Shown: in pieces, positions 1 to 64,000 of the stretch
How positions within the stretch are numbered: position 1 is the first letter of the stretch
Layout: the number at the start of each line of letters is the position of its first letter
From: an uncultured Acidimicrobiia bacterium
Lineage (GTDB): Bacteria; Actinomycetota; Acidimicrobiia; Acidimicrobiales; JACDCH01
Length of the DNA: 64,000 nucleotides
Assembly: GCA_963802415.1 (NCBI GenBank)
Contig: CAWDIH010000002.1
Coordinates: 427,543 to 491,542, forward strand
Direction of reading: 5' to 3'
Program-made: the position numbers and the translations under genes
Notes under the pieces: generated by a model
Database searches by the model: none
Seen by the model: only the letters and a program-made list of their open reading frames with translations
Told to the model about the DNA's origin: nothing

Positions 1-2
1 TC

Positions 3-302
3 ATCCGCGGCGGCGAGAACATCTACGCAGCCGAGGTCGAGGCCGCGCTGTACGAGCACCCCGACATCACCGAGGCCGCGATCATCGGCGTGCCCCACGA
101 TCGCCTCGGCGAGGAGGTCGGCGCGGTGGTGCGCGTGCGCGACAGCGTCAAGATCACGGAGGAAGATGTGCGGGCGCACGTCGCTGCCCGCCTCGCCGCC
201 TTCAAGGTGCCCGCGCACGTGTGGATGGTCGACGACGAGCTGCCCCGCAACGCGAGCGGCAAGGTTCTCAAGCGCGAGCTACGAGAGAACCTCATCAGGT
301 GA
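3..302 (+). CDS. acyl-CoA synthetase / AMP-dependent ligase, C-terminal fragment (5' end outside window)
   Basis: Open from the window edge in frame 3. IRGGENIYAAEVE...PRNASGKVLKRELR matches the ANL-superfamily C-terminal domain. Stop TGA at 300-302. Confidence 0.85.
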   Translation: MRGGENIYAAEVEAALYEHPDITEAAIIGVPHDRLGEEVGAVVRVRDSVKITEEDVRAHVAARLAAFKVPAHVWMVDDELPRNASGKVLKRELRENLIR

Positions 303-308
303 CTGACC

Positions 309-1293
309 ATGTCGGACGCTGACGCCGCCGCGCTCGGCGCCTGGCTGCGCGACAACATCGGTGTCGACGGCCCGCTCAGTCACGAGATCATCAGCGGCGG
401 CGCGTCGAACCTGACGATCGCGGTGACGATCGGCGGCGCCGAGCTCGTCGTCCGGCGCCCACCTGTCGGCGCGTTCCTGCCGTCGGCGAACGACGTCGCG
501 CGCGAGTACAGGTATCTCGCCGCGCTGCGCGAGACCGACGTCCCGGTCCCCGAGGTACTCGGGTTCTGCCATGACGCGAGCGTCATCGGCGCGCCGTTCT
601 ACGTGATGCGCCGGCTGCACGGCCTCGTCCCGCACGACCCCGGAGTGCTCGCCCACTTCTCGACGCAGGAAGCGCGCGCAGCGGGCAAGGACTTCATCCG
701 CGTGCTCAAGGCGATCCACTCCACGGACGTCGAGGCCGTCGGCCTCGGCGATGCGGCCAAGGGCACCGGCTACCTCCACCGCCAGGTGGCCCGCTGGACC
801 GATCAGTGGCACCGGTCGAAGGACGATGACGATCGGGTCATCGACGCGCTGTCGGACCAGTTGGCCGGTGCGATCCCGGCTTCGGGGCGCGCCACGATCG
901 TGCACGGTGACTACCGGCTCGGCAACGTCATGTTCGACGGCACGACGCGTCAACGGTGTACTCGACTGGGAGATGGCGACGATCGGCGATCCGCTCGCCG
1001 ATCTCGGCTACACGTTGCTCTGGTGGGGCACGACTGACCGGCCACCGATCAACTCGAGCCAGGCGGTCGCGGACCTGCCGGGCATGCCGTCGGCAAGCGA
1101 GGTGTGCACGCTCTACGGCACCGAGCCCGACGCGGTCCGCTTCCACGTTGTGCTCGCCGCGTTCAAGCTGACGATCATCGGCGCCGGCAACCGCGTCCGC
1201 GCGAAGCGGACTGGTATCGGCGTCCCGGTCGAGACGCACTCGCCGCTCGCCGCATGGGCGCTCGAGCTGTTGTCCGACCGCGTCCCGCTCTGA
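309..1293 (+). pseudogene. phosphotransferase (APH/choline-kinase-like) family protein, frameshifted near 940-950
   Basis: ORF 309-1037 carries ...IVHGDYRLGNVMFDGTT. ORF 751-1293 continues in the +1 frame with VNGVLDWEMATIGDPLADLGY. Together they form the contiguous HGDxxxxN...DWE catalytic core of this family. Confidence 0.8.
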
Positions 1294-1330
1294 CCGGGCA
1301 CGCGCCGCCGCCTAGCGTGACGGTCTCGCG

Positions 1331-1714
1331 ATGACCGGCCACGACACCGACGATCTCCTCGACGCGTTCTTTGCCGCCATCGAGCGCGGCGACATCGACG
1401 CCGTCGCCGATTTCTACGACGACGACATCGCCGTGTGGCACAACGTCACCGGCAACGCGCTCGACAAAGAGGCCAGCCTTGCGCTGCTTCGCTACTGGAG
1501 CCGCTCCGTGCGAGCGATGCGTTACGAGATCCTCGAGCGGCACGTGTTCGACGGCGGCGCCGTGCAGCGCCACGTCGTGCACGGTGAGGCCGGCGACGAC
1601 ACCATCGCCGCCCGGATCGCCATCGTCTTCCACATCGCCGACGGACACATCACCGCGATCTACGAGTACCTCGACCAGTCTCAGGTCGCCGCTGTGTTCG
1701 GACCCCTCCGCTGA
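1331..1714 (+). CDS. NTF2-like (SnoaL/ketosteroid-isomerase-like) protein
   Basis: 127-aa ORF. It is a paralog of the three tandem genes at 55497-56652, sharing FFDAxExGDxxxxxxxYxxDxxxWHNV and YEYLD. Confidence 0.7.
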   Translation: MTGHDTDDLLDAFFAAIERGDIDAVADFYDDDIAVWHNVTGNALDKEASLALLRYWSRSVRAMRYEILERHVFDGGAVQRHVVHGEAGDDTIAARIAIVFHIADGHITAIYEYLDQSQVAAVFGPLR

Positions 1715-1754
1715 GGCGAGGAGTTGCCACCCCCGAGCAGCATCCCGCCGGTCG

Positions 1755-3044
1755 CTAGAGCGGTACCGCCCGGCGCTGCAGCAGGCGGGATGCCTCGCGG
1801 ACACCTGTGATCCACGCCGAGTCGACGGTCGACGTGCCCCGCTCGCAGGTGTGCTCGCCCGCGAAGAGCACGCGGCCGTGAGGCGTCGCGAGAGCAGCGA
1901 GGTCGGCCGCATGCTGGGCAGGCTGGGTGCCCGGCGCGATGTTGGCGTAGCAGCCGAGCAGGAAGGGGTCGGTCGCCCAGCTCGTCGTGGCGAACGCGAT
2001 CGGCTCGGGCGTGTCGGGCCCGCCAATCGCACGGATCGTGTCGTGCAGTGCGGCGACTCGCGCCGCTTCGGGCATCGCCGCGAGTGAGCGGCCACGGTCG
2101 CCAGTGGCCATGCCGACGACGACGGGAACGCCGTACCAGGCGGAGAGGTCGAGGATCACCGGCCACTCCGGGTGCGGCGGGTCGACAATCGTGACGTGCG
2201 TCGGTTTGCCATCGACCTGCCACACGGCGCGCTCGTACGCGAGCACGACCTTCTCGAGCGCGCCGAAACCGACGCGCTCGATCGCCTCGACGACGGCGGC
2301 AGGCAGCGGCGGGTCGAACTCGATCATGCCCACCTTCAGCACCCCCAGTGGCACGGTGACGAGCGCGTGCGTGCCGCTGAAGCTGTCCGCCGACGTGTAC
2401 GCCGTGACGCTGTCCGAACCCTGCTCGATCCTCCGCACGGGTTGCGCCGTGTGGATGTCGATGCCGTCGGCGAGGTGCTCGACGACGCGGCGGTACCCGC
2501 CGAGTGGCATGACGTCCTTCTGCTCATTTCCTCCGCGATAGAAGTACGAGGCGAACGTCGCGAAATCGACCTCACTGGCGTCCTTTCCCTCGTTCATCGC
2601 GAGCAGCGCGCCCAGGGTGGCGCGAACGTTCGGGTCGATCTCGGCGAGCAACTCGGCCATCGCCTGGTCGAGGTCGAGGCCGGCGTCGAGCTTGCTGACA
2701 TCGGGGCCGCCGAGCACGAGCCCAGCCATCGCGTTGGAGAGCGCGACGCGGGCCTCGACGTCGGGGAAGGCGCCGTCGAGCCGGTTGAGCACCGACGCCC
2801 CGAGGGCGATGCCGGTCGTGGATGCCGGAAGGACTTCGATCCCGAGCGCGTCGACGAGCGGGAGCATCGGCGAACCGGCACCGTCGTGGATCCATGAGCC
2901 GCCGAGGTCGACGGCCGCGCCTCCGAGCTCGATCGTGTGCGTGCGGCCGCCAATCCGATCGCGGCCCTCGACGACCACGACGTCGACGCCGCTGAGCTGG
3001 AGCGCTCGCGCGGCGACGAGTCCGGAGATCCCGGCGCCCACCAC
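1755..3044 (-). CDS. flavin-containing amine oxidase (FAD-dependent)
   Basis: 429-aa ORF with the N-terminal GAGISGL...VVVEGRDRIGGR dinucleotide-binding motif. The first canonical start (GTG 3044) truncates the beta1 strand (VERVVVV is encoded upstream in frame), so the true start is uncertain. Confidence 0.8.
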   Translation of the reverse strand: MVGAGISGLVAARALQLSGVDVVVVEGRDRIGGRTHTIELGGAAVDLGGSWIHDGAGSPMLPLVDALGIEVLPASTTGIALGASVLNRLDGAFPDVEARVALSNAMAGLVLGGPDVSKLDAGLDLDQAMAELLAEIDPNVRATLGALLAMNEGKDASEVDFATFASYFYRGGNEQKDVMPLGGYRRVVEHLADGIDIHTAQPVRRIEQGSDSVTAYTSADSFSGTHALVTVPLGVLKVGMIEFDPPLPAAVVEAIERVGFGALEKVVLAYERAVWQVDGKPTHVTIVDPPHPEWPVILDLSAWYGVPVVVGMATGDRGRSLAAMPEAARVAALHDTIRAIGGPDTPEPIAFATTSWATDPFLLGCYANIAPGTQPAQHAADLAALATPHGRVLFAGEHTCERGTSTVDSAWITGVREASRLLQRRAVPL

Positions 3045-3201
3045 GACGACTCGTTCGACCGGCCCGTCTACACGTGTCGCGATGTGTCCCGGCGCGATCC
3101 CCTACGTGGACCATTGGTGACATCGGCGTGTTCGTCACGGCGTCGATCCTTGCACGTGCCTTCCGGCGTCCTCGGTTGGCTCGGTCGACGAAACTGGCGC
3201 G

Positions 3202-3815
3202 ATGGGCTGGTACATCGACCGGGTACTGCCACATGTCACCGACGTCTTACTGCGCGGCCCCGAGTTCTCCGCGGCTCGCGCACACGTCTGCGCGGGGCTC
3301 GAGGGTGAAGTGCTCGAGGTCGGCTTCGGGTCGGGCCGCAATGTGCCTCATTATCCGGCCGAGGTGGCGCGGGTGCGGGCGGTCGACCCGGCGACAGTGG
3401 GGCGGAAGCTCGCGGTCGCGCGGGTGGCGGCGAGCTCGATACCGGTCGAGTACGTCGGTCTGAGCGGCGAGCAGCTGCCGCTCGAGGACGCGAGCGTCGA
3501 TCACGTGCTCTCGACCTGGACGCTGTGCACGATCCCCGACGTCGAACGCGCCCTCGCCGAGATGCGCCGCGTGCTGCGACCGGGCGGAGCGTTGCACTTC
3601 GTGGAACACGGCCGATCGCCGCGACCGCGCATCGCTCGTTGGCAGGACCGGCTCACTCCGATACAGAGGCGCGTTTCGGGGGGTGCCACCTGAACCGGCC
3701 GATCGTCGAGCTGATCGAGGCCGCGGGGCTGCGTCCGGAGAAGCTCGACAACTACTACGCGCGGGGTCCGAAGCCATACGGCTACATGTTCGAAGGCGCG
3801 GCCATCAGGCGATGA
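3202..3815 (+). pseudogene. class I SAM-dependent methyltransferase, frameshifted near 3673-3683
   Basis: ORF 3202-3693 has VLEVGFGSGRN and LRPGGALHFVEH. The family continuation FGGCHLNRPIVELIEAAG...GYMFEG lies in ORF 3525-3815. The junction falls in a TTT/GGGGGG run. Confidence 0.8.
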
Positions 3816-3844
3816 CTTTCCGCACCGGGCGTCGTCCTACTGAT

Positions 3845-4070
3845 ATGACGACAACGACGTTCACTGGCATGCACACCGTCGCCGTTCCAGTGACGAATCA
3901 GCAGCGTACGAAGGCGCTGTTCGACTAGTTCGGGACTCCGACGTCTCTGGCGCTGGTGCAGACCGGACGTGAGGCGGATGCCGGTATCGATGCCGGCAAG
4001 CAACTGCGGCGAGGCCGAGCTCGAATGACGTTGGGATACGCGAGGCATACCCACCGAGTGGGTCCGCGCG
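3845..4070 (+). pseudogene. degenerate remnant of a VOC/glyoxalase-family gene
   Basis: MTTTTFTGMHTVAVPVTNQQRTKALFD followed by a stop resembles a VOC N-terminus. VOC-like fragments downstream (TSLALV...AGID) lie in other frames. Confidence 0.35.
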
Positions 4071-4076
4071 GGACCG

Positions 4077-4493
4077 TCAGCGTGCGTCGGAACCGTGGCA
4101 GACCACTTCCAGCATGAACCCGTGCGGATCAAGGAAGTAGGTGGCGTAGTGCTCGCCGTACTCCGGGAACTCGCGCGGAGCGTGCACGATGTCGGCGTCG
4201 CGGTCCACCGCCCAGTCGTGGGCCTCGCGGACGATGGCTCGCGTGGAGACCATGAACGAGAGGTGCTGAAGGCCCGTCCCGTGCCGCGAGTGCTCACGGG
4301 GTTCGAGCGCTTGGTAGAAGAAGATCTGCGAACCCAGAGCGCCATCCGGACCGTAGTTGAACTCCCCGGACGCCGTCGTCGGGAACCATGGCTTGAGTCC
4401 GAGAATCGGCATGAGCTCGTCGTAGTAGCGCCTCGCCGCGTCCACATCGGGGACACCGATACCAATGTGGTCGATGAATCCAGTCCGGGGCAC
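4077..4493 (-). CDS. VOC (glyoxalase/bleomycin-resistance/dioxygenase) family protein
   Basis: 138-aa ORF. FIDHIGIGVPD...YYDELM...HLSF...FLDPHGFMLEV is typical paired beta-alpha-beta-beta-beta VOC sequence. Confidence 0.8.
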   Translation of the reverse strand: MPRTGFIDHIGIGVPDVDAARRYYDELMPILGLKPWFPTTASGEFNYGPDGALGSQIFFYQALEPREHSRHGTGLQHLSFMVSTRAIVREAHDWAVDRDADIVHAPREFPEYGEHYATYFLDPHGFMLEVVCHGSDAR

Positions 4494-4521
4494 AGGTCCT
4501 CCTCACTTCGAGCGAGCTGAG

Positions 4522-4938
4522 TTAGTTCGCCCAGTCGGCTGCGCTCATGCCGTCGGCGTGACCGGCGGGCCACTGAACCAGCTCGATCCGGTTGCCGTCT
4601 GGATCGTCGATCCACGTCGTTCGAAAGTCTGCTGATCCGTCGGGCGATGTGGGCGTTTCGGCGTCGATGCCGCGGGCGGCGAGCTCGGTGAGCGCGACGT
4701 CCATCGACTCGACGTGGATCACGAAATGGGTGAGGCGGCTGCCGTCGTGTGCCTCGGCTTCGTTTGGATTGTGGACGAGTTCGATGGTGACGAACTCGTC
4801 GCCCGGAAGTTTGAGCATGGTCAGGTGTCCGAGGGTGGTCTCCGGGACGTTGCCCACGATCTCGTAACCCACGGCGGTGTAGAACGCGAGCGACCGGTCG
4901 AGATCGGCGACACGTAGTCCGAAGTGCAACGTCCTCAT
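4522..4938 (-). CDS. VOC family protein, glyoxalase I-like
   Basis: 138-aa ORF with HFGLRVADLDRSLAFY...IELVHN...HFVIHV...DPDGNRIELVQ. Confidence 0.8.
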   Translation of the reverse strand: MRTLHFGLRVADLDRSLAFYTAVGYEIVGNVPETTLGHLTMLKLPGDEFVTIELVHNPNEAEAHDGSRLTHFVIHVESMDVALTELAARGIDAETPTSPDGSADFRTTWIDDPDGNRIELVQWPAGHADGMSAADWAN

Positions 4939-5498
4939 CGGTTCCCCTCACCAGCCGGTATTTGCTTCGACTTCGTCTTTCGGTAGATGGTGCCGCCCGG
5001 CGCATACCAGCCCGCCTTCTTGCGGACTGCTGGCCTTGGGTCGTTGTCGCGAGCCTCAGACAAGGCTGTAGCCGCAACCTCGTCGGTATGGGTCCACCGT
5101 CCGACGACCTCACAGGCCATCGCGCGCACATGATCCGACACGTCGCTTTCGAGAAGCGCGATGGCACGAGGCAGAACCTCGTCCTTGTCCGGTCGATGGG
5201 CGTTGTCCTTGCAGCGGTCGCACGCGAGCGCGTGGAGCGTCTCGCGCCGGACTCGCGGGTCCCGGTCGTCAAGCATGGCGACGAGTTCTGGGAAGGACTC
5301 TTCGTCGACGAGATGGTCCAAAGCCTTCGCGCAGTACATCCGCACATCGGCATCGTCGTGCTCGAGACCCTGGCGAATGGCCGGCATGGCAACGTCGCCG
5401 CTCGCTACGAGGTGCCGGTAGGCGCGCCTTGCTCGCAGCGGATCGCCAAGGAGTGTCACCCAGCCGGTGAAGTCGTCGTGGTCCACCTGCAACTGCAT
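4935..5498 (-). CDS. HEAT-repeat domain protein
   Basis: Repeated DxxVRxxAxxAL helices (DADVRMYCAKAL, DPRVRRETLHAL, SDHVRAMACEVV). Start set at ATG 5498 because upstream ORF sequence overlaps the next gene. Overlaps the downstream VOC gene by 4 nt. Confidence 0.65.
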   Translation of the reverse strand: MQLQVDHDDFTGWVTLLGDPLRARRAYRHLVASGDVAMPAIRQGLEHDDADVRMYCAKALDHLVDEESFPELVAMLDDRDPRVRRETLHALACDRCKDNAHRPDKDEVLPRAIALLESDVSDHVRAMACEVVGRWTHTDEVAATALSEARDNDPRPAVRKKAGWYAPGGTIYRKTKSKQIPAGEGNR

Positions 5499-5586
5499 GC
5501 TCGAATTCTCGTGGACCGTAGTTTGCTGTGCCAGCGAGTACCGGAGACCGACTCCCGATGCCGCACTGACGTAAAGCAGTAGCCGT

Positions 5587-6543
5587 TCAGTCGCTATGGG
5601 AGTTGGCGAGGATCGCGCCATTACGAAACACGGAGACGGGACCGTCGTCACTGACGGCGATGACGGTGGCGAGCGGGTCGTCGTGGCTGTAGCGCCGGGC
5701 GGACGTGTGGCGCGTGCCTCTGAGTGGCTCGACGGTTTCTTCGGCGTGGTTGCTCGGGACGAGCCGCACGCCTAGCTGGCGCAGCACACCGTCGGCGTCG
5801 AAGACGGCAGCGCCGTCGACTTGGGAGAGCGCGTGACGCAGCGGTGCGAGATGCGTGGGGGTACGGATCCGCAACGGGGGTGGGGTCGGGAGCCGCTCCT
5901 CGACGGTAGGACCGGGATCACGGTCCGGTCGGTAGATGAGCACCGCACCAATGCGCAGCGAGCCGAGGTCGTGAACCGCGAACTCGAGCATGTCCTCGAT
6001 GACCGCGCTGTCGCCGTGGGTAAGGGGGGTGGTCACGGCATCGATCCAGGATTTGACGGGCGGCTCCCGATGCCAGCTGAAACCGTCCCAGCGGAGAACC
6101 CCGAAACTTCCGACGACCCGAACCGAGCCAGCAGGATGGCGCTGCACGATCGTGGCATCGAACACCGAGGCCAGCACCACCAGGTCACGCTCCGACCCCG
6201 CGGGGCGATTGAAGACCATCCATTCGGTCGTGCCATCGATCCGACGCAGCAGCCAACTCGACAGTCCGTCGGCGAATCGGCGGGCGTCGAGCAGGAGCTG
6301 GTTGTCAGCCGACCCGCGCAGGATCTCGAGTTGTGTGCCCGGCTCCCAGGTCGCCGGATCGGAACGAGGCTCGAGGATCGTGCCGCTGCTCACCACCCGC
6401 CGCTCGTGCACGTCCGGGCGCACAACGTGATCGACCTCCTCCAACAGCAGCGCCCGGAGTGCGTGCGCTCCTTCGACAACGAGCCCGCTTTCCTCCAGCT
6501 CCTCGGCGAGTCGTCGTTGCCGCGCGACTCCCGGATCAGACAT
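5587..6543 (-). CDS. diadenylate cyclase (DAC/DisA_N) domain protein with uncharacterised N-terminal region
   Basis: The C-terminal ~130 aa carry the DAC signatures IGAVLIY, DGAAVFD, GTRHTSARRYS and VIAVSDDGPVSVF. Start ATG 6543. The rest of the 531-aa track ORF is antisense shadow of the gene at 6664. Confidence 0.75.
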   Translation of the reverse strand: MSDPGVARQRRLAEELEESGLVVEGAHALRALLLEEVDHVVRPDVHERRVVSSGTILEPRSDPATWEPGTQLEILRGSADNQLLLDARRFADGLSSWLLRRIDGTTEWMVFNRPAGSERDLVVLASVFDATIVQRHPAGSVRVVGSFGVLRWDGFSWHREPPVKSWIDAVTTPLTHGDSAVIEDMLEFAVHDLGSLRIGAVLIYRPDRDPGPTVEERLPTPPPLRIRTPTHLAPLRHALSQVDGAAVFDADGVLRQLGVRLVPSNHAEETVEPLRGTRHTSARRYSHDDPLATVIAVSDDGPVSVFRNGAILANSHSD

Positions 6544-6663
6544 CGATCGGGACGCTATCGGTGGGCTGGCGGTGTCGAACCTGCGCCGCGCCGTTCGTCG
6601 GAGGGATGGAGCCCGGGCCCGGCCTCGACGATTCCTTTCCCCTGATGTGACAAGGAGGTTCCG

Positions 6664-7587
6664 ATGAAAGCCGTTCGCATCCAGAAGCCGGAGGGCTTCG
6701 AAGGCATTGAGGGTCTGTTGTACGAGGACACCCCTGATCCCCAGCCTGCGATCGGCGACGCGCTCGTGCAGGTGCGTGCCGCCAGCTTCACCCCGACCGA
6801 GCTGATGTGGCCCCTTCGGACCGATCGAGCCGGACACGACCGGGGGTCGTTGATCCCCGCCCATGAGGGGTCGGGTGTCGTGGTCGCGCTCGGCTACGGC
6901 ACCGCCGGCGTGTCGGTGGGCGACGAGGTCTTCGGACTGATCGACGGGTACCGCGATGGGTGGGCCGCCGAGTACGTGGCCATCGAGGCTCGCAGCTTGG
7001 CACCGAAGCCCACCACGGTCGACTTCGTCCAAGCCGCCGCCATCCCGCAGGCCGGGCTCACGTCGTGGCAGGCGTTGTTCGACCACGGCCGGCTCGAGAC
7101 CGGACAGACGGTGGTGATCCACGGAGCTGGCGGCGGGGTTGGGTCCATGGCTGTCCAGCTCGCCCACTGGGCCGGCGCGCACGTCATCGGTACTGGTCGA
7201 ATCGGCGCTCGCCAGCGCGTGCTCGGGCTCGGCGCCGACGATTTCGTGGACGTCGAGCGGGACGGTTGGGAGACGACGATCGGTCCCGTGGACCTGGTCT
7301 ACGACACCATCGGCGGCGACGTGCTCGCCCTTTCACCGGCGATCGTCAAGCCCGATGGCGCCCTCGTGTCCGTCATGGCTCCACCACAGACCGATCGGGA
7401 CGACGTCCGCACAGTTCACTTCGTACGCGACCCGAGCGGCGCCCAACTCCGCGAGATAGCTCGCCTCGTCGACCTGGGCGAGCTGCGCCCTCAGGTCAGC
7501 GCGGTCTACCCGCTGGCGGACGCGCGAGAGGCCTTCATGGCCAAGTCCACCAAGCACATCCCGGGCAAGGTCGTGCTGACACCCTGA
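6664..7587 (+). CDS. zinc-type alcohol dehydrogenase-like / NADPH:quinone oxidoreductase (MDR family)
   Basis: 307-aa ORF with a GroES-like N-terminal domain and the Rossmann motif VVIHGAGGGVGSMAVQLA. Confidence 0.85.
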   Translation: MKAVRIQKPEGFEGIEGLLYEDTPDPQPAIGDALVQVRAASFTPTELMWPLRTDRAGHDRGSLIPAHEGSGVVVALGYGTAGVSVGDEVFGLIDGYRDGWAAEYVAIEARSLAPKPTTVDFVQAAAIPQAGLTSWQALFDHGRLETGQTVVIHGAGGGVGSMAVQLAHWAGAHVIGTGRIGARQRVLGLGADDFVDVERDGWETTIGPVDLVYDTIGGDVLALSPAIVKPDGALVSVMAPPQTDRDDVRTVHFVRDPSGAQLREIARLVDLGELRPQVSAVYPLADAREAFMAKSTKHIPGKVVLTP

Positions 7588-7873
7588 CGTCTCGAACGAG
7601 GTGGCGCTGAGCATGTAGTTCGACTGTCGCTCGGGCAATGAGCATGTGTTGCTCATTCGCCGGGACCGGACTTCCTTCAGGGTGCGGGAATCCGCAGACC
7701 TCACCCCGGAAGGACATCACAGTGGACACCACCAACGCCACGCGAGACGCAGGGGAGCGCACCCCGCACCGAGGCGCTCCATCGCACCGAGCCGACACGC
7801 TGTATGAGGCGGCGTTGCGTCGCCGCCATCCAGACATCGCACCAGAGGTGCTCGATGCATGGAGCGAAGGACG

Positions 7874-9382
7874 ATGACCTCGATCATCAGCCCACTTCGG
7901 CGGGCGGCACAGGTAGGCGCGGATCGGTCCGCCATCACCTGCGGTCGTGAGCGCTTCACGTACAGGGAGACGTGGGATCGGTGCCAGCGCCTGCTCGCCG
8001 GCCTCCGCAAACGCGGCCTGGGGCACGGTGATCGTGTCGCCGTCATCGGGCCCAACTGTCACCGCTATCTCGAGTTGTACCTCGCCGTTCCCGGTGCGGG
8101 CATGGTGCTGGTGCCCCTGAACGCCCGCCACACGGATGCCGAACTGGCGTACGCGCTCGACGACTCCGGCGCCAAGATCGTCTTCACTGCTCGTGACCTG
8201 AGCGGTCTCACGACGGGCATCGACCGCATCGACCTGGCTGACGGGTACGAGGCGCTGCTCGCCGGTGCCGAGCCCGTCGACATTCCCGATCAAGACTTCG
8301 ACTCCACTCTGGCTGGCCTCTTCTACACCGGCGGCACGACCGGCGCGTCGAAAGGCGTCATGCTCACGCACCGAAACCTGATCGCCAACACGTTCCACTT
8401 CGGCATGTGCTGGCCGTTCACGCCGGACACGACCTGGCTCATCGCCGCACCCCTGTTCCACGCCGCCGGATCCATCGCGGTGCTCGCCACCGTGTGGAAC
8501 AGCGGTCACCACGTGGTCCTTCCGAGCTTCGACGCCGGCGCCGCGCTCGACTTGATCGAACGTCACGCCGTGACCTCGACACTCGTGGTGCCCACCATGC
8601 TGGCCGCGATGACCGAGGAGCAGTTCCGCCGGCCTCGGGACGTTTCCACCCTCGGCTACATCGCGCACGGCGGCTCACCGTGCGCAGTGGAGACCTTGCG
8701 TCGCGCGCACCAGGCGTTCCCGAACGCACAGCTGCTCCATGTGTACGGCGCCACCGAGACTTCTCCAATAGCGACGCTGCTCGCCCGAGAGGAGCGACTC
8801 CTCGACACTGACCGCGCTCGCTCGTGCGGCCAGGCCGCGGTCGGCGTCGATGTCACGGTCATCGACGACTTCGGTCGACCGGTGCCGGCGGGCGTCGTCG
8901 GGCAGGTAGTGGTCCGCGGGCACAACGTCATGGCGGGATACTGGAACAAGCCCGTCGAGACCGCAGCCGCGCTGGTCGATGGCGGCTACCGCACCGGCGA
9001 TCTCGGCTACCAGGACGAGGACGGCTACCTGTTCCTCGTCGACCGGGCCAAGGACATGATCGTCACGGGAGGCGAGAACGTCTACAGCACGGAGGTCGAA
9101 GACGCTCTTTACCTGCACCCGGCTGTACTCGAGGCTGCGGTGTACAGCATCCCTGATTCCCGTTGGGGCGAAGCTGTCCATGCAACGGTGGTTCCCCGGT
9201 GGCCAGTCGGCGAGGACGAGCTCATCCATCACTGCCGCAAGCTCATCGCCGGCTACAAGCTGCCCCGATCCATCGAGATCCGCAGCGAGCCCCTGCCCAA
9301 GTCGGGAGCGGGGAAGATCCTCAAGCGTGAACTTCGGGCTCATTTCTGGAGCGACGAACTGATCCGGGTGGGCGGTGCGTGA
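7874..9382 (+). CDS. long-chain fatty-acid--CoA ligase / AMP-dependent synthetase
   Basis: LFYTGGTTGASKGV (AMP-binding motif I), YRTGDLGY and PKSGAGKILKRELR. Start taken at ATG 7874. Confidence 0.9.
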   Translation: MTSIISPLRRAAQVGADRSAITCGRERFTYRETWDRCQRLLAGLRKRGLGHGDRVAVIGPNCHRYLELYLAVPGAGMVLVPLNARHTDAELAYALDDSGAKIVFTARDLSGLTTGIDRIDLADGYEALLAGAEPVDIPDQDFDSTLAGLFYTGGTTGASKGVMLTHRNLIANTFHFGMCWPFTPDTTWLIAAPLFHAAGSIAVLATVWNSGHHVVLPSFDAGAALDLIERHAVTSTLVVPTMLAAMTEEQFRRPRDVSTLGYIAHGGSPCAVETLRRAHQAFPNAQLLHVYGATETSPIATLLAREERLLDTDRARSCGQAAVGVDVTVIDDFGRPVPAGVVGQVVVRGHNVMAGYWNKPVETAAALVDGGYRTGDLGYQDEDGYLFLVDRAKDMIVTGGENVYSTEVEDALYLHPAVLEAAVYSIPDSRWGEAVHATVVPRWPVGEDELIHHCRKLIAGYKLPRSIEIRSEPLPKSGAGKILKRELRAHFWSDELIRVGGA

Positions 9383-9514
9383 TCGTTCGGGCGATCCTGC
9401 GCACCGCGGGTGACGCTCGCTGAGCGCATCGCAGCACCGGACTTCCGCCTTGGAACTCGAGCGAAGAGGTTCACAACGGCTTGCGCCGTGGATCGCGTGC
9501 CGACTCTTGGCGTC

Positions 9515-9628
9515 GCGCGCACATTGTCGACTCAGCCACCGAAACACGTGGCTGAGTCGACACAGACTTCGTCGCTGTGGCGTCTGTGTCGACACAGCCA
9601 CGGAATCGGTGGGTCAGCAGACACGGAC
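9515..9628 (+). repeat. palindromic hairpin repeat array, locus A (2 units)
   Basis: GCGCGCACATTGTCGACTCAGCCAC-cgaaacac-GTGGCTGAGTCGACACAGAC, then a 14-nt spacer, then GTCTGTGTCGACACAGCCAC...GACACGGAC. Lies in a convergent intergenic region. Confidence 0.9.
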
Positions 9629-9660
9629 GCGGACCGGCATCGGGGCGCGTCGCCGGGTCT

Positions 9661-9939
9661 CTACCCCCCGAGGCGCTCCTCGAGGTCGACCGTCACCCGT
9701 TGACCGGCTTCCTTGCCGATCGCGTGGCGCAGATCAGCCTTGATCGGCAGCTTGTGCCTGCCGTCGCCGAGCGCCATGAAGGAGCTTCGGAAGGGGTGGC
9801 CGTCTACACGACCTCGTACCTTGACCAGGCCTCGGGTGCCGAAGAACTCGGCCGAGCCGGCCATGACCACGTAGGTCCAGCCACCGGCGGCCGGACTCTT
9901 CTGCAGGGTGGCGGTGAACTGCTTGTTCAGCTTCTTCAT
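9661..9939 (-). CDS. DUF1905 (YdeI-like) domain protein
   Basis: 92-aa ORF from ATG 9939, with the complement of a GGAGG-type RBS (AGGAGG) at 9945-9950. Sequence GGWTYVVM...[17 protein letters not shown]. Confidence 0.7.
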
Positions 9940-10007
9940 TCGTGCCTCCTGTTGATGAACCGAACCGCGATCGCGATCGCGGCAATCGTTCACGGAGCGA
10001 CGGGGCG

Positions 10008-10802
10008 TCAGGGTCGCCCGGCTCGCGGCGCGCCGACCGGTTGGATCAGCACAACGCCGTCCGATGCACCGCCGCCGTTGTAGTGGTTGGCCACGATGTA
10101 CAGCAGGCGGCCGTCTTCGCCACCGAGCATGCACGCGAAGCAGCCGCGGTCGGCCTTGACCGTGTCGAGCACCTCGCCGCCTTCGGCGACGCGCGTGCAG
10201 CGCTGTCCGGGAACGCTGGCGTACCAGATCGCCCCGTCGGCGTCCGCGCAAATGCCGTCCGGAGCGGAACCCGGTCCGAGCTCGGCCCAGACACGGCGAT
10301 CAACCAACTCACCCGAGCCGGTGATCGTAAAAGCGGTCAGCCGGTCCGCGTGCGACTCGGCCAGCACGAGTGTGTCCTCACCGAGGACGACCATCCCGTT
10401 CGGAAACAACACATCGTCAGCGACCTGGCGGCTGCTCCCATCAGGCAGCACGACGGAGACGATCCCCGGCTTCGGCTCCTCCCATGGCATCGAGCCCGGC
10501 ATGTCCACCCACGCCCGCCCAGCGGCATCGACGACGATCTCATTGAAGGGCTGCCCGGCCGCGCCGTACGGCTCCAGGTCCGGACCTGCCACCACCCCAC
10601 CCGGCGTGGTGACGACAAGCCGGCCATCGGGAAGCCAATCGATCGAGAACGGCAGCCCCGCCACCCGCGCCACGACCTCGCGGTTCGAGTCGGCGTCAAA
10701 CACCAGCACCTCACCGGCCAGCCAGTCGCACATCCAGAACCGGCCGTCATGCCACCGCGGGGACTCGCCCATCTGAATCCCACTCGCGAACAGCTCAGTC
10801 AT
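10008..10802 (-). CDS. SMP-30/gluconolactonase/LRE family protein
   Basis: [16 protein letters not shown]...[12 protein letters not shown]...[13 protein letters not shown] are beta-propeller repeats of this family. Start at ATG 10802. Confidence 0.8.
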
Positions 10803-10836
10803 ATGTGAACAGACGCCCGTCGCCCCCAATTCTCAT

Positions 10837-10908
10837 CGGTCACCCACATCACTGGACCGAGAGCGATGCTGATGTGCATGACGGATGAGCCGACGGTGCC
10901 AGCGGGGC
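10837..10908 (+). other. conserved 5' leader element, copy 1 (shared with 63116-63184)
   Basis: About 70 nt, 64/70 identical by hand alignment to the reverse complement of 63116-63184. Contains the stem CACATCA/TGATGTG spanning the ATG codons of the methyltransferase. Confidence 0.6.
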
Positions 10909-11735
10909 CGGGGCTGGGCGATGACGTCAGCGGCGACGGCGTGTTTCACGCGGTGCGTGACGGCTACGAGGCGGTGTACGCGGCGCTGCCGCATGGGGCG
11001 ACCTTCAATCGAATCTGGCGCGAGACCGCCTACCGGGGTGAGTTCCCGATCGAGTTCGCCCACATCGGGTTCCTCACTCTCGCCGAAGCGCGCCGGATGC
11101 TCGATCTGCTTCGGCTACCGCCGGGGGCGGTACTTGTTGACGTCGCGTGCGGCGCGGGCGGCCCCGGGCTGTGGGCCGCGAACGAGACCGACGCGACGCT
11201 CATCGGTATCGATCCGGCAGACGCGGGACTGGCGCTGGCGCGTCAGCGGGCGGCAACCGTCGGACTGGCCGATCGGGCGCGCTTTCAGCGCGGCACGTTC
11301 GCACGGACCGGACTCACCGACGCGTCCGCGGATGCGGTGACGACGGTCGAGGCGTTCCAGTACGCGCCGGACAAGGACGCCGCGCTCCGCGAGTTCGCCC
11401 GCGTGCTCAAACCCGGTGGCCGCGTCGCAATCGTGTGCTTCGAAGTCGATTCCGCCAAGGTGGCCGGCGTTCCCGTTCTCGGCGTCGATCCGATCGAGGA
11501 CTACACGCCGCTGCTCACTGATGCGGGTTTCAGCATCGACGCGTACGAGCAGACGCCGGGTTGGGCGGAACGCGTGTATCCGACGTTCAGTGCGTTGGTC
11601 GACGCCAGCGACGCGCTCGCTGTCGAGATGGGCGAGCGGGCCGCTGCCGGCGCGCTATCCGAGGCGATGCTCACGGTCGCCATGAAGCCGTACCCGAGGC
11701 GAGTGTTGATCGTCGCTGCGCGCGCTCAGGGCTGA
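10866..11735 (+). CDS. class I SAM-dependent methyltransferase
   Basis: VLVDVACGAGGPG (motif I) and LKPGGRVAIV. Several in-frame ATGs at 10866, 10872 and 10878. Confidence 0.85.
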   Translation: MLMCMTDEPTVPAGPGLGDDVSGDGVFHAVRDGYEAVYAALPHGATFNRIWRETAYRGEFPIEFAHIGFLTLAEARRMLDLLRLPPGAVLVDVACGAGGPGLWAANETDATLIGIDPADAGLALARQRAATVGLADRARFQRGTFARTGLTDASADAVTTVEAFQYAPDKDAALREFARVLKPGGRVAIVCFEVDSAKVAGVPVLGVDPIEDYTPLLTDAGFSIDAYEQTPGWAERVYPTFSALVDASDALAVEMGERAAAGALSEAMLTVAMKPYPRRVLIVAARAQG

Positions 11736-12634
11736 AGGACGTACTTCCCGCGTACGCCGCCCTTCGCGACCGCGCGGTGGGCGCCCGCGACCTGGTCGAT
11801 CGGAAGGACGGCGTGCACCCGCGCCGGCAGGTGCCCGCTCGCGGTGGCGTCGAGAAGCTCTGCGAGCCGGACACCGTCGGGGTGGGTCACCACCACGCGG
11901 ACGGTGACGCCCCGCTCCTCTGCGGGCGCGGCGCCCGGCTGCACGCCGACGAAGAGGCCGTGGTCGCGGACCAGCGCGACGCCCCGCTCCTGGAGCACCG
12001 CACCGTCGGCGACGGCGTCCCAGCCGGGAGCCTCCTCGGTGGTGAAATCGGCGCCGAGGCCGCGCACGAACTTCTCGTCCGTGGCGCGCGCCAGTCCGGT
12101 GACCCGCCACCCGCGGTCCTGGGCGAGCGGGATGACGTACCCCCCGAGCGCGCCTGCCGCCCCGGTCACCAGCAGGCTCCGGTCTCCGCCGTCGCCGAGC
12201 AGGTCGACCAGCTGGGCTGCGGCCAGGCCGTTGAGCGGGACGGTGGCCGCCGTCGCCAGGTCGAGACCGTCGGGCACGAGGGCGGTGTCGATCGCCGTAA
12301 CGACGAGCTGCTCGGCGTAGGTGCCGTAGTCGCGGTCGAACCCGTCGACCAACCCGGCGACGCGGCAGCCGACCGGGAGGTCGACGCCAGGGCCGGCGGC
12401 GGCGACGGTGCCCGAGAAGTCCCAGCCCAGGCCGGTGTGGGCGGGCTGGTGGACCAGGCCGAGCCTGTGGAAAACCCCGGCGGCGAGCGCCAGGTCGACA
12501 GGGTTGACCGTGGCCGCCGCGATCTCGACGCGGACCTGGCCCGGCCCGGGCTCGACGACGGGTACGTCGATGATCTCGATGGAGTCGGGACCACCGGGCG
12601 TGCGGACGACTGCGGTGCGGAAGGTGGTGGACAT
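11726..12634 (-). CDS. NADPH:quinone oxidoreductase / MDR family
   Basis: Start ATG 12634, preceded by a GGAG. Sequence VRVEIAAATVNPVD...LLVTGAAGALGGYVIPLA. Divergent from an HxlR regulator. Confidence 0.85.
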   Translation of the reverse strand: MSTTFRTAVVRTPGGPDSIEIIDVPVVEPGPGQVRVEIAAATVNPVDLALAAGVFHRLGLVHQPAHTGLGWDFSGTVAAAGPGVDLPVGCRVAGLVDGFDRDYGTYAEQLVVTAIDTALVPDGLDLATAATVPLNGLAAAQLVDLLGDGGDRSLLVTGAAGALGGYVIPLAQDRGWRVTGLARATDEKFVRGLGADFTTEEAPGWDAVADGAVLQERGVALVRDHGLFVGVQPGAAPAEERGVTVRVVVTHPDGVRLAELLDATASGHLPARVHAVLPIDQVAGAHRAVAKGGVRGKYVLQP

Positions 12635-12749
12635 GTTCGCCTCCTGTGGACTTTTCGGTGGTACTCGTCCACTATGGAGGAGTAACTCTCCAGCGGGAAG
12701 TAGGCACCTTGAAGTGCGTATCACACCGCGCGGTAGGAAGGAGCGGTCG

Positions 12750-13265
12750 ATGCCGACGATGAGCGCAGCCGAGAAGCGATCGCAGGCGAAGATGGAGTAC
12801 GACGCGTTCCTGGCGAGTTGTCCCAGCCGTGGGCTGCTCGATCGGATCTCCGACAAGTGGGTGGCGCTGGTCCTGGCCGCGCTCGGCAGCGACGGCCCGC
12901 ACCCCGGGCAGGACTGCGTCGGCGAGCCGCAGTCGATGCGCTACTCCGAGCTGTCCCGCCGCCTGGCCGGGGTCAGCCAGAAGATGCTCACGCAGACGCT
13001 GCGCTCGCTCGAACGCGATGGCTTGCTCACCCGCTCGGTGACGCCGACCGTGCCTGTCACCGTCACATACGAACTGACCGACCTCGGATACTCGCTCGAC
13101 GTCGTCATGCGCGGCATCAAGGTGTGGGCGGAGGGGCACATGGACGAAGTGCTCGCCAACCGCGACAAGTACGACGCCGCGCGTCGCCTAGCGCAGTCCT
13201 ATGGCTGCACCTGCGATGGCAGTCGTCCTGCCGACGATGACCGAGCGACGAGAGCCGCTGGCTGA
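12750..13265 (+). CDS. HxlR-family winged-helix transcriptional regulator
   Basis: CPSRGLLDRISDKWVALVL...RYSELSRRLAGVSQKMLTQTLRSLERDGLLTR...VTYELT. RBS AGGAAGGAG upstream. The C-terminal tail overlaps the next gene. Confidence 0.85.
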   Translation: MPTMSAAEKRSQAKMEYDAFLASCPSRGLLDRISDKWVALVLAALGSDGPHPGQDCVGEPQSMRYSELSRRLAGVSQKMLTQTLRSLERDGLLTRSVTPTVPVTVTYELTDLGYSLDVVMRGIKVWAEGHMDEVLANRDKYDAARRLAQSYGCTCDGSRPADDDRATRAAG

Positions 13266-14115
13266 CGTGGTCGCCGCGGCCCGCCGCGCCGAGGATCTCG
13301 GTTTCGAATCGGCGTGGGCTGTCGACCAGCTCGTCGCAGGCACCGGGGTTCCGTTCATCGACAGCACCGTGGCGCTGAGCGCGGCGGCCGGCGCCACCTC
13401 CAACCTTCGCCTCGGTTACGGCGTGATGGTGTTGCCATTGCGTCCGGTGGTGTGGGCGGCCAAGCAGGTCGCGTCGCTGCAGGCCGTGTCGGGTGGCCGG
13501 GTGCTCTTCGGTGTGGGGGTCGGCGGAGACCGTCACGACTTGTCATGGGACGCGGTCGGCGTACCGCGACGCGAACGCGGCCGGCGCACGGACGCCGCCC
13601 TCGCCGTCCTTTCCGAGCTCATCGCAGGCAAAGCGGTTGACGTCGAGGGCAGGACAATCCAGTTGTCACCGGGCGTCGCAGTACCGCCGATCATCGTGGG
13701 CGGGACGGCCGACGCCGCGCTCGCCAGAACCGCTCGCCACGCAGACGGGTGGTACTCGCTGCCGCTCCCGCCGCCACAGATCGCGGCGTCGATCGCTCGT
13801 CTGGCCGAGCTAGCGGGTGAGATCGGGCGGCCCACTCCCGCGATCACCGCCAGCGTGATGGTGGCGATCGAAGGCGATTCCACGCTTCCCGACGACGACG
13901 GACTTGTTCGGCGGCTGAGCGACCCGAAAGGACTCTTCGGTATCCCTGCCGACGCGGCGCGCGACATGGTCGTCACCGGCGGCCCGCCGGTCGTGGCCGA
14001 ACGCATCAGCGCGCTGCGCGCCATCGGAGCGGAGCGGATTGTCGTCTCCATCGCGGCGGGCGATTGGGATCGGCAGTCGGAGCTCATCGCCGAAGCGGCG
14101 GCTCTCGTCGACTGA
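13216..14115 (+). CDS. LLM-class (luciferase-like) flavin/F420-dependent oxidoreductase
   Basis: AEDLGFESAWAVDQL...LRLGYGVMVLPLRP...GGRVLFGVGVG. Start uncertain, ATG 13201 or 13216. Confidence 0.8.
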   Translation: MAVVLPTMTERREPLADVVAAARRAEDLGFESAWAVDQLVAGTGVPFIDSTVALSAAAGATSNLRLGYGVMVLPLRPVVWAAKQVASLQAVSGGRVLFGVGVGGDRHDLSWDAVGVPRRERGRRTDAALAVLSELIAGKAVDVEGRTIQLSPGVAVPPIIVGGTADAALARTARHADGWYSLPLPPPQIAASIARLAELAGEIGRPTPAITASVMVAIEGDSTLPDDDGLVRRLSDPKGLFGIPADAARDMVVTGGPPVVAERISALRAIGAERIVVSIAAGDWDRQSELIAEAAALVD

Positions 14116-14133
14116 GCCCTGCGGCGACTGACG

Positions 14134-14883
14134 ATGGCGTCGTTCGACGAACTGGTGGCCGAGGCGAGCACTGCGCCTATCGTCGGCTGGGACTTCAGCT
14201 GGCTCGAGGGGCGAGCGACGGAGGAGCGACCGAGCTGGCACTACGCGGCGCGGGTCGCGGAGCGGGCGGCGACCACTGAACGCATGCTCGATCTCGAGTG
14301 CGGTGGCGGCGAGCTCCTCGCCGGGCTGCCGCAGTTCCCACGCGTGCTCGTAGGCGCCGAGGGCTACCCGCCCAATACGACGATCGCTGCTCAGCGGTTG
14401 CGCCCACGGGGTGGGTACGTCGTGGCGATCGAGCCGGAACGCCAGGCGCTTCCGTTCAGGTCGGCATCATTCGACCTCGTCACCAGTCGACATCCGATCG
14501 CGACGTGGTGGGCTGAGATCTACCGCGTGCTCAGTCCGGGCGGAACGTACTTCTCCCAGCAGGTCGGCCCCCACAGCGTCGGCGAACTGAGTGAGTTCAT
14601 GTTGGGTCCGATCCCACCGTCCGGACGGGACCCGGAGCGAGCGCGCCTGGCGGCTCAGGCTGCCGGGCTCGTGGTGCGGGATCTGCGGGTCGAACGTCTC
14701 AGAACCGTCTTCGATGACGTCGGGGCGGTCGTCTACTTCCTCCGGCTGGTCGTATGGATCGTGCCGGGCTTCACGGTCGAGCGGTTCCGTGACCGGCTCG
14801 TCGCGCTCCACGCGCAGATCGAGCGCGACGGACCCTTCGTCGCTCACGCCACTCGATTCCTCATCGAGGCGTCGAAACCGTGA
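14134..14883 (+). CDS. class I SAM-dependent methyltransferase
   Basis: MLDLECGGGELL (motif I), FDLVTSRH and LSPGGTYFSQQVG. Confidence 0.8.
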   Translation: MASFDELVAEASTAPIVGWDFSWLEGRATEERPSWHYAARVAERAATTERMLDLECGGGELLAGLPQFPRVLVGAEGYPPNTTIAAQRLRPRGGYVVAIEPERQALPFRSASFDLVTSRHPIATWWAEIYRVLSPGGTYFSQQVGPHSVGELSEFMLGPIPPSGRDPERARLAAQAAGLVVRDLRVERLRTVFDDVGAVVYFLRLVVWIVPGFTVERFRDRLVALHAQIERDGPFVAHATRFLIEASKP

Positions 14884-14917
14884 TCCGAGGCGCCTGGCGA
14901 TTTCCATTGCCGGCGGA

Positions 14918-15818
14918 TCAGGTCGTGCGCAGCCATTGCATCGCCAGCGCCAGGAAGGCGTCTGCCGGTGAGGACAGCTTCCGGTCGACGCTCCACGCGA
15001 GTGCCGTGTGTCGATCGACGACTGCCGGGTCGAGTTCGACGACCGTGACTGCTGCCCCGGCAACGGTGCTGGCGTCGACGATCGAGCGCGGCACGATGGT
15101 GACGCCCAGTCCGGCGGCAACCAGCTCGCAGAGCAGCTGCGTATCGGTTGTCTCGAGCGCGACCTGGGGGGCGAAGCCAGCGACGTCGCAGGCATGCTCG
15201 ACGTGACGGCGTAGCGTCGAGTTGCGCGTGAGGCTCACGAAGGTCTCGCCGCGTAGCTCGCCTACCGAAACGGACTTCCGGGCTGCCAACGGATGCTCGC
15301 CTGCGGTGACGAGAACGAGTGGCTCGACGGACAGAACCTCGATGGCGATGCCGTCGGGCGCGAGACCCGACGTGAGTCCGACGATCACGACGTCGTGCTC
15401 TCCTCGGCGAAGGCGCTCGAGCAAGGCCACAGGTTGGTGTTCGCTCAGGCTCATGTCGACGGCGGGATGCTTCGTGTGGAATGCGGCGAGGAGACCTGCC
15501 ACGTCGAGGTGGGGGATACCGGGGATCAGACCGATTGTGAGCCGGCCGACGACGATCCCATGGAGCGCGGCGAGGGCCTGACGTCCGGCGTCGGTTGCCG
15601 CCGAGCGCGTCTCGGGCGTGTGGCAGGAGTGCTGCGCCCGCCGCCGTCAGGCGCGGGCGACGTTGCGATCGATCGAAGAGGGGCGCGCCGAGCTCAGCTT
15701 CCAGGCGTCGGATCTGCTGGCTCACGCCGGGCTGCGCCACGTGCAGCCGCTCGGCAGCGCGCGTGAAGCTCTCCTCGTGCGCGACGGCGACGAAGTACGC
15801 GAGCTGCCGAAGTTCCAT
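14918..15818 (-). pseudogene. LysR-family transcriptional regulator, frameshifted near 15593-15602
   Basis: The N-terminal HTH (MELRQLAYFVAVAHEESFTRAAERLHVAQPGVSQQIRRLE) starts at ATG 15818. The substrate-binding domain continues in another frame (...GRLTIGLIPGIPHLDVAGLLAAFHTKHP, ORF 14918-15502). Confidence 0.8.
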
Positions 15819-15830
15819 TCTCCGAACCTC

Positions 15831-15845
15831 ATAAGGATTCGTTAT
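15831..15845. promoter_or_regulatory. candidate LysR box (T-N11-A type)
   Basis: ATAAGGATTCGTTAT is an ATAA-N7-TTAT dyad. It sits in the low-GC divergent region between the LysR gene and the DUF2231 gene. Confidence 0.45.
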
Positions 15846-15903
15846 CAGCTTGTATCGACAATATGTCTTGGACTTCTGACAAGGTACCGTCGACGATGAG
15901 CCG

Positions 15904-16536
15904 ATGAACGGTGATGGCGCTGGCTCCCACCAAGGACTTGCGCTGTCGTTTCGGGGCCTGCGGTTCCGTGGGCGGAAGTTCCTGGGACTTGGAGGTTGGC
16001 AAGGCAAGCCCCTCCACCCTCCCTTCGCTGCGGTGCCGATGGGGACGACCGTCACTGCCGCGATCTTCGATGTCACGTCGTCGGTCGCGTCGAGCCGTCC
16101 GCTGTACCGGTCGGCGACGATTGTGCTGATCGTTGGCCAAGCGTTCGTGGTCTTGGCGGTGATCACCGGCTGGTGGGACAGACGGAGGCTCACCACACGC
16201 GGGACCGAGTCGCGGCGGGGCGCGAACGCGCACGGTTGGCTGATGCTGCTGTTCGGCGCTGTCAGCTTCATCGACATTGCTGTGCGGCGGGCGTTCTACG
16301 TCGATGCGACGCACACGCCTGGGGTGTGCGTGATCGCGACGGTGGTGCTCCTTCTCGTCGCGATCACGGGCGGGACACTCGGCGGCTCGCTCGTCTTCGA
16401 GCACGGACTCGCCGTCGAGCCGGCGCTGACGGATGACCCGCCCTCGGCTCCGGTCGACGTCGTCGACGCCGCAACCACTCGTGTGCCGCAGGACCACAAA
16501 ATGGGAGGATCACTCTCCCCTCTCCCAAGGAGGTGA
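15904..16536 (+). CDS. DUF2231-like integral membrane protein
   Basis: PLHPPFAAVPMGTTV motif plus about four hydrophobic segments. The start position is uncertain. Confidence 0.6.
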   Translation: MNGDGAGSHQGLALSFRGLRFRGRKFLGLGGWQGKPLHPPFAAVPMGTTVTAAIFDVTSSVASSRPLYRSATIVLIVGQAFVVLAVITGWWDRRRLTTRGTESRRGANAHGWLMLLFGAVSFIDIAVRRAFYVDATHTPGVCVIATVVLLLVAITGGTLGGSLVFEHGLAVEPALTDDPPSAPVDVVDAATTRVPQDHKMGGSLSPLPRR

Positions 16537-16538
16537 CG

Positions 16539-18530
16539 ATGCCCTACCGTGTCGACCGCATCCCAGGTCAGGTCATGGCCGTCAACGCGTTCGTGATCCA
16601 CGGTCCCGACGGCCTCGTCGTCGTGGACGGCATGCTGACCGTCACCGACGCCGGCCTGGTGCGCCACGCCCTCGACGAGGCGGACCGCCCGCTCGCCGGT
16701 GTCGTGGTCACCCACCCGCATCCCGACCACTACGCCGGGCTGTGGCACCTGGTCGGCGACGACGATGTCCCGATCATGGCGACTCGCGCCGTCGACGAGG
16801 TCATCCGCCGCGACGACGCCATCAAGAACGACATCGTCGGACCCATGATGGGCGACGAGTGGCCCACCACCCGACGGTTCCCCAACCAGACCGTCGACCC
16901 CGGCACACACGTGAGCCTCGGGGGTGTCACGTTCGAGGTCAACGGACTGGGACCGGGCGAATCAGACTTCGACAGCCTGTGGCGCCTCGACGCCGGCACG
17001 ATCTTCGCGGGTGACATCGCCTACAGCGGTATGCACGCCTACCTCGCCGACGGCCACTGGGAGGACTGGCTCGCCACCCTGTCCCGCCTCGAGCACGAGC
17101 TACCCGAGGACGTCGCCCTGCACGTCGGCCACGGCCCCGCCGGCGGCAAGGAGCTGCTCTCGAACCAACGCCGATACATCGAGGCGTTCGTCGCGGCCGT
17201 CAGCGACAACGCCGAGGTCGTCGCCACAGGCGACCATTCTCCAGTGATCGCCGCCATGACGGAGTTGCTTCCGACCGAGGAGCTGCTGTTCCTCATGGAT
17301 CTGAGCATCGATCCCGTCCTCGCCGCGTTGCCCGCCTCGCGGGCTCGATCCATGGCGGTCCCGCTCCCTACCTCCGATGAGGTGCTGCTGACGCCACCGG
17401 ACCCCCGCGAGGTCGCGCTCACCGCCCGCGGCGTGGCGTCGGCGGCTGCTCCCGTGTCGGGTCTCACGGAGCTGCAGCGCGTGCTCCTCGAGGCACTGTT
17501 CCCGGCCATGACCGGTCACGCGGTCGACCTCGCCGACTTCGAGCCGATGCCACCGGCGGAGCTGGCCGAGGTCCTCCGCCGCCGCGACCTCCAGTTCCGC
17601 ACCCGCGGAGTGCAGGTGATGCTGCTCGCCGCCCTCGTCCTGCGACCTCTGCCCGCTGAGGTCGCCGATCGCATTGCGCTCTACGCGGCAGAGCTTGGCG
17701 TGGACGAGGAGATGGTCGTCGTCGCCCGCGAGTTCGCGGCTGGTGCCCTCGGCCTTGCTGCGACCGATTTCGAACGCAACGGCTACACCGCGACCTGGGG
17801 CACCGATGATGTGGACGCGCTGCACACATCGGTCGAGTTGTCCTCGCCCTGGGATGTTGCGGTGCACGATCCTGACTTGGCGGCGCGGTGGCACCAGCTG
17901 GAATCGCTCCCGACGGGGACGCTCGGCCGGCGCGTGTGGGAGCTGTACCAGGCCCGCGGCTTTCAGTTCCCAGGCCTGCCGGGGTCGGCGCCTCCGCTGT
18001 TGGCCCAGCACGACTGGGTCCACGTCCTCGCTGACTACGGGACCACCGTCGAGTCCGAGCTCGAGGTGTTCGGGTTCATCGCTCGCGCCAACGACGACAT
18101 GCGCGCCTTCTCGCTCCTGGCCATGGTCGTCTCTCTGTTCGAGACCGGCTACCTGGCGACCGGCGCCGGGCTGTTCCAGGCCGCGCCCGGCCACCTCTCG
18201 GCCGACCGAACCGTCGTGGTGCGGCTCTCCGATGCGATGCGCCGGGGCGCGCTGTGCCGCGACACCGCGGCGGGGAGCGACAGCATCGATTACTTGCGCG
18301 TCGACTGGTTCGCGCTGGCGTCAGTCCCTGTCGACGACGTCCGTACACGCTTCCATGTCGTGCCGAAGTCGCCGGAGGCGAACGCGGCCGGCTCCGTCGG
18401 GCCCTGGGATCACGGCGGCATCAGCCCCTTCCAGCTCAACGCGGGGCGTGAGCTGGCCCGCCGCCTCGGTCGTTCCTACGACGCCTACGGCGCCTCGACT
18501 ACCGCCGTCGGACCCGACGCGCCTGCCTGA
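16539..18530 (+). CDS. MBL-fold metallo-hydrolase fused to a Coq4-like C-terminal domain
   Basis: The N-terminus has VVVTHPHPDHYAG (HxHxDH). The C-terminus has HDWVHVLADYGTTVESELEVFGF, which fits the Coq4 HDxxH-x10-E metal motif. AAGGAGG lies 7 nt before ATG 16539, inside the end of the upstream gene. Confidence 0.7.
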   Translation: MPYRVDRIPGQVMAVNAFVIHGPDGLVVVDGMLTVTDAGLVRHALDEADRPLAGVVVTHPHPDHYAGLWHLVGDDDVPIMATRAVDEVIRRDDAIKNDIVGPMMGDEWPTTRRFPNQTVDPGTHVSLGGVTFEVNGLGPGESDFDSLWRLDAGTIFAGDIAYSGMHAYLADGHWEDWLATLSRLEHELPEDVALHVGHGPAGGKELLSNQRRYIEAFVAAVSDNAEVVATGDHSPVIAAMTELLPTEELLFLMDLSIDPVLAALPASRARSMAVPLPTSDEVLLTPPDPREVALTARGVASAAAPVSGLTELQRVLLEALFPAMTGHAVDLADFEPMPPAELAEVLRRRDLQFRTRGVQVMLLAALVLRPLPAEVADRIALYAAELGVDEEMVVVAREFAAGALGLAATDFERNGYTATWGTDDVDALHTSVELSSPWDVAVHDPDLAARWHQLESLPTGTLGRRVWELYQARGFQFPGLPGSAPPLLAQHDWVHVLADYGTTVESELEVFGFIARANDDMRAFSLLAMVVSLFETGYLATGAGLFQAAPGHLSADRTVVVRLSDAMRRGALCRDTAAGSDSIDYLRVDWFALASVPVDDVRTRFHVVPKSPEANAAGSVGPWDHGGISPFQLNAGRELARRLGRSYDAYGASTTAVGPDAPA

Positions 18531-18676
18531 CGAGGGATCGGGCGGGTCACCGCTTCGTCGAGTGCCCGACGCCGCACACAGCGGCAACCTCTCGAGACGC
18601 GGCAAGGGCCACGCCGACCCTCACGATTTGCTCGACGATTTGTACGGCCGACTCGGTCGCGAGTAGCGGTGAGGAC

Positions 18677-19408
18677 GTGACGCCTGATGTCCCGTACTAC
18701 CGACAACACCTTGCGCTCGTACATCACCTTGGTTTCGCCGCTCACGCCGACGCGTGCGCAGCGGGGATACTCAGACTCTTGGAGCCCGTGCGGGTTCGCG
18801 GGGGCGTGGTCGTGGAGTTGGGGTGTGGGAGCGGGCTGCTGACGAGGCATCTGGTCGATGCGGGTCACCGCGTGATCGCGACGGACGCCTCGCCCGCGAT
18901 GCTCGACCTGGCCCGTGAGCATGTCCAGGGCGTCGAAGACATTCGTCAGTTGGTCCTTCCGGACGACTCCATTCCTCCGGCAGACGCGATCGTGTCCATC
19001 GGTCACGTGTTGAGCTACCTGCAGGACGAAGAAGCCATCAACCGCGCCTTCGTCGCGATAGCAGAAGCTCTCGCACCGCACGGTGTCCTCGCGGTTGACA
19101 TCTGCGACCTCGAATGGGGTGAGATCCGCCGCGATGCGCCCGCGCAAGGCAGAGTCGGAGACGACTGGGCCATCATCACGGAGTACCCGACACCGGCCCC
19201 GAACCGATTCGTACGGCAAATGGCCGTGTTCATCCGCGACGACCACGGTGACTGGCACCGCGATGACGAACGACACGACAACGTGCTCGTCGACACCAGC
19301 CGCATCCCCGCGCTTCTTGCGCGGCACGGCATCGTGGCGCACGTCGGCGATCGGTTCGGCGACGCGGAGCTGCCAACCGGACTCCGGACGGTCATCGGAA
19401 CCCGATGA
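18677..19408 (+). CDS. class I SAM-dependent methyltransferase
   Basis: VVELGCGSGLLTRHL (motif I), DAIVSIGHVLSYL and LAPHGVLAVD. GTG start. Confidence 0.8.
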   Translation: MTPDVPYYRQHLALVHHLGFAAHADACAAGILRLLEPVRVRGGVVVELGCGSGLLTRHLVDAGHRVIATDASPAMLDLAREHVQGVEDIRQLVLPDDSIPPADAIVSIGHVLSYLQDEEAINRAFVAIAEALAPHGVLAVDICDLEWGEIRRDAPAQGRVGDDWAIITEYPTPAPNRFVRQMAVFIRDDHGDWHRDDERHDNVLVDTSRIPALLARHGIVAHVGDRFGDAELPTGLRTVIGTR

Positions 19409-19931
19409 ACGCCGAGTCGTCGCCGACGATCGCCTCGTGGATCTCGCCGAAGGCACGCAAGGGAGTGCCGAGCGGCATCGCTGGTCGCGGCCTGTTCGCC
19501 GTCACTGACATCGCCGCGGGTGAAGTGGTCGCGGTGAAGGGCGGACACATCGTGGAGACCGCGACGCTGACGGCGTTACCCGAGAACTACAGAACTCCGA
19601 CATTCAGATCGCCGAGAACCTGCACCTCGTCGCGCTCACCGATGAGGAGTACGAGCCCGTCATGCTCTTCATCAACCACTCGTGCGAACCGAACGTCGGG
19701 TTCGCCGGCAACGTCGTGTTGGTTGCCATGCGGAACATCGACACCGGCGAGGAGCTCACCACTGACTACGCGCTGTTCGACACTCCGACCGAGCCGATGA
19801 CCTGCGCGTGCAACACGCCGAGCTGCCGCAAGCTGATCACCGGCAACGACTGGCGCGACCCCGAGTTGCAGGCCCGATACGCCGGCTTCTTCTCCCGATA
19901 TCTGGAAGAACGACAGCGCCGCATTCGGTAG
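19405..19931 (+). pseudogene. SET-domain protein, frameshifted near 19585-19597
   Basis: N-terminal part GRGLFAVTDIAAGEVV is in ORF 19405. The core and post-SET part MLFINHSCEPN...GEELTTDY...CACNTPSCR is in ORF 19662-19931. ATGA overlap with the upstream methyltransferase stop. Confidence 0.75.
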
Positions 19932-19942
19932 GAGGGTGGTGC

Positions 19943-20662
19943 TCAGTGTCGGTCATGGGCACTTGGCAAGAGACGCCGCGCGATGCCCGGGTAGTCGATG
20001 ACGACACCATCGGCGTCGACCGCAATGTCGGCAGCGAACGAGCCGTCCGTCGCCTCGTAGCGGATCACGCGTTCGCCCGGGCTCATTCGCAGGGACAGGT
20101 AACGCTGGCTCTCCGGCCGCACGCTCAGGTCGGGAACCGATACCCACGCTGTTGTCAGCTCGACGGGCCCGCCGCCGGCGAGCAGTTCGTTGCGGAGGAT
20201 CGGCATGAGGTTCGTCACTGGCGAGAGGGCGAGATCGCAGTCGAGCGCGTTTGCGAGCGCGCCGGGGTCTCCGCCCGCTGCGGGCAGATCGGCGTCGCCG
20301 TCTTGGTAAGCGGTGATGGTCCAGACCCCCGCTTGGTCCCGCTGGAGGTCGAGTGAGCGGCGCCACCCCTCACCGATACTGCTCACGCGCAGCCGGGACG
20401 TGACGAAACCGGGTGTTGTGTCCAGCGAATAGTCGAGCCGGTACGGAACCGGCCGGTTACCGATCGCAACGCCGGTGGCAGTGAGCTGTCGTGGCGCGAG
20501 TTGGATCTCCGCGAACTCGATGCCGAAAGGATCGTCCTTCGCCCAGGCGACAGCACGATGTCGGTGCGTCGTTGCGGCGAAGCGAGCCGTGGCGAACCGC
20601 ACGGCCGTCAGCCGTGTACGTCGCGTCGATCGGGTGTGTGCAGTCCTGCGGCCAGCCACCAC
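19943..20662 (-). CDS. putative glycolipid-binding domain protein
   Basis: CDLALSPVTNLMPILRN and FAADIAVDADGVVIDYPGIARR resemble the family I recall as PF06475. The true start is probably internal (~20600) because the 5' end overlaps the upstream gene. Confidence 0.6.
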   Translation of the reverse strand: MVAGRRTAHTRSTRRTRLTAVRFATARFAATTHRHRAVAWAKDDPFGIEFAEIQLAPRQLTATGVAIGNRPVPYRLDYSLDTTPGFVTSRLRVSSIGEGWRRSLDLQRDQAGVWTITAYQDGDADLPAAGGDPGALANALDCDLALSPVTNLMPILRNELLAGGGPVELTTAWVSVPDLSVRPESQRYLSLRMSPGERVIRYEATDGSFAADIAVDADGVVIDYPGIARRLLPSAHDRH

Positions 20663-21090
20663 GCTCCGCCACGGCGGACGAGCACGAACAGCGCAAGCTC
20701 GTCGAACGAATCAGCCCGCCCTACCTGCTCGGCGGCGTGGTCCCCGAGGGCGAATCGGCGCACGTAGGCGATCGCCACATCCTCCGCCACGAGGCGAGCG
20801 TGTTCGATCTCGTATCGGGAGCCGCTGTCGGTGGGAAGTCGCGCCCGCGCAGGGGCGAACATGCGGGTGTGAATCGTGTGGATCTCGTCGTAGCCGTCTA
20901 CGACCGCCCCGAATGGGCTTCCCCACAAGACGTCTTGCGCGAAGGCATGGTTGAACAGGTCAGCGTCCGCGGAGTCGATCGCCATCTGCAAACCGGCAAC
21001 GAACGGCTCCACCGCCTCCATGCCGTGGCCGAGCGCCAGGACGGGCCGTTCGGTCACCTCTGAGTTCCCCTGGTCCATCGGGCCGACCAT
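20608..21090 (-). CDS. SgcJ/EcaC-type NTF2-like (DUF4440) protein
   Basis: DADLFNHAFAQDVLWGSPFGAVVDGYDEIHTIHTRMF...WWLAAGLHTP. Start set at ATG 21090, downstream of the preceding stop. Confidence 0.65.
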   Translation of the reverse strand: MVGPMDQGNSEVTERPVLALGHGMEAVEPFVAGLQMAIDSADADLFNHAFAQDVLWGSPFGAVVDGYDEIHTIHTRMFAPARARLPTDSGSRYEIEHARLVAEDVAIAYVRRFALGDHAAEQVGRADSFDELALFVLVRRGGAWWLAAGLHTPDRRDVHG

Positions 21091-21112
21091 AAGACCTCCA
21101 CCTGGCGTCGGC

Positions 21113-22090
21113 TCAGATGACAAGGAGGGTCTTCCCCAGGGTGGCACGGGCCTCGATCGCGGCGTGCACGTCGGCCGCGTGCATGAGCGGAAAGGTTTGG
21201 CCGATGGTCGGACGCAGGACGCGACCGGCGGTGAGCGCGAGGGCTTGCTCGACGAGTCCGTGGAGATCCGCGGGCCCGTGGTCCAACGCGGTCAGTGGGA
21301 TCGTTGTGATGCCGCGGGCGGCGAGCGTGTCCAGATCGACTTCGCCCCACGCGCCACTGGCCGCGCCGTGCGGGAGATACCGGCCACTTCTCGCCATGCG
21401 CGCCACGAGGGATGCACTCGTGGGTCCGCCGACGCCGTCGAAGACGACGTCGAGACACTGGTGGCCGCCGAGGAGTCGGTCCAGCACGGCCCGCCAGTCG
21501 GACCGGCGATAGTCGATGGCAACCGAGGCGCCGAGGTCGAGGGCGTGATCGAGTTTCTGCGGCGCGCCCGCGAGCGCGACGACGATCGCGCTCGCGGCGT
21601 GCGCGAGTTGCACGAGCAGGCTGCCGACCCCGCCGCCGGCGGCGGTGACGACGACGGTCTCGCCGCCGACGATTCGCGCGGCCCGCACGAGGGCGAGCGC
21701 GGTGCGGCCATCCGCCAGTAACGCCACCGCGCTGGAAACGTCGACGCCTTGCGGGATGCGATGCAGGTCGGAAACCGCGGCCAGCGCGCAGGTCGCATAG
21801 CCACCACGACCGCCGGTGGTGGCCACAACCGGTGTGCCCAGCCAAGCGCTGTCGAGGTCGTCACCGACCGCCACGACCGTGCCGCCGACGCCATTGCCGA
21901 GCACGAGGGGAAACTCGTCGGGGTCGAGCGGCCGCGGGCCGCCTCCGGCGCGGACCTGTGTGTCGATGAAGGTCGTGGCCGCTACCTCGACGGCGATCAG
22001 CACTTGACCAGGGACGGGTGTCGGGTTCGGGAGTTCGACGGGCTCGAGGACGGCCGGCGGGCCCGGTCGCGTGGCGATCACTGCGTGCAT
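21113..22090 (-). CDS. NADPH:quinone oxidoreductase / MDR family
   Basis: 325-aa ORF with VLIAVEVAATTFIDTQVRAG and VVVTAAGGGVGSLLVQLA. Confidence 0.85.
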   Translation of the reverse strand: MHAVIATRPGPPAVLEPVELPNPTPVPGQVLIAVEVAATTFIDTQVRAGGGPRPLDPDEFPLVLGNGVGGTVVAVGDDLDSAWLGTPVVATTGGRGGYATCALAAVSDLHRIPQGVDVSSAVALLADGRTALALVRAARIVGGETVVVTAAGGGVGSLLVQLAHAASAIVVALAGAPQKLDHALDLGASVAIDYRRSDWRAVLDRLLGGHQCLDVVFDGVGGPTSASLVARMARSGRYLPHGAASGAWGEVDLDTLAARGITTIPLTALDHGPADLHGLVEQALALTAGRVLRPTIGQTFPLMHAADVHAAIEARATLGKTLLVI

Positions 22091-22108
22091 GGCGCGCTTC
22101 TCGCGGAG

Positions 22109-23724
22109 TTAGGCGACGTCTGCGTCGAGGTCGACCAACGCAATCGGCTGCACGCTCACGTCTGATGTGTCGCGCTGCGGACGATCGCGGGGCAGATACC
22201 GGCGCACGAACCCGAGCGTGACGAGCAGCGCGAACGCGGCGATGAGCAGCGCGGGCACTCATTGCATTCACGTAAGCGGCACGTGCCGCGGCCGCGAGCG
22301 CGACACCGCCATCGCCGAGGCGGTCGGCCTCGAGGATGGCGGCGCCAAGGGAATGCTGCGCCGTGGTCGCGCTGGATCCCGCGAGTCCGTCGACGTGCAG
22401 GTTGGCGCGGTATCCCGATGCGAGGAGGCTGCCGAGGACCGCGATGCCCAGCGAACCGCCGACCTCCCGCGCCGTGTCGTTGACCGCGGAGCCGACGCCG
22501 GCCTTGGCGACCGGAATGGATGCCATGATCGCACCGGTCGCGGGCGCGCCGATGTTGCCCATGCCGGCACCCAGGAGCACGAGACCCACCGCAAGCACCC
22601 AGTAGCTGGTGTGAAGGTCGACGCTGGCGAGAACACCGAATGCTGCGATCGCGAGTACGAGCCCTGCGCTGATGACGGCTCGCCGCCCGAAGCGCTCGGC
22701 CCACCGCGCGCTGCGGGGCGCGGTCACCATCATCATCACCACCATCGGTAGCGTCCGCACGCCCGCCTGCAACGGCGTGTAACCCCGCACGAGCTGCAGG
22801 TACTGCGTCATGAGGAACCACATACCGAACATGGCGAAGAACGTCAGCGCGATCGTCGTCGTGCCAACGCTGAACGCCGGATTGGAGAAGAAGCGCAAGT
22901 CGAGCATGGGCGTCGGGCACGCACGTTCCCATGCGATGAACGCCACCACTGCGGCAGCGGCGACCACGAACCCGGCGATCGTGAGCGGGTCGGTCCATCC
23001 CAGTTCGGGCCCTTCGATGATCCCGAACAACAACGCGCCCAGTCCGACGATCGACAGCAGCGCGCCGAGCAGGTCGAAGGGAGCGCCGCTGGGGTCCCTC
23101 GACGTGGGCACGAGCACCGCCACGAGCGCGAGCGCGATCGCGGTGATCGGCACGTTGACGAAGAAGACCGAGCCCCACCAGAAATGGTTCAGGAGCCACC
23201 CGCTCCCGATGATGCCGATGGCTGCGCCCGATGCCGCGAAGCCCGCCCAGATGGCGATAGCCCGCGCCCGCTCGTGCGGCGGGAACACGGCGGCGAGGAT
23301 GCTGAGCGTGCCCGGCATGATCGAGCGCGGCGCCGAGACCTTGCACGGCGCGGATGGCGATGAGTGATGCAGGGTCGTCGGCGGTGGTCGCGAGCAGCGA
23401 CATGCTGCCGAACACCCCGAGCCCGACGAGCAGCGCGCCTTTTCGTCCGAAGCGGTCGCCCACCGCGCCAGCGGTGAGCAGCAGACCGGCGAACACGAGG
23501 GCATAGGCATCGACGATCCATTGCAGTTGCGTGGACGAAGCATTGGTGTCGCGCACGAGGCTCGGGATGGCGAGGTTGAGCGAGGAGTTGGCGGTCATGA
23601 CGACCACGAGGCTCAGCACGAGGATGCCGAGGATCCACCAACGACGGTCGTCCGCTCGCGAAGCGAGCGGCGGGGCGGATGGCGCCGCCGGAAACGAACC
23701 TGTGGTGTCGAAGCGAGGAGGCAT
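22109..23724 (-). pseudogene. MFS transporter (DHA2/EmrB-QacA type), two frameshifts (~23320 and ~22258)
   Basis: The N-terminus (WWILGILVLSLVVVMTANSSLNLAIPS...AIRAVQGLGAAL) is in the frame of ORF 22156-23811. The middle (IMPGTLSILAAVFPPHERARAIAIW...AAYVNAM) is in the frame of ORF 21861-23543. The last TM (VPALLIAAFALLVTLGFVRRYLP) is in the third frame, ending at TAA 22109-22111. Confidence 0.8.
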
Positions 23725-23756
23725 TGGAGCAATCGTCCTGTTGAGTCGGGTGGTGG

Positions 23757-24329
23757 TCAGGCGTCGTAGGGGCGGGTCTCGCGCGCGGTTCGCAGCGCCG
23801 TGGCCCACCACGCGAGTTGGTCGAGCATCTTCTTGGCGGCGGCGTTGAAGCGGGCGGCGTCGACGGGCTCACCCGACGTCGAAAACGCGGCGTGGGCGAG
23901 GTGCAAGCTCACTGTGTCGCGCACGGTCGTGGCATGCAGCTCCGCGAAGACTTGACGTAGTTGCTCGACGGCCCGGAGCCCTCCGGCTATTCCCCCGTAG
24001 GAGACGAACGCCACCGGCTTGGCCCGCCACTCGTGATAGGCGAGGTCGATCGCCTGCTTCAGCGACGCGGGATAGCCATGGTTGTACTCGGGGGTCACGA
24101 CGACGAAGGCGTCCGCTCGGTCAAGTCGTGCGACGTACGCATGCACCCCAGCGCTTCGTTCCTGCGGGTACACGGTGGGGAGGTCGAGGTCGGCAAGGTC
24201 AAGGACATCGAGGCTCATGTCGGCGCGCTGTTGCGCCTCCCCGACGAACCACGACGCAACCGTCGGTCCGAACCGGCCCTCGCGGGTGCTGCCGACGATG
24301 ACCGCGACATTCAGTGCTTCTTCCGGCAT
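23757..24329 (-). CDS. NADPH-dependent FMN reductase family protein
   Basis: VAVIVGSTREGRFG...VVVTPEYNHGYPASLKQAID...FVSYGG. Confidence 0.85.
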   Translation of the reverse strand: MPEEALNVAVIVGSTREGRFGPTVASWFVGEAQQRADMSLDVLDLADLDLPTVYPQERSAGVHAYVARLDRADAFVVVTPEYNHGYPASLKQAIDLAYHEWRAKPVAFVSYGGIAGGLRAVEQLRQVFAELHATTVRDTVSLHLAHAAFSTSGEPVDAARFNAAAKKMLDQLAWWATALRTARETRPYDA

Positions 24330-24336
24330 CTGATCG

Positions 24337-24367
24337 ACCGTAACTTTTGAAGTTCACTTGAAGTCAA
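24337..24367 (-). promoter_or_regulatory. candidate MerR/SoxR-type promoter of the FMN reductase gene
   Basis: On the minus strand: TTGACT, then a 19-nt spacer (TCAAGTGAACTTCAAAAGT), then TACGGT, with the ATG 7 nt downstream (leaderless-like). The spacer matches the E. coli soxS SoxR box as I recall it at 13/18. However, it reads more as a direct repeat (TTGAAGT twice) than a clean palindrome. Confidence 0.4.
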
Positions 24368-24392
24368 GAGAGTGCGGTGTAGCCTGCGTCAC

Positions 24393-24846
24393 ATGGTGGA
24401 CGGCGAGCCGCTGACGATCGGTGCGCTCGCAGAGCGGACCGGTGTGGCGACGTCCGCGCTGCGGTTCTACGAGGCCGAGGGACTCATCCACGCCACCCGA
24501 TCCGAGGGGGGTCAGCGGCGCTACGCGCGCGACACGATCCGGCGGGTCTCGTTCATCCGCGTCGCGAAGGAAGTCGGGCTCACCCTCGACGACATCCGTT
24601 CGGCCCTCGCCTCGTTGCCCGACGACCGGACGCCGACCAAGAGGGACTGGGCGCGACTGTCCGCCGGGTGGCGCCCCCGGATCGAGCACCAGATCGCCGT
24701 CCTCGAGCGATTGCGCGACCGGTTGACCGGCTGCATCGGCTGCGGCTGCCTCTCGCTGCAACGCGTGCCGATTGCTCAACCCCGGCGACGAAGCCGCCGC
24801 TCGGGGACCTGGGCCACGGTATGTGCTCGACGATGACCCGTCGTAG
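24393..24846 (+). pseudogene. soxR: SoxR (MerR-family redox-sensing regulator), frameshifted at ~24765 inside the [2Fe-2S] motif
   Basis: MerR HTH LTIGALAERTGVATSALRFYEAEGLI. CIGCGCLSLQR is followed in the +1 frame by CRLLNPGDEAAARGPGPRYVLDDDPS and a stop at 24844-24846. This restores CxxCxCx5C. The annotated frame loses the fourth Cys. Confidence 0.8.
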
Positions 24847-24868
24847 TGGCCTCCCGCGGGCGCCACGT

Positions 24869-24996
24869 CGCGCACATTGTCGACTCACCGACCGATTTCA
24901 GTGGCTGGGTCGACACAGACGCGTCCACGCCGCAGTCTGTGTCCGCTGAGCGACCGATCTGGTGGCTGAGTCGACACAGAAGTCTCTGCTGCGGAC
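24869..24996 (+). repeat. palindromic hairpin repeat array, locus B (2 units plus a degenerate tail)
   Basis: Starts CGCGCACATTGTCGACTCACCGAC, 23 nt after the restored soxR stop. The units are separated by a 14-nt spacer. Confidence 0.9.
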
Positions 24997-25261
24997 GTTG
25001 AAGGCCGATCGCTTTCGGCGACGCGCTCGAACCCCGACCCACCGCGCGGCGAGAGCGTCGGCGCCGGCGGCCGGGCGAGCGGCCATGAGACCGATGACAC
25101 GCTCCGGTTTTGTGCGTAGCCGTCAAAATTGAGCCGGATCAATCGTCTTGCTCCAGACCCGCACACGAAGGTGATCACCATGATTTTCGTGCACGGTCCC
25201 GGGCGAAGGAGACGAACCATGCCAAGCGCTCGCAGTCGTCGGACCGCTCCCTTCCGAGGGT

Positions 25262-25286
25262 GGCCGGCCTATTACTTGGGCCGGCC
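25262..25286 (-). terminator. GC-rich hairpin downstream of the NmrA-like gene
   Basis: GGCCGGCC-tattacttg-GGCCGGCC lies 24 nt past the stop at 25310. A second small hairpin (GTGGCGcgaCGCCAC) abuts the stop. No U-tract. Confidence 0.4.
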
Positions 25287-25309
25287 GGTGAACCGGTGGC
25301 GCGACGCCA

Positions 25310-26206
25310 CTAGTCCGCGCCGGCGGCCCGACGCGCCGACTCCCTGACACCGACCACGCGGCCAGTTGCATCGGATGCAAACGCGCCGGTGTGGGCTTCG
25401 ACCCACTGCAAGAAGCTGCGCGACCCATGGCCAGTGACCTGCGCAACCGTGTCAACAACGGCGGCGTCGTCGAACTCCCCATCTGAGAAGAACCGAAAGA
25501 GGGCGTCCACGAACTCTGCAGGGGTGTCGACCGCCATGCGGGCTCGCGCCACGTCGTCATCGAGCGCGACGAAGCGGAGCGGCCGGCGAAGGACCTGCCC
25601 GAGGATGTCGACTTGTTCGCCAGGCGTCAGGGACTGCGGACCGCTCAGCGAGAGGGCGGTCTGTTCGTGGTTGGGTTCGGTCAAGACCGTGGCCGCGACC
25701 GCGGCGATGTCAGCCGGATCAATGGACGCGATGCGAACGTTCGGCCACGGCGCTTCGACGACGTCGCCGCGCACGAGTTGGGGGAGCCACCGCAGCGCGT
25801 TGGAGTGAAAGCCGCTCGGTCGGAGCACCGTCCAGGGGATCCCCGATCCCTCGACCGCGCGCTCGGATTCGAGCCACATGCCGGTAATGGCATTGTCGGC
25901 CTGTCCACCGACGACGCAGCGCGACGTGAGGAGGACGATGTGTTCGACGCCTGCTCGCTGCAGGCGCTCGAGAACGTCCGGCATGGTGCTGAAGCCGCCC
26001 AGGAGGAAGACCTTGCGGATCCCGTGGAGCAGCGCGTCGAGGCTGTCGGGAGCGCCGAGGTCGCCGCGCGCGACATCGACCTCGGCTGGGAACTGCTCGG
26101 CGTCCTCGGGCTTGCGGAAGAGCGCACGAACTGGCGCGCCGCGGTTGACGAGCGCAGTGGTCAGCTCACGGCCGACGTTGCCGGTGGCTCCCGTGACCAG
26201 GATCAT
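25310..26206 (-). CDS. NmrA-like / NAD(P)H-binding atypical SDR
   Basis: MILVTGATGNVGRELTTAL. Start ATG 26206 follows GGAGGG and overlaps the upstream stop (ATGA). The 615-aa track ORF is two genes read through. Confidence 0.85.
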   Translation of the reverse strand: MILVTGATGNVGRELTTALVNRGAPVRALFRKPEDAEQFPAEVDVARGDLGAPDSLDALLHGIRKVFLLGGFSTMPDVLERLQRAGVEHIVLLTSRCVVGGQADNAITGMWLESERAVEGSGIPWTVLRPSGFHSNALRWLPQLVRGDVVEAPWPNVRIASIDPADIAAVAATVLTEPNHEQTALSLSGPQSLTPGEQVDILGQVLRRPLRFVALDDDVARARMAVDTPAEFVDALFRFFSDGEFDDAAVVDTVAQVTGHGSRSFLQWVEAHTGAFASDATGRVVGVRESARRAAGAD

Positions 26207-27151
26207 GATGCGCCCTCCAATCCGTGGCTGGTGCTCACGCTGCCAATGACTTCGAGGACGGCCTTGCCGCTCACCGTGCGTGACAGCAGGGCGGTGGCGG
26301 CTTCGCCGGCCCGGTGCCAGGGGCCGCGCCAGCCGATTTGAGGGTCGAGTTGGCCGGCGCCCACGAGCGTCAGCACGTCCGCGAGGTCCGCTCCGAATGC
26401 GGAGCCCACGTTGAACGCCTCGATCCGCGCTCCGCCGCGTCGTCGTGCCTGCTCGAAGTCGATCGTCGTCGGTTGCCGAGACGCCACTCCGATGCTCAGC
26501 GCAACCCCGCCGGCGTCGAGCAGCGCGACGGACTGCGCGAGCGTGGGACCGCCCACCATGTCGAGCGCGGCCGCGACCGGTTCGGAGACTGCATCGAGTC
26601 CGACCACCACTTCGGCGGCACCCAGCGCTTCGAGTTCCTCTACGCGTCGAGCTTCCGGCTGAAGCGACGACATGGGCGCCAGCGCGCGCTGCCAGCTGGA
26701 CGGCATATCGACCGACGCCGCCCGACGCGCCAGTGATGAGCACCCTCCGGTCGCGCACCGAACCGAGTTGGCGCAACGCCCGCAATGCCGTCACTCCGGC
26801 AGCCGTCACTGCCGCGGCCGAAGCCAGATCCACCGCTTCCGGAACGGGAGCGAGTTCGGTGACATCGACTGCACGCAGCACTGCCCATGCTCCCGACCCG
26901 CCAAACGACGCGACACGTGCGCCGAGCGGTGGACCGGATCCGTCACGCGCTTCCGCGACGACGCGTCCGGCGGCGTCGAATCCCGGTACGTCGCCGGGCG
27001 CAAGTCTCTCGTGCATGTAGGCGACGTCTGCGAAGTTCACCGACGCCGCCTCCACCTCGAGCAGGGCTTCCGATGGGCCGGGGTCGGGATCGGCCACCTC
27101 GCGCAGCGCGAGGGTCGTCGGCTCAGCGGGGTCGTAGACGAGCGCACGCAT
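26203..27151 (-). pseudogene. NADPH:quinone oxidoreductase / MDR family, frameshifted near 26655-26668
   Basis: The N-terminal part (MRALVY...VLITGASGGVGRYAVQLAARAGAHVVAS) is in one frame. The C-terminal part (PEARRVEELEALGAAEVVV...GKAVLEV) is in ORF 26203-26706. AAGGAG lies 6 nt before ATG 27151. Confidence 0.8.
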
Positions 27152-27174
27152 CACCATCTCCTTACGAGATTGGC

Positions 27175-27255
27175 GGACTGATCGGTCCGGGACTGGTCAG
27201 TCCGTTATAACTTGCGGCACACGAACGGTCAACCGCTTATGGGACTGATCGGTCC
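27175..27255. promoter_or_regulatory. three copies of a GGACTGnTCnGTCC dyad (candidate TetR operators) in a divergent promoter
   Basis: GGACTGATCGGTCC at 27175-27188, GGACTGGTCAGTCC at 27190-27203 and GGACTGATCGGTCC at 27242-27255. The last two are each followed by GTTAYAA (TACAAT -10-like at 27258-27263). Confidence 0.6.
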
Positions 27256-27279
27256 GTTACAATGCACAGAGGAGGTCCG

Positions 27280-27879
27280 ATGGCGCGTCAACGAGCACCG
27301 GGTGCACGCGATCGCATCCTCGACAGCGCTGGACGCCTGTTCAGCGAACATGGTGTGCGCGCCGTCGGCATGCAACAGATCATCGACGAGTGCGGATGCG
27401 GGAAGAACCTTCTGTACCGCGAGTTCGCCAGCAAGGACGATCTCGTTGTCGCCTACCTCGAGCGTTGTCAGCAGGAGTGGACGGCCATCATGGATGAGGC
27501 AAGTCGCCCCTTCGCCGGTGACCCGGCGGCGCAGCTCGTCGCACTGGTCCGCGCCGTGGTCCAGCAAGTGGAGGCTCCGGACTTTCGCGCCTGTCCCTTC
27601 CGCACAACCCACGCGGCGTTCCCTGGGGACCACCCGGCTCATCGAGTGACCGTCCGACACGTCAAGAACCTGCGGACTCGGCTACGAGGCTTGGCGAAGC
27701 AGGCGAGCGCGCGAGATCCCAACCTCCTCGCCGACCGGCTCATGTTGATCATCGACGGGCTGTACATCAACGGGGCGATGCTCGGACGTACCGGCTCGGC
27801 CGCCGCTGCCGCCGACCTCGCCGAAGAGTTGGTACAGGAAGCGACCGTCAGGCCGCGGCGCTCGCGGTCGCGAGGCTGA
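27280..27879 (+). CDS. TetR/AcrR-family transcriptional regulator
   Basis: RDRILDSAGRLFSEHGVRAVGMQQIIDECGCGKNLLYREFASKDDL. GGAGG lies 5 nt upstream of ATG 27280. Confidence 0.85.
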   Translation: MARQRAPGARDRILDSAGRLFSEHGVRAVGMQQIIDECGCGKNLLYREFASKDDLVVAYLERCQQEWTAIMDEASRPFAGDPAAQLVALVRAVVQQVEAPDFRACPFRTTHAAFPGDHPAHRVTVRHVKNLRTRLRGLAKQASARDPNLLADRLMLIIDGLYINGAMLGRTGSAAAAADLAEELVQEATVRPRRSRSRG

Positions 27880-27900
27880 GAGATGTCTGCTGGGCGTCCC

Positions 27901-28812
27901 TCAAGATGGCACGCGTCGTACACCCACCGCCTCGTGCAAGTGTCGAGCTACCACATCGGGTTGGTCCCACTGCGGCCAGTGTGTCGCGTCCTCGACGAAG
28001 TTCACGGTGGGCTCGCGGAAATGGGCCGCGAGCTCGCGGGCGAGGTCGGAGCTGAGGTACTCGTCGCCGGCGCCGAACAACAGCGTGACGGGCATGTCGA
28101 GGTCGCGCAAACGTCCCGCGTCGATGACCGCATCTTGTCGGTCGAGCGCGCTGAAGAGTCCGGCGGTCCACGCCCGGATCGCAGGCAACGCGTGAGGATT
28201 CTCGGCGTCACCGAAGAACTGGGGGAGCACGGCGACCGCGCCGATGCCGGCGGGATCGAAGGCGTCGATCCCGAAGCGCCGAGCGGTGTGTTGGAGGAGC
28301 CACAAGCGTTGGTCGGCGTCGTCGAGCATTGCGTCGGCGAGCGGCGTGAGGTTCGGATCGGCGAGCAGCCGGATCATCTCGGGGAACTGCCCCGAGGCTG
28401 CGCGCCCGAAGTAGGTGTTGAGGAGGATGAGGTGAATGACGCGACTGGGATCGCTCAGGGCATGATCGATGGCGACGGGACCGGAGGCATCGTGTCCGAC
28501 GAGCGCGGCGTGTTCGATCGCAAGGGTGTCGAGGACGGCGGTCAACTCGTGTTCGTGGTGGTCAGCGTCGAGAGTGCCGGGATCGGGCCGATCCGAGCGG
28601 CCGTAACCCACGAAGTCGAAGGACAGGACGCGCTGCGGAGCGAGCAAGCCGGCGAGCCGGTTGTAGATCCGAGAGTCATCCGGGAAGCCGTGCATGAGCA
28701 CGAACGCCGGTTCTCGGCCGGGACGGTCGTTCACATGGAGCCGCCCGTACGGCAGTTCCACCGAATGGTCGGTGCCGACGGGTTGTGGACTCGACGTGTT
28801 GGGTGTGTTCAT
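27901..28812 (-). CDS. alpha/beta-fold hydrolase
   Basis: FVLMHGFPD...FDFVGYGRSD...LVGHDASGPVA. The nucleophile-elbow position carries D, as in dehalogenase/epoxide-hydrolase-like enzymes. Confidence 0.8.
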   Translation of the reverse strand: MNTPNTSSPQPVGTDHSVELPYGRLHVNDRPGREPAFVLMHGFPDDSRIYNRLAGLLAPQRVLSFDFVGYGRSDRPDPGTLDADHHEHELTAVLDTLAIEHAALVGHDASGPVAIDHALSDPSRVIHLILLNTYFGRAASGQFPEMIRLLADPNLTPLADAMLDDADQRLWLLQHTARRFGIDAFDPAGIGAVAVLPQFFGDAENPHALPAIRAWTAGLFSALDRQDAVIDAGRLRDLDMPVTLLFGAGDEYLSSDLARELAAHFREPTVNFVEDATHWPQWDQPDVVARHLHEAVGVRRVPS

Positions 28813-28951
28813 CGGCGACTCCTCGAGTCGGGGCAGACAGCGTCAACCGGTGGTTTTGCGGACGAACACGCGGGACGTCATCAGCAGACCGTACGACTAG
28901 ACCTTCCTTTTTACAAGTAGACACTGATGTGAAAGAAGCAACAGTGGTAGG

Positions 28952-29590
28952 TTGCGAGCTGTGAAGTCGTACCGTCAGTTCTGCTCGGTCGCGCGGACGC
29001 TTGATGTCATTGGCGACCGTTGGGCGCTCCTCGTCGTCAGGGAGCTGCAGCTCGGTCCTCGCAGGTACAGCGACCTGCTCCACGGACTCCCCGGAGTCGG
29101 GACCAACGTGCTGGCCACCCGGCTCCGGGAACTCGAGGAGGCGGGCATCGTTGCTCGCCGCCAACTGCCGGCGCCCACTCCCGCAACGGTCTACGAACTG
29201 ACGGAGGACGGCGAGGATCTTCGCGGCGTCGTCGATTCACTCGCCCAATGGGGCGCACGGCGAATGACCCATCCGGCGAAAGACGACACCGTGGAGCCAC
29301 GCTGGCTCGTCGGATCGCTGGCCGCGACGGTTGATGCGTCGCGATTCGATGACGGCGCGACCTTCGCGCTCCGTGTCGACCACGAACCGTTCACGCTGGG
29401 CGTCGACGCCGGGAGACTCACCGCCGGCCACGGCGAACCCACGCACGCGGTCGCGACCCTGGTCGGCACGTTGCGCGACTTCTTCGCAGCTGTCAAAGGC
29501 GATAGAGCCGCGGCGCGACGGATCAAGGTCGATGGTGACCGCAGCGCGGGGCGGATGCTCGTCGCCGAGATCACGGGCACGAACGTCTGA
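28952..29590 (+). CDS. HxlR-type winged-helix regulator with C-terminal SCP2-like extension
   Basis: CSVARTLDVIGDRWALLVVRELQLGPRRYSDLLHGLPGVGTNVLATRLRELEEAGIV...VYELT. TTG 28952 or GTG 28961 start. Confidence 0.75.
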   Translation: MRAVKSYRQFCSVARTLDVIGDRWALLVVRELQLGPRRYSDLLHGLPGVGTNVLATRLRELEEAGIVARRQLPAPTPATVYELTEDGEDLRGVVDSLAQWGARRMTHPAKDDTVEPRWLVGSLAATVDASRFDDGATFALRVDHEPFTLGVDAGRLTAGHGEPTHAVATLVGTLRDFFAAVKGDRAAARRIKVDGDRSAGRMLVAEITGTNV

Positions 29591-29627
29591 GCCAGGTCGC
29601 CGACCGACCTCCGATACCGTCTGTGCG

Positions 29628-30464
29628 ATGGAGGTCGCCGGTGCTCGTTCGGTTGTCATCGGCTCCGGCAGCGGCGTTGGTCGGGGCATTGCGTTGGGAG
29701 TGGCGGAAAGCGGCGCACGTGTTGTCGTTGCCGACATCGATCCCGTCAGCGCAGACGCCATCAGCGACGAGATCAAAGCCGCGGGTGGAGAAGCAGTCAG
29801 CGCCGTAGTCGACGGGACGGAGCGAGCATCGCTGCGGGCGCTCGCCGAACACGCAACCGCGGCCTTCGGCGGCGTCGACATCCTCGCCAGCAACGTCGGC
29901 GTGTTGACGTCCGCACCGCTCGATCAGTCCGACGAGCGCGAGTGGGCGTGGGCAATCGAGCTCAACCTGCTTTCACACGTGCGCGCCGTCGACGTGTTCC
30001 TTCCCTTCCTTCGATCGGGAGGACCACCGGCACACATCGTCCTCACCGCCTCGATGGCGGCGATCTACACCCCGGCGCGCATCAGCGGCGTCCACCTCGG
30101 TGTCTACAGCGCGACCAAGCACGCCGTTCTCGGCTACGGCGAGACGCTGCGGGGCGAGCTGGCGGACGAGGGGATCGGTGTCTCGGTGCTGTGCCCGGGA
30201 ATGGTGCGCTCCAACCTCGGGGTGACTTCGGCCCGTCACCGGCCCGAGCGACACGGCGGACCGTTCGAGCCACGTGTACCGCCGTCGGCCCGCGGCCCGT
30301 CAGAACCTCGGCCAGGCATGCTCGAGCCGGAAGCGGTGAGTCCTTTCGTGATCCGCGGCATCCGCGCCAACCGGTTGCACATCCTCACGCACCCGAGTCA
30401 GGTGCCGCTCATCGAAGAACGTCACGCCGCGCTGGTCGACGACTTCCGCTTCTTCGGTGGGTGA
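29628..30464 (+). CDS. SDR-family oxidoreductase
   Basis: VVIGSGSGVGRGIA (TGxxxGxG-like) and YSATKHAVLGY (YxxxK). Start ATG 29628. The upstream part of the track ORF is shadow. Confidence 0.85.
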   Translation: MEVAGARSVVIGSGSGVGRGIALGVAESGARVVVADIDPVSADAISDEIKAAGGEAVSAVVDGTERASLRALAEHATAAFGGVDILASNVGVLTSAPLDQSDEREWAWAIELNLLSHVRAVDVFLPFLRSGGPPAHIVLTASMAAIYTPARISGVHLGVYSATKHAVLGYGETLRGELADEGIGVSVLCPGMVRSNLGVTSARHRPERHGGPFEPRVPPSARGPSEPRPGMLEPEAVSPFVIRGIRANRLHILTHPSQVPLIEERHAALVDDFRFFGG

Positions 30465-30491
30465 CGTGACTCTGGCGACGACGTCGTCAAG

Positions 30492-31199
30492 TCAGGCGTT
30501 TGCGATGGGAACGTCGAACACCTCACACCAGATCAGCACGGTCCAGTCGCCGCTTCCGAGGTCGACATCACTCGGGACTTCGTAGTACTGGGTGCCCTTG
30601 TTGCCGCGAAGGTCATCGAGGCGGGTCCCGCCGTCCTTGTCGCGGCGGTCGGGACCCGGTACGACGTACACGACGTAGTGCGGGCCCGGTTGGATGTCGA
30701 TGTTCTCGAGGCCGACTACGTAACGACCATCGACCGTGCGGTACGTCGTCACCGTGCCGGACGCACGATGGTCGATTCCGGTGAACGTCGACGTCCTGAC
30801 TGCGACTTGCTGCGGCGCGGCTGCGGGCGGCGCAGCTGCGGGCGGCGCCTCGGGCGAGGCCGTTGATGTCGGCGCCGCCGCAGCCGCCGTCTGCATCGGA
30901 AACATCTCCACCACCGTGCGGCTGTCGTATGCCGGGAAGACCACGACTCGTAACATGCCGAGCGCAGCGACGGTGAACACCACGATGCCCGCGGCGCGCC
31001 AGGGGACGAGACGGGCCAGGAGCCACCGCGTGACCAACCACGCTGCCGCCAGCAGGATGATCAGCACGATCGCCTTCTGGCTCTTGAGCCCGCTGAGAGC
31101 GGCTCGCGGTTCGGTGACGGCGAAGAGTGTCAGGCCGATCGCGAGCAGGGCCTCCGGCGCGAACTCGTACCAGCGCCAGCGCCTGCGTGTCCGTCGCAT
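30492..31199 (-). CDS. DM13-domain membrane-anchored protein
   Basis: N-terminal TM segments, an Ala/Pro-rich linker, then GTFTGIDHRASGTVTTYR...LENIDIQPGPHYVVYVVPG. Confidence 0.65.
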   Translation of the reverse strand: MRRTRRRWRWYEFAPEALLAIGLTLFAVTEPRAALSGLKSQKAIVLIILLAAAWLVTRWLLARLVPWRAAGIVVFTVAALGMLRVVVFPAYDSRTVVEMFPMQTAAAAAPTSTASPEAPPAAAPPAAAPQQVAVRTSTFTGIDHRASGTVTTYRTVDGRYVVGLENIDIQPGPHYVVYVVPGPDRRDKDGGTRLDDLRGNKGTQYYEVPSDVDLGSGDWTVLIWCEVFDVPIANA

Positions 31200-31302
31200 G
31201 TCCTACTGTCCCTCCGGGGCACCGGGCGTTACGGCGTAGCGGCCGGGAGGTGCTGGGACAGCCAAGCGGTGACGCGTGCTGCTGACCGACGTCGAGGGTT
31301 CC

Positions 31303-32067
31303 TCACCAGGAGACGAGTTCGGGGTCGACAGAGCGAAGGTGATGGACTTCGTTCAGGCTCCGCACGACGCGGCGCTCGCCGTGGGCGACGACGCGGTGGA
31401 CCGACGCGTGGTTCGGCCGGAACCACATGTCCTCGCTGGTGATCCCGAGGACCGAGCCCACGTAAGTGTTGATGACGCCGCCGTGGCAGGCGACCACGAT
31501 CGTCGAGCCCGGGTGCGTTGCGATGATCCCTTCGACTGCCATCACCACGCGATGGCGGAGCTCCTCGCCGGTCTCACCATAGGGATAGACATCCCACCGT
31601 CGTTCTCGCGTGAAGCGCTCACGAACTCCGCGTAGCAGGAGTGGGTCGAGGGCATCCAGAAGTGTCGTCCCTTCAGGCAGGTCTCGGAACAGCTCGATCT
31701 CGCGCAGCTCGGCGATGGCCTGCACGTCGAGGCCGTGGTGGGCGGCCACCGCCCGGCCCGTCTCGAGCGCTCGCTTGAGCGGGCTGGCGTAAACCTCGTC
31801 GATCGGCTCGGCCGCCAGTCCGACGCCCATGGCCTCGGCCTGACGCTTGCCGCGTGCTGACAGAGGCGGGTCGATCCAGTCTTCGCGCGTTGCTGACTGC
31901 GGCTGGTCCGGCACGACCTGCTCACCGTGACGCACGAGGACGATCGTCGTCAGCCCCTCTATGTGGGTCAGGAACGCGCTGTCGAGCGCCGTCGTCGGCG
32001 GCGGCGGGCTGGGCGGCTCGGCTGGCTCGGTTGGCGTCGACGGGGTGGTGGGAAGCCGGTCGCTCAC
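31303..32067 (-). CDS. histidine phosphatase (phosphoglycerate-mutase-like) family protein
   Basis: IVLVRHGEQ (RHG motif), SPLKRALETG and VVACHGGVIN. Pro/Thr-rich N-terminus. Confidence 0.8.
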   Translation of the reverse strand: MSDRLPTTPSTPTEPAEPPSPPPPTTALDSAFLTHIEGLTTIVLVRHGEQVVPDQPQSATREDWIDPPLSARGKRQAEAMGVGLAAEPIDEVYASPLKRALETGRAVAAHHGLDVQAIAELREIELFRDLPEGTTLLDALDPLLLRGVRERFTRERRWDVYPYGETGEELRHRVVMAVEGIIATHPGSTIVVACHGGVINTYVGSVLGITSEDMWFRPNHASVHRVVAHGERRVVRSLNEVHHLRSVDPELVSW

Positions 32068-32258
32068 ATCAGCGACGCTTGCACAGTTCGGAAGCCCGCG
32101 AAATCAGAGCCTCGGCGACGTCGCCGCCGATGCGCAGGCTCGGAGCGACTGCCGGCTGAACCGGTGATCACGACTACGACAGTCATGCCGGACAGTGACT
32201 GTTGTCGCTCCCAAAGCCGGTCGCGACGGTTTTCCGCGACGTTCGCGGTCAAACAGCC

Positions 32259-33698
32259 ATGGACACCACGACATCGCGAACCCACGCCGGCGTGATCCTG
32301 GCCTTGACGTGCGCCGCTCAGTTCATGGTCGTGCTCGACATCGCGATCGTGAACGTGGCCTTGCCGTCCGTCCAACAGGACCTCGACGTCAGCGAGAGCA
32401 CCTTGCAGTGGGTGGTCATCGCGTACGGCCTCATGCTCGGAGGATTCCTGCTGCTCGGCGGCAGGATGGCCGACCTCCTCGGGCGACGGCGGATCCTCGT
32501 CACGGGGATGACCATCTTCTCCGCCGCGTCGTTGGTATCGGGCATCGCTCAATCGGCGACCGTTCTCATCACGGCGCGAGGCTTCCAGGGATTCGGCGCC
32601 GCCCTCGTCGCGCCGGCGGCGCTGTCGATCCTGGCCGTCACCTTCTCCGAGGGTCAGCAGCGGAACCGCGCGCTGGGCATCTTCGGCGCCATCGGCGGGG
32701 GCGCGGCCTCGGTCGGGGTGATCGCCAGCGGGCTTCTGACCGATGGGCCCGGCTGGCGCTGGGTGTTCTTCATCAACATCCCTCTTGGTATCGCGCTCAT
32801 CACCCTTGCGATGGCCTTCCTGGCCCCAGATCGAGGAGAGCGCGGAACGCGGAACTTCGATGTCGCCGGTGCCACCACAGTGACCGGCGGACTCCTGCTG
32901 CTCGTCTACGGCTTGAACCGGGGAGCGGAGGACGGCTGGACCACGACCACGACGCTCTTGCTGTTCGGGGCGGCGGCGCTCCTGCTGGCGTCGTTCGTGC
33001 GGATCGAGGCCCGTTCGCCCGCGCCCCTCATCCCCGCCGCGGTGGTGAGGCACCGAACGCTGGTCGCCGCGAACCTCTCGGCCTTCTTCGCCTTCAGCGC
33101 GTTCTTCTCCTTCATCTTCCTCGGCTCGCTGCTGATGCAGCAGATCCTGGGGTACTCGCCGACGAAGACCGGGGTGGCCTGGCTCGCAACGTCCATCACG
33201 GCATTCGTCGGGTCTGCGGCCGCCGGCGCCCGGCTCGTTGCCACCGTCGGCGTGCGGAGGCTGATCGTGACCGGGCTGACGCTGCTGGCGATCGGCATGC
33301 TCTGGCTGGCGCGGGTACCGGCCGACGCCAGCTTCGTCACCGATCTGCTTCCGGCGTTCCTGCTCGCAGGGGTGGCAATCGGACTGTGCGCCCCCTCGGC
33401 CCAGATCGGGGCACTGTCGGGAGTCTCCGAATCGACGTCGGGGCTCGCGTCGGGCCTGGTCGAGACCATGCGGGAGATCGGCGGCGCCGCCGGCGTCGCC
33501 GCGGTGTCGACCGCACTCGTCTCGCGAGCCGGAATCGAGGGCTTCCGCGCCGGCTTCGTCGTGATCTGCGTCACCGCCGCGCTCGGGGCCGTGACCGCGG
33601 GGGTCGTTTTCCAGCGCCGGAGCGATCCGCTGAAGCGCGACGTGTCCTTGCCGCAAAGGAGAATGGAATGGACATCGCCGACAAGGAAATACTCGTGA
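32259..33698 (+). CDS. MFS transporter (DHA2, 14-TM drug:H+ antiporter type)
   Basis: FMVVLDIAIVNVALPSVQQDL...GGRMADLLGRRRIL. An intact single frame, in contrast to the paralog at 22109-23724. Confidence 0.85.
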   Translation: MDTTTSRTHAGVILALTCAAQFMVVLDIAIVNVALPSVQQDLDVSESTLQWVVIAYGLMLGGFLLLGGRMADLLGRRRILVTGMTIFSAASLVSGIAQSATVLITARGFQGFGAALVAPAALSILAVTFSEGQQRNRALGIFGAIGGGAASVGVIASGLLTDGPGWRWVFFINIPLGIALITLAMAFLAPDRGERGTRNFDVAGATTVTGGLLLLVYGLNRGAEDGWTTTTTLLLFGAAALLLASFVRIEARSPAPLIPAAVVRHRTLVAANLSAFFAFSAFFSFIFLGSLLMQQILGYSPTKTGVAWLATSITAFVGSAAAGARLVATVGVRRLIVTGLTLLAIGMLWLARVPADASFVTDLLPAFLLAGVAIGLCAPSAQIGALSGVSESTSGLASGLVETMREIGGAAGVAAVSTALVSRAGIEGFRAGFVVICVTAALGAVTAGVVFQRRSDPLKRDVSLPQRRMEWTSPTRKYS

Positions 33699-34405
33699 CC
33701 GGCGCCAACCGCGGCATCGGACAGGCCCTGGTCGACGAAGCCTTGAGGAGAGGCGCGAAGCGGGTGTACGCCGGCACGCGCCAACCCTTGGCCCACGCCG
33801 ATGTGCGCGTCACGCCGCTGACGCTGGATGTGACCAACGCCGCGCAGATCCGGGCCGCCGTTGAGAGCGTCGAGTCGCTCGACGTCCTGATCAACAACGC
33901 CGGCGTCGCTCTGTACGACGACTTGAGCGATCGGGCCGTGCTCGAGCACCACCTCGCCGTCAACCTCTTCGGCACCTACGGCGTTACCCAGGCGTTTCTG
34001 CCACTGCTGACCCGTTCCGGGGGAGCCATCGTCAACAACGTGTCAGTGCTGGCCTTCGCTCCCTTGCCCCTGACCCCGGCCTACGCGATCTCCAAGGCAG
34101 CCGCGTTCAACTTGACGCAATCGCTGCGTGCTCTTCTCGCTGGACGCGGTGTGCGCGTACATGCCGCGCTGACCGGACCCGTGGACACCGACATGACCCG
34201 CGACTTCGACATCCCGAAGGCGTCTCCGGAGTCCGTTGCCCGCGCCATCTTCGACGGCGTGGTGAGCGGGGAGGACGACATCTTCCCCGATCCGATGTCG
34301 GCGAGCATGGCCGAGAGCTGGCGCAACGGCGCGGCCAAGGCCTTCGAGCGCCAGAATGCGGGCTTCGTCGACGCACAGTCCGTCACGTCAAACGCACGAG
34401 CATGA
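33668..34405 (+). CDS. SDR-family oxidoreductase
   Basis: ILVTGANRGIGQAL, INNAG and YAISKAAAFNL. Only the 3' third of the 736-aa track ORF is genuine. Confidence 0.85.
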   Translation: MDIADKEILVTGANRGIGQALVDEALRRGAKRVYAGTRQPLAHADVRVTPLTLDVTNAAQIRAAVESVESLDVLINNAGVALYDDLSDRAVLEHHLAVNLFGTYGVTQAFLPLLTRSGGAIVNNVSVLAFAPLPLTPAYAISKAAAFNLTQSLRALLAGRGVRVHAALTGPVDTDMTRDFDIPKASPESVARAIFDGVVSGEDDIFPDPMSASMAESWRNGAAKAFERQNAGFVDAQSVTSNARA

Positions 34406-34474
34406 CCTCTCGGTGATGCGCTCGCGCCCGTCAAACCGAGCAGACCCATCTGGAACAGCTGGGCGTGTACGTAC

Positions 34475-34996
34475 TCACCGCCGCCGGACTCCAGACGCTT
34501 CGATGAGCGTGTCCGTGAACTCGGCGTGTTCCGCGGGCATGCCCGGACCGGGTCGGGCCTCGACCTCGGACGGGTCGTGCACGTGACCGCACGTCGCGCA
34601 CACGACCTCGTGGCTGATCTGCGAGCCGCACCGCGTGTGGCGGTAGACGATCGGCGGACCGTCGGGAGCGGCCCACCGGTCGCCCCACTCGGTTAGCGCG
34701 ATGAGCGCGGGCGCGAGGTCGCGGCCCTTGTCGGTCAGGATGTATTCGAACAGTTCAGGCTGCTCGGAGTACCGGTGCCGCCGCATGATCCCGGCGTCGA
34801 CGAAGCCATCGAGGCGGTCCTTGAGGATGTTGGTCGCGATCCCGAGGCTGCGCTGAAAGTCGCTGTAACGCGTCGAACCGGCGAACAGGGCGTCGCGGAT
34901 GATGAGCAGGCTCCATCGTTCGCCCGCCACCTCGAGAGCGCGTGCGATTGAGCACACCTGGGCGTCGTAGGTCTTGCCGAGCACGCCCTCCATCAT
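34475..34996 (-). CDS. HxlR-family regulator with Cys-containing C-terminal extension
   Basis: CSIARALEVAGERWSLLIIRDALFAGSTRYSDFQRSLGIATNILKDRL...FEYILT. The tail contains HTRCGSQ...CATCGH. Confidence 0.8.
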   Translation of the reverse strand: MMEGVLGKTYDAQVCSIARALEVAGERWSLLIIRDALFAGSTRYSDFQRSLGIATNILKDRLDGFVDAGIMRRHRYSEQPELFEYILTDKGRDLAPALIALTEWGDRWAAPDGPPIVYRHTRCGSQISHEVVCATCGHVHDPSEVEARPGPGMPAEHAEFTDTLIEASGVRRR

Positions 34997-35059
34997 AGGC
35001 CGTCACTTGCATAATGAAAGTATGCCGCTCAGCGCCGGACTGCGAGTGGCGCCACCCGT

Positions 35060-35230
35060 CGCGCACATTGTCGACTCACCAACCGATTTCGGTGGCTGAG
35101 TCGACACAGACACGTCTCCGGCCACGTCTGTGTCGGCTGAGCGACGGATCTGGTGGCTGAGTCGACACAGACGCGATGGCGGTGAGGTCCGTGTCGACTG
35201 ACCCACCCGTTCGGTGCCTGGGGTCTCGAT
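35060..35230 (+). repeat. palindromic hairpin repeat array, locus C (3 units, the last degenerate)
   Basis: Starts CGCGCACATTGTCGACTCACC. Two 14-nt spacers. Lies downstream of the MMPL gene and upstream of the HxlR gene. Confidence 0.9.
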
Positions 35231-35251
35231 CGCCCGAGAACCATCGGCTGC

Positions 35252-35288
35252 GGGGAGCCGCCGCCAGGGTGGATAGCGGCGGCTCCCC
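35252..35288 (-). terminator. 13-bp perfect GC hairpin downstream of the MMPL gene
   Basis: GGGGAGCCGCCGC-cagggtggata-GCGGCGGCTCCCC lies 23 nt past the stop at 35311. No U-tract. Confidence 0.55.
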
Positions 35289-35310
35289 GACATCTGTCGG
35301 CGAGCGTGCG

Positions 35311-37443
35311 TCAGCGGCCGGCGCCGACGAGCTCCTTCTCGGGTGCGGATGGGATCTCGACCTCGGTGGGCGCTTCTTCGATGCGAACCCGCGGCACGAT
35401 CCGCTGCAGCCAGCGCGGTAGCCACCAGTTGGCGTCGCCGAGCAGCTCCATGGTCGCGGGCACGAGCACCACGCGGACGATCGTGGCGTCGATTGCGACC
35501 GCGACCGCGAGACCCAAGCCGATGAGCTTGAGCGCCCGCAGGTCCGCGACCACGAAGCTGCCGAACACGAACACCATGATCAAGGCCGCTGCGGTGATGA
35601 CGCGGGCCGTGCCGGCGAGTCCTTCCGCCACGGCGGTGGCGTTGTCACCGCTGCGGTCGTACTCCTCGCGCACCGCGCTCAGTAGGAACACTTCGTAGTC
35701 CATCGAGAGCCCGAAGACGATGGCGAAGAGCATCATCGGGACCCACGGCTCGATCGGTGCCGCGCTGACGTTCAGCAGGTCGGCGCCCCATCCCCACTGG
35801 AACACGGCGACGATGACGCCGTACGCCGCGCCAATCGACAGCAGGTTCATGATCACTGCCTTGAGCGGCACGAGCAGGGAGCGGAACACGACGAGCAGAA
35901 GCAGGAAGCTCAGTGTCAGGACTGCGCCCACGAAGATCGGCAGCCGCTGGCCGATCACATCGGCGAAATCGATGTTGTTGGCAGTCTGACCGCCGAGCTT
36001 CACGTCCAGCCCGGCGCCAGCGGTTGCCTGCGGCACGACGTCGTCGCGCAGATGGTGGACGAGTTGCTGTGTCGCCTCGTCTTGTGGCCCTGTCGTGGGA
36101 ATGACAGTCGCGAGCGCGGCGGTTCCCGATGGATTCAGCGTTGCGTCGCTCACCGACGCGACGCCCGGTGTGGCGCGCAACGTGTCTATGAGCTTGGGAA
36201 GTCCGGCGACGGCTCCCGGCTGCGATGCGTCAGCCACGACGAGGATCGGGCCATTGGCGCCGGGCCCGAAGCCGGTCGCGATCAGCTCGTACGCCTTGTG
36301 AGTCGTACTCGAGGGCGGATCGGTGCTGGCATCGGCGCCGCCGAGACGAAGGGCGAGCGCAGGCACGGCGAGCGTGAGCAGGACGACCAAACCGGCCGCC
36401 GCGATGAAACCGGGGCGCCGTTGCACGACCCGTGCCCACCGGTGCCACATGGTCTCGCCGGTGTGCTGCTTCCGCCGGCCGACCCGGAACCGATCGATCG
36501 TCGTTCCGACGAAACCCAGGAGCGCAGGCAGCAGCGTGACGGCCGCGACGACCGCGACGAATACTGCGAGAGACGTGCCGACGGCGAGGCCGTGCAGGAA
36601 CGGCAACCCCATGAGGAGGATGCCGAGCACCGAGATCATGACCGTGACACCGGCGAAGACGACTGCGCGGCCCGATGTGTTCATGGCTTCGATGACAGCC
36701 GCTTCCGGTGACCCGGTCCGATGCAACGCGTTGCGGTATCGGGTGACGATGAAGAGTGCGTAGTCGATGCCGACGCCGATGCCGATCATGGCGGCGACTT
36801 GCGGCGCGAAGTCAGGCGTGCTGAGGAAGTTCGCCAGCACACCGATGCCGACGGCGGAGACGCCGATCCCGATGAGCGCCGTCACGATCGGCAGACCCAT
36901 CGCGATCAGCGAGCCGAACGCGATGAGAAGGACGACGATCGCCGCGAGTACTCCAATGACCTCACTCGCGGGGAGCTCGACGTCGTTGAACCACTGTCCC
37001 CCGAACTGCACGTCGACGTCCTGCGCCGCCAGCGGTTTCGCGAGGTCCTTCACATCGTGAGCGACGGACGCCGGATCTGTGTTCGAGTCGTTCGCGATGG
37101 TGATCGGCGCAATGGCAACGGCGCCGCCCGGGGAGATCTGAAGCGGTGCGACATCCATCACACCCGGCGTCTTGGCGACTTCGGCCAGGTAGGCGTCGAC
37201 GGCGGGCCTGTTCTGACGAATGTCTGGGAAGACGATCTGTCCTTCGTCGCCGTGACGCGCTGGAAAGTCGTGCGCGAGTCGGTCGTACGCGGTCTGCGAG
37301 TCCGTGTTCGGTAGCCGGCCCGACTTCGCATAATCGCCGGCGAGGGCCGAGCCCGCCGCGATCGCGATGACGAAGACCAGCACCCATAAACCGACAACCA
37401 CGCGGCGGTGGTGGAACGACGTCCGGGCAAGGCGAGTCAGCAC
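35311..37443 (-). CDS. MMPL-family (RND superfamily) transporter
   Basis: 710-aa ORF with two 6-TM bundles. Contains ...GIGVGIDYALFIVTRYR... and ...GLSMDYEVFLLSAVREEY... Confidence 0.85.
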   Translation of the reverse strand: MLTRLARTSFHHRRVVVGLWVLVFVIAIAAGSALAGDYAKSGRLPNTDSQTAYDRLAHDFPARHGDEGQIVFPDIRQNRPAVDAYLAEVAKTPGVMDVAPLQISPGGAVAIAPITIANDSNTDPASVAHDVKDLAKPLAAQDVDVQFGGQWFNDVELPASEVIGVLAAIVVLLIAFGSLIAMGLPIVTALIGIGVSAVGIGVLANFLSTPDFAPQVAAMIGIGVGIDYALFIVTRYRNALHRTGSPEAAVIEAMNTSGRAVVFAGVTVMISVLGILLMGLPFLHGLAVGTSLAVFVAVVAAVTLLPALLGFVGTTIDRFRVGRRKQHTGETMWHRWARVVQRRPGFIAAAGLVVLLTLAVPALALRLGGADASTDPPSSTTHKAYELIATGFGPGANGPILVVADASQPGAVAGLPKLIDTLRATPGVASVSDATLNPSGTAALATVIPTTGPQDEATQQLVHHLRDDVVPQATAGAGLDVKLGGQTANNIDFADVIGQRLPIFVGAVLTLSFLLLLVVFRSLLVPLKAVIMNLLSIGAAYGVIVAVFQWGWGADLLNVSAAPIEPWVPMMLFAIVFGLSMDYEVFLLSAVREEYDRSGDNATAVAEGLAGTARVITAAALIMVFVFGSFVVADLRALKLIGLGLAVAVAIDATIVRVVLVPATMELLGDANWWLPRWLQRIVPRVRIEEAPTEVEIPSAPEKELVGAGR

Positions 37444-37580
37444 GACGATCTCCTTGGCGGGTTGCAGCGTGTGGTGGCGGCACGGCGGCGACGACGCCGT
37501 GTTGGCATTGAATCGGACGTCTATGCGAGCGCGTTGTCATCGCGGTGTCGCATGCGTCACATCACCGCAGTCGATCAGCG

Positions 37581-38268
37581 TCAGAAACGCGCAATGGACG
37601 CGCGATCGACGTTGATCGCCGTCGCGATCAAACGGGTATGACGAGCGCTCGGCGCGCAGCCGTACATGGTCCCCACAGCGTGGCAGCCGACGAGGTGATC
37701 GTTCGTGAGCCCGAGCGCCTGCATGGCCGCATACATCGTCGTCGGGCCTACGAAGCGGAACCCGAGCCGAAGCATCGCTTTCGACAAGGCCGTCGACTCG
37801 GGAGTCGCTGACTGCATATCGCCGAAGCGGCGCGGCGCCGGACGACTTCCTCTACCACTACGCGGAGGCTCGAACGACCACACGAATGCTGCGAGTGTTC
37901 CGTATCGATCCTGCACGTCGACGGTCGCCCCGCGTTTGCGATGGTGGCTTCGATCTTGCCACGATGGCGGACGATGTCTGCGTCACCGAGCAGACGCTCT
38001 ACGTCGCGAGGACCGTACCCGCGACCTTGGCCGGGACGAAGCCGGCAAACGCTCGTCGGAAACCCTCGCGTTTGCGCAGGATCGTCAGCCACGACAGGCC
38101 CGACTGGAATCCTTCGAGACAGATCTTCTCGTACATGCGCACGTCGTCGATGACCGGCCTGCCCCATTCGTCATCGTGGTACGTGACGTAGTCGGGAGTC
38201 GACGCAGCCCACCCACATCGCCTCAGTCCGTCGTCGCCTCGTAGGAGGTCTGGGTTCGCTGCAGCCAT
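37581..38268 (-). pseudogene. tag: DNA-3-methyladenine glycosylase I, two frameshifts (~38019 and ~37930)
   Basis: CGWAASTPDYVTYHDDEWGRPV...EGFQSGLSWLTILRKREGFRRAF is in frame A. GYGPRDVERLLGDADIVRHRGKIEATIANA is in frame B. ATVDVQDRYGTLAAFVWSF...GPTTMYAAMQALGLTNDHLVGC is in frame C. Both junctions fall in C/G runs. Confidence 0.8.
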
Positions 38269-38342
38269 GTGCTTCAGCTTCGCGGCTGGAACGGCGAGTC
38301 GAACTCCGTGCCCGCAACCGTCCCCTCGGTTCGACGACGGCG

Positions 38343-38792
38343 TCAGCCGCGGATGTTGTCGCGGGCCTCGGCTGCGTCGGCGAAGGCGTGCACGATGGCG
38401 GGGAACTGCGCTTGGAGGCTGCGGCGCACCAGCGGGCCGACGATGGCGGGCTTGCCGTGGAAAGACGACTTCCACGTGATGTGCACGTCCGACCCCACGG
38501 GTTCGAGCAACACGACACCCTCGTAGTCGCGGACGGGAATGCCCTCGAGCACCCGATAGCGCATCTCGCGCTTCGGTTCGAAGGCGCACGTCTCCTCCCG
38601 GAGCACGCGGCATCCGATCGTCAGCCGGCGTATCGATCCCGTGCCTGCAGGCGCGTCCCGACCGGGCTGTTCGAGCTCGGAGCGCTGCCATGGGCCCCAC
38701 GTCGACCACGTCTCGTAGTCCTGCAACGTGTCCCACAACACGTCCAACGACGCGGTGGTGTCGGCTTCGAAATGAACGCGCTGGATGTTCAT
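38343..38792 (-). CDS. SRPBCC (polyketide cyclase/dehydrase-like) family protein
   Basis: About 150 aa from ATG 38792, with WDTLQDYETWSTWGPW...YRVLEGIPVRDYEGVV. Confidence 0.7.
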   Translation of the reverse strand: MNIQRVHFEADTTASLDVLWDTLQDYETWSTWGPWQRSELEQPGRDAPAGTGSIRRLTIGCRVLREETCAFEPKREMRYRVLEGIPVRDYEGVVLLEPVGSDVHITWKSSFHGKPAIVGPLVRRSLQAQFPAIVHAFADAAEARDNIRG

Positions 38793-38885
38793 GTCTTCGT
38801 CGTCTCCTGGCTTGGGGAGGACAACGCGGTGATTGGTGACACGTTCGTGCTCAACGCGGTGGCACACGCATACCGAGGCGGTCAT

Positions 38886-38970
38886 GTACCATGTGGTACA
38901 CCTAGAAGAGGTGTACCACGCGGTACGTTGGCGTGCAAGGTACGTCTGTCACGCATGTACCAACTGGTAC
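38886..38970. promoter_or_regulatory. three GTACCA-N2-YGGTAC dyads (candidate TetR operators) in a divergent promoter
   Basis: GTACCATGTGGTAC at 38886-38899, GTACCACGCGGTAC at 38913-38926 and GTACCAACTGGTAC at 38957-38970. Confidence 0.65.
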
Positions 38971-38980
38971 GGTCCGAGGA

Positions 38981-39580
38981 ATGGCACGGCGGCAGGACAC
39001 CGCAACCGCGAACGAGCCACCGTCGGAGGCCAAGGCCCGCCTGCTGGCCGCCACGATGGACTACGTGGCCGACAACGGGATCACGGATCGCAGCCTGCGT
39101 GAGGTCGCGGCCGCGATCGGCACGTCACACCGGATGCTCGTGTACCACTTCGGATCGAAGGACGGCCTGATGGTCGAGGTAGTGAGCGCCGTGGAGGCCG
39201 AACAGCTGCGCGCCGTCTCCGCGCTGTCAGACGACGCGTCGCTCGATGCAGTGGCGCAAACGGCGCGTCTGGCGAAGCGGCTCACGAACCCGCGCCTTCG
39301 CCGCAACGAGCGACTGTTCTTCGAGCTCTACGCGCAAGCGCTCCGGGGCCGCGGCCCGGCTGCCGACCTCTTGCCCGAACTCGTCCACATGTGGCTGCCG
39401 GCGCTTCGCGACCTCAGCGTCCGCCTCGGTGTGCCCGAGCACGAGGCGGACGCGCACGCCCGCTTGATGCTCGCGGTCGCTCGCGGCTTGCTGCTCGACC
39501 TCGTCGGCACCGGCGAGCGCCGGGCGGTCGACCGGGCCATGGATCTCTTCAACCGGATGACGGCCGCCGCTCACCGTTGA
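38981..39580 (+). CDS. TetR-family transcriptional regulator
   Basis: KARLLAATMDYVADNGITDRSLREVAAAIGTSHRMLVYHFGSKDGL. Confidence 0.85.
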   Translation: MARRQDTATANEPPSEAKARLLAATMDYVADNGITDRSLREVAAAIGTSHRMLVYHFGSKDGLMVEVVSAVEAEQLRAVSALSDDASLDAVAQTARLAKRLTNPRLRRNERLFFELYAQALRGRGPAADLLPELVHMWLPALRDLSVRLGVPEHEADAHARLMLAVARGLLLDLVGTGERRAVDRAMDLFNRMTAAAHR

Positions 39581-39594
39581 CCAAGCGGCGTCTC

Positions 39595-40414
39595 CTAATG
39601 CCGAGCATCGCTGCGCGCCATGTTCAGCGGCGCGGAGGTCGGCGTGCATCTCCCAGGGCGCCCGGGGAAGCACGTGACCGGTTTCGATCAGGGATTTGAG
39701 GTTGGCGCAGACCGCCGGCCACCCGTGAGCGACGGCCGTCCACACGTCGACGTCGGCGAGATTCGTGTGCGTCACGGTCAGCCGGACGATCTCGTGGTAG
39801 GGCTCGATGTCGAAGGTCACGTGTGAGGGACCCTCGGCGGGGGTCTCGCCTCCTGGTGTTTCGAACGTCACGGCCAGCCGACGGGGTGGCACCGACTCGA
39901 GGACGGTCCCGTCCACGTCGGCGATGCCGGAGCCGTCGACCCGGCGGTGCTCCCACGACGATCCGACGTGCCAGTCCGACACGTTGCTATGACCCCAGTA
40001 CTCGGCGGTCATTCCGGGATCGGTGAGGGCTTCCCACACCCGTTCGGCGGTCGCCTCGATGTAGGTCACGTACACGTAGGTGGGTTGGTCGGCCACAGCG
40101 CTCTCCTCTGCTTGTCGTTTGATGGCGCTCAGCGCGCGAAGGCGAGGGCGTTCGAATCGTTCGATCCACCGCTCCTGGATGGTCCACAGCGGAACCGGAT
40201 TCAAGTAGTGAAGCTTCTCCCGGCCCCGCCGAACGGTGGTGATGAGGTTGGCGGCCTCGAGCACGCCGAGGTGCTGGGTCGCCGACTGCCGGGCCATCTC
40301 GAACGGCGCGCACAGCTCACCGAGGGTCTGCCCGTTGCGCTCGCGGAGGCGGTCGAGGAGCGCTCGACGCGTCGGATCGGCAAGCGCCTTGAACACTGCA
40401 TCCTCATCCTTCAC
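39595..40414 (-). CDS. ArsR-family HTH fused to SRPBCC/AHSA1 domain; 3' end uncertain (probable indel near 39617-39631)
   Basis: FKALADPTRRALLDRLRERNGQTLGELCAPFEMARQSATQHLGVLEAANLI plus an AHSA1-like domain. The in-frame ORF runs on to 39227, antisense through the whole tetR gene. A stop at 39595-39597 is available in the +1 frame. Confidence 0.65.
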
Positions 40415-40505
40415 TACACAACATCATGCAGGTATTTGCCTGCATAAGTCAAGTGCCAGCCGGGGGGTGTCGGGATGGGTGGGTCGGCGGCGACAATGCC
40501 GACTC

Positions 40506-41177
40506 GTGGATACGACCTACTGGCGCAGCGCGGCCGATGACGAGGCCATGCAGGACGAGCACGGGTTCATCTGGCGGGCCATGCTCGACACGATCGACGT
40601 GGACCTCGCTGGTCGGCGCGTCCTCGACGCAGGTTGCAACCGCGGGGGATTCCTGCGCCTCCTCGCCGACAGGCATGGCATTGCCGAGGGATTTGGGTTC
40701 GACCCCGCCGCCGGCGCCATCGAGGACGCCCGGCGGCTGGCCGGCGGCCGGCCGCTGCACTTCGAAGCGGCGAGTTCGGTGCCCGAGGAGTGGACCGGCC
40801 TGGACGTGGCCTTCAGCCACGAGGTCCTCTACCTCCTGTCCGATCTGTCCTCCCACGCGGCCGCCATCCGCCGCTCCCTCCGCCCCGGCGGCGTGTACTA
40901 CGCGGTGATGGGCGTCCACACCGGCAGCCCGCTCATGGTCGAGTGGCACGCTGCCAATCGCGAGACGCTGCGGTTGCCACCCCTCTACGACATCGACGAG
41001 GTCATCGCCGTCTTCCGACACGCCGGGTTCGACGCGTCGGTGGCACGGTTGGAGATCCGATTCGTGCCGGTCGCGGGCCGCCAGCACGATCACGAGGGTC
41101 GGTTCCTCGACTGGCTCGCCTACTACCGCGACCACAAGCTTCTGCTCCGCTTCGCCGACAACACGAATGAGCCTTGA
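40506..41177 (+). CDS. class I SAM-dependent methyltransferase
   Basis: RVLDAGCNRGGFLRLL (motif I) and LRPGGVYYAV. Start is GTG 40506 or ATG 40548. Confidence 0.75.
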   Translation: MDTTYWRSAADDEAMQDEHGFIWRAMLDTIDVDLAGRRVLDAGCNRGGFLRLLADRHGIAEGFGFDPAAGAIEDARRLAGGRPLHFEAASSVPEEWTGLDVAFSHEVLYLLSDLSSHAAAIRRSLRPGGVYYAVMGVHTGSPLMVEWHAANRETLRLPPLYDIDEVIAVFRHAGFDASVARLEIRFVPVAGRQHDHEGRFLDWLAYYRDHKLLLRFADNTNEP

Positions 41178-41491
41178 GCGTCGTGCAGTTCAGCGCTGAT
41201 CTCCGGGAGCAAGTAGCGGACGGAACCATCACCGTCTCCTATCGGCTCTGGTCGAGACCGAAGGTCAAGGCCGGTGGCGTCTACCGGAGCGGTTTCATCC
41301 TGATCGAAGTCGACGAGATCGAGCTGCTGCCGTTCTCGTCGATCACAGCCGAGGATCTCGCTCGAACGGGAGAGCCTGACCTCGAATCCCTTCGTGGACG
41401 TGCTGCACATGCCGGCCCGATCCACGATGACACCCTCGTCTACCGCGTCGAATTCCATGTCGTGGGGGAGGCGGACGCCAGGGGCAGGTGA
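41174..41491 (+). CDS. ASCH-domain protein
   Basis: 105-aa ORF whose start overlaps the upstream stop (TTGA). A beta-barrel-like ...ITVSYRLWSRPKVKAGGVY... sequence. The ASCH assignment is by resemblance only. Confidence 0.5.
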   Translation: MSVVQFSADLREQVADGTITVSYRLWSRPKVKAGGVYRSGFILIEVDEIELLPFSSITAEDLARTGEPDLESLRGRAAHAGPIHDDTLVYRVEFHVVGEADARGR

Positions 41492-41575
41492 CCCCGATCT
41501 CCGGCCGGTGTATCAGCGGGCCGCACCGCGTCTCTGCACCAATGCGCAGCCCTTTTCAGCGCGGACGGAGGAAAC

Positions 41576-42070
41576 ATGAACAAGACGCGACTCTTCGCGT
41601 TGTCAGCAGCAACGGCAGTTCTCAGTGTCACCGGAATGAGTTCCGTGGCGGGAGCGGTCCCGACGAGCAGCCACAGCGGGGGTGCGCACGCGGTGCAGAC
41701 CGGCGTGGTCCAGATCGACCCCAACAACCCGCAGGTCGCCTATGTCACCGGGAACTACTCGTGCCCCGCGGGCTTTGCGCACCTGTTCGTCTCGGTGAAG
41801 CAGGTCGCGGACGGCCGCCCGGACCCTGCCCTCAAGCTCGAGGGCAGCAGCCAAATCTCGTCTGGGTACCTCGAGCGTCACCCCGGACCCGATGAGATCA
41901 CCTGTGACGGAACGTGGCACACCGGCACATGGCGGATCACCTCGGACAGCTCCGACCCGGATTACGAATATGGCCGCGGCTCACTTGTTCCTGGCCAGGT
42001 CTACGTGCAGTTCTGCTGGGACGGGCCGGATTGGCACGCGTGGGACGAGCAGTTCGCCAGAGCTAGCTGA
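41576..42070 (+). CDS. secreted hypothetical protein (signal peptide, 4 Cys)
   Basis: GGAGGA RBS. MNKTRLFALSAATAVLSVTGMSSVAGA looks like a Sec signal. No family recognised. Confidence 0.6.
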   Translation: MNKTRLFALSAATAVLSVTGMSSVAGAVPTSSHSGGAHAVQTGVVQIDPNNPQVAYVTGNYSCPAGFAHLFVSVKQVADGRPDPALKLEGSSQISSGYLERHPGPDEITCDGTWHTGTWRITSDSSDPDYEYGRGSLVPGQVYVQFCWDGPDWHAWDEQFARAS

Positions 42071-42075
42071 CAGTC

Positions 42076-42102
42076 GACGCTGACCGTCGCGGACTCAGCG
42101 TC
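42076..42102. terminator. hairpin in a convergent intergenic region
   Basis: GACGCTGA-N11-TCAGCGTC lies 6 nt after the stop at 42070. Confidence 0.35.
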
Positions 42103-42165
42103 AGCGACGCGAGAATCGGAGGAAGTCGATTCACTCGGCTTCCTCGTCTTCGCGTCAACAGCGGG

Positions 42166-42579
42166 TCATGCCAGTGCGCCGAGTTGGCGGAGCATCGTGA
42201 GGTCGTCGCGGACGGCCCATCGCTCTGCGATGCGTCCGCCGGTGAGGCGGTACATGCAAGCGAAATCGCGGACGTAGTCGCCTGGGATCGTTCGGTAGCC
42301 GAGGAAAGATCCCCCTGACCAGTGTCCACCGCGAGCGCCGAACTGCACGACGTAGTCACCGTTGGCGACGACGACCAGTTCGCGCCAACCATCGGTGCGG
42401 AAGGTCGAGCGCGCCTCGCGCAGGAACTCCTCGGTGCCGGCGAGCCCCTCGGGGCGGTTGCACGCCAGGGAGTGGTTGACCATGTCGGGCCAGCAGAGTT
42501 CGTCGAGGTCGTCGAGCTCGTCGGATCCGAGCAGTGCGTCGAATCGTTCGACGACGGACTCGTTGTCGGCAATGTTCAC
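42166..42579 (-). CDS. ester cyclase (SnoaL-like polyketide cyclase family)
   Basis: NESVVERFDALLGS...MVNHSL...VANGDYVV...YRLTGGRIAERW. GTG 42579 sits 6 nt after AGGAGG and is preferred over ATG 42594. Confidence 0.7.
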   Translation of the reverse strand: MNIADNESVVERFDALLGSDELDDLDELCWPDMVNHSLACNRPEGLAGTEEFLREARSTFRTDGWRELVVVANGDYVVQFGARGGHWSGGSFLGYRTIPGDYVRDFACMYRLTGGRIAERWAVRDDLTMLRQLGALA

Positions 42580-42619
42580 AGCCGCCCTCCTCATTTGGTG
42601 AAAGTACAACTCTCATGGT

Positions 42620-42636
42620 TGATAGTGGTACTATCA
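42620..42636. promoter_or_regulatory. candidate TetR operator
   Basis: TGATAGT-GGT-ACTATCA is a perfect 7-bp dyad 5 nt upstream of the tetR ATG at 42642. Confidence 0.5.
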
Positions 42637-42641
42637 CCAAT

Positions 42642-43304
42642 ATGGCAGCGCCCGTCAAGCGTCGCTACGACAACTCACGCCGAGAGGCGCAGGCACGGGC
42701 CACAAGAGCCAAGATCGCGGAGGCGGCACGGGCACTGTTCGTCGACCACGGCTACGCCGCGACGAGCATCGACGCGATCGCCGGCGCGTCGGACACGCCG
42801 GTGGCCACCGTGTACCGGCTGTTCGGGTCCAAGATCGGCATCCTCACCGCGGTGCTCGAGGTCGCGTTCGTGGGCGATGACCGGCCGATCGCTCTCCACG
42901 ACCGAGACGACGTCAAGGTCGCGGCGGCGCAGACCGATGCCCGAGCATTGCTCGCGGGATTCGCCCATGTGGCCCGCGACGTGCTCGGCCGCTCCGGGCG
43001 CTTGCACCAGGTGCTTCGCACCGCGGCGAGCATCGATCCGGAGGCGGCCAGCCTGTCGGCCGAGATCAACCGGCAGCGATTCGAGGGACAGTCCCGGGTG
43101 GCTCGGCTGCTCGCGCAGCGCGACGCACTAGCCGAGGGGATCTCCGCCCGTGCGGCAGCCGACGTGATCTACACGCTGATGTCGCCGGACGTGCATCGAC
43201 TCCTCACCGAGGAACGGCGCTGGAGCGCTGAGCGTTACGAACGGTGGCTCGCCGACGCACTCTGCCGCGCTGCTGCTGCCTACGAAGTGATCGCGCAGGC
43301 ATAG
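42642..43304 (+). CDS. TetR-family transcriptional regulator
   Basis: RAKIAEAARALFVDHGYAATSIDAIAGASDTPVATVYRLFGSKIGIL. Confidence 0.85.
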   Translation: MAAPVKRRYDNSRREAQARATRAKIAEAARALFVDHGYAATSIDAIAGASDTPVATVYRLFGSKIGILTAVLEVAFVGDDRPIALHDRDDVKVAAAQTDARALLAGFAHVARDVLGRSGRLHQVLRTAASIDPEAASLSAEINRQRFEGQSRVARLLAQRDALAEGISARAAADVIYTLMSPDVHRLLTEERRWSAERYERWLADALCRAAAAYEVIAQA

Positions 43305-43336
43305 CGGAGGTCCGGCACTCGCATGCGCCGACAGGC

Positions 43337-43984
43337 TCACATTCCGAAGTGCGTACGTTGAACTGTCGCGACAGCGCTCGCTGGTCCTGTCACCTCGACC
43401 TGCGCCACAGCTTGCCGTCCGAAGGCGTACAGGAGAAGTTCACCAGGCGGACCGCTCACGCGAACAGTGGGTGTGCCCTTCCGCGCCGTGATCCGTTCTT
43501 CGGTTCCCGCCCACCCGATCTCCAACCCGACCTGGCGCAGCCTGCGACTCAGGTAGCGGCCGCCTTGGCGAACGTTTCGCCACAAAGCAGCCTCCATCGC
43601 GGGCATGAGGTCGATGCGAGGCCCTCCGCCGTTCGCTCTGCGCACGTCCTCATGGTGGACGAAGAACTCGTTCAGGTTCGGCACGGAGCGGACCCATCCG
43701 ATGCGAAAGAATCCGGGAGGGGGGCCAGACCGGATGCGCGCGACGAGCCATCCGAATTCCCTCTGCTGCGCCATCCTCATTCTGCGTCGCTCGGCGAACT
43801 GTTGGAATCCTCCCGGAAGGACGAGGCACGGAGCAGCGATGAGATCACGCTCACGCAGCACGAGGTGAGCAGCGAGGTCGCGCGCGGTCCAGCCGTCGAG
43901 CAGCGTGGGTACGTCGGGCCCGAGTTCGTCGAAAAGGTCGCTCAGGGCAAGGCGCTCCAGCGCGTCGAAGTGAACTTCAACCAT
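43337..43984 (-). CDS. mycothiol-dependent maleylpyruvate-isomerase-like (MDMPI/DinB-fold, TIGR03085-like) protein
   Basis: ERLALSDLFDELGPDVPTLLDGWTARDLAAHLVLRE. Start at ATG 43984. Confidence 0.65.
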   Translation of the reverse strand: MVEVHFDALERLALSDLFDELGPDVPTLLDGWTARDLAAHLVLRERDLIAAPCLVLPGGFQQFAERRRMRMAQQREFGWLVARIRSGPPPGFFRIGWVRSVPNLNEFFVHHEDVRRANGGGPRIDLMPAMEAALWRNVRQGGRYLSRRLRQVGLEIGWAGTEERITARKGTPTVRVSGPPGELLLYAFGRQAVAQVEVTGPASAVATVQRTHFGM

Positions 43985-44203
43985 CGCCGCCGGACAGTAC
44001 CTGGGCCGAAGCATGAGGCTCCCCGTCGTGAGCACCGCGTCGGGGGCGTCCGGCGATGATCGCCTTCGCGTCATCTTCCGCACCACGTTGCCGCACTCCC
44101 ATGCCTGCGTAGACACCGACCGATCCCCGCAAGGTGGCCGATGACGCGGCGGGCCGCAGGCGCGACTACCTGCGTTGATAAACGGCGCCGTATAATGACA
44201 AGC

Positions 44204-44506
44204 ATGCCGGACACGGTCGTCAGAGGGAGGGGCCGGCCGGCTGTCGGCGAGCGGGTTGCGGTCCGGCTTCCTCCCGACGTGCTCGACGACATCGATCGTC
44301 GCGCACGCATCCTCGGCCGGAGTCGGGCCTCGGTGATCCGCTCGATGCTTGACCACTCACTCCGACGAGCGCGGGAACCGGACGACGGTGTCGATCGCGC
44401 CCAGATCCGCCGAATGCTCCGTCTGTCACCGAGCGAGCGGATCGCTCACATGGCACACGTTGCGGCCCAGCAACGGCGAGCCCGCGGCAAAGCCCGCAAG
44501 CGGTGA
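44204..44506 (+). CDS. ribbon-helix-helix (CopG-like) protein, putative antitoxin
   Basis: VAVRLPPDVLDDIDRRARILGRSRASVIRSML has the RHH pattern. TATAAT at 44191-44196 lies 7 nt before the ATG (leaderless-like). Confidence 0.65.
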   Translation: MPDTVVRGRGRPAVGERVAVRLPPDVLDDIDRRARILGRSRASVIRSMLDHSLRRAREPDDGVDRAQIRRMLRLSPSERIAHMAHVAAQQRRARGKARKR

Positions 44507-45006
44507 GCTTCGACCTCGAGCGGATCCTCGAAACATTGCAGCGTCATCGGGTCGCGTACGTGCTCATCGGCGGGATAGCGGCCACGGCGCATGGCTCGGT
44601 CCTCCCCACTGAGGATGTCGACATCACGCCCGCTCGCGATCGAAGGAACCTCAATCAACTCGCGCGAGCGCTGCGCGAGTTGAACGCGCGCATCCGCACG
44701 GAGAATCAACCGGACGGCGTCGAGTTCCCGTGCGATGGCGACTTCCTCGCTGCTCAGCCACTGATGTTGAACCTCACCACCGCTGCGGGGGATCTCGACC
44801 TCACCCTGTTCCCCGCGGGCTTTCCGGATGGCTTTGATGGCTTGGCGAACCGCGCGGTCGAGGTCGACTTCGGAGACGGCGTCGCCACGCTGGTTGCGGC
44901 GCTGGACGACATCATCGCCTCGAAGCGCGCCGCCGATCGGGCGAAGGACCGCGCCGCGCTGCCCTACCTCGAGGCTCTCGCAGACGACATCGCGCGAGGC
45001 TTCTGA
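44503..45006 (+). CDS. minimal Pol-beta-fold nucleotidyltransferase, putative toxin/partner
   Basis: LIGGIAATAHGSVLPTEDVDI fits hG[GS]-x9-13-Dh[DE]h. C-terminal IASKRAADRAKDRAAL. GTGA overlap with the RHH gene. Confidence 0.6.
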   Translation: MSFDLERILETLQRHRVAYVLIGGIAATAHGSVLPTEDVDITPARDRRNLNQLARALRELNARIRTENQPDGVEFPCDGDFLAAQPLMLNLTTAAGDLDLTLFPAGFPDGFDGLANRAVEVDFGDGVATLVAALDDIIASKRAADRAKDRAALPYLEALADDIARGF

Positions 45007-45060
45007 TCTTGACGCGCCAGGTTGGATCGGCCGATGAGGCCGGGTGAGTCACAACGTCGT

Positions 45061-46263
45061 ATGAGCATGAGCAGCTTCGATTCCGGGAAGGTCGAGCGTC
45101 TGCGGACCGCAATGGCGCAGCATGTCGAGCAGGACGGGGTAGGGGGCGTGGCGTGGCTCGCTGCTCGTGGCGATGACGTCCACGACGGGGTGGCAGGGAG
45201 CCTGACGCGTGGCGAACCGGAACCGATTGCGCGGGACAGCCTGTTCCGGATCGCGTCGATGACCAAGCCGGTCGTGGCGGTTGGAGCATTGATCTTGGTC
45301 GAGGAGTGCCGGCTGCGGTTGGACGATCCGGTCGATGACCTGTTGCCGGAGCTCGCCGATCGCCAGGTGCTCGTCGATGCGCGTGGTCCCCTCGACGGCG
45401 AGACAGTGCCGGCCCGCCGGCCGATGACGGTGCACGACGTGCTCACGTTCCGATTGGGACTCGGGATGGACTTCGAGGCGCCGTGGCCGCAGCCGTTGCT
45501 CTCGGCCATGGACGAGCTCGGACTCGGTGCCGGTCCTCCCGAACCGCAGGTACCGCCGCCTCCCGACGAGTGGATGCGTCGGCTTTCCCGGCTGCCACTG
45601 CTCTATCAGCCTGGCGAGCGCTGGCTCTACAACACCGGCTCTGACGTGCTCGGCGTGTTGATCGCCCGCGCCGCGGGTCGACCTCTGGAGGAGTTCCTCC
45701 ACACCCGCGTGTTCGAGCCGCTGGGGATGGTCGACACCGGGTTTTCGACGGTCGATGTGGACCGCCTCGGATCCTGCTACAGCACCGACCCGGATACCGG
45801 GGTCCGTCAGGTGTACGACGCGCCCCGCGGCCAGTGGGCAACACCACCGGCGTTTCCTTCCGGGGCCGCCGGCCTCGTCTCCACTCTCGACGACCTGTAT
45901 GCGTTCGGCCGCATGCTGCTCGCGGGCGGTCGATTGCCGAACGGCTCGCGTCTGCTCTCCCGCGCGTCGGTGGAGGCGATGACGACCGATCACCTCGGCA
46001 TGGAGCATGGCGTGCCCGGACCTTCGCCCGACGGCTCACAGGGCTGGGGCTTCGGCGTCGGTGTGCAGGTCCGACGCCGCGGTCTCGGGCCCGCGCCCGG
46101 GGGCTACGGGTGGGCAGGCGGGCTCGGCACCTCATGGGCCAACGACCCTGCGAAGGAGCTCGTCGGCATCGTGCTCACCACCGACATGTTCGTCAGCGCG
46201 TTCCCGCCGCCGGCCGTCATCCAGGACTTCTGGACCTGCGTGTACGCCGCGATCGACGAGTGA
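45061..46263 (+). CDS. serine hydrolase (beta-lactamase/class C esterase family)
   Basis: FRIASMTKPVVAVGALIL carries the SxxK motif. Possible starts at 45022 (TTG), 45034, 45061 and 45067. Confidence 0.8.
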   Translation: MSMSSFDSGKVERLRTAMAQHVEQDGVGGVAWLAARGDDVHDGVAGSLTRGEPEPIARDSLFRIASMTKPVVAVGALILVEECRLRLDDPVDDLLPELADRQVLVDARGPLDGETVPARRPMTVHDVLTFRLGLGMDFEAPWPQPLLSAMDELGLGAGPPEPQVPPPPDEWMRRLSRLPLLYQPGERWLYNTGSDVLGVLIARAAGRPLEEFLHTRVFEPLGMVDTGFSTVDVDRLGSCYSTDPDTGVRQVYDAPRGQWATPPAFPSGAAGLVSTLDDLYAFGRMLLAGGRLPNGSRLLSRASVEAMTTDHLGMEHGVPGPSPDGSQGWGFGVGVQVRRRGLGPAPGGYGWAGGLGTSWANDPAKELVGIVLTTDMFVSAFPPPAVIQDFWTCVYAAIDE

Positions 46264-46306
46264 CCACCGGCTCGTCGCTGGAGGCCGTCGAACGGCGTCG
46301 CCCATG

Positions 46307-46330
46307 TTACTGTAGTGACCATTCTAGTAA
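46307..46330. promoter_or_regulatory. candidate operator upstream of the Rieske oxygenase genes
   Basis: TTACTGTAGTGACCATTCTAGTAA is an imperfect dyad. It shares CTGTAGTGAYC with the complement of the site at 49011-49026. Confidence 0.45.
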
Positions 46331-46372
46331 TGGGCGGGCTCCGAGCGGGCTCGATCGCAAAGGGGAACCAGC

Positions 46373-47752
46373 ATGACGGTGCCGGTCGACGCGTTCGACG
46401 ACTTCGTCTCACTCGAGCGCGGCGAGGTGGATCGCCGGATCTACAGCGACCCGGAGATCTTCGAGCTCGAGATGGAGCGGATCTTTGCCCGGGCGTGGCT
46501 GTTCCTGTGCCACGAGACGCAGATCCGGAACGCCGGCGACTTCTTCCAGTCGGTGATGGGTCGCGACAACGTGCTCGTCGTGCGCCAGAAGGACGGCCGC
46601 GTCCGCGCTCTGCTCAACACGTGCGCGCACCGGGGAACGCGGTGTGCCGAGCGGAGGAAGGCAACGCCAAGAGCTTCCTGTGCACGTACCACGGCTGGTC
46701 GTACGGCATCGACGGGACACTCAAGGGTGTCCCGGGATTCAAGAACTTCTACGACGGTGAGCTCATCAAGGCCGAGCACGGGCTGCCCCCTGTCGCGCAG
46801 GTGGCGAGCTACAAGGGCTTCGTCTTCGGGACCAACGATGCGACTGCACCGCCGCTCGAGGAGTACCTGGGTGCCGCGGGGCGCCTGGGACTCGATCTGC
46901 TGGCGTGTCGAGGCGACATGGCTGTTGTGCCAGGCATCCAGAAGTTCGTCATCGATTGCAACTGGAAGTTCGCGCTCGACAACCTGTTCGACTGGTACCA
47001 CCCGCAGGTCACGCATGCGTCGGCCTTCCAACCCGGTGTGTTCGGCGGCGACGGCGCCGACGCGGGCATGGCAGGTTCCTCCGCCGAGACCATCGACCTG
47101 TCCGGTCTGGAGATGCAGAGCGGCGGGTCGCTCGACATCCCGATCGGCGGCATCACGGGCACGAAGTTCGACCAGGTCGTCGTGCTCGGGGAGTACGGCC
47201 ACGCCATCGGCGGCCCGCGCGCCGGCTCGTCGGGCGATGTCGACTTCGATCCGTCATGGCGAGACAACCCCGAGGCGCGGGCAGCGCTCGGTCCGGTGGG
47301 CATCACCGTGGCCGGTCACCCGAGCATCTTCCCGACGACGTGGGTCACGACGACGAACCAGATCTCGTTACGCATCCCACGCACACCGACCTCGACGGAG
47401 ATCTGGTGGTTCTCGTTCACCGATCAGACCCAGCCGAAGGAGGTGCGGGACTTCTTCACCACGATGCAGATCCGCATCTTCGGACCGGCAGGCGTCCTCG
47501 AGCAGGAGGACGGTGAGAACTGGGGCCAAGCGACGAAGCAGACGCAGCGGCGTCGCGTCGCGGCGCGTCAAGCACCTCGTGAACATGGGCGTGGGCCGCG
47601 GCAAGGTCATCAAGGAGGACGGCCTTGCCCACATCGACGGCCTCACGAGCGAGTACGGCCAACTGTGGACCTACCACTCGTGGGCGCAGTGGATGAAGGG
47701 ACTCGGCTGGGACGAGTTGCGCGACGTGACCATGCCGCCGGACGTCATTTGA
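46373..47752 (+). pseudogene. Rieske aromatic-ring-hydroxylating oxygenase alpha subunit, two frameshifts (~46634 and ~47548)
   Basis: CAHRG is in frame A. NAVCRAEEGNAKSFLCTYHGW (completing CxH...CxxH) and DNLFDWYHPQVTH (DxxxDxxHxxxxH) are in frame B. The C-terminus GVASRRVKHLVNMGVGRG...PPDVI returns to frame A. Confidence 0.85.
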
Positions 47753-47765
47753 GAGGGAGGGGGAG

Positions 47766-48311
47766 ATGGCGATCGACACGACGGAACCGGTGAGCGAGAA
47801 CCGCGTCGCGGCCATGGTGCGTCAGCATGAGGTCGAGCAGTTCCTCTACGACGAGGCCGCCCTCCTCGATGGCCACCATTACGAGGAATGGCTCGACCTG
47901 TTCGCGGACGACGCGTCGTACTTCATGCCGATCCGGCGCACGCGGCTGCAGGGCGAGGTCGACCAGGAGTTCACCAAGCCGGGCGAGATGGCGTTCTTCG
48001 ACGACACCAAGCCGCTGCTCGCGGGGCGGGTGAAGAAGCTCATGTCCGGCCGATCGTGGGCGGAGGATCCGCCGTCGCGCACACGCCGGCTGATCACGAA
48101 CGTTCGCGTGCTGGACGACGACGGCGCGCACCTGACGGTCGCGTCGAACTTCTTGCTGTACCGCACTCGACTCAACTCGGAGGAGGACACCTGGGTCGGG
48201 TCGCGGCGCGATGTGCTGCGCCGAGTGGGCGAGTCGTTCCGGATCGCGGCGCGCACGATCTACCTCGAGCAGACCGTGATCCTGTCTCGCAACCTCAGCA
48301 ACTTCTTCTGA
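47766..48311 (+). CDS. aromatic-ring-hydroxylating oxygenase beta subunit (NTF2-like)
   Basis: VEQFLYDEAALLDGHHYEEWLDLFADDASYFMP...RTRRLITNVRV. Confidence 0.85.
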   Translation: MAIDTTEPVSENRVAAMVRQHEVEQFLYDEAALLDGHHYEEWLDLFADDASYFMPIRRTRLQGEVDQEFTKPGEMAFFDDTKPLLAGRVKKLMSGRSWAEDPPSRTRRLITNVRVLDDDGAHLTVASNFLLYRTRLNSEEDTWVGSRRDVLRRVGESFRIAARTIYLEQTVILSRNLSNFF

Positions 48312-48980
48312 TCAGCGGCGACTAGGCCGGCGACTCCGTTGGTGACTCTTCTTCGAACCGGCACGACGCTTGGCGCGGAGTTGCTCGGCGGTGGCGAGCA
48401 CCGCGGTGGCGAGCAGGTCGAAGGCGCCGCTGAGCTCGACCTCGCCGGTTTCCTGCGCCACGAACAACCCGTCGGCCAACGCCATCGTCAGCGTCACGAG
48501 GGATTCGATGTCGTCACCGTCGAGATCGGCGAACAGCGTGGCGTACAGCGTCCGCGCTCGGTCCGACGCGACGCGACGGACCTCGACGAACTTGCGCCGT
48601 GCGGTCGGTTCCTCGGGCCGCCGCTCGAGAATGAGCATCAGCCCCAGACGGAGGAAGTCGGAGAACTCCGAGATCGCCGCACCCGTCCGCTGCATCTGGA
48701 GGTGGAACTGCTGTTCCGCCGTGGCGCCTCGGGGAACGGAGGCCGGTGTGGTCAACGCCGCTTCCCATTGGTTGAAGCTGCGATCGATGACCGCGGCGAT
48801 CAGCTCGTCCTTGTCCTCGAAGTGCCAGTAGATCGAGCTCGCAGGCAGGCCCGACCGCTCACTGATGAGGTTGATGCTTGTGCCTTCGTAGCCCCGTTCG
48901 CCGGCGATTTCCGCAGCGGCGTCGAGGATGCGTTCACGCGACACCTCGCCGTTGGCACGCTTGCGTCTCGCCTCGGCCAC
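48312..48980 (-). CDS. TetR-family transcriptional regulator
   Basis: RERILDAAAEIAGERGYEGTSINLISERSGLPASSIYWHFEDKDEL. Its stop abuts the convergent beta-subunit stop (TGATCA). Confidence 0.85.
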   Translation of the reverse strand: MAEARRKRANGEVSRERILDAAAEIAGERGYEGTSINLISERSGLPASSIYWHFEDKDELIAAVIDRSFNQWEAALTTPASVPRGATAEQQFHLQMQRTGAAISEFSDFLRLGLMLILERRPEEPTARRKFVEVRRVASDRARTLYATLFADLDGDDIESLVTLTMALADGLFVAQETGEVELSGAFDLLATAVLATAEQLRAKRRAGSKKSHQRSRRPSRR

Positions 48981-49010
48981 GCATTGACGTTACCAGCCAC
49001 GCCGACTTAG

Positions 49011-49026
49011 TGTAGCGATCACTACA
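49011..49026. promoter_or_regulatory. candidate TetR operator
   Basis: TGTAGCGATCACTACA is a near-perfect 16-bp palindrome between tetR (48980) and the dioxygenase ATG (49046). Confidence 0.55.
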
Positions 49027-49045
49027 GAAATTTTGGAGCCCGCTC

Positions 49046-49897
49046 ATGATCCGCAACTTGGCGTACATCGGCTTCTGCTCGCCCCACGCGGAGGAGTGGC
49101 GCCGGTTCGGCCCCGAGGTTCTCGGCGCTCAGCTTGCCTCCGACGGTCCTGACGGCGCGGTGCGGTTGCGGGTCGACGACGCGACGTGGCGCATCACCAT
49201 CCACCCGAGCGACCAAGACGACCTCGCCTACCTGGGCTGGGAGGTCGACGACCTCGCCGCGACGATCGCGGCCATCGAAGCCACCGGTACCGCCGTGAAG
49301 GACGACGCGTTCGTCGACCCGTTCGGATTCCGGCACGAGCTCGTCACCGCCATCGAGCATGGTCCGCCGTTCGCGCCTGGACGCCCGATGTCCGGCTTCG
49401 TCACCGGCAAGCAGGGACTCGGCCACGTCGTGCTCATCGTCCCGGACCTCGACGCAGCCGAGGCTTTCTACACCGACGTGCTCGGGTTCCGGCCGTCCGA
49501 CTCCATCGAGTCCGGGCTGAGCTTGCGGTTCCTCCACTGCGCGGGCCACGCTGCGCGCCACCACACCGTCGCATTGGCATCGGTGCCGGGGATGGTCGGG
49601 ATCCATCACCTCATGCTCGAGGTGAAGACCCTCGACGATGTCGGTACCGCCCTCGACGTCGTCAACGCGCGGCACCTCCGGCTCGCGATGACGCTGGGCC
49701 GCCACACCAACGACCTGATGACGTCGTTCTACGTGCGCACGCCGTCCGGCTTCGAGATCGAGTACGGCACCGGTGGTCTCGTGGTCGACGATGACACGTG
49801 GGAGGTCGGCGTCCACGACGCGCAGAGCATCTGGGGTCACAAGCCACCCGCCGAGCCCATGTACCCGGGCATCCTTCATTCCTTCGCCGAAACGTGA
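49046..49897 (+). CDS. extradiol ring-cleavage dioxygenase (type I, VOC fold; BphC/HsaC-like)
   Basis: Two VOC modules: LAYIGF...WRITIHP and LGHVVLIVPD...FLHC...HHTVAL...HHLMLEV...FYVRTPSGFEIEYG. Confidence 0.8.
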   Translation: MIRNLAYIGFCSPHAEEWRRFGPEVLGAQLASDGPDGAVRLRVDDATWRITIHPSDQDDLAYLGWEVDDLAATIAAIEATGTAVKDDAFVDPFGFRHELVTAIEHGPPFAPGRPMSGFVTGKQGLGHVVLIVPDLDAAEAFYTDVLGFRPSDSIESGLSLRFLHCAGHAARHHTVALASVPGMVGIHHLMLEVKTLDDVGTALDVVNARHLRLAMTLGRHTNDLMTSFYVRTPSGFEIEYGTGGLVVDDDTWEVGVHDAQSIWGHKPPAEPMYPGILHSFAET

Positions 49898-49956
49898 GCG
49901 CGGCGCCGCGCGGAGGTCAGGTGCGCACGTGAACGCCGACGTCTAGGAGCATCAGC

Positions 49957-50805
49957 ATGCGTATCCATCGCAACGGTGGCGGCAACCACCACACGATCGA
50001 GTCGGTCCGCGCCGTCGCGCGCGAGGCGGTGGACGACGGTCTTGCGGGCCTCTGGCTCTCGCAGGTGTTCGCACTCGACAGCCTCACCGCGCTCGCCATC
50101 GTCGCCGCTGATGCGCCCGGCATCGAGCTCGGCACGTCGGTCGTGCCGATCTACGGGCGCCACCCGATCGTGCTCGCGATGCACACGCTGACCGTGCAGG
50201 AAGCGACGGGCGGTCGTCTCGTGCTGGGTGTCGGGCCGTCGCACCAGGTCGTCGTCGAGATGCTGTTCGGCGAGTCGTACGCCACGCCGTACTCGGACAC
50301 GGCTGCCTACCTCGAAGCGCTGGGGCCGCTGCTGCGGAACGAGGGCGCCGTACAGATCGACGCGCCGCCGCCACCGGTGCTCGTCGCCGCACTCGGACCG
50401 CGCATGCTGCGGCTCGCGGCAGCAAAGGCCGACGGCGTCGCGCTCTGGATGACGGGACCGAGGACGATCGCCGGGCGCGTTCAGCCGATTGTCGACGGCA
50501 AGCGCATCCTCGCCGGCATCAGCGTGTGCGTCACCGACGACGTCGACGCCGCACGAGCGCGAGCCGCTGCCGAACAGAAGGTCTACGGCACGTTGCCTGC
50601 GTACCAGGCGGTTCTAGCGGCCGAAGGCGTGGCCGCGCCGGAAGACCTGCTGATCGCCGGCACCGAAGAAGTCGTCGTCGACGGCATCGTCGCCTACGCG
50701 CGGGCGGGCGTCACCGACGTGCGCGTCTCGATCATCAGCGGGAACGACGACGAGCACGGCCGAACCCGCGCCTTGCTCGCCGCGCTGCAAATGGAGCACG
50801 CATGA
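49957..50805 (+). CDS. LLM-class F420/flavin-dependent oxidoreductase
   Basis: GLAGLWLSQVFALD...GTSVVPIYGRHP...GRLVLGVGPSH. Confidence 0.75.
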   Translation: MRIHRNGGGNHHTIESVRAVAREAVDDGLAGLWLSQVFALDSLTALAIVAADAPGIELGTSVVPIYGRHPIVLAMHTLTVQEATGGRLVLGVGPSHQVVVEMLFGESYATPYSDTAAYLEALGPLLRNEGAVQIDAPPPPVLVAALGPRMLRLAAAKADGVALWMTGPRTIAGRVQPIVDGKRILAGISVCVTDDVDAARARAAAEQKVYGTLPAYQAVLAAEGVAAPEDLLIAGTEEVVVDGIVAYARAGVTDVRVSIISGNDDEHGRTRALLAALQMEHA

Positions 50806-51953
50806 CCCTCGTCACGATCGCCCAGCGGCTCGCACCCGAACTCGCTGCCGCACGCGCCGAGGGCGAGGACCAGCGGCGTCTGCCCGATGCCGTCTGGAAG
50901 GCGATGCTCGAGTCGGGCATCCTGCGGTCGTTGCAGCCCGCACGGTGGGGCGGTGGCGAGGTCCACATCATCGAGTTCGTCGATGCTGTCATGGAGCTCT
51001 CGCGGGTGGACCCTTCTGCGGGATGGGTGGCCGGCGTGATCGGCGTGCACCCGTGGCAGCTCGCCCTCTTCGACGAGCGCGCCCAAGAGGCGATGTGGGC
51101 CGACGATCCGTCGACGATGCACAGCTCGTCGTACTACCCGACCGGGTCCGCCCAGAAGGTCGACGGCGGCTACCTCGTGTGGGGTCGGTGGTCATTCTCG
51201 TCCGGCTGCGACCACTGCTGCGGCGTCAACCTCGGCGCCGTCGTCCGTGCCGGCGACGTGCCCGATTTCCGCTCCTTCCTGCTCCTACCCCACCAGTACC
51301 GGATCGAGGACAACTGGCACGTCGCCGGCCTCAAGGCGACGGGCAGCAACGACATCGTCGTCGAGGAGACGTTCGTCCCCGACCACATGACGCAGTCGCA
51401 CCTCGACTACGCGATGGGCGCCAACCTGCCGGGTCAGGACCGCAACGAAGGCATCCTCTACCGGCTTCCGCAGTCGGTCGTGTTCAACATGGCGCTCGCG
51501 GCCTCGATCCTCGGCTCGGCTCGCGGGTTCATCGACGCCTGGATCGATCACTCGAAGGACCGAGTGCTGACCGGCGGCGGGCGAGTCGCGGACGAGCCAC
51601 TGAGCCAGCGTCGCCTCGCCGACGCGCTCTGGGACCTCGACGCCGCCATCACCGTGCTGCGCACGGACGCGCAGACGATGTGGGACATGGCCACCGAACG
51701 CGAGACGCCCAGCACGGGCCAGCGCGCTCGCCTGCGATGGAACATGAACCGCGGCTGCGAGCGCGTCGCCGACGCCTGCGTCGGGCTGTACCGGGCTGCA
51801 TCCGGCCGTACCGCGTTCGTCGACCACCCGCTCCACGCCCGGTTCCAGGACCTGCAGACCGGCCTTGGCCACGCCTTCCTCGTCCCCGACCCTCTTGCCA
51901 AGGCCGTCGGCGGTGAATTGCTCGGCACCACCAAACCCGAGTTCGTCCTCTGA
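50802..51953 (+). CDS. acyl-CoA-dehydrogenase-fold flavin-dependent monooxygenase (HsaA/group D oxygenase-like)
   Basis: ATGA overlap with the upstream stop. RRLPDAVWKAMLESGILRSLQPARWGGGE...WHVAGLKATGSNDIVV. Confidence 0.75.
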   Translation: MTLVTIAQRLAPELAAARAEGEDQRRLPDAVWKAMLESGILRSLQPARWGGGEVHIIEFVDAVMELSRVDPSAGWVAGVIGVHPWQLALFDERAQEAMWADDPSTMHSSSYYPTGSAQKVDGGYLVWGRWSFSSGCDHCCGVNLGAVVRAGDVPDFRSFLLLPHQYRIEDNWHVAGLKATGSNDIVVEETFVPDHMTQSHLDYAMGANLPGQDRNEGILYRLPQSVVFNMALAASILGSARGFIDAWIDHSKDRVLTGGGRVADEPLSQRRLADALWDLDAAITVLRTDAQTMWDMATERETPSTGQRARLRWNMNRGCERVADACVGLYRAASGRTAFVDHPLHARFQDLQTGLGHAFLVPDPLAKAVGGELLGTTKPEFVL

Positions 51954-51958
51954 CAACC

Positions 51959-52879
51959 GTGGGTCGTATCGACACGCACAGCCACGTCGTCCCGCCGGAC
52001 TACGCGCACTGGCTGCGCGGCAAGGGTGTCGCCGCCGGTGGGCTGCCGATCCCCGCGTGGGACCCGGAAGCCACGCTGTTCGTGATGGACCGCCACGACA
52101 TCGCGGCTGCCGTGCTGTCGGTGTCGACCCCCGGCGTTCACCTCGGCGACGGTGCGGACGCGCGCGCGATGGCGCGACACGTCAACGACTACGCCGCGCA
52201 GATGACGCACGACCACCCTGACCGGTTCGGGTTCTTCGCAACCCTTCCCTTGCCCGACGTCGACGGCGCGCTCACCGAGCTGGACCGAGCCTTCGACACG
52301 CTCGGCGCCGACGGCGTCGTCCTCCTCGCCAACCACCGAGGCATCTATCTCGGCGATCCGCGCTTCGATCCGATCTTCGACGAGCTGCAGCGCCGTGCCG
52401 CGGTCGTCTTCGTGCACCCGTCGGTGCTGCCGGGCCTCGACGCGATCGAAGGGATCCCGCCGTTCATCGCCGACTTCCTGCTCGATACGACACGAGCTGC
52501 GCTCAACCTCGGCCGCACCGGGACGCTCGACCGGAGCCCCGACGCGCGCTTCATCCTCTCCCACGCCGGCGGAATCGTCCCGTACGCCGCCTACCGCATC
52601 GCGCTCGCTGCGTCCGGCAATGGCGATGTCGCCGAGGGGCTCCGTCTGCTGCACCGGTACTACTTCGACATCGCGCTGTCGGGAACACCGACCGCACTGC
52701 CGAGCCTGCTCGCGTTCACGACCCCTGAACACATCACGTTCGGCAGCGACTGGCCGTACGCATCCGACCTCGTCGTCGCCGCCATGACGCGGATGTACGA
52801 GACGTTCGACCTCGACGTCGCCGCTCGACAGCAGATCGATCGCGGCACCGCCGCGACGTTGTTCCCGAGGTTCGCATGA
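51959..52879 (+). CDS. amidohydrolase-2 family protein (ACMSD/LigW-type decarboxylase or hydratase)
   Basis: IDTHSHVVPPDY, FVHP, ILSHAGG and FGSDWPY are metal-ligand motifs of the family. Confidence 0.8.
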   Translation: MGRIDTHSHVVPPDYAHWLRGKGVAAGGLPIPAWDPEATLFVMDRHDIAAAVLSVSTPGVHLGDGADARAMARHVNDYAAQMTHDHPDRFGFFATLPLPDVDGALTELDRAFDTLGADGVVLLANHRGIYLGDPRFDPIFDELQRRAAVVFVHPSVLPGLDAIEGIPPFIADFLLDTTRAALNLGRTGTLDRSPDARFILSHAGGIVPYAAYRIALAASGNGDVAEGLRLLHRYYFDIALSGTPTALPSLLAFTTPEHITFGSDWPYASDLVVAAMTRMYETFDLDVAARQQIDRGTAATLFPRFA

Positions 52880-53832
52880 TGGCTACGTATCGACATCGGT
52901 TCGGACCGCACAACCCAGCCGAGACCTACCTACCGCACACGTTCCCCGAGCGGCTCGTCGACCTCGGCGAGGTGCAGATGAACTACGCCACACTTGGCGA
53001 CGCGTCGAAGCCCGCGCTGCTGCTGATCCCGGCACAGACCGAGTCGTGGTGGGGCTACGAGCAATCGCTGCCGCTCCTTGCCCAACACTTCAACGCGTTT
53101 GCCGTCGATCTGCGCGGCCAAGGCCGGTCCACCCGGACACCGGGCCGTTACACGCTTGACAACATGGGCAACGACCTCGTCCGCTTCATCGACGTCGTCA
53201 TCGGCAGACCGACGTTCGTCAGTGGCCTCTCGTCCGGCGGCGTGCTGTCGGCGTGGCTGTCGGCGTACGCCAAGCCCGGGCAGGTCATCGCCGCCCACTA
53301 CGAGGACCCGCCGCTGTTCGCCTCCGAGGTGCAGCCGGCGACAGGCCAAGGAGTTCGTCAAGGCATCGGCGCGGTGTTTCATCTCTGGTCCACCCACCTC
53401 GGCGACCAGTGGAACATCGGCGACTGGGACGGTGTCGTAGCCGCCGCTCCCGACATCCTGCCCGCGTGGATGCAGGCGCTGTTCTCTCCACCGGCAGAAC
53501 CGCCGCAGAACCTCAAGGAGTACGACCCCGAGTGGGGGGGCGCGTTCTGGACCGGCTCGGTCGCGGCGTCCTGTGACCACGAGCGCATGCTGCGTTCGGT
53601 CAAGGTTCCGGTGCTGTTGACCCACCACTTCCGCCTTGTCGACGAGCCAACCGGGTTCCTCATGGGTGCGCTCTCGGACCTGCAAGCCAAGCGCGCGCTC
53701 GAGCTGCTGGGCGAGGCGGGTGTCGCCGTCGACTACCGGTCGTTCGAACACATGGGGCACTCGATGCACGGCCAAGACCCGCAGCTGTTCACCGACACGC
53801 TCGTCGACTGGGCGACCTCAGTGGAGCCGTAG
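52876..53832 (+). CDS. alpha/beta-fold hydrolase
   Basis: ATGA overlap with the upstream gene. LLIPAQTESWWGY...DLRGQGRS...FVSGLSSGG (GxSxG)...HMGHSMH. Confidence 0.8.
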   Translation: MMATYRHRFGPHNPAETYLPHTFPERLVDLGEVQMNYATLGDASKPALLLIPAQTESWWGYEQSLPLLAQHFNAFAVDLRGQGRSTRTPGRYTLDNMGNDLVRFIDVVIGRPTFVSGLSSGGVLSAWLSAYAKPGQVIAAHYEDPPLFASEVQPATGQGVRQGIGAVFHLWSTHLGDQWNIGDWDGVVAAAPDILPAWMQALFSPPAEPPQNLKEYDPEWGGAFWTGSVAASCDHERMLRSVKVPVLLTHHFRLVDEPTGFLMGALSDLQAKRALELLGEAGVAVDYRSFEHMGHSMHGQDPQLFTDTLVDWATSVEP

Positions 53833-53867
53833 CCGTGGTTGTCGCGTCATGCGACAGACTGCAGGCC

Positions 53868-55004
53868 ATGTCGATGATCACGCCCTTCGAGGTTCGGATC
53901 TCCGACCACGAGGCGAACGATCTGCGTGAACGTTTGGCACGGACGCGTTGGCCCGATGCAGAGACGGTGGACGACTGGACCCAAGGTGTCCCGCTCGCCT
54001 ACGTACGCGGGCTGTGCGACTACTGGGGTGAGGGCTACGACCTCGAGGCGGCGCAAGCGCGGTTCAACGCCTTTGCGCAGTACCGCACTGCGATCGACGG
54101 ACTTGATATCCACTTTCTCCACGTGCGGTCGCCGCACCCGGACGCGCTCGCCCTCGTGATCACGCACGGATGGCCCGGGTCGGTCGCCGAGTTCCACGAC
54201 GTGATCGGACCGCTGACCGATCCGGTGGCGCATGGTGGAGATGCGAGTGACGCGTTCCACGTGGTGTGCCCGTCGCTCCCCGGCTACGGGTGGAGCGGCA
54301 AACCCGCACGGCAGGGCTGGGGCATCGAACGGATCGCGGCGGCGTGGGCCGAGTTGATGGCGCGTCTTGGTTACACCGCATACGGCGCGCAAGGCGGTGA
54401 CTGGGGTGCGGGAGTCACCGTTGCGCTCGGCATGCTCGATCGCGAGCGCGTTGTCGGCATTCATCTCAACATGGTGATCGCGCTGCCGGACCCGGAAACC
54501 ATGGACGATCTCACGGATCAAGAGCGCGACGCGCTCGATGCGCTCGACTTCTACCAGAAGTGGGACTCGGGATACTCCAAGGAGCAGTCGACGCGTCCGC
54601 AGACGCTCGGATACGGCCTGGTCGATTCGCCGGCGGGACAGTGCGCCTGGATCGTCGAGAAGCTGTATGCGTGGTCGGACTGCGACGGCCATCCCGAGAA
54701 TGTGTTCGGTCGCGATCGAATGCTCGACAACGTGATGGCCTATTGGCTGCCCGGCACCGGTGCGTCTTCGGCTCGGCTGTACTGGGAGAGCTTCAACCGC
54801 ATGCGGATCGACAAGGTCGACATCCCGGTGGGGTGCACGCGATTCCCCAAGGAGATCTTCCGGCCGTCGCGCCGCTGGGCCGACAAGCAGTTCAGCGACA
54901 TCCGCTACTGGAACGAACCCGAACACGGCGGGCACTTCGCCGCGTTCGAACGTCCCGCGATCTACGTCGACGAAGTCCGCGCCGCCTTCCGGGCGATGCG
55001 GTAA
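53868..55004 (+). CDS. epoxide hydrolase (EHN N-terminal domain plus alpha/beta fold)
   Basis: ITPFEVRISDHEANDLRERLARTRWPD...HGWPGSVAEF...GGDWGA. Confidence 0.85.
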   Translation: MSMITPFEVRISDHEANDLRERLARTRWPDAETVDDWTQGVPLAYVRGLCDYWGEGYDLEAAQARFNAFAQYRTAIDGLDIHFLHVRSPHPDALALVITHGWPGSVAEFHDVIGPLTDPVAHGGDASDAFHVVCPSLPGYGWSGKPARQGWGIERIAAAWAELMARLGYTAYGAQGGDWGAGVTVALGMLDRERVVGIHLNMVIALPDPETMDDLTDQERDALDALDFYQKWDSGYSKEQSTRPQTLGYGLVDSPAGQCAWIVEKLYAWSDCDGHPENVFGRDRMLDNVMAYWLPGTGASSARLYWESFNRMRIDKVDIPVGCTRFPKEIFRPSRRWADKQFSDIRYWNEPEHGGHFAAFERPAIYVDEVRAAFRAMR

Positions 55005-55021
55005 CGGGCGGGCGCCCGCAT

Positions 55022-55261
55022 CGCGCACATTGTCGACTGAGCGACCGATTTCGGTGGCTGACCAGACACAGACGATGGATCGCTCGCGTTTGTGTCTGCT
55101 GAGCCACCGTTGTAGTGGCTGAAACGACACAGACCGGCGTGCGCGCGTCTGTGTCTGCTGAAGCACGGTTGCGGTGGCTGAAACGACACAGAGTTCGCGC
55201 GCGACGCGTCTGTGTCGCCTCAGCGACCTGTTTCCGTGGCTGAGGCGACAATGTGCGCGCG
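55022..55261 (+). repeat. palindromic hairpin repeat array, locus D (4 units, both termini present)
   Basis: The left end CGCGCACATTGTCGAC (55022-55037) and right end GCGACAATGTGCGCGCG (55245-55261) are inverted copies. Spacers are 14, 12 and 14 nt. Starts 18 nt after the stop at 55004. Confidence 0.9.
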
Positions 55262-55496
55262 TCGGAAGCGGTGGAACAGGGTCGTGAGCCTGCCCAACCA
55301 GTCGGTGGGATGGAGGTTCACTCGTCGATGCTCGCGGCCGCGAGAGCGGCAGCACCGCGCTCGGGCCTGTCCTGTATCCATTGCACACCATCTTCGGTCG
55401 CGCAGTTGCAGGACGGTTCGTACTCTCTTGCAGGCGACGCCGAGTTGTATACAGTCCGTGCGTGCTACGACCGCCTGAGCTCCCTGGCGATTAGGC

Positions 55497-55874
55497 GTGG
55501 CCTCAGTCGACACCGAGCACCGCCGGTTGTGCCACGCGCTGTTCGACGCACTCGAGCAAGGCGACATCGCCACCGTCGACGCGTGCTACGCCCCCGAGAT
55601 GACCATGTGGTTCAACGTCACGAATCAGGAGTCGACCCGAGAGCAGAACCTCGAGGCGCTGGTCAAAGGCAAGCGCCTCCATCGCCGCCGCACGTACAAC
55701 GACCGAATCATCAGCACGTTCGACGACGGGTTCATCGCGCAGTACACGTTGAACGTCGTCGCGCACGACGGTTCGACGGTGTCGCTGTCGGCGTGCCTCG
55801 TCGGTGAGGTCCACGATGGCAAGATCGTGAAGCTGTACGAGTATCTCGACTCGGGAAAGTTCGTGTCCCGCTGA
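55497..55874 (+). CDS. NTF2-like (SnoaL-like) protein, paralog 1 of 3
   Basis: LCHALFDALEQGDIATVDACYAPEMTMWFNV...RRRTYNDRIISTFDDGFIAQYTL...YEYLDSGKF. Confidence 0.75.
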   Translation: MASVDTEHRRLCHALFDALEQGDIATVDACYAPEMTMWFNVTNQESTREQNLEALVKGKRLHRRRTYNDRIISTFDDGFIAQYTLNVVAHDGSTVSLSACLVGEVHDGKIVKLYEYLDSGKFVSR

Positions 55875-56266
55875 TGGATGAGTACGAGATCCGGGAGCTG
55901 TGCAACGCCTTCTTCGACGCCTACCAGGACGGTCGTGTCGATGTGCTCGACCGCCTCTACGCCGACGACTGCATCGTGTGGCACAACGTCTTCGGACGGG
56001 AGACGACGCGCGACGAGAACTTGGCACGGTACGCCGACAGCTACAGCGGCCAGCGCAGGCGCACGTACAACGACCGCATCATCAACACCTTCCACGACGG
56101 GTTCGTGATCCAGTACACGCTGAACGGGGTGATGAACACGGGTCATAGGGGAGCGTTGTGGATCTGCATCGTCGCCACGTGCAAGGACGGGCGGATCACC
56201 CGCATCGACGAGTACATGGACTCGTCGAAGTTCGCCGAGTGGGCGGGTCGAGAGGGGGCGGAGTGA
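55874..56266 (+). CDS. NTF2-like (SnoaL-like) protein, paralog 2 of 3
   Basis: TGATG overlap with paralog 1. LCNAFFDAYQDGRVDVLDRLYADDCIVWHNV...RRRTYNDRIINTFHDGFVIQYTL. Confidence 0.75.
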   Translation: MDEYEIRELCNAFFDAYQDGRVDVLDRLYADDCIVWHNVFGRETTRDENLARYADSYSGQRRRTYNDRIINTFHDGFVIQYTLNGVMNTGHRGALWICIVATCKDGRITRIDEYMDSSKFAEWAGREGAE

Positions 56267-56652
56267 GGAAGGACTGGCAGACGTTCGAGCTCTGCGACCG
56301 GTTCTTCGACGCGATCGAGCAGAAAGACTACGAGCGGCTCGAATCGTGCTACGCGCCCGAGGCCGTGATCTGGCACAGCCACGACCGCCTCTACCAATCG
56401 CGCGCTGACAACCTGGCGATGTTGAAGAAGGGGATGGAGCTGCTCCCCAAGACGCGCTTCAAGGATCGCCGTGTGCGCGTCTTCGAGGGCGGCTTCGTGC
56501 AGCAGCACACGATCTACGTGACCCGGCCGGACGGGTTCGTCGGTCAAATGGAGGTCTGCTTCGTCGGCTACGTGCGCGACGGGATGATCAGTCGCGCCTA
56601 CGAGTACTTCGACACCGGCCAGATCGAGAAGTTCATCGGACCGCGGAGCTGA
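56263..56652 (+). CDS. NTF2-like (SnoaL-like) protein, paralog 3 of 3
   Basis: GTGA overlap with paralog 2. LCDRFFDAIEQKDYERLESCYAPEAVIWHS...YEYFDTGQI. Confidence 0.7.
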   Translation: MRKDWQTFELCDRFFDAIEQKDYERLESCYAPEAVIWHSHDRLYQSRADNLAMLKKGMELLPKTRFKDRRVRVFEGGFVQQHTIYVTRPDGFVGQMEVCFVGYVRDGMISRAYEYFDTGQIEKFIGPRS

Positions 56653-56654
56653 CG

Positions 56655-57821
56655 ATGGCCACGGAGCACACGGGTACGCCGGCCGAAGGTCTCGTCGAGC
56701 GTGTGCGCGCGGTCGTACCGATGATCGCGTCGACGTCGTTCGAGGCCGAGGCGCAGCGCCGGCCCCTCGACGAGGTCATTGACGCGCTCAAAGCGACCGG
56801 TGTGTTCCGCTCGTTCGTACCGGCTCGATACGGCGGCTACGAGATCGACATGTCGACGTACGTCGACATCGCGCTCGCCGTGGCGCACGCTGATCCGTCG
56901 ATGGGGTGGATCACCACCTTCTACATGGAGCACAACTGGCTGCTGACGATGTTCCCCGACGAGCTCCAGGACGAGATCTTCGGCGCGCATCCCTTCGTAC
57001 TCGCCCCCGGAACGGTCAACCCCAGCGGCCGCGCCGTTCGGGCGGACGATGGCACGTACTCACTCTCGGGTCACTGGCAGTTCGGCACCGGGATCTGCCA
57101 CGCGGACTTGGTGCTGCTGAGCGGCAAGTTCGAAGGCGACGACGCCGTACGGCTGTTCCTCGTCGAGCAGGACCAAGTGGAGGTGAAGGACACCTGGCAC
57201 GTCGACGGCATGGCGGCCACCGGCAGCCGCGACATCGTCGCCACGGACGTGTCCGTCCCACCGCAGCGGGTCTCGCTCATGCCGCCCCCGCACGCGCTCG
57301 CCCGGCCCGGAGACCCGTACCTCCTGCGCATCCCGATCCCGCCCTTCCTGTCGCTGACTGCGGCGCTGCCCGCGGTTGGCGCGGCGCAGCGAGCGCTCGA
57401 GCTCTTCGAGGAGCTGCTCTTCGGACGGATCATGTTCGGCACGAAACGGACCCAGAGTGCGCGGGTGCCGACGCAGGTCCGCCTCGCGAACCTCAGGGTC
57501 GAGGTCGATTTCGCCGAGACGCTCGTGCGTGACGTCGCAGCTCGCATGCAGGCGCATTGCGACGGAACGATCGACCTCGACTCGCTCGGCCAGCAGCACC
57601 TCCGTCTGGCGATCGCCCACATCGTGCGCCGCTGCCGTGACGTGGTGCGCGAGATCCTGGCGTCGAGCGGCGCGTCGGTGCACTACCTCGACCACGAGCT
57701 GCAGCGGCTCCACCGCGACGTCCACATGATCTGTGCCCATACGGTGTTCGACGTCGACCTCGTCGCCGAGGGGGTCGGCCGTGCCATCGTCGTCGCGCGC
57801 GAAACCAGGCGCGACGAGTGA
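56655..57821 (+). CDS. acyl-CoA-dehydrogenase-fold flavin-dependent monooxygenase (HsaA-like), second copy
   Basis: Starts 2 nt after the paralog 3 stop. RRPLDEVIDALKATGVFRSFVPARYGGYE...WHVDGMAATGSRDIVA. Confidence 0.75.
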   Translation: MATEHTGTPAEGLVERVRAVVPMIASTSFEAEAQRRPLDEVIDALKATGVFRSFVPARYGGYEIDMSTYVDIALAVAHADPSMGWITTFYMEHNWLLTMFPDELQDEIFGAHPFVLAPGTVNPSGRAVRADDGTYSLSGHWQFGTGICHADLVLLSGKFEGDDAVRLFLVEQDQVEVKDTWHVDGMAATGSRDIVATDVSVPPQRVSLMPPPHALARPGDPYLLRIPIPPFLSLTAALPAVGAAQRALELFEELLFGRIMFGTKRTQSARVPTQVRLANLRVEVDFAETLVRDVAARMQAHCDGTIDLDSLGQQHLRLAIAHIVRRCRDVVREILASSGASVHYLDHELQRLHRDVHMICAHTVFDVDLVAEGVGRAIVVARETRRDE

Positions 57822-57909
57822 AGCGTGCAGGTCAGTGTGGCAAACGACCCTTGCGGGACGGAGCGCCGGAGGCCATGGTTCCCGGAGCGAGTGGTGTGGA
57901 AGGACCGCG

Positions 57910-58107
57910 ATGAGGGTGCACGTGGACGAGACGAGGTGTGAGGGGCACGGCCGTTGCTACGACCTCGCGCCCGATCTGTTCGAGCCCGACGAGATCGGGA
58001 ACTCGCACGAGACGAATGACGGCATCGTTCCGGCGGGCCGCGAGGAGCTGGCCCGACGCGCGGTCCTGAACTGCCCCGAACGCGCGATCACGATCACGGA
58101 GGACTGA
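57910..58107 (+). CDS. small ferredoxin (P450-associated, CxxHxxC...CP type)
   Basis: 65 aa. VDETRCEGHGRCYDLAPDLF...NCPERAITI. Confidence 0.8.
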   Translation: MRVHVDETRCEGHGRCYDLAPDLFEPDEIGNSHETNDGIVPAGREELARRAVLNCPERAITITED

Positions 58108-58109
58108 GG

Positions 58110-59403
58110 ATGGCCGAACAAGACGCTCGACCGCAATCGGTCGACGAGCGGTTCGCGTCGCTCGCGGACGAGATAGACGAGGAGCCGATGGGCTTCAACA
58201 ACGAGGTCATCATCGGTCCGGTCTCGGATTTCGCAACCGACTTCGATCACACGGCCGACGAGTGGGCCGCCGACCCGTACCCGATCATCGAGGATCTCCG
58301 CGAGCGGTGCCCCATCGCACACACCGACCGCTATGGAGGCGGCTGGCTGCCGGTCGGTCACGACCAGGTGGCCGAGATCGCCTACGACACCGAGCACTTC
58401 ACGTCCCGGTCGGTGGTCATGGGCAACCACCGTCCGCCACGAGAGCTCGCGCCCGTCGGTATCGCGCCACCGATCTCGTCGGACCCGCCGTTCCACCACG
58501 GCGCCCGTCGGGTGCTGCTTCCCGCGTTCGCGCCGCCGCGCGATCACCAAGCTCGAACCGGGCACGCGCGACTACTGCGAGTCGTTGCTCGACGATCTCG
58601 AGGGACGGCCGGTCGTGGATGCCGCAGCTGACTTCGCGCAGCACATTCCGGTCCGGGTCATCGCCGACATGCTCGGGTTCCCGCCACAGGATGCAGAGCT
58701 GTTTCGTGGGTTCGTCCACAACACCCTCGAAGGGATCAACGAGCCGCTCGAGGTGCGGTTCGAGCGGATGCAGGGGTTGTTCGGCTACTTGAGCGCTCAG
58801 ATCGACGATCACCTCCGCACACCGCGTGACGACCTCACGTCCTTTCTCATCGATGCGGAGATGGACGGCGTGAAGCTCGACGCGTCCCACATCGTCGGAT
58901 CGATGGCCTTGCTGTTGCTGGCCGGCATCGACACCACCTGGAGCGCGATCGGCGCATCGATATGGCACCTCGCCAAGACGCCGGCGGACCGCAAACGGCT
59001 CGTGGCCGAGCCCGACCTGTTGCCCATCGCCATGGAGGAACTGCTGCGGGCCTACTCACCCGTGACGATGGCGCGGCTCGTCAAGGATGACATGGACTGG
59101 CACGGCTGCCCGATGAAGGCCGATGACTGGGTGCTGCTCTCCTTCCCTGCTGCGAACCGCGACCCGAGCGCCTTCGAAGACGCCGATCGCGTCATCATCG
59201 ATCGTGAGATCAATCGGCACTCGGCGTTCGGTCTCGGCGTGCACCGCTGCATCGGTTCGCATCTCGCGCGCATGGAGCTTCGTGTCGCGTTGGAGACATG
59301 GCTGGCTCGTTTCCCCTCGTTCTCGCTTGCCGACCCCGACGCAGTGACCTGGTCGCCGGGACAAGTGCGCGGTCCTCGACAGCTGCCCATCGCGGTGGGC
59401 TGA
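58110..59403 (+). pseudogene. cytochrome P450, frameshifted near 58535-58542
   Basis: The N-terminal part ends ...PPFHHGARRVLLPAFAPP. The +1 frame continues AITKLEPGTRDYCESLL...LLLAGIDTT...FGLGVHRCIGSHLA (heme Cys loop). Confidence 0.85.
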
Positions 59404-59419
59404 CCGCAGACGCCGGCGC

Positions 59420-59532
59420 CGCGCACATTGTCGACTCAGCCACGGAAACACGTCGCTGAGTCGACACAGAGTTTCGTCCTGGCGCGTCTGTGTCGACTCA
59501 GCCACCGGATCCGTGGGTCAGGCGACACAGAC
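59420..59532 (+). repeat. palindromic hairpin repeat array, locus E (2 units)
   Basis: Starts CGCGCACATTGTCGACTCAGCCAC, 17 nt after the P450 stop. One 14-nt spacer. Confidence 0.9.
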
Positions 59533-59542
59533 GCGACCCCTC

Positions 59543-59965
59543 CTACCCCAGCACGCCGAGTCCGGCTTCCGCGACTTCCATGTCCTGGCTCCAGTGCGCG
59601 CCGCTGACGCCGATCGCGCCGACGCGCGTGCCATCGATGTTGATCGGAAAGCCGCCTCCGAACACGACGAGGCGATCGATCCCCGCGGTCGCGCCGGCTG
59701 ACAGGGGCGCATCGTCCTTGATGAAGTCGAACCATCCGTCGGTGGGGAGGCCGAATCCGACGGCGGTGTACGCCTTGTCCTGCGCCACCTGCACACTGAG
59801 GAGCGCGGCACCGTCCATGCGGCTGAACGCCTTCAGCACCCCGCTCTCGTCCACGATTGCGATCACGAACGGGATGCCCATCTCGTTCGCCTTTGCTTCG
59901 GCAGCGTCGACCATGCGACGCGCGAGCTCGGTGGAGATGCTCGCCTTCGGGAACGTGTCGGCCAT
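59543..59965 (-). CDS. GlcG/HbpS-like (DUF336) heme-binding-type protein
   Basis: ARRMVDAAEAKANEMGIPFVIAIVDESG...AQDKAYTAVGF...GGFPI...GAIGVSG. GGAGG RBS before ATG 59965. Confidence 0.8.
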   Translation of the reverse strand: MADTFPKASISTELARRMVDAAEAKANEMGIPFVIAIVDESGVLKAFSRMDGAALLSVQVAQDKAYTAVGFGLPTDGWFDFIKDDAPLSAGATAGIDRLVVFGGGFPINIDGTRVGAIGVSGAHWSQDMEVAEAGLGVLG

Positions 59966-59991
59966 GCCGCCTCCTTGTCGGTCGCTGAACG

Positions 59992-60882
59992 TTACGAGAG
60001 GAACTGCTTCTCGAGCTCGCTGATCTCGGGCATTCCGATGAACTCGAGGAACTCCGCGAACCGGGGAAGCCGATCCATGATCGGGATCGGGGTCCCGGCC
60101 GCCGCGATGTCTGCGAGCGCCTGGCGGATCGACGCTGTCGCCGTGAGCAACGTGCTGATCGGATAGATGACGATGGCGAAGCCGAGATCGCGCAGCCGGT
60201 CGTAGGGGACCGGAGGGGTCTTTCCTCCTTCGGCCCAGTTGAACAGCAGAGGTACGTCGGCCAGTTCGGACGCGACCGTCTCGATCTCTTCCTCCGTCCT
60301 CGCCGCCTCCACGAAGAGCACGTCCGCCCCCGCATCGCGGTAACGGCGGGCGCGGTCGAGGGCGGCCGGGAGCCCTTCGACGGCGCGGGCGTCGGTGCGG
60401 GCGATGATGATGAACTCGGAGGACTGTCTCGCTGCGGTCGCGGCGCGGATCTTCGTGAGCATCTCGTCGGTCGGTACGACTTGTTTGCCTTCCAGGTGTC
60501 CGCACTTCTTGGGCGCGACCTGGTCCTCGAGATGGATCGCGGCGACGCCGGCCTGCTCGTACTCCTGCACGGTCCGGACCACGTTGATCGCGTTGCCATA
60601 ACCGGTGTCGGCATCGGCGATGACTGGCAACTCGCAGGCTCGAGCGATGCGGTGCGCGTTGTCGACCATCTCGCCCATCGTCACGAGGCCGACGTCGGGC
60701 CGGCCGAGCAACGACGCGGCGGTGCCGAAGCCGGTCATGTACACCGCGTCGAACCCGGCTTCCTCGACGAGGCGAGCGCCGAGCGCGTCGTACACGCCGG
60801 GCGCGAGCACCGGAGCACGGGCCGAGAGAAGCTCGCGCAACCGCCGGGGTCCGTTCGTCGCTGGGCGCAAGTAGTTCGCCAT
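59992..60882 (-). CDS. isocitrate lyase/PEP mutase superfamily protein (methylisocitrate-lyase / phosphorylmutase-like)
   Basis: PGVYDALGARLVEEAGFDAVYMTG...DADTGYGN...HLEDQVAPKKCGH. Confidence 0.8.
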   Translation of the reverse strand: MANYLRPATNGPRRLRELLSARAPVLAPGVYDALGARLVEEAGFDAVYMTGFGTAASLLGRPDVGLVTMGEMVDNAHRIARACELPVIADADTGYGNAINVVRTVQEYEQAGVAAIHLEDQVAPKKCGHLEGKQVVPTDEMLTKIRAATAARQSSEFIIIARTDARAVEGLPAALDRARRYRDAGADVLFVEAARTEEEIETVASELADVPLLFNWAEGGKTPPVPYDRLRDLGFAIVIYPISTLLTATASIRQALADIAAAGTPIPIMDRLPRFAEFLEFIGMPEISELEKQFLS

Positions 60883-60921
60883 CAGTTCTCCCGTCGAGTC
60901 GCTGTCGATGCGCAGCGCGCC

Positions 60922-61245
60922 TCAGCCGACGCGCAGCTCGCCGAGCTCGGCCCAGTCGTCCTGGTCGACGACCTGGCTGATGATGCGAGGTGTCTCGACC
61001 AGGTACGACGGTAGGTCAACGCGAGCTTGCCCGAAATGGTCGGACTGCACATGAGCCGCTCCTGCGTCGGCGTCGTGGAACGCCTCCACGAGCACGTACT
61101 CGGTCGGATCATCGACGTTGCGGGACCAGTTGAACCACAGACACCCGGGTTCGCTGCGTGTCGCGTCGGTGAACACGCGGGTTATCTCGGGCCATTGCTC
61201 CGCGTGTTCCGGGCGTACCCAGAACTTGGCGGTGATGAAGATCAT
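60922..61245 (-). CDS. antibiotic-biosynthesis-monooxygenase (ABM) domain protein
   Basis: MIFITAKFWVRPEH...EPGCLWFNWSR...YVLVEAFHDADAGAAHVQSDHF. Confidence 0.75.
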   Translation of the reverse strand: MIFITAKFWVRPEHAEQWPEITRVFTDATRSEPGCLWFNWSRNVDDPTEYVLVEAFHDADAGAAHVQSDHFGQARVDLPSYLVETPRIISQVVDQDDWAELGELRVG

Positions 61246-61355
61246 GTCGCTACTCCCCAAAGGTGTTCACGGTGGCTTCGTCGCGTTGTCGCACGAGATG
61301 CTCCTCGACGGTGTGGACGGCGACTTCTCATCTCGCTTGGAGCAGGCGCACACCT

Positions 61356-63206
61356 TCAGCGACATATCGTCAGCTTCGCCCCGGGGCTGATGGGCGAGAT
61401 CCGGATGTCGAGTGGGAGCTCGACTGAGATGGTTCCCTGGTCCCGAGGGCCGAAATACAGCGGCCCTGACGCGACGGCACCGCTCTCGAGGAGTCTGATC
61501 AACGCGGGTGTGCGGATTGCGAATCGGTCGCCCTCGTCGAGCGAGAGGTCGACGCTCGTCGTGTGCGTGGTGCAGTCGGCGTTCTCGAGTGGTCCGTCCA
61601 CTTGGGCGAGGCCGAGCCGGATCGGGAACAGAGCCTCGACGCGTGGATCGATCGCCCCGGCGTCGGGCAGCCGGCCTTCGTCCCGGAGATCGAGCAGCCA
61701 CCCGATCGTGACTTCGTCCGGCGAGAGGGGCTCGTGGAGTGGTCGCACCGACCGTGGCACGCGTTCGGCGAGGTCGGTGCGAGGGAGACCGAGGACGGTC
61801 TGCCGTTGCCCGTCGAAGTAGCGGGCATCGAACGGCGGGGAGTTGAACTCGGTGATGTTGCCAGGCACGCTCACGAGCAGCAGGGCCACGACCGGAACCA
61901 TCGCGGATCGCCATCGCCGGGCGATGGCGTCGCCGGCGAGGGCGAGGGCGGGGAGGAGCAGCACCGCCCCGATGTAGACGTAACGGCTCGCCCGGGCCTC
62001 CGCCAGCCCGAAGACCCACCGGACCTGTGCGGTGAGCGCGAACAGGACCGGGCCGCAGGCGAGGAGCGCGAGCGGCACCGATGCCCGGCGGCGGAGGTCG
62101 TCGATGGTGGATGAGCGAGCCAGCTGCCACAGCCCGACCACGAGGAGGGCGGTGAGCAGCAGGGTGACCACGGTGGTGCCACCGACCGCCCGTGCCGTGG
62201 CCACCTGGCCCTCTCGGATCCAGTCCCACACCACCGACAGCGCCGGTCGCCCGAACGGGTACCGCGCTGGATCCGCCACCGCGGTCCAGGCGAGGTAGGC
62301 GAGCGCCGGGGGCGCGGCGTGAACGAGCGCGATGCGCCAGCCCCGCCGCGAGAGCGCGGCGAGCCCGACGGCCACCACCATGAGCGGGCCGATGCCGGAC
62401 GACATGACCGCACCGACACCGGCGATCACGCCCAGCGCATCGCGACGTGTCAACGGTCCGTCGTGGTCGGCGAGCACGAGCTGTGTGAGACCGAGGAGGA
62501 TCGAGCTGAGGAGGGTGATCTGGAACGCCCAGAGGATGTTGTCCTCACCCGGCCCGAACAGCACGAGCGACCCGGCAGCAGCGGTCGCGATCCACGGACC
62601 CACACCGGCCCGCCGCATGACGACGCGCAGCATCGTCGCGACCCCGAGGTGCATGGTCACGACGAGCATCAGATAGGGCGTGAACCGAAGTCCGAACACG
62701 TTGAACATGAGTCGGAACACGACAACAGGCAGCGCGACGGGGTGGACGTCGTGCGCGCGGAAGATGTCGCCGATATCGCCGCCGTCGCGACCCGCGAAGA
62801 TCCGCAACTCGTCGTTGCGGAACCAGCGCTGTGAGCCCATGCCGAACACCAGGACCGGCCACGCGACGACGACGTAGGCGACGAACGCGGCGAGCGCCAG
62901 ACGCGCCCTCCGCACGGCGCGGCTCGCCGCGGCCGTTACGGGTTCGTCGATGCTGAGCGCTGCCACCACCGTCGATACCACCACTGGTCCGGGTTTCGAG
63001 CCACCCGCGGTGGTCGAGGTAGAAGTCAAATGTAATGCACGGCGCAGGACGGCCGTTCGGTGTGCGCGCGCCGCGGGCTTCCAAAGCGCGGCGAACTGCC
63101 CGAGAGCGCCACTCAGCCCCGCTGGCACCGTCGGCTGATCCGTCATGCACATCGCATCGCTCACGGTCCAGCGACGTGGGACCGCTCCGGATGGGACGCA
63201 TTGCAT
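61356..63206 (-). CDS. polytopic membrane protein with C-terminal soluble domain (possibly GT-C-like glycosyltransferase)
   Basis: At least 10 hydrophobic segments, then about 170 aa of non-membrane tail. The start is ambiguous: ATG 63206, 63152, 63146 or an internal GTG. No family motif recognised with certainty. Confidence 0.55.
   Translation of the reverse strand: MQCVPSGAVPRRWTVSDAMCMTDQPTVPAGLSGALGQFAALWKPAARAHRTAVLRRALHLTSTSTTAGGSKPGPVVVSTVVAALSIDEPVTAAASRAVRRARLALAAFVAYVVVAWPVLVFGMGSQRWFRNDELRIFAGRDGGDIGDIFRAHDVHPVALPVVVFRLMFNVFGLRFTPYLMLVVTMHLGVATMLRVVMRRAGVGPWIATAAAGSLVLFGPGEDNILWAFQITLLSSILLGLTQLVLADHDGPLTRRDALGVIAGVGAVMSSGIGPLMVVAVGLAALSRRGWRIALVHAAPPALAYLAWTAVADPARYPFGRPALSVVWDWIREGQVATARAVGGTTVVTLLLTALLVVGLWQLARSSTIDDLRRRASVPLALLACGPVLFALTAQVRWVFGLAEARASRYVYIGAVLLLPALALAGDAIARRWRSAMVPVVALLLVSVPGNITEFNSPPFDARYFDGQRQTVLGLPRTDLAERVPRSVRPLHEPLSPDEVTIGWLLDLRDEGRLPDAGAIDPRVEALFPIRLGLAQVDGPLENADCTTHTTSVDLSLDEGDRFAIRTPALIRLLESGAVASGPLYFGPRDQGTISVELPLDIRISPISPGAKLTICR
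63116..63184 (-). other. conserved 5' leader element, copy 2 (shared with 10837-10908)
   Basis: The reverse complement aligns with 10837-10908 at 64/70 by hand. The stem CACGTCGC/GCGATGTG retains pairing through A-U to G-C and A-U to G-U changes. Confidence 0.6.
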
Positions 63207-63301
63207 CGTGGTCGATCTCCACCTGAACCGGCCACAAGGTGACCGGTTTTTCCCTTAGCTTCGGGAGGCTGACCAAGGCCCCCAAGATTGGAGTGACAAT
63301 C

Positions 63302-64000
63302 ATGCCCGAGCGAGACGGCTACATCCCTGGCGTCCCCTGTTGGGTCGACACCACCCATCCAGACCCGGAAGCCGCGGTCTTGTTCTACCGCGACTTGTTC
63401 GGGTGGGAGTTCGAAAACACCATGCCTGAAGGGTCGGACGGCAGCTACTTCATCGGCCGTATCCGGGGCGGGGACGTGGCGGCGGTCGGGTCCATACCCG
63501 AGGGCGCCCCGTCCATCGCGATGTGGAACACGTACATCTGGGTCGAGAGTGCCGACGAAACGGCGGCGAAGGCTCGGAAGGCCGGCGGCGGGGCGACGGA
63601 GCCCTTCGACATCATGGACTCAGGGCGGATGTCGGTGCTCACTGACCCCGAAGGGGCAGCAGTCCGGGTCTGGCAGGCGGAGAAGCACCGGGGTGCGCAG
63701 GTTGTCAACGAGCACGGCTCGCTCAATTTCAACAACCTCGCCACTCGCGATCTCGACCGCGCCAAGGCGTTCTACGGCGATGTGTTCGGTTGGCAGACGC
63801 TGGCGTTGCCCGCCGGCGTGATGTGGACGCTACCCGGCTATGGCGACCACCTCGAGGAGGCCACCCCTGGCCTTCGCGAGCAGATGGCGCAGGTGGGAGC
63901 GCCGGACGGTTTCATCGACGTCGTCGCCGCCGTGAATCCGATCGCCTCTGACGACCGCACGACGTCGCCGCACTGGAGCGTCACCTTCGCGGTCGACGAT
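63302..64000 (+). CDS. VOC family protein (two glyoxalase-like modules), 3' end outside window
   Basis: Open from ATG 63302 to the window edge. PGVPCWVDT...FYRDLFGWEF...LTDPEGAAVRVWQ and FYGDVFGWQT. Not in the ORF track because no stop is reached. Confidence 0.75.
   Translation, partial: MPERDGYIPGVPCWVDTTHPDPEAAVLFYRDLFGWEFENTMPEGSDGSYFIGRIRGGDVAAVGSIPEGAPSIAMWNTYIWVESADETAAKARKAGGGATEPFDIMDSGRMSVLTDPEGAAVRVWQAEKHRGAQVVNEHGSLNFNNLATRDLDRAKAFYGDVFGWQTLALPAGVMWTLPGYGDHLEEATPGLREQMAQVGAPDGFIDVVAAVNPIASDDRTTSPHWSVTFAVDD

Follow-up and report, generated by a model that had tools for sequence, protein, structure and literature searches.

The 64-kb window, which is the whole stretch of Acidimicrobiia DNA analyzed here, contains five intergenic loci (A to E) beside the genes given in Table 1. 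We confirmed that these loci are genuine copies of one small hairpin-forming DNA repeat family. The exact 16-mer CGCGCACATTGTCGAC opens each of them on the + strand, in agreement with the initial annotation, which had given all five a common left end pointing the same way. The right end of D carries a sixth copy, on the - strand and with one mismatch. These six matches compare with 0.29 expected, and none of 100 shuffled sequences reached six. The arm GTGGCTGAGTCGACACAGAC, with at most three mismatches allowed, matched 15 times against 0.02 expected, always inside the five loci, and a repeat finder returned a single 115-nt family whose exactly five copies are the five loci. A unit HMM trained on copies from other genomes, with the window sequence left out, recovered 13 hairpin units (two each in A, B and E, two plus a partial third in C, and four in D) and no unit outside the five loci over the 64 kb, which bears out the earlier count of two to four tandem units per locus. 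The boundaries of two loci had to be revised: B ends at 24981 and not at 24996, and the recognizable sequence of C stops near 35216, short of the 35230 first given. The distance of 17-23 nt from a + strand stop codon, initially assigned to three loci, holds for D (55004) and E (59403); at B, the TAG at 24846 is out of frame and the real stop, at 24834-24836, belongs to the MerR gene.

Table 1. Repeat elements and associated features in the window.
Feature	Position	Strand	Description
Locus A	9516..9628	+	113-nt half element: outer arm, two hairpins, inner-foot end; beta type, first loop CGAAACAC; neighbors convergent, AMP-binding (+, stop 9382) and DUF1905 (-, stop 9661)
Units of A	9521-9566, 9583-9627	+	unit HMM
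Outer arm foot and SalI core of A	9516..9531	+	exact match
Locus B	24869..24981	+	113-nt half element, alpha type, first loop CGATTTCA; MerR gene stop (24836) 32 nt upstream, convergent NmrA-like gene
Units of B	24874-24920, 24936-24980	+	unit HMM
Outer arm of B	24869..24884	+	exact match
Locus C	35060..35216	+	alpha-type half element plus decayed third unit; neighbors MMPL gene (-, stop 35311) and HxlR gene (-, start 34996)
Units of C	35065-35111, 35127-35172, partial 35188-35216	+	unit HMM
Outer arm of C	35060..35075	+	exact match
Locus D	55022..55259	+	complete 238-nt element, four hairpins; alpha end left, beta end right; outer arms form terminal inverted repeat; starts 17 nt past epoxide hydrolase stop (55004)
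Units of D	55027-55073, 55091-55134, 55148-55192, 55209-55254	+	unit HMM
Left outer arm of D	55022..55037	+	exact match
Right outer arm of D	55244..55259	-	CGCGCACATTGTCGcC on - strand, one mismatch
GDPD gene remnant	55250..55385	-	frameshifted, ~135 nt, 82% identical to L017 856-991
Locus E	59420..59532	+	113-nt half element, beta type, first loop GGAAACAC; in 139-nt gap; neighbors convergent, P450 (+, stop 59403) and HbpS-like (-, stop 59543)
Units of E	59425-59470, 59487-59532	+	unit HMM
Outer arm of E	59420..59435	+	exact match

The building block of the family is an arm of about 24 nt, a foot followed by GTCGACTSAGCCAC, whose orientation alternates from arm to arm; the gaps between arms alternate between 7-8 nt (the loop) and 12-14 nt (the spacer). 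The outer arm, with the foot CGCGCACATT adjoining the SalI core GTCGAC, occurs at element ends only, and the inner arm, with the foot GTCTGT followed by GTCGAC, occupies the interior. A recount gave spacers of 14 nt in seven of eight cases, as first reported, the remaining one being a 12-nt spacer in D, and the period estimated at about 61 nt was measured as 61 nt (59 nt within D). The two loop subfamilies, GAAACAC in A and E and GATTTCR in B, C and D, were likewise recovered. The proposed 20-bp stem stands as an idealized consensus and not as a description of real units, which are about 75-80% paired and carry recurrent subfamily-specific mismatches. Elements fall into discrete size classes of 113, 175-178 and 238-240 nt (n = 40 elements). 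In the complete form an alpha half is joined to an inverted beta half, and the outer arms become terminal inverted repeats of 16-24 nt; among 17 complete elements, 15 combine an alpha end with a beta end. One-ended forms of 113 nt are as frequent as complete elements. The initial annotation had overlooked that D terminates in the common left end as its reverse complement; in the predicted fold this right outer arm pairs with 55022-55035 and closes the entire structure. The same loop and spacer variants recur in copies from unrelated loci and from different genomes. Therefore the composites appear to be copied whole, in keeping with the earlier view of the entire composite as the repeat.

Copies of the repeat are dispersed across at least three genomes. 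Confinement to the window, which had been considered at the outset, does not hold: two other Acidimicrobiia MAGs contain 29 true loci, and soil metagenome contigs gave about nine further copies, among them forms with one, two and three hairpins. The inner feet are GTCTGT/ACAGAC in 18 of 18 cases in the window and 97 of 105 in MFD05841, and TTCTGG/CCAGAA in 19 of 22 in SMAG_U5409; the outer foot is identical in all three. The inner-foot switch between lineages therefore points to lineage-specific amplification or homogenization.

The copies are old and vertically inherited. They are 73% identical on average with a maximum of 89%, and identity within a genome equals that between genomes (0.73-0.74); therefore there is no sign of recent transposition. 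A comparison of orthologous regions, as the initial annotation had suggested, found E retained in strains 96-98% identical, unchanged in close strains, and missing at the same convergent HbpS-like/P450 pair in the relative L053, where the empty site has a small hairpin of its own and no clean excision or insertion boundary. In the window, the GDPD remnant is a neighbor that abuts the beta end of D and lies outside the element. The L017 gene, assigned to Pfam GDPD (1e-17), terminates 14 nt away from the corresponding end of an element with four hairpins. The same gene beside the beta end in both places therefore indicates an old shared junction and vertical descent; the remnant beside D marks a rearrangement as well. 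Tandem duplication of unit plus spacer was seen at L007, L014, L017 and L024.

Predicted folds are very stable: the energy of D is -139 kcal/mol (z -9.6), and those of A, B, C and E lie between -56 and -80 kcal/mol (z -4.5 to -6.4). In A and B, the minimum-energy fold includes the pairing across the spacer that had been proposed earlier. Complementarity of the hairpin arms is not restored after mutation: base-pair covariation is absent, with 74.9% of cells paired against 79.1% with shuffled partners and a score of 0.059 against 0.101 in shuffles. Between G·U and A·C mismatches there was no bias with transcription direction (28 versus 27). With neither compensatory change nor a strand-specific G·U signal, a role as RNA structure is therefore without sequence support. 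Column conservation is 0.98 in the outer foot, 0.88-0.92 in the inner feet and 0.84-0.90 in the cores, compared with 0.58-0.66 in the loops and 0.47 in the spacers. Such arms in copies averaging 73% identity therefore indicate purifying selection on the sequence and not on the pairing.

The copies lie almost only downstream of genes. By the predictions of a crude GC3-based gene caller, run on frameshift-containing DNA from long-read MAGs, 16 of 33 copies lie in convergent, 16 in tandem and one in divergent gaps, against a background of 37, 147 and 54, respectively, so that convergent gaps are enriched (background 15.5%, p = 9e-6) and divergent gaps depleted (p = 0.002). The outer end lies 16-100 nt past stop codons, and in solo halves it faces the stop codon in 17 of 18 cases at a median of about 43 nt, locus C being the sole exception. 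The 30 nt after a stop codon that is followed by an element have C 0.48 and G 0.29, compared with C 0.34 and G 0.35 in controls. Complete elements have no preferred orientation relative to transcription. U-tract terminators are not in excess (6 versus 6.0 in shuffles) and none occurs at the loci; this shuffle-level count therefore implies a need for another 3' signal.

We believe, with a probability of about 0.6, that the five loci represent one lineage-restricted modular palindromic extragenic repeat family of the REP/BIME and BOX class in a soil Acidimicrobiia clade. The family itself is undescribed, the kind of element is familiar and the biology is of no new kind. The search of Rfam advised in the initial annotation gave no match even at E<=5, phage and plasmid collections gave none, and in searchable papers the motif strings turned up only as short, unrelated sequences in work that does not concern repeats, for example cloning and CRISPR studies. 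The first label, REP/BIME-like of an unrecognized family, holds for the class (dispersed, extragenic, palindromic, clustered), but the tags that define the described REP superfamilies, an unpaired GTAG or CGTC with stems of 5-13 bp, are absent. No mobilizing gene was found: none of the loci has an ORF bracketed by outer arms, and about 370 kb (the window plus related loci) showed no similarity to Y1/RAYT queries.

The indirect evidence favors a duplicative element, either tolerated at 3' ends or of use there. A trans-acting enzyme would recognize the outer arm and copy the whole composite in one piece, without creating a duplication. An HUH/RAYT-like single-strand transposase may do this, or copying might instead proceed by recombination. 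Arrays would grow longer by tandem duplication of unit and spacer, and copies would persist only where insertion is harmless, namely in 3' intergenic DNA. The role of the hairpins at 3' ends is one that we can only infer: transcription from either side would yield a very stable hairpin stack with no U tract, which might block 3' exonucleases or, with the C-rich leader, aid factor-dependent termination.

An alternative is a host cis-element that is not mobile, a sequence-specific, factor-dependent and bidirectional transcript-end signal whose arms are read as RNA or DNA by a dedicated protein. The purifying selection on the arms, the strong enrichment between convergent genes, the position of the outer end past stop codons, the C-rich and G-poor leader and a genome without U-tract terminators all agree with such a signal. 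A mechanism of this kind has been proposed for TRIT of Mycobacterium tuberculosis, which provides a precedent as a palindromic, bidirectional, conserved-sequence hairpin at actinobacterial gene ends (PMC3152330). However, the terminal-inverted-repeat architecture, the quantised multi-hairpin sizes, an alpha/beta polarity indifferent to transcription direction and the lineage-specific switch of both feet would be left unexplained. There is no strand-specific G·U signal, and L053 does without the element at the same gene pair. We consider this signal unlikely; it and the dispersed-repeat reading are not mutually exclusive.

It is quite improbable that the repeats are classical MITEs, that is, internally deleted insertion-sequence derivatives, mobile as double-stranded DNA through a DDE transposase that binds the terminal inverted repeats. 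Those repeats in complete copies would suit such an origin, as would a small, non-coding, highly base-paired and dispersed element, but 25 complete copies showed no direct repeats of 2-9 nt at any offset of 0-13 nt from their ends, one-ended forms match complete ones in frequency, the copies are old, and no longer element with the same ends appeared in any collection searched. Arrayed sites at which a chromosomal protein (such as a nucleoid-associated protein, gyrase or recombinase) binds double-stranded or cruciform DNA, as reported for some E. coli BIMEs, would account for constraint on sequence without constraint on pairing, for the regular 61-nt spacing and for the symmetry relative to transcription. 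We regard this reading as very improbable, as no candidate protein is known, the spacers, which carry the IHF sites in BIMEs, are unconserved here and the 3'-end bias is not predicted. A structured non-coding RNA gene or riboregulator is hardly credible despite the stable predicted folds, given the blank Rfam search, covariation below the shuffled level, the use of both orientations, variable loops and spacers, and no promoter-like site found in 45000-64000.

Among known systems, the REP/BIME clusters of E. coli and other Proteobacteria resemble the family in their extragenic palindromes of alternating orientation with two alternating linker lengths, copy-number change by tandem duplication, location at 3' ends and in convergent-gene gaps, lack of target-site duplication, and imperfect palindromes whose recurrent mismatches confer polarity. 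They differ in that a single arm here is not palindromic, two arms making a hairpin with a stem of about 20 bp instead of 5-13 bp; in addition, the unpaired GTAG or CGTC tag is absent, the cluster is delimited by a distinct terminal arm, the searched loci gave no RAYT, and the host is an actinobacterial lineage. REPIN-RAYT systems (PMC3116915, PMC3337134) are similar in that the complete element is an inverted doublet, here of two 113-nt halves that also occur solo, and in long-lived vertical inheritance with no bursts and no target-site duplication. Their defining repeat-flanked partner RAYT gene was not found in the window and related loci, and the halves here are themselves two-hairpin composites.

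BOX of Streptococcus pneumoniae has the structure boxA-(boxB)n-boxC (PMC3049150). It is likewise a modular, non-coding, highly base-paired, dispersed intergenic composite with mutually complementary terminal modules, a variable number of tandem internal modules and an uncertain mobilizer. There is no sequence similarity, BOX is AT-rich with termini resembling an IS (ISSpn2), and it uses three different module sequences whereas one arm is reused both ways here. TRIT of Mycobacterium tuberculosis (PMC3152330) shares a sequence-conserved, bidirectional palindromic hairpin without a U tract, multicopy at gene termini of a high-GC actinobacterium; compared by description and without an Rfam match, it differs as a single hairpin overlapping the stop codon (around -8), restricted to Mycobacterium, with no multi-hairpin composite and no terminal inverted repeats. 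For CGTC-tagged REPs, which have not been reported from Actinobacteria (PMC3733652), no dedicated transposase is known either. Their CGTC is an unpaired tag on a hairpin whose stem has 8-9 bp and whose loop has 4-5 nt, with a CCA tail, whereas the CGTC string ahead of many inner arms here (gCGTCTGTGTCGAC) lies within the paired foot.

The five repeat loci of the window belong to a dispersed, non-coding family of modular palindromic elements, which has terminal inverted repeats, conserved arms and old copies and shows no target duplication. The loci reported in the initial annotation are real, as a repeat finder returned a single 115-nt family with exactly these five copies. The 16-mer CGCGCACATTGTCGAC matches the + strand exactly at 9516, 24869, 35060, 55022 and 59420 and the - strand at 55244-55259 with one mismatch, six matches in the window against 0.29 expected. 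For the 20-nt arm GTGGCTGAGTCGACACAGAC, 15 matches with up to three mismatches were found against 0.02 expected, 15/15 within the five loci. A profile HMM of the unit (one hairpin, consisting of two arms and a loop), trained only on copies from other genomes, recognised 13 units, all of them intergenic, and had no match elsewhere in the 64 kb outside the five loci. Two coordinates required correction: locus B ends at 24981 instead of 24996, and the stop codon before it, previously placed at 24846, belongs to the MerR gene and lies at 24836. The earlier hand count of the spacers was accurate (14 nt in 7/8, 12 nt in 1/8).

Repeat loci of the window, with units recognised by the profile HMM, form of the element and flanking genes (Pfam assignments, strand in brackets)
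Locus	Coordinates	Units	Form	Left gene	Right gene	Gene arrangement
A	9516-9628	2	113 nt, solo beta half	AMP-binding (+)	DUF1905 (-)	convergent
B	24869-24981	2	113 nt, solo alpha half	MerR (+)	NmrA-like (-)	convergent
C	35060-35216	2 and a partial third	113 nt with decayed third unit, solo alpha half	HxlR (-), start facing element	MMPL (-), stop facing element	tandem
D	55022-55259	4	238 nt, alpha half plus inverted beta half	epoxide hydrolase (+)	SnoaL-like (+)	tandem
E	59420-59532	2	113 nt, solo beta half	P450 (+)	HbpS-like (-)	convergent

An arm grammar was derived from about 40 elements in the window and the related loci. The building block is one arm of ~24 nt, made up of a foot and GTCGACTSAGCCAC, and its orientation alternates along the element. 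A loop of 7-8 nt leads from a (-) arm to the following (+) arm, and a spacer of 12-14 nt from a (+) arm to the next (-) arm. The outer (O) arm, with the foot CGCGCACATT, is confined to the element ends, and the inner arm, with the foot GTCTGT (reverse ACAGAC), occupies internal positions. Element sizes are quantised. The 113-nt form has two hairpins and one outer end; the 175-178-nt and 238-240-nt forms have three and four hairpins, respectively, and outer arms at both ends. Single hairpins flanked by two outer arms also exist in soil metagenome contigs, and the architectures seen have O arms outside with 0-3 inner hairpins between. Locus D, of the four-hairpin form, carries outer arms at both ends and is therefore a complete element with terminal inverted repeats as its boundaries; 24 other complete copies likewise have both outer arms. 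The 238-nt form consists of two 113-nt halves that are inverted relative to each other. Read inward from the outer arm, the loop is either the T-rich GATTTCG (alpha) or the A-rich GAAACA (beta). One alpha and one beta end were present in 15/17 complete elements, which gives the element a polarity, with all loops T-rich on one strand. The two loop subfamilies distinguished in the initial annotation thus correspond to the two halves of the complete element.

Folded as single strands, loci A, B, C and E gave energies of -56 to -80 kcal/mol (z -4.5 to -6.4 relative to shuffles) and locus D gave -139 kcal/mol (z -9.6). The terminal repeats of D pair in the predicted fold and close the entire structure, and the alternative pairing across the spacer that had been anticipated from the sequence is used in the minimum-energy folds of A and B.

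The window is absent from the GTDB representative set. Related loci were collected with the exact outer-arm pattern, and the window copies were left out of this discovery. The true loci numbered 29 in MFD05841.bin.2.7 and SMAG_U5409, both Acidimicrobiia MAGs, and contigs from soil metagenomes contributed about 9 further copies, so the family is not confined to the window, a possibility the initial annotation had raised. About 114 units lie in about 370 kb of related loci. JGI soil metagenome strains at 96-98% identity contain D and E unchanged; samples with such near-identical strains include 3300082023 to 3300082029. Four collected loci (L015, L041, L042 and L045) proved to be chance matches and not family copies. 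The 50 matches to the 16-mer and the one match to the junction pattern in viral contigs are also attributed to chance, as none contains a unit according to the HMM. The family had no match in phage and plasmid records or in the searchable literature, and Rfam returned nothing at the loci at gathering thresholds or at E<=5, in keeping with its earlier description as not recognised. As far as these tools can tell, the family is undescribed, in a host clade that has received little study.

The modules differ in column conservation, which is 0.98 for the outer foot (in part an ascertainment effect, because the relatives were found by the exact outer-arm pattern), 0.84-0.90 for the cores, 0.88-0.92 for the inner feet, 0.58-0.66 for the loops and 0.47 for the spacers. 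Mean identity among the 113-nt halves is 0.73-0.74, whether copies of one genome or of different genomes are compared, and no pair exceeds 0.89. These values indicate that the copies are old, that a recent burst is absent and that the subfamilies arose before the window genome and MFD05841 diverged. In the window and MFD05841 the inner feet read GTCTGT/ACAGAC, and in SMAG_U5409 they are the complementary pair TTCTGG/CCAGAA, with the outer foot constant across all three. Such a switch requires lineage-specific amplification or homogenisation.

The family shows a strong bias to DNA downstream of genes. Genes over all loci were called with a crude GC3-based likelihood script, and the related-locus DNA is from long-read MAGs with frameshifts. 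On these calls, intergenic regions with an element comprise 16 convergent, 16 tandem and 1 divergent, against 37, 147 and 54 for regions without one; convergent regions are enriched (p = 9e-6) and divergent regions depleted (p = 0.002). The outer arm points towards a stop codon in 17/18 solo halves, at a median distance of about 43 nt; the preference of the outer over the inner end is a trend that did not reach significance (Fisher p = 0.28). The sequence immediately beyond the outer arm is rich in C on the strand reading into the element, with 60-73% C at positions -12 to -6, and the opposite flank of complete elements is correspondingly G-rich. The 30 nt after a stop codon have C 0.48 and G 0.29 when an element follows, and C 0.34 and G 0.35 otherwise. 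A variable C/T-rich tract (CCCCCCYT) precedes CGCGCACATT in the flanks of L001-L044 (for example L003, L008, L012 and L016) and is weaker in the window, and G-rich runs, in some cases three or four, occur on the far side of complete elements. The tract may belong to the element itself, reflect a preference for certain targets, or represent a rut-like or G4-like feature. Terminator-like sites with a U tract numbered 6 in 19 kb (6.0 in shuffles), with none at D or E. The locus flanks are GC-rich on direct reading, and an intrinsic (L-shaped) terminator was rejected, as no U tract follows a GC-rich hairpin at the loci.

Junctions were compared where neighbouring genes are shared. A frameshifted GDPD remnant of ~135 nt (55250-55385, -) directly adjoins the right outer arm, the beta end, of D. 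In L017 (730-1650), the GDPD gene is intact and its stop lies 14 nt away from the beta end of an element with four hairpins in the same orientation. This common neighbour at the beta end marks an old junction and shows long vertical persistence. The left flanks, an epoxide hydrolase in the window and a signal-peptidase-like gene in L017, are unrelated, which places the element at a rearrangement breakpoint. The convergent HbpS-like/P450 pair of locus E also exists in a relative, L053, at 84% protein identity, where the two genes are separated by a 51-nt spacer that lacks the element; like the switch of the inner feet, this absence shows turnover of the family. That spacer (2924-2974) holds ~17 nt duplicated from the 3' end of the P450 gene and a 35-nt hairpin, CTGACCGGGCCCGC-GATTCGA-GCGGTGCCTGGTCAG. 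The unit HMM did not recognise this hairpin, which may be a relic, or else an unrelated structure that resembles a terminator. Three further candidate empty sites (L051, L052 and L054) were uninformative, with synteny broken at loci E and D. In L025, a DUF559/REase-like gene (4413-5378, -) lies between two inverted solo halves (4336-4447 and 5456-5568), and its ORF extends into the first half; this may be a coincidence, or a gene inserted mid-way into a complete element. Inserts of 54-72 nt occupy the central position of complete elements in L002 and L006.

The earlier label "REP/BIME-like" holds for the arrangement, the 3' location and the imperfect palindromes, and fails for the defining tag and stem features of the GTAG/CGTC superfamilies. 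As in REP and BIME sequences, the units are short imperfect palindromes, extragenic and in many copies (13 in 64 kb), located 3' of genes, with arms alternating -/+ and two linker classes of 7-8 and 12-14 nt. In contrast, the GTAG/CGTC superfamilies have an unpaired conserved tetranucleotide at the foot and a stem of 5-13 bp, whereas the present family has no GTAG, carries CGTC inside the paired foot and has a consensus stem of about 20 bp; stem length, loop length and tag position rule out membership in either. CRISPR arrays combine cas genes with direct repeats of 23-47 nt and spacers of 21-72 nt that are each unique. They were excluded here by the inverted arms, by spacers of 12-14 nt that are partly common to several loci, by the maximum of 4 units per array and by the checked neighbours, which are ordinary metabolic and regulatory genes. 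The family resembles BOX elements, in which terminal modules enclose a variable number of tandem internal modules (PMC3049150). Homology to boxA, boxB or boxC is very unlikely, given a GC content of 67% against about 40% and a different host. The doublet-of-halves design and slow vertical persistence resemble REPINs. The RAYT partner that defines REPIN-RAYT systems was not found here: tblastn of the window and loci, about 370 kb, with three Y1/RAYT queries gave nothing below E = 0.2, a weak negative as the queries were approximate. A Pfam scan of 17 proteins contained no transposase. The context recalls TRIT, a palindromic, sequence-conserved and bidirectional element at gene ends in a high-GC actinobacterium, for which sequence-specific hairpin-plus-factor termination was once suggested (PMC3152330). 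Resemblances of the outer foot to the XerC arm of dif, of the beta loop to parS and of the arm to the Tn3 inverted repeat, all judged by eye, are weak or coincidental.

We favour, with a probability of about 0.6, a combined account in which a dispersed repeat is spread by a copying agent and may have a role in RNA at the 3' end. Assignment of the family to the REP/BIME/BOX class is very probable; the enzyme and the RNA role are far less certain. The loop types and spacer variants travel together, which suggests that the composite is duplicated as one unit. The copying agent would read the outer arm and leave no duplication, as might be expected of an HUH/RAYT-like single-strand transposase or of a recombination-based process. 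Arrays would lengthen through tandem duplication of a unit with its spacer, as seen in L007, L014, L017 and L024, and copies would survive only at harmless sites. As the copies occupy 3' untranslated DNA and many of them separate convergent genes, they would be transcribed, and the transcripts would fold into very stable hairpin stacks that lack U tracts. Such stacks might block 3' exonucleases or, with the C-rich leader, help factor-dependent termination. Either role is plausible, but the sequence statistics gave no support for it.

The main rival is a bidirectional signal for 3' ends that is under host selection and read by a factor, as has been proposed for TRIT. Such a signal accounts well for arm conservation but leaves the architecture unexplained, and we consider it unlikely. 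The other alternatives fit worse. A classical DDE MITE would have terminal inverted repeats, as do D and the 24 other complete copies in their outer arms. However, no excess of direct repeats was found at k = 2-9 and offsets of 0-13 nt around the 25 complete copies, so the family is not a MITE by the duplication criterion. No ORF-bearing version that could be a parent insertion sequence occurred among the 29 genome and about 9 metagenome loci, and there was no true viral match. We regard this origin as highly improbable. A chromosomal protein-binding array likewise has a very low probability.

The arms do not behave as the stem of a structured RNA. When a 20-pair hairpin was imposed on 47 units, 74.9% of the cells were paired, against 79.1 +/- 0.8% with partners shuffled among units, and the covariation score was 0.059 against 0.101 in shuffles. 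An independent count over 104 distinct units gave 1181 paired cells against 1203 +/- 8, and compensatory evolution of hairpin pairs was seen in neither count. In 64 units the two arms carry the same central base of CTSAG (G·G or C·C), against 37 units in which the two bases are complementary. Asymmetric variants that recur, for instance GTCTGC opposite GTCGAC, are characteristic of subfamilies. As compensatory change is absent, the hairpin belongs to the consensus, one arm in both orientations, and is not maintained by individual copies. The ~20-bp stem described previously therefore stands as a consensus and does not apply to each copy. Strand-specific RNA selection was rejected, because G·U and A·C mismatches number 28 and 27 relative to the direction of transcription and the sense-strand loops are balanced in composition; complete elements are also mixed in orientation relative to transcription. 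Given the lack of compensatory pairs and the empty Rfam search, a structured RNA gene is almost certainly not the explanation.

A more far-reaching reading, which we regard as quite unlikely, is that the arms are the recognition site of a dedicated protein. The family would then be the first actinobacterial REPIN-like replicator with a non-canonical enzyme, or a hairpin-plus-factor termination system, sequence-specific and suited to high-GC genomes that lack U-tract terminators. In that case, the C-rich leader, the mismatched CTSAG centre and the 98%-conserved outer foot would be functional recognition parts.

Much work has been done on small, dispersed palindromic repeats in Proteobacteria and Firmicutes. 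To our knowledge, they have hardly been described in Acidimicrobiia, an abundant and largely uncultured lineage of soil and water. The kind of element is familiar; the new part is this family and its host. It provides a clear marker with which to bin contigs, type strains and detect rearrangement breakpoints, and the shadow ORFs that run through the repeats make it a nuisance for assembly and gene calling. With strong arm conservation lacking pairing covariation, and strong convergent enrichment in a genome that lacks U-tract terminators, the family offers a test case for 3'-end formation in high-GC Actinobacteria, and also for the persistence of long-lived, vertically inherited repeats with no obvious transposase.

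Several features near the loci were also observed. The P450 gene upstream of E (58110-59403, +) has a 1-nt insertion near 58535 relative to L046, a strain of 99.1% identity; the protein is intact in L046 (430 aa) and split over two frames in the window, either as a pseudogene or through an assembly error. After D, three tandem SnoaL/DUF4440 (ketosteroid-isomerase-like) paralogues at 55497-56652 (+) account for a 125-nt direct repeat, and the same trio follows a GntR gene in L054, with neither an intergenic gap nor an element. Finally, two genes that are otherwise unrelated are similar over ~75 nt at their 5' ends, at 10840-10910 (+) and 63116-63185 (-), with a 38-nt core that is 97% identical; this stretch could represent a shared leader, a shared promoter or a small recent duplication.

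Follow-up and report, generated by a model that had tools for sequence, protein, structure and literature searches.

Much is known about the small interspersed palindromic repeats of Proteobacteria and Firmicutes, but hardly any have been described from Actinobacteria. The mycobacterial MIRUs are actinobacterial intergenic tandem repeats of about 50-100 bp that occur in variable number at many loci. The BOX elements of Streptococcus pneumoniae, boxA-(boxB)n-boxC, are built from end modules with inverted repeats and from tandem internal modules whose number varies between strains (PMC3049150). REPs are imperfect palindromes of 20-40 bp with stems of 5-13 bp (PMC3733652) and, together with the BIMEs and REPINs, they are extragenic, lie mostly downstream of genes and are not accompanied by target-site duplications (PMC3733652, PMC3116915). 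A 2013 survey of tagged REPs makes no mention of Actinobacteria (PMC3733652), and our search of the literature on REP/RAYT in Actinobacteria and on MITEs in Acidimicrobiia returned nothing relevant.

In this work, we follow up a first-pass annotation of a 64,000-nucleotide stretch of DNA from an uncultured Acidimicrobiia bacterium (hereafter the window, to which all positions refer unless a contig is named). That annotation picked out five loci, A to E, and proposed that D is the full-length form of a MITE-like element. We find that these loci belong to a previously undescribed family of small, non-coding, palindrome-rich repeats carried by a few uncultured soil Acidimicrobiia. By comparing family members from reference genomes and soil metagenomes, as well as orthologous sites that are empty in close relatives, we describe the structure of the family and how it may spread, and weigh the alternative explanations.

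Anatomy of locus D

Locus D spans 55022-55259(61) and is composed of four quasi-palindromic units of about 47 nt that recur with a period of 59-61 nt between two inverted termini:

55022-55037, + strand: left terminus (T end), CGCGCACATTGTCGAC, read from the sequence and invariant in the 13 aligned full copies
55026-55073, + strand: unit 1, arms TGTCGACTGAGCGAC and GTGGCTGACCAGACA around the center CGATTTCG, from the geometry and the profile HMM
55074-55087: spacer 1, 14 nt, which differs among copies
55088-55134, + strand: unit 2, internal type, a palindrome with conserved mismatches
55135-55146: spacer 2, 12 nt
55147-55193, + strand: unit 3, internal type, absent from the 98%-identical relative L046
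55194-55207: spacer 3, 14 nt
55208-55255, + strand: unit 4, the sole strong stand-alone hairpin in D
55244-55261, - strand: right terminus, GGCGACAATGTGCGCG(CG), the left terminus inverted, from the sequence, the terminus match and the alignment

The family consensus of the terminus is (G)TCGCGCACATTGTCGAC. The first-pass annotation had described two ends that match over 14 nt as reverse complements, and this is exactly what is found: the 14-mer CGCGCACATTGTCG lies without mismatch at 55022-55035 (+) and 55246-55259 (-), the terminal inverted repeats agree at 15/16 positions, and GCGACAATGTGCGCGCG at 55245-55261 mirrors the left terminus. The same 14-mer occurs exactly at 9516, 24869, 35060 and 59420, which brings the window to 6 exact matches against an expectation of about 0.0005; allowing up to two mismatches gives 9 matches against 2.3 expected. 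Beyond the termini, the inverted repeat at D reaches 53 nt at 77% complementarity.

The four enclosed hairpin units of the first-pass annotation are likewise borne out by the period and by a unit profile HMM, which placed units at 55027-55073, 55091-55134, 55148-55192 and 55209-55253. Tandem Repeats Finder reported a period of 59 and 2.2-2.7 copies at D, and a 20-mer taken from one arm had 11 matches in the window against 0.00 in shuffled sequence. Over the whole window the profile HMM found 12 good units, all of them in the five loci; a weak unit-like match at 14106-14169 (E ~3) was rejected as chance. D alone is two-ended among the window loci, as first described, and the other four carry one terminus each. 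The evidence supports D as a complete, two-ended member of a repeat family.

A repeat family of soil Acidimicrobiia

The pattern CGCGCACATTGTCGMCTSA was scanned over 185,579 reference genomes and returned 38 stretches. The window itself is not one of them; it comes from a related genome, and the orthologues of its P450 carry the label Acidimicrobiales. The Acidimicrobiia MAG MFD05841.bin.2.7 accounts for 23 of the 38 and the Acidimicrobiales MAG SMAG_U5409 for a further 7, which are variant copies. The remaining stretches (Dehalococcoidia, Opitutus, Gluconobacter and others) have no adjoining units and were set aside as chance matches. In JGI metagenomes the same pattern gave 23 stretches, 9 of which are family members, from soils. 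Viral contigs scanned with terminus and arm patterns gave 0 matches, and BLAST searches of the window and of D against plasmids and phages returned nothing relevant.

About 16 of the 23 loci in MFD05841.bin.2.7 are two-ended. Some 12 of its copies have four units and measure 237-251 bp, mainly 238-241 bp; three units make up L002, L027 and L033 (175-178 bp), and the irregular L034 has its ends about 205 bp from each other. Both termini are also present on the single-hairpin copies at L008, L037 and L052, and L009 has a 54-nt center. Taken over the family, complete copies hold 1, 3 or, most often, 4 units, with one copy that apparently has 5 and one with a split center. The exact pattern missed many right ends because the right terminus is often variable in its final three bases (GCG, GAC or GGG). 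The first-pass annotation had allowed that genome-wide copies might show no consistent right terminus, or that the inverted end at 55245-55261 might be peculiar to this locus. The two-ended copies of MFD05841.bin.2.7 do share a right terminus, and the inverted end recurs there and in the soil metagenomes; the right end of D is not a chance half-unit.

The variant copies of SMAG_U5409 (L001, L007, L008, L012, L013, L023 and L037) keep the family terminus and differ at the inner junction, which reads GACCCAGAA / TTCTGGGTC as compared with GACACAGAC / GTCTGTGTC; in this genome, separate single hairpins of terminus type and inner type lie side by side. A further observation comes from L010 (2946-3052), where two neighboring units are identical over 47 nt and the three surrounding spacers are unrelated, a pattern that suggests homogenization of units independently of spacers.

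Geometry, conservation and flanks

Thirteen four-unit copies, set in the same orientation, can be aligned end to end. An alignment of this kind had been proposed at the outset as a means of defining the termini and any target-site duplication: it yields common ends in all 13 full copies. In each unit of 47-48 nt, a CGAAATCG-like center of 7-8 nt has an arm of about 21-23 nt on either side; spacers are 14 nt long in 40/59 cases (range 10-17), and the terminus of 16-18 bp is inverted at the opposite end of complete copies. The element has a polarity, as most copies align to D with scores of 112-135 one way and 73-100 the other. The internal junction recurs in variant form as the terminus (CGCG-CACAT-TGTCGAC in the terminus, CGCG-TCTG-TGTCGAC in the junction).

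Mean pairwise identity is 0.79-0.82 in the units and 0.78-0.85 in the termini, as compared with 0.39-0.44 in the spacers and 0.37-0.40 in the flanks. Mean column identity among copies is 74%, so the copies are fairly diverged and give no sign of recent activity. The closest copies also share spacers: a spacer beginning TTCGTC is common to A, E and L048, and B and C are alike in their spacer. This sharing indicates that whole blocks were copied, after which the spacers drifted and the arms did not.

Two-ended copies are bordered by skewed sequence, with C making up 48.5% of the left flank and G 48.5% of the right; D is without the C-rich left collar. The mirror-image skew often takes the form of short low-complexity repeats such as GAGGGCGAGG, as seen at L021 6226-6245 and 6486-6505. 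Insertion into pre-existing hairpins was considered and rejected, as a copy's own flanks are no more complementary to each other than the flanks of different copies. The skew is most readily described as a compositional collar or a target preference and not as a trace of insertion into pre-existing hairpins. We found no direct repeats at the flanks of 22 two-ended copies. At D, the flanks are as the first-pass annotation quoted them, and its remark that they hold no direct target-site duplication is upheld by the lack of any flanking direct repeat.

Two-unit copies with one terminus

The remaining loci in the window, whose contexts were checked by Pfam on the flanking ORFs, are as follows:

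9516-9632, + strand: locus A, two units, right-half type, flipped; between convergent AMP-binding and DUF1905 genes
24869-24985, + strand: locus B, two units, left-half type; 32 nt past a MerR gene
35060-35220, + strand: locus C, two left-half-type units and a degenerate third (35188-35220)
59420-59536, + strand: locus E, two units, right-half type, flipped; between convergent P450 and HbpS-like genes

Locus C lies between the stop of an MMPL gene and the start of an HxlR gene (Pfam). Locus E lies 16 nt past the P450 gene and 7 nt before the stop of the convergent HbpS-like gene, and its left boundary at 59420 was set by the break in homology with the related contig L071. Together with L014, L017, L025, L026, L036, L048 and L054, loci A, B, C and E make up about 11 one-terminus copies, each of which has exactly two units and stops at the inner junction GACACAGAC(GCG). 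Against the oriented consensus, the left half is matched by B, C, L017 and L036, and A, E, L025, L048 and L054 correspond to the right half in reverse complement.

The first-pass annotation had taken the four loci for truncated or shorter variants that keep the left end only and carry 2-3 units. The single terminus stands, but the copies are discrete two-unit halves, and A and E represent the right half, flipped. The one-terminus loci are a discrete size class derived from both ends of the full element and not ragged truncations. One way in which two-unit copies could arise is by use of the terminus-like inner junction as an alternative end.

Folding and the nature of the conserved sequence

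Shuffled sequences fold much less well than either strand of D (z -6.3 and -8.8). The optimal fold joins one terminus to the other, and joins each right arm to the left arm that follows it beyond the spacer; family-wide, Watson-Crick pairing of arms is 77.6% across spacers and 73.3% across unit centers. As single hairpins, units 1-3 of D have z values of -1.4, -1.9 and +0.4, and unit 4 has an ssDNA fold of -19.8 kcal/mol (z -4.6).

Tests for base-pair covariation were negative: 80.5% of cells are paired as compared with 82.3% when partners are shuffled among copies, and a second test gave 0.778 as compared with 0.794. Several positions are mismatched in 10-12/13 copies, which means that the asymmetry of the palindrome is itself conserved. 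Both orientations of the element occur relative to the upstream gene, and co-directional contexts show no excess of sense-strand G-U pairs (G-T 39, A-C 33, p = 0.56). Rfam returned nothing meaningful, either for the whole window at the gathering threshold or for the surroundings of D at E<=1, and a promoter and terminator scan around D found no sites and predicted no T-tract terminator. The lack of covariation and of strand bias indicates repeat biology at the level of DNA and not an RNA gene. What is conserved is the sequence of arms and termini as DNA, a palindrome whose imperfections are fixed, rather than an RNA helix kept by compensatory changes; such a pattern would be expected of a protein recognition site.

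Gene context and orthologous sites

All copies are intergenic, adjoin gene 3' ends and have no coding capacity. They lie 16-130 nt past stop codons, often between convergent genes, and 2/38 copies lie between divergent genes by a rough in-house GC3-based ORF call. The surroundings of D are as follows:

53835-55004, + strand: epoxide hydrolase gene (EHN and alpha/beta-hydrolase domains, Pfam), with its stop 17 nt before D
55009-55493: 485-bp stretch that replaces 19 bp of L070 (likewise of L039), made up of 13 nt, the element and 234 nt
55265-55385, - strand: gene remnant, 84% identical to the inside of a 291-aa ORF near the L022 copy
55497-55874, + strand: SnoaL/NTF2-like gene, 236 nt downstream of D

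Pfam agrees with the initial placement of D between the epoxide hydrolase gene and the NTF2-like, monooxygenase and P450 genes, the last of which ends at 59403. Relatives with empty sites, which the first-pass annotation had suggested looking for, were found: L070 has neither D nor E and L039 has no D, although the junctions are not clean. L070 is the orthologous region in MFD05841.bin.2.7, reached by a P450 search. It is collinear with the window over 53821-55008, 55494-59404 and 59543-61256 at 90-94% nucleotide identity, and its 21 kb contain no family units. The distance from the epoxide hydrolase stop to the SnoaL start is 26 bp in L070. The metagenome contig L039, with an epoxide hydrolase 94% identical and a SnoaL protein 90% identical, is likewise without D. 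Presence and absence between relatives are thus clear. The relative L046 (epoxide hydrolase 98% identical) has D at the same place with one 59-nt period fewer: at L046 1156-1279, unit 2 jumps to the spacer after unit 3, and the contig ends inside the element. D had been said to separate two operons; its position is right, but in relatives without the element the gap is 19-26 bp, and the epoxide hydrolase to SnoaL genes were probably one transcription unit that the insertion split.

At site E, 138 bp of the window correspond to 50 bp in L070, where the 50 bp hold an ordinary hairpin with a 10-bp stem between convergent genes. L071 (92.7% nucleotide identity) is homologous up to window position 59419, one base before the E terminus; beyond the break (L071 6793-6860) come C-rich unrelated sequence and then a different downstream gene. 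The intergenic sequence on either side of the element is unlike that of the relative, at D as well as at E, and no target-site duplication is visible against the empty orthologous sites.

The extra DNA at D includes more than the element. The remnant at 55265-55385 begins four bases past the right terminus, and the 291-aa ORF that it resembles, which has no Pfam family, lies 48 nt from the right end of the L022 copy. The D copy thus appears to have arrived with, or later to have fused to, a piece of a neighboring gene. The 485 bp of extra DNA and the foreign gene fragment argue against simple cut-and-paste of a 240-bp element at D, and in this respect the description as MITE-like fits only loosely; the D copy may have arrived or been remodeled by recombination rather than by transposition.

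Several other features of this region were observed. The P450 gene (58110-59403) is split over two frames at about 58535-58537 as compared with an intact 430-aa orthologue in L070, to which both parts are 94% identical; it is either a frameshifted pseudogene or an assembly error. The JGI 3300041967 contig with P0253 carries an IS110-family transposase (DEDD_Tnp_IS110 and Transposase_20) about 4 kb from the P450 orthologue; IS110 relatives target palindromic repeats. Upstream of D, a beta-lactamase-like gene and the epoxide hydrolase gene are about 7.5 kb apart (46270-53820), and the same interval in L070 and L039 holds only a PNPOx gene (about 0.5 kb), for which tblastn gave no match in the window. 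The HbpS-like ORF is over-extended, and a protein search with it returned one match at 57% identity.

A candidate mobilizing enzyme

No mobilizing enzyme was identified in the window and about 300 kb of related loci. Outward-facing termini form long-range pairs in this sequence only at L001 and L032. At L032 (4336-5568), a terminus and two units are followed by a 309-aa ORF and then by two units and a terminus, with the termini facing outward. The ORF is preceded by an AGGAGG ribosome-binding site, and its stop lies 2-3 nt from the inner end of one half. Its product matches DUF559, which has a restriction-endonuclease fold, at 32 bits (Pfam cut-off 20.6), with weaker matches to REase_MTES_1575 and PDB 3HRL; a comparison with plasmids gave one weak and uninformative match, from Tsukamurella.

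This arrangement recalls a REPtron, in which a RAYT gene is flanked by REPs, and would fit a family serviced by a single-copy dedicated nuclease, the DUF559 protein of L032. The other family loci examined contain no homologue of the ORF, as expected of such an enzyme. Against this, the arrangement is a single instance, its two halves are no more alike than random halves, and the outward-facing halves at L001 flank 2.5 kb that include an ordinary thiolase-like gene, which indicates that such pairs can be chance where there is about one element per 10 kb. We know of no DUF559 protein that moves DNA. The arrangement at L032 may reflect a dedicated enzyme or chance, and we consider the REPtron-like reading unlikely. 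The fuller proposal, that the family is the non-autonomous part of a REPtron-like system with a DUF559 (Vsr/restriction-endonuclease-fold) enzyme and not a Y1/HUH transposase, is slightly less probable again.

Origin and spread of the family

The explanation that we favor, with a probability of about 0.65, is that D represents a complete member of an interspersed, non-coding family of repeats specific to one lineage of uncultured soil Acidimicrobiia. The shared spacers indicate copying of whole blocks, which came to lie at new intergenic sites directly behind genes, and sites filled in one genome are empty in a 90-94%-identical relative. The number of units changes by loss or gain of one 59-61-nt period, which is shown for one case and which we infer as a rule. 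The contrast between arms and termini that are about 80% identical and spacers at background suggests that arms and termini are recognized by a trans-acting protein, which would read them as palindromes in duplex DNA or as extruded hairpins. The mismatches are conserved and units 1-3 of D are weak hairpins, so that hairpin recognition is only a possibility. If the family behaves as REP/BIME and BOX elements do, it would be spread by a transposase or nuclease whose gene lies elsewhere in the genome. As a by-product, the dense palindromes behind stop codons could, whichever way they point, block transcription or protect the 3' ends of mRNAs. At D, the insertion has moved the epoxide hydrolase and SnoaL-like genes away from each other; in relatives the two lie 19-26 bp apart.

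Part of this evidence would also suit elements maintained by the host, such as bidirectional terminators, mRNA 3'-end stabilizers or binding arrays for a nucleoid-associated or topology protein, a role that has been proposed for BIMEs; such elements would be retained by selection and would spread for the most part by recombination. The positions 16-130 nt past stop codons and often between convergent genes, the regular 61-bp period, the strong folding of both strands (z -6.3, -8.8), arms conserved far above spacers, and the placement of E where the empty orthologous spacer has a 10-bp-stem hairpin all fit such a role. Orthologous sites nevertheless do without the element, the arms show no covariation and the family is confined to few genomes; host maintenance also leaves identical termini at dozens of unrelated sites unexplained, and we regard it as improbable. 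The initial description of D as MITE-like points to another source of mobility, an internally deleted IS derivative with the same terminal inverted repeats, moved by the DDE transposase of the IS. The likeness is real as far as the inverted ends of 14-18 bp, the small size, the lack of coding capacity, the multiple copies and the presence and absence in relatives are concerned. It fails on the target-site duplication, absent at 22 two-ended copies and at the two sites with empty orthologues. The first-pass annotation had proposed comparing the termini with IS ends; the window's 64 kb and about 300 kb of related loci contain no IS-sized pair of termini around a transposase. In addition, the ends are a variant of the junction between internal units and the family is GC-rich and not AT-rich, so that a classical MITE is quite improbable.

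Evenly spaced palindromic repeats with variable spacers of fixed length, and strong predicted folds, could also bring to mind a structured non-coding RNA or a miniature CRISPR-like array. The tests contradict both: the spacers are 12-15 nt and are inherited between related copies, 1-5 repeats are found at dozens of loci, Rfam, covariation and strand preference are all negative, and there are no cas-like genes among the flanking genes examined. We consider this reading very nearly excluded.

Significance

The family extends the known range of interspersed palindromic repeats. It bears on assembly, as some contigs, L046 and L049 among them, break off within a copy of the element, and it is a strain-typing marker for these uncultured soil bacteria. 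Locally, the insertion at D opened a 485-bp gap in a catabolic cluster that is tightly packed in relatives. On present evidence the mechanism is not new: no new mechanism has been demonstrated, and the one lead, the DUF559 nuclease found at a single locus (L032), is speculative. If true, it would mean a new class of enzyme that mobilizes palindromic repeats, and the DUF559 proteins that are widespread in Actinobacteria would gain their first function.

Comparison with known systems

The family is set apart from CRISPR arrays, which have spacers of about 26-72 nt, few long arrays and cas genes, by its spacers of 12-15 nt. Like the MIRUs it consists of variable-number intergenic actinobacterial repeats, but MIRUs are direct repeats oriented with the operon, are non-palindromic and are without terminal inverted repeats. 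With MITEs such as Correia/NEMIS, Nezha and ERIC the family shares its short length, non-autonomy, terminal inverted repeats, multiple copies, presence and absence, and strong structure; it differs in having no target-site duplication, no parent IS in the window and related loci, and an internal tandem array of palindromes.

The resemblance to REP/BIME/REPIN sequences lies in the position downstream of genes and between convergent or co-directional genes, the clustering with alternating arm orientation, the conserved mismatches in imperfect palindromes and the lack of target-site duplication. Unlike REPs, the family has units of 47-48 nt with arms of about 21-23 nt, and a defined terminal inverted repeat of 16-18 bp. 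No RAYT gene was seen among the partly screened ORFs of the window and related loci. Of the REP tags, GTAG is absent, and CGTC occurs inside the inner junction GCGTCTGTGTC and before the T end in 4/13 aligned copies, where it is part of a symmetric sequence and not a one-sided tag as in REPs.

The closest match in architecture is BOX. Like BOX, the family is intergenic, non-coding and strongly self-pairing, and its module number varies, both between D and L046 and among copies of 1, 3 or 4 units. Unlike BOX, it has a high GC content, its end and internal modules are variants of one 47-nt palindrome, and it includes a discrete two-unit, one-terminus class and shows no target-site duplication. 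The likeness is architectural only, and homology is unlikely given the different phylum and base composition. In its general kind, the family is an interspersed repeat of the REP/BIME-, BOX- and MITE-like type, new as a family and no new kind of biology.
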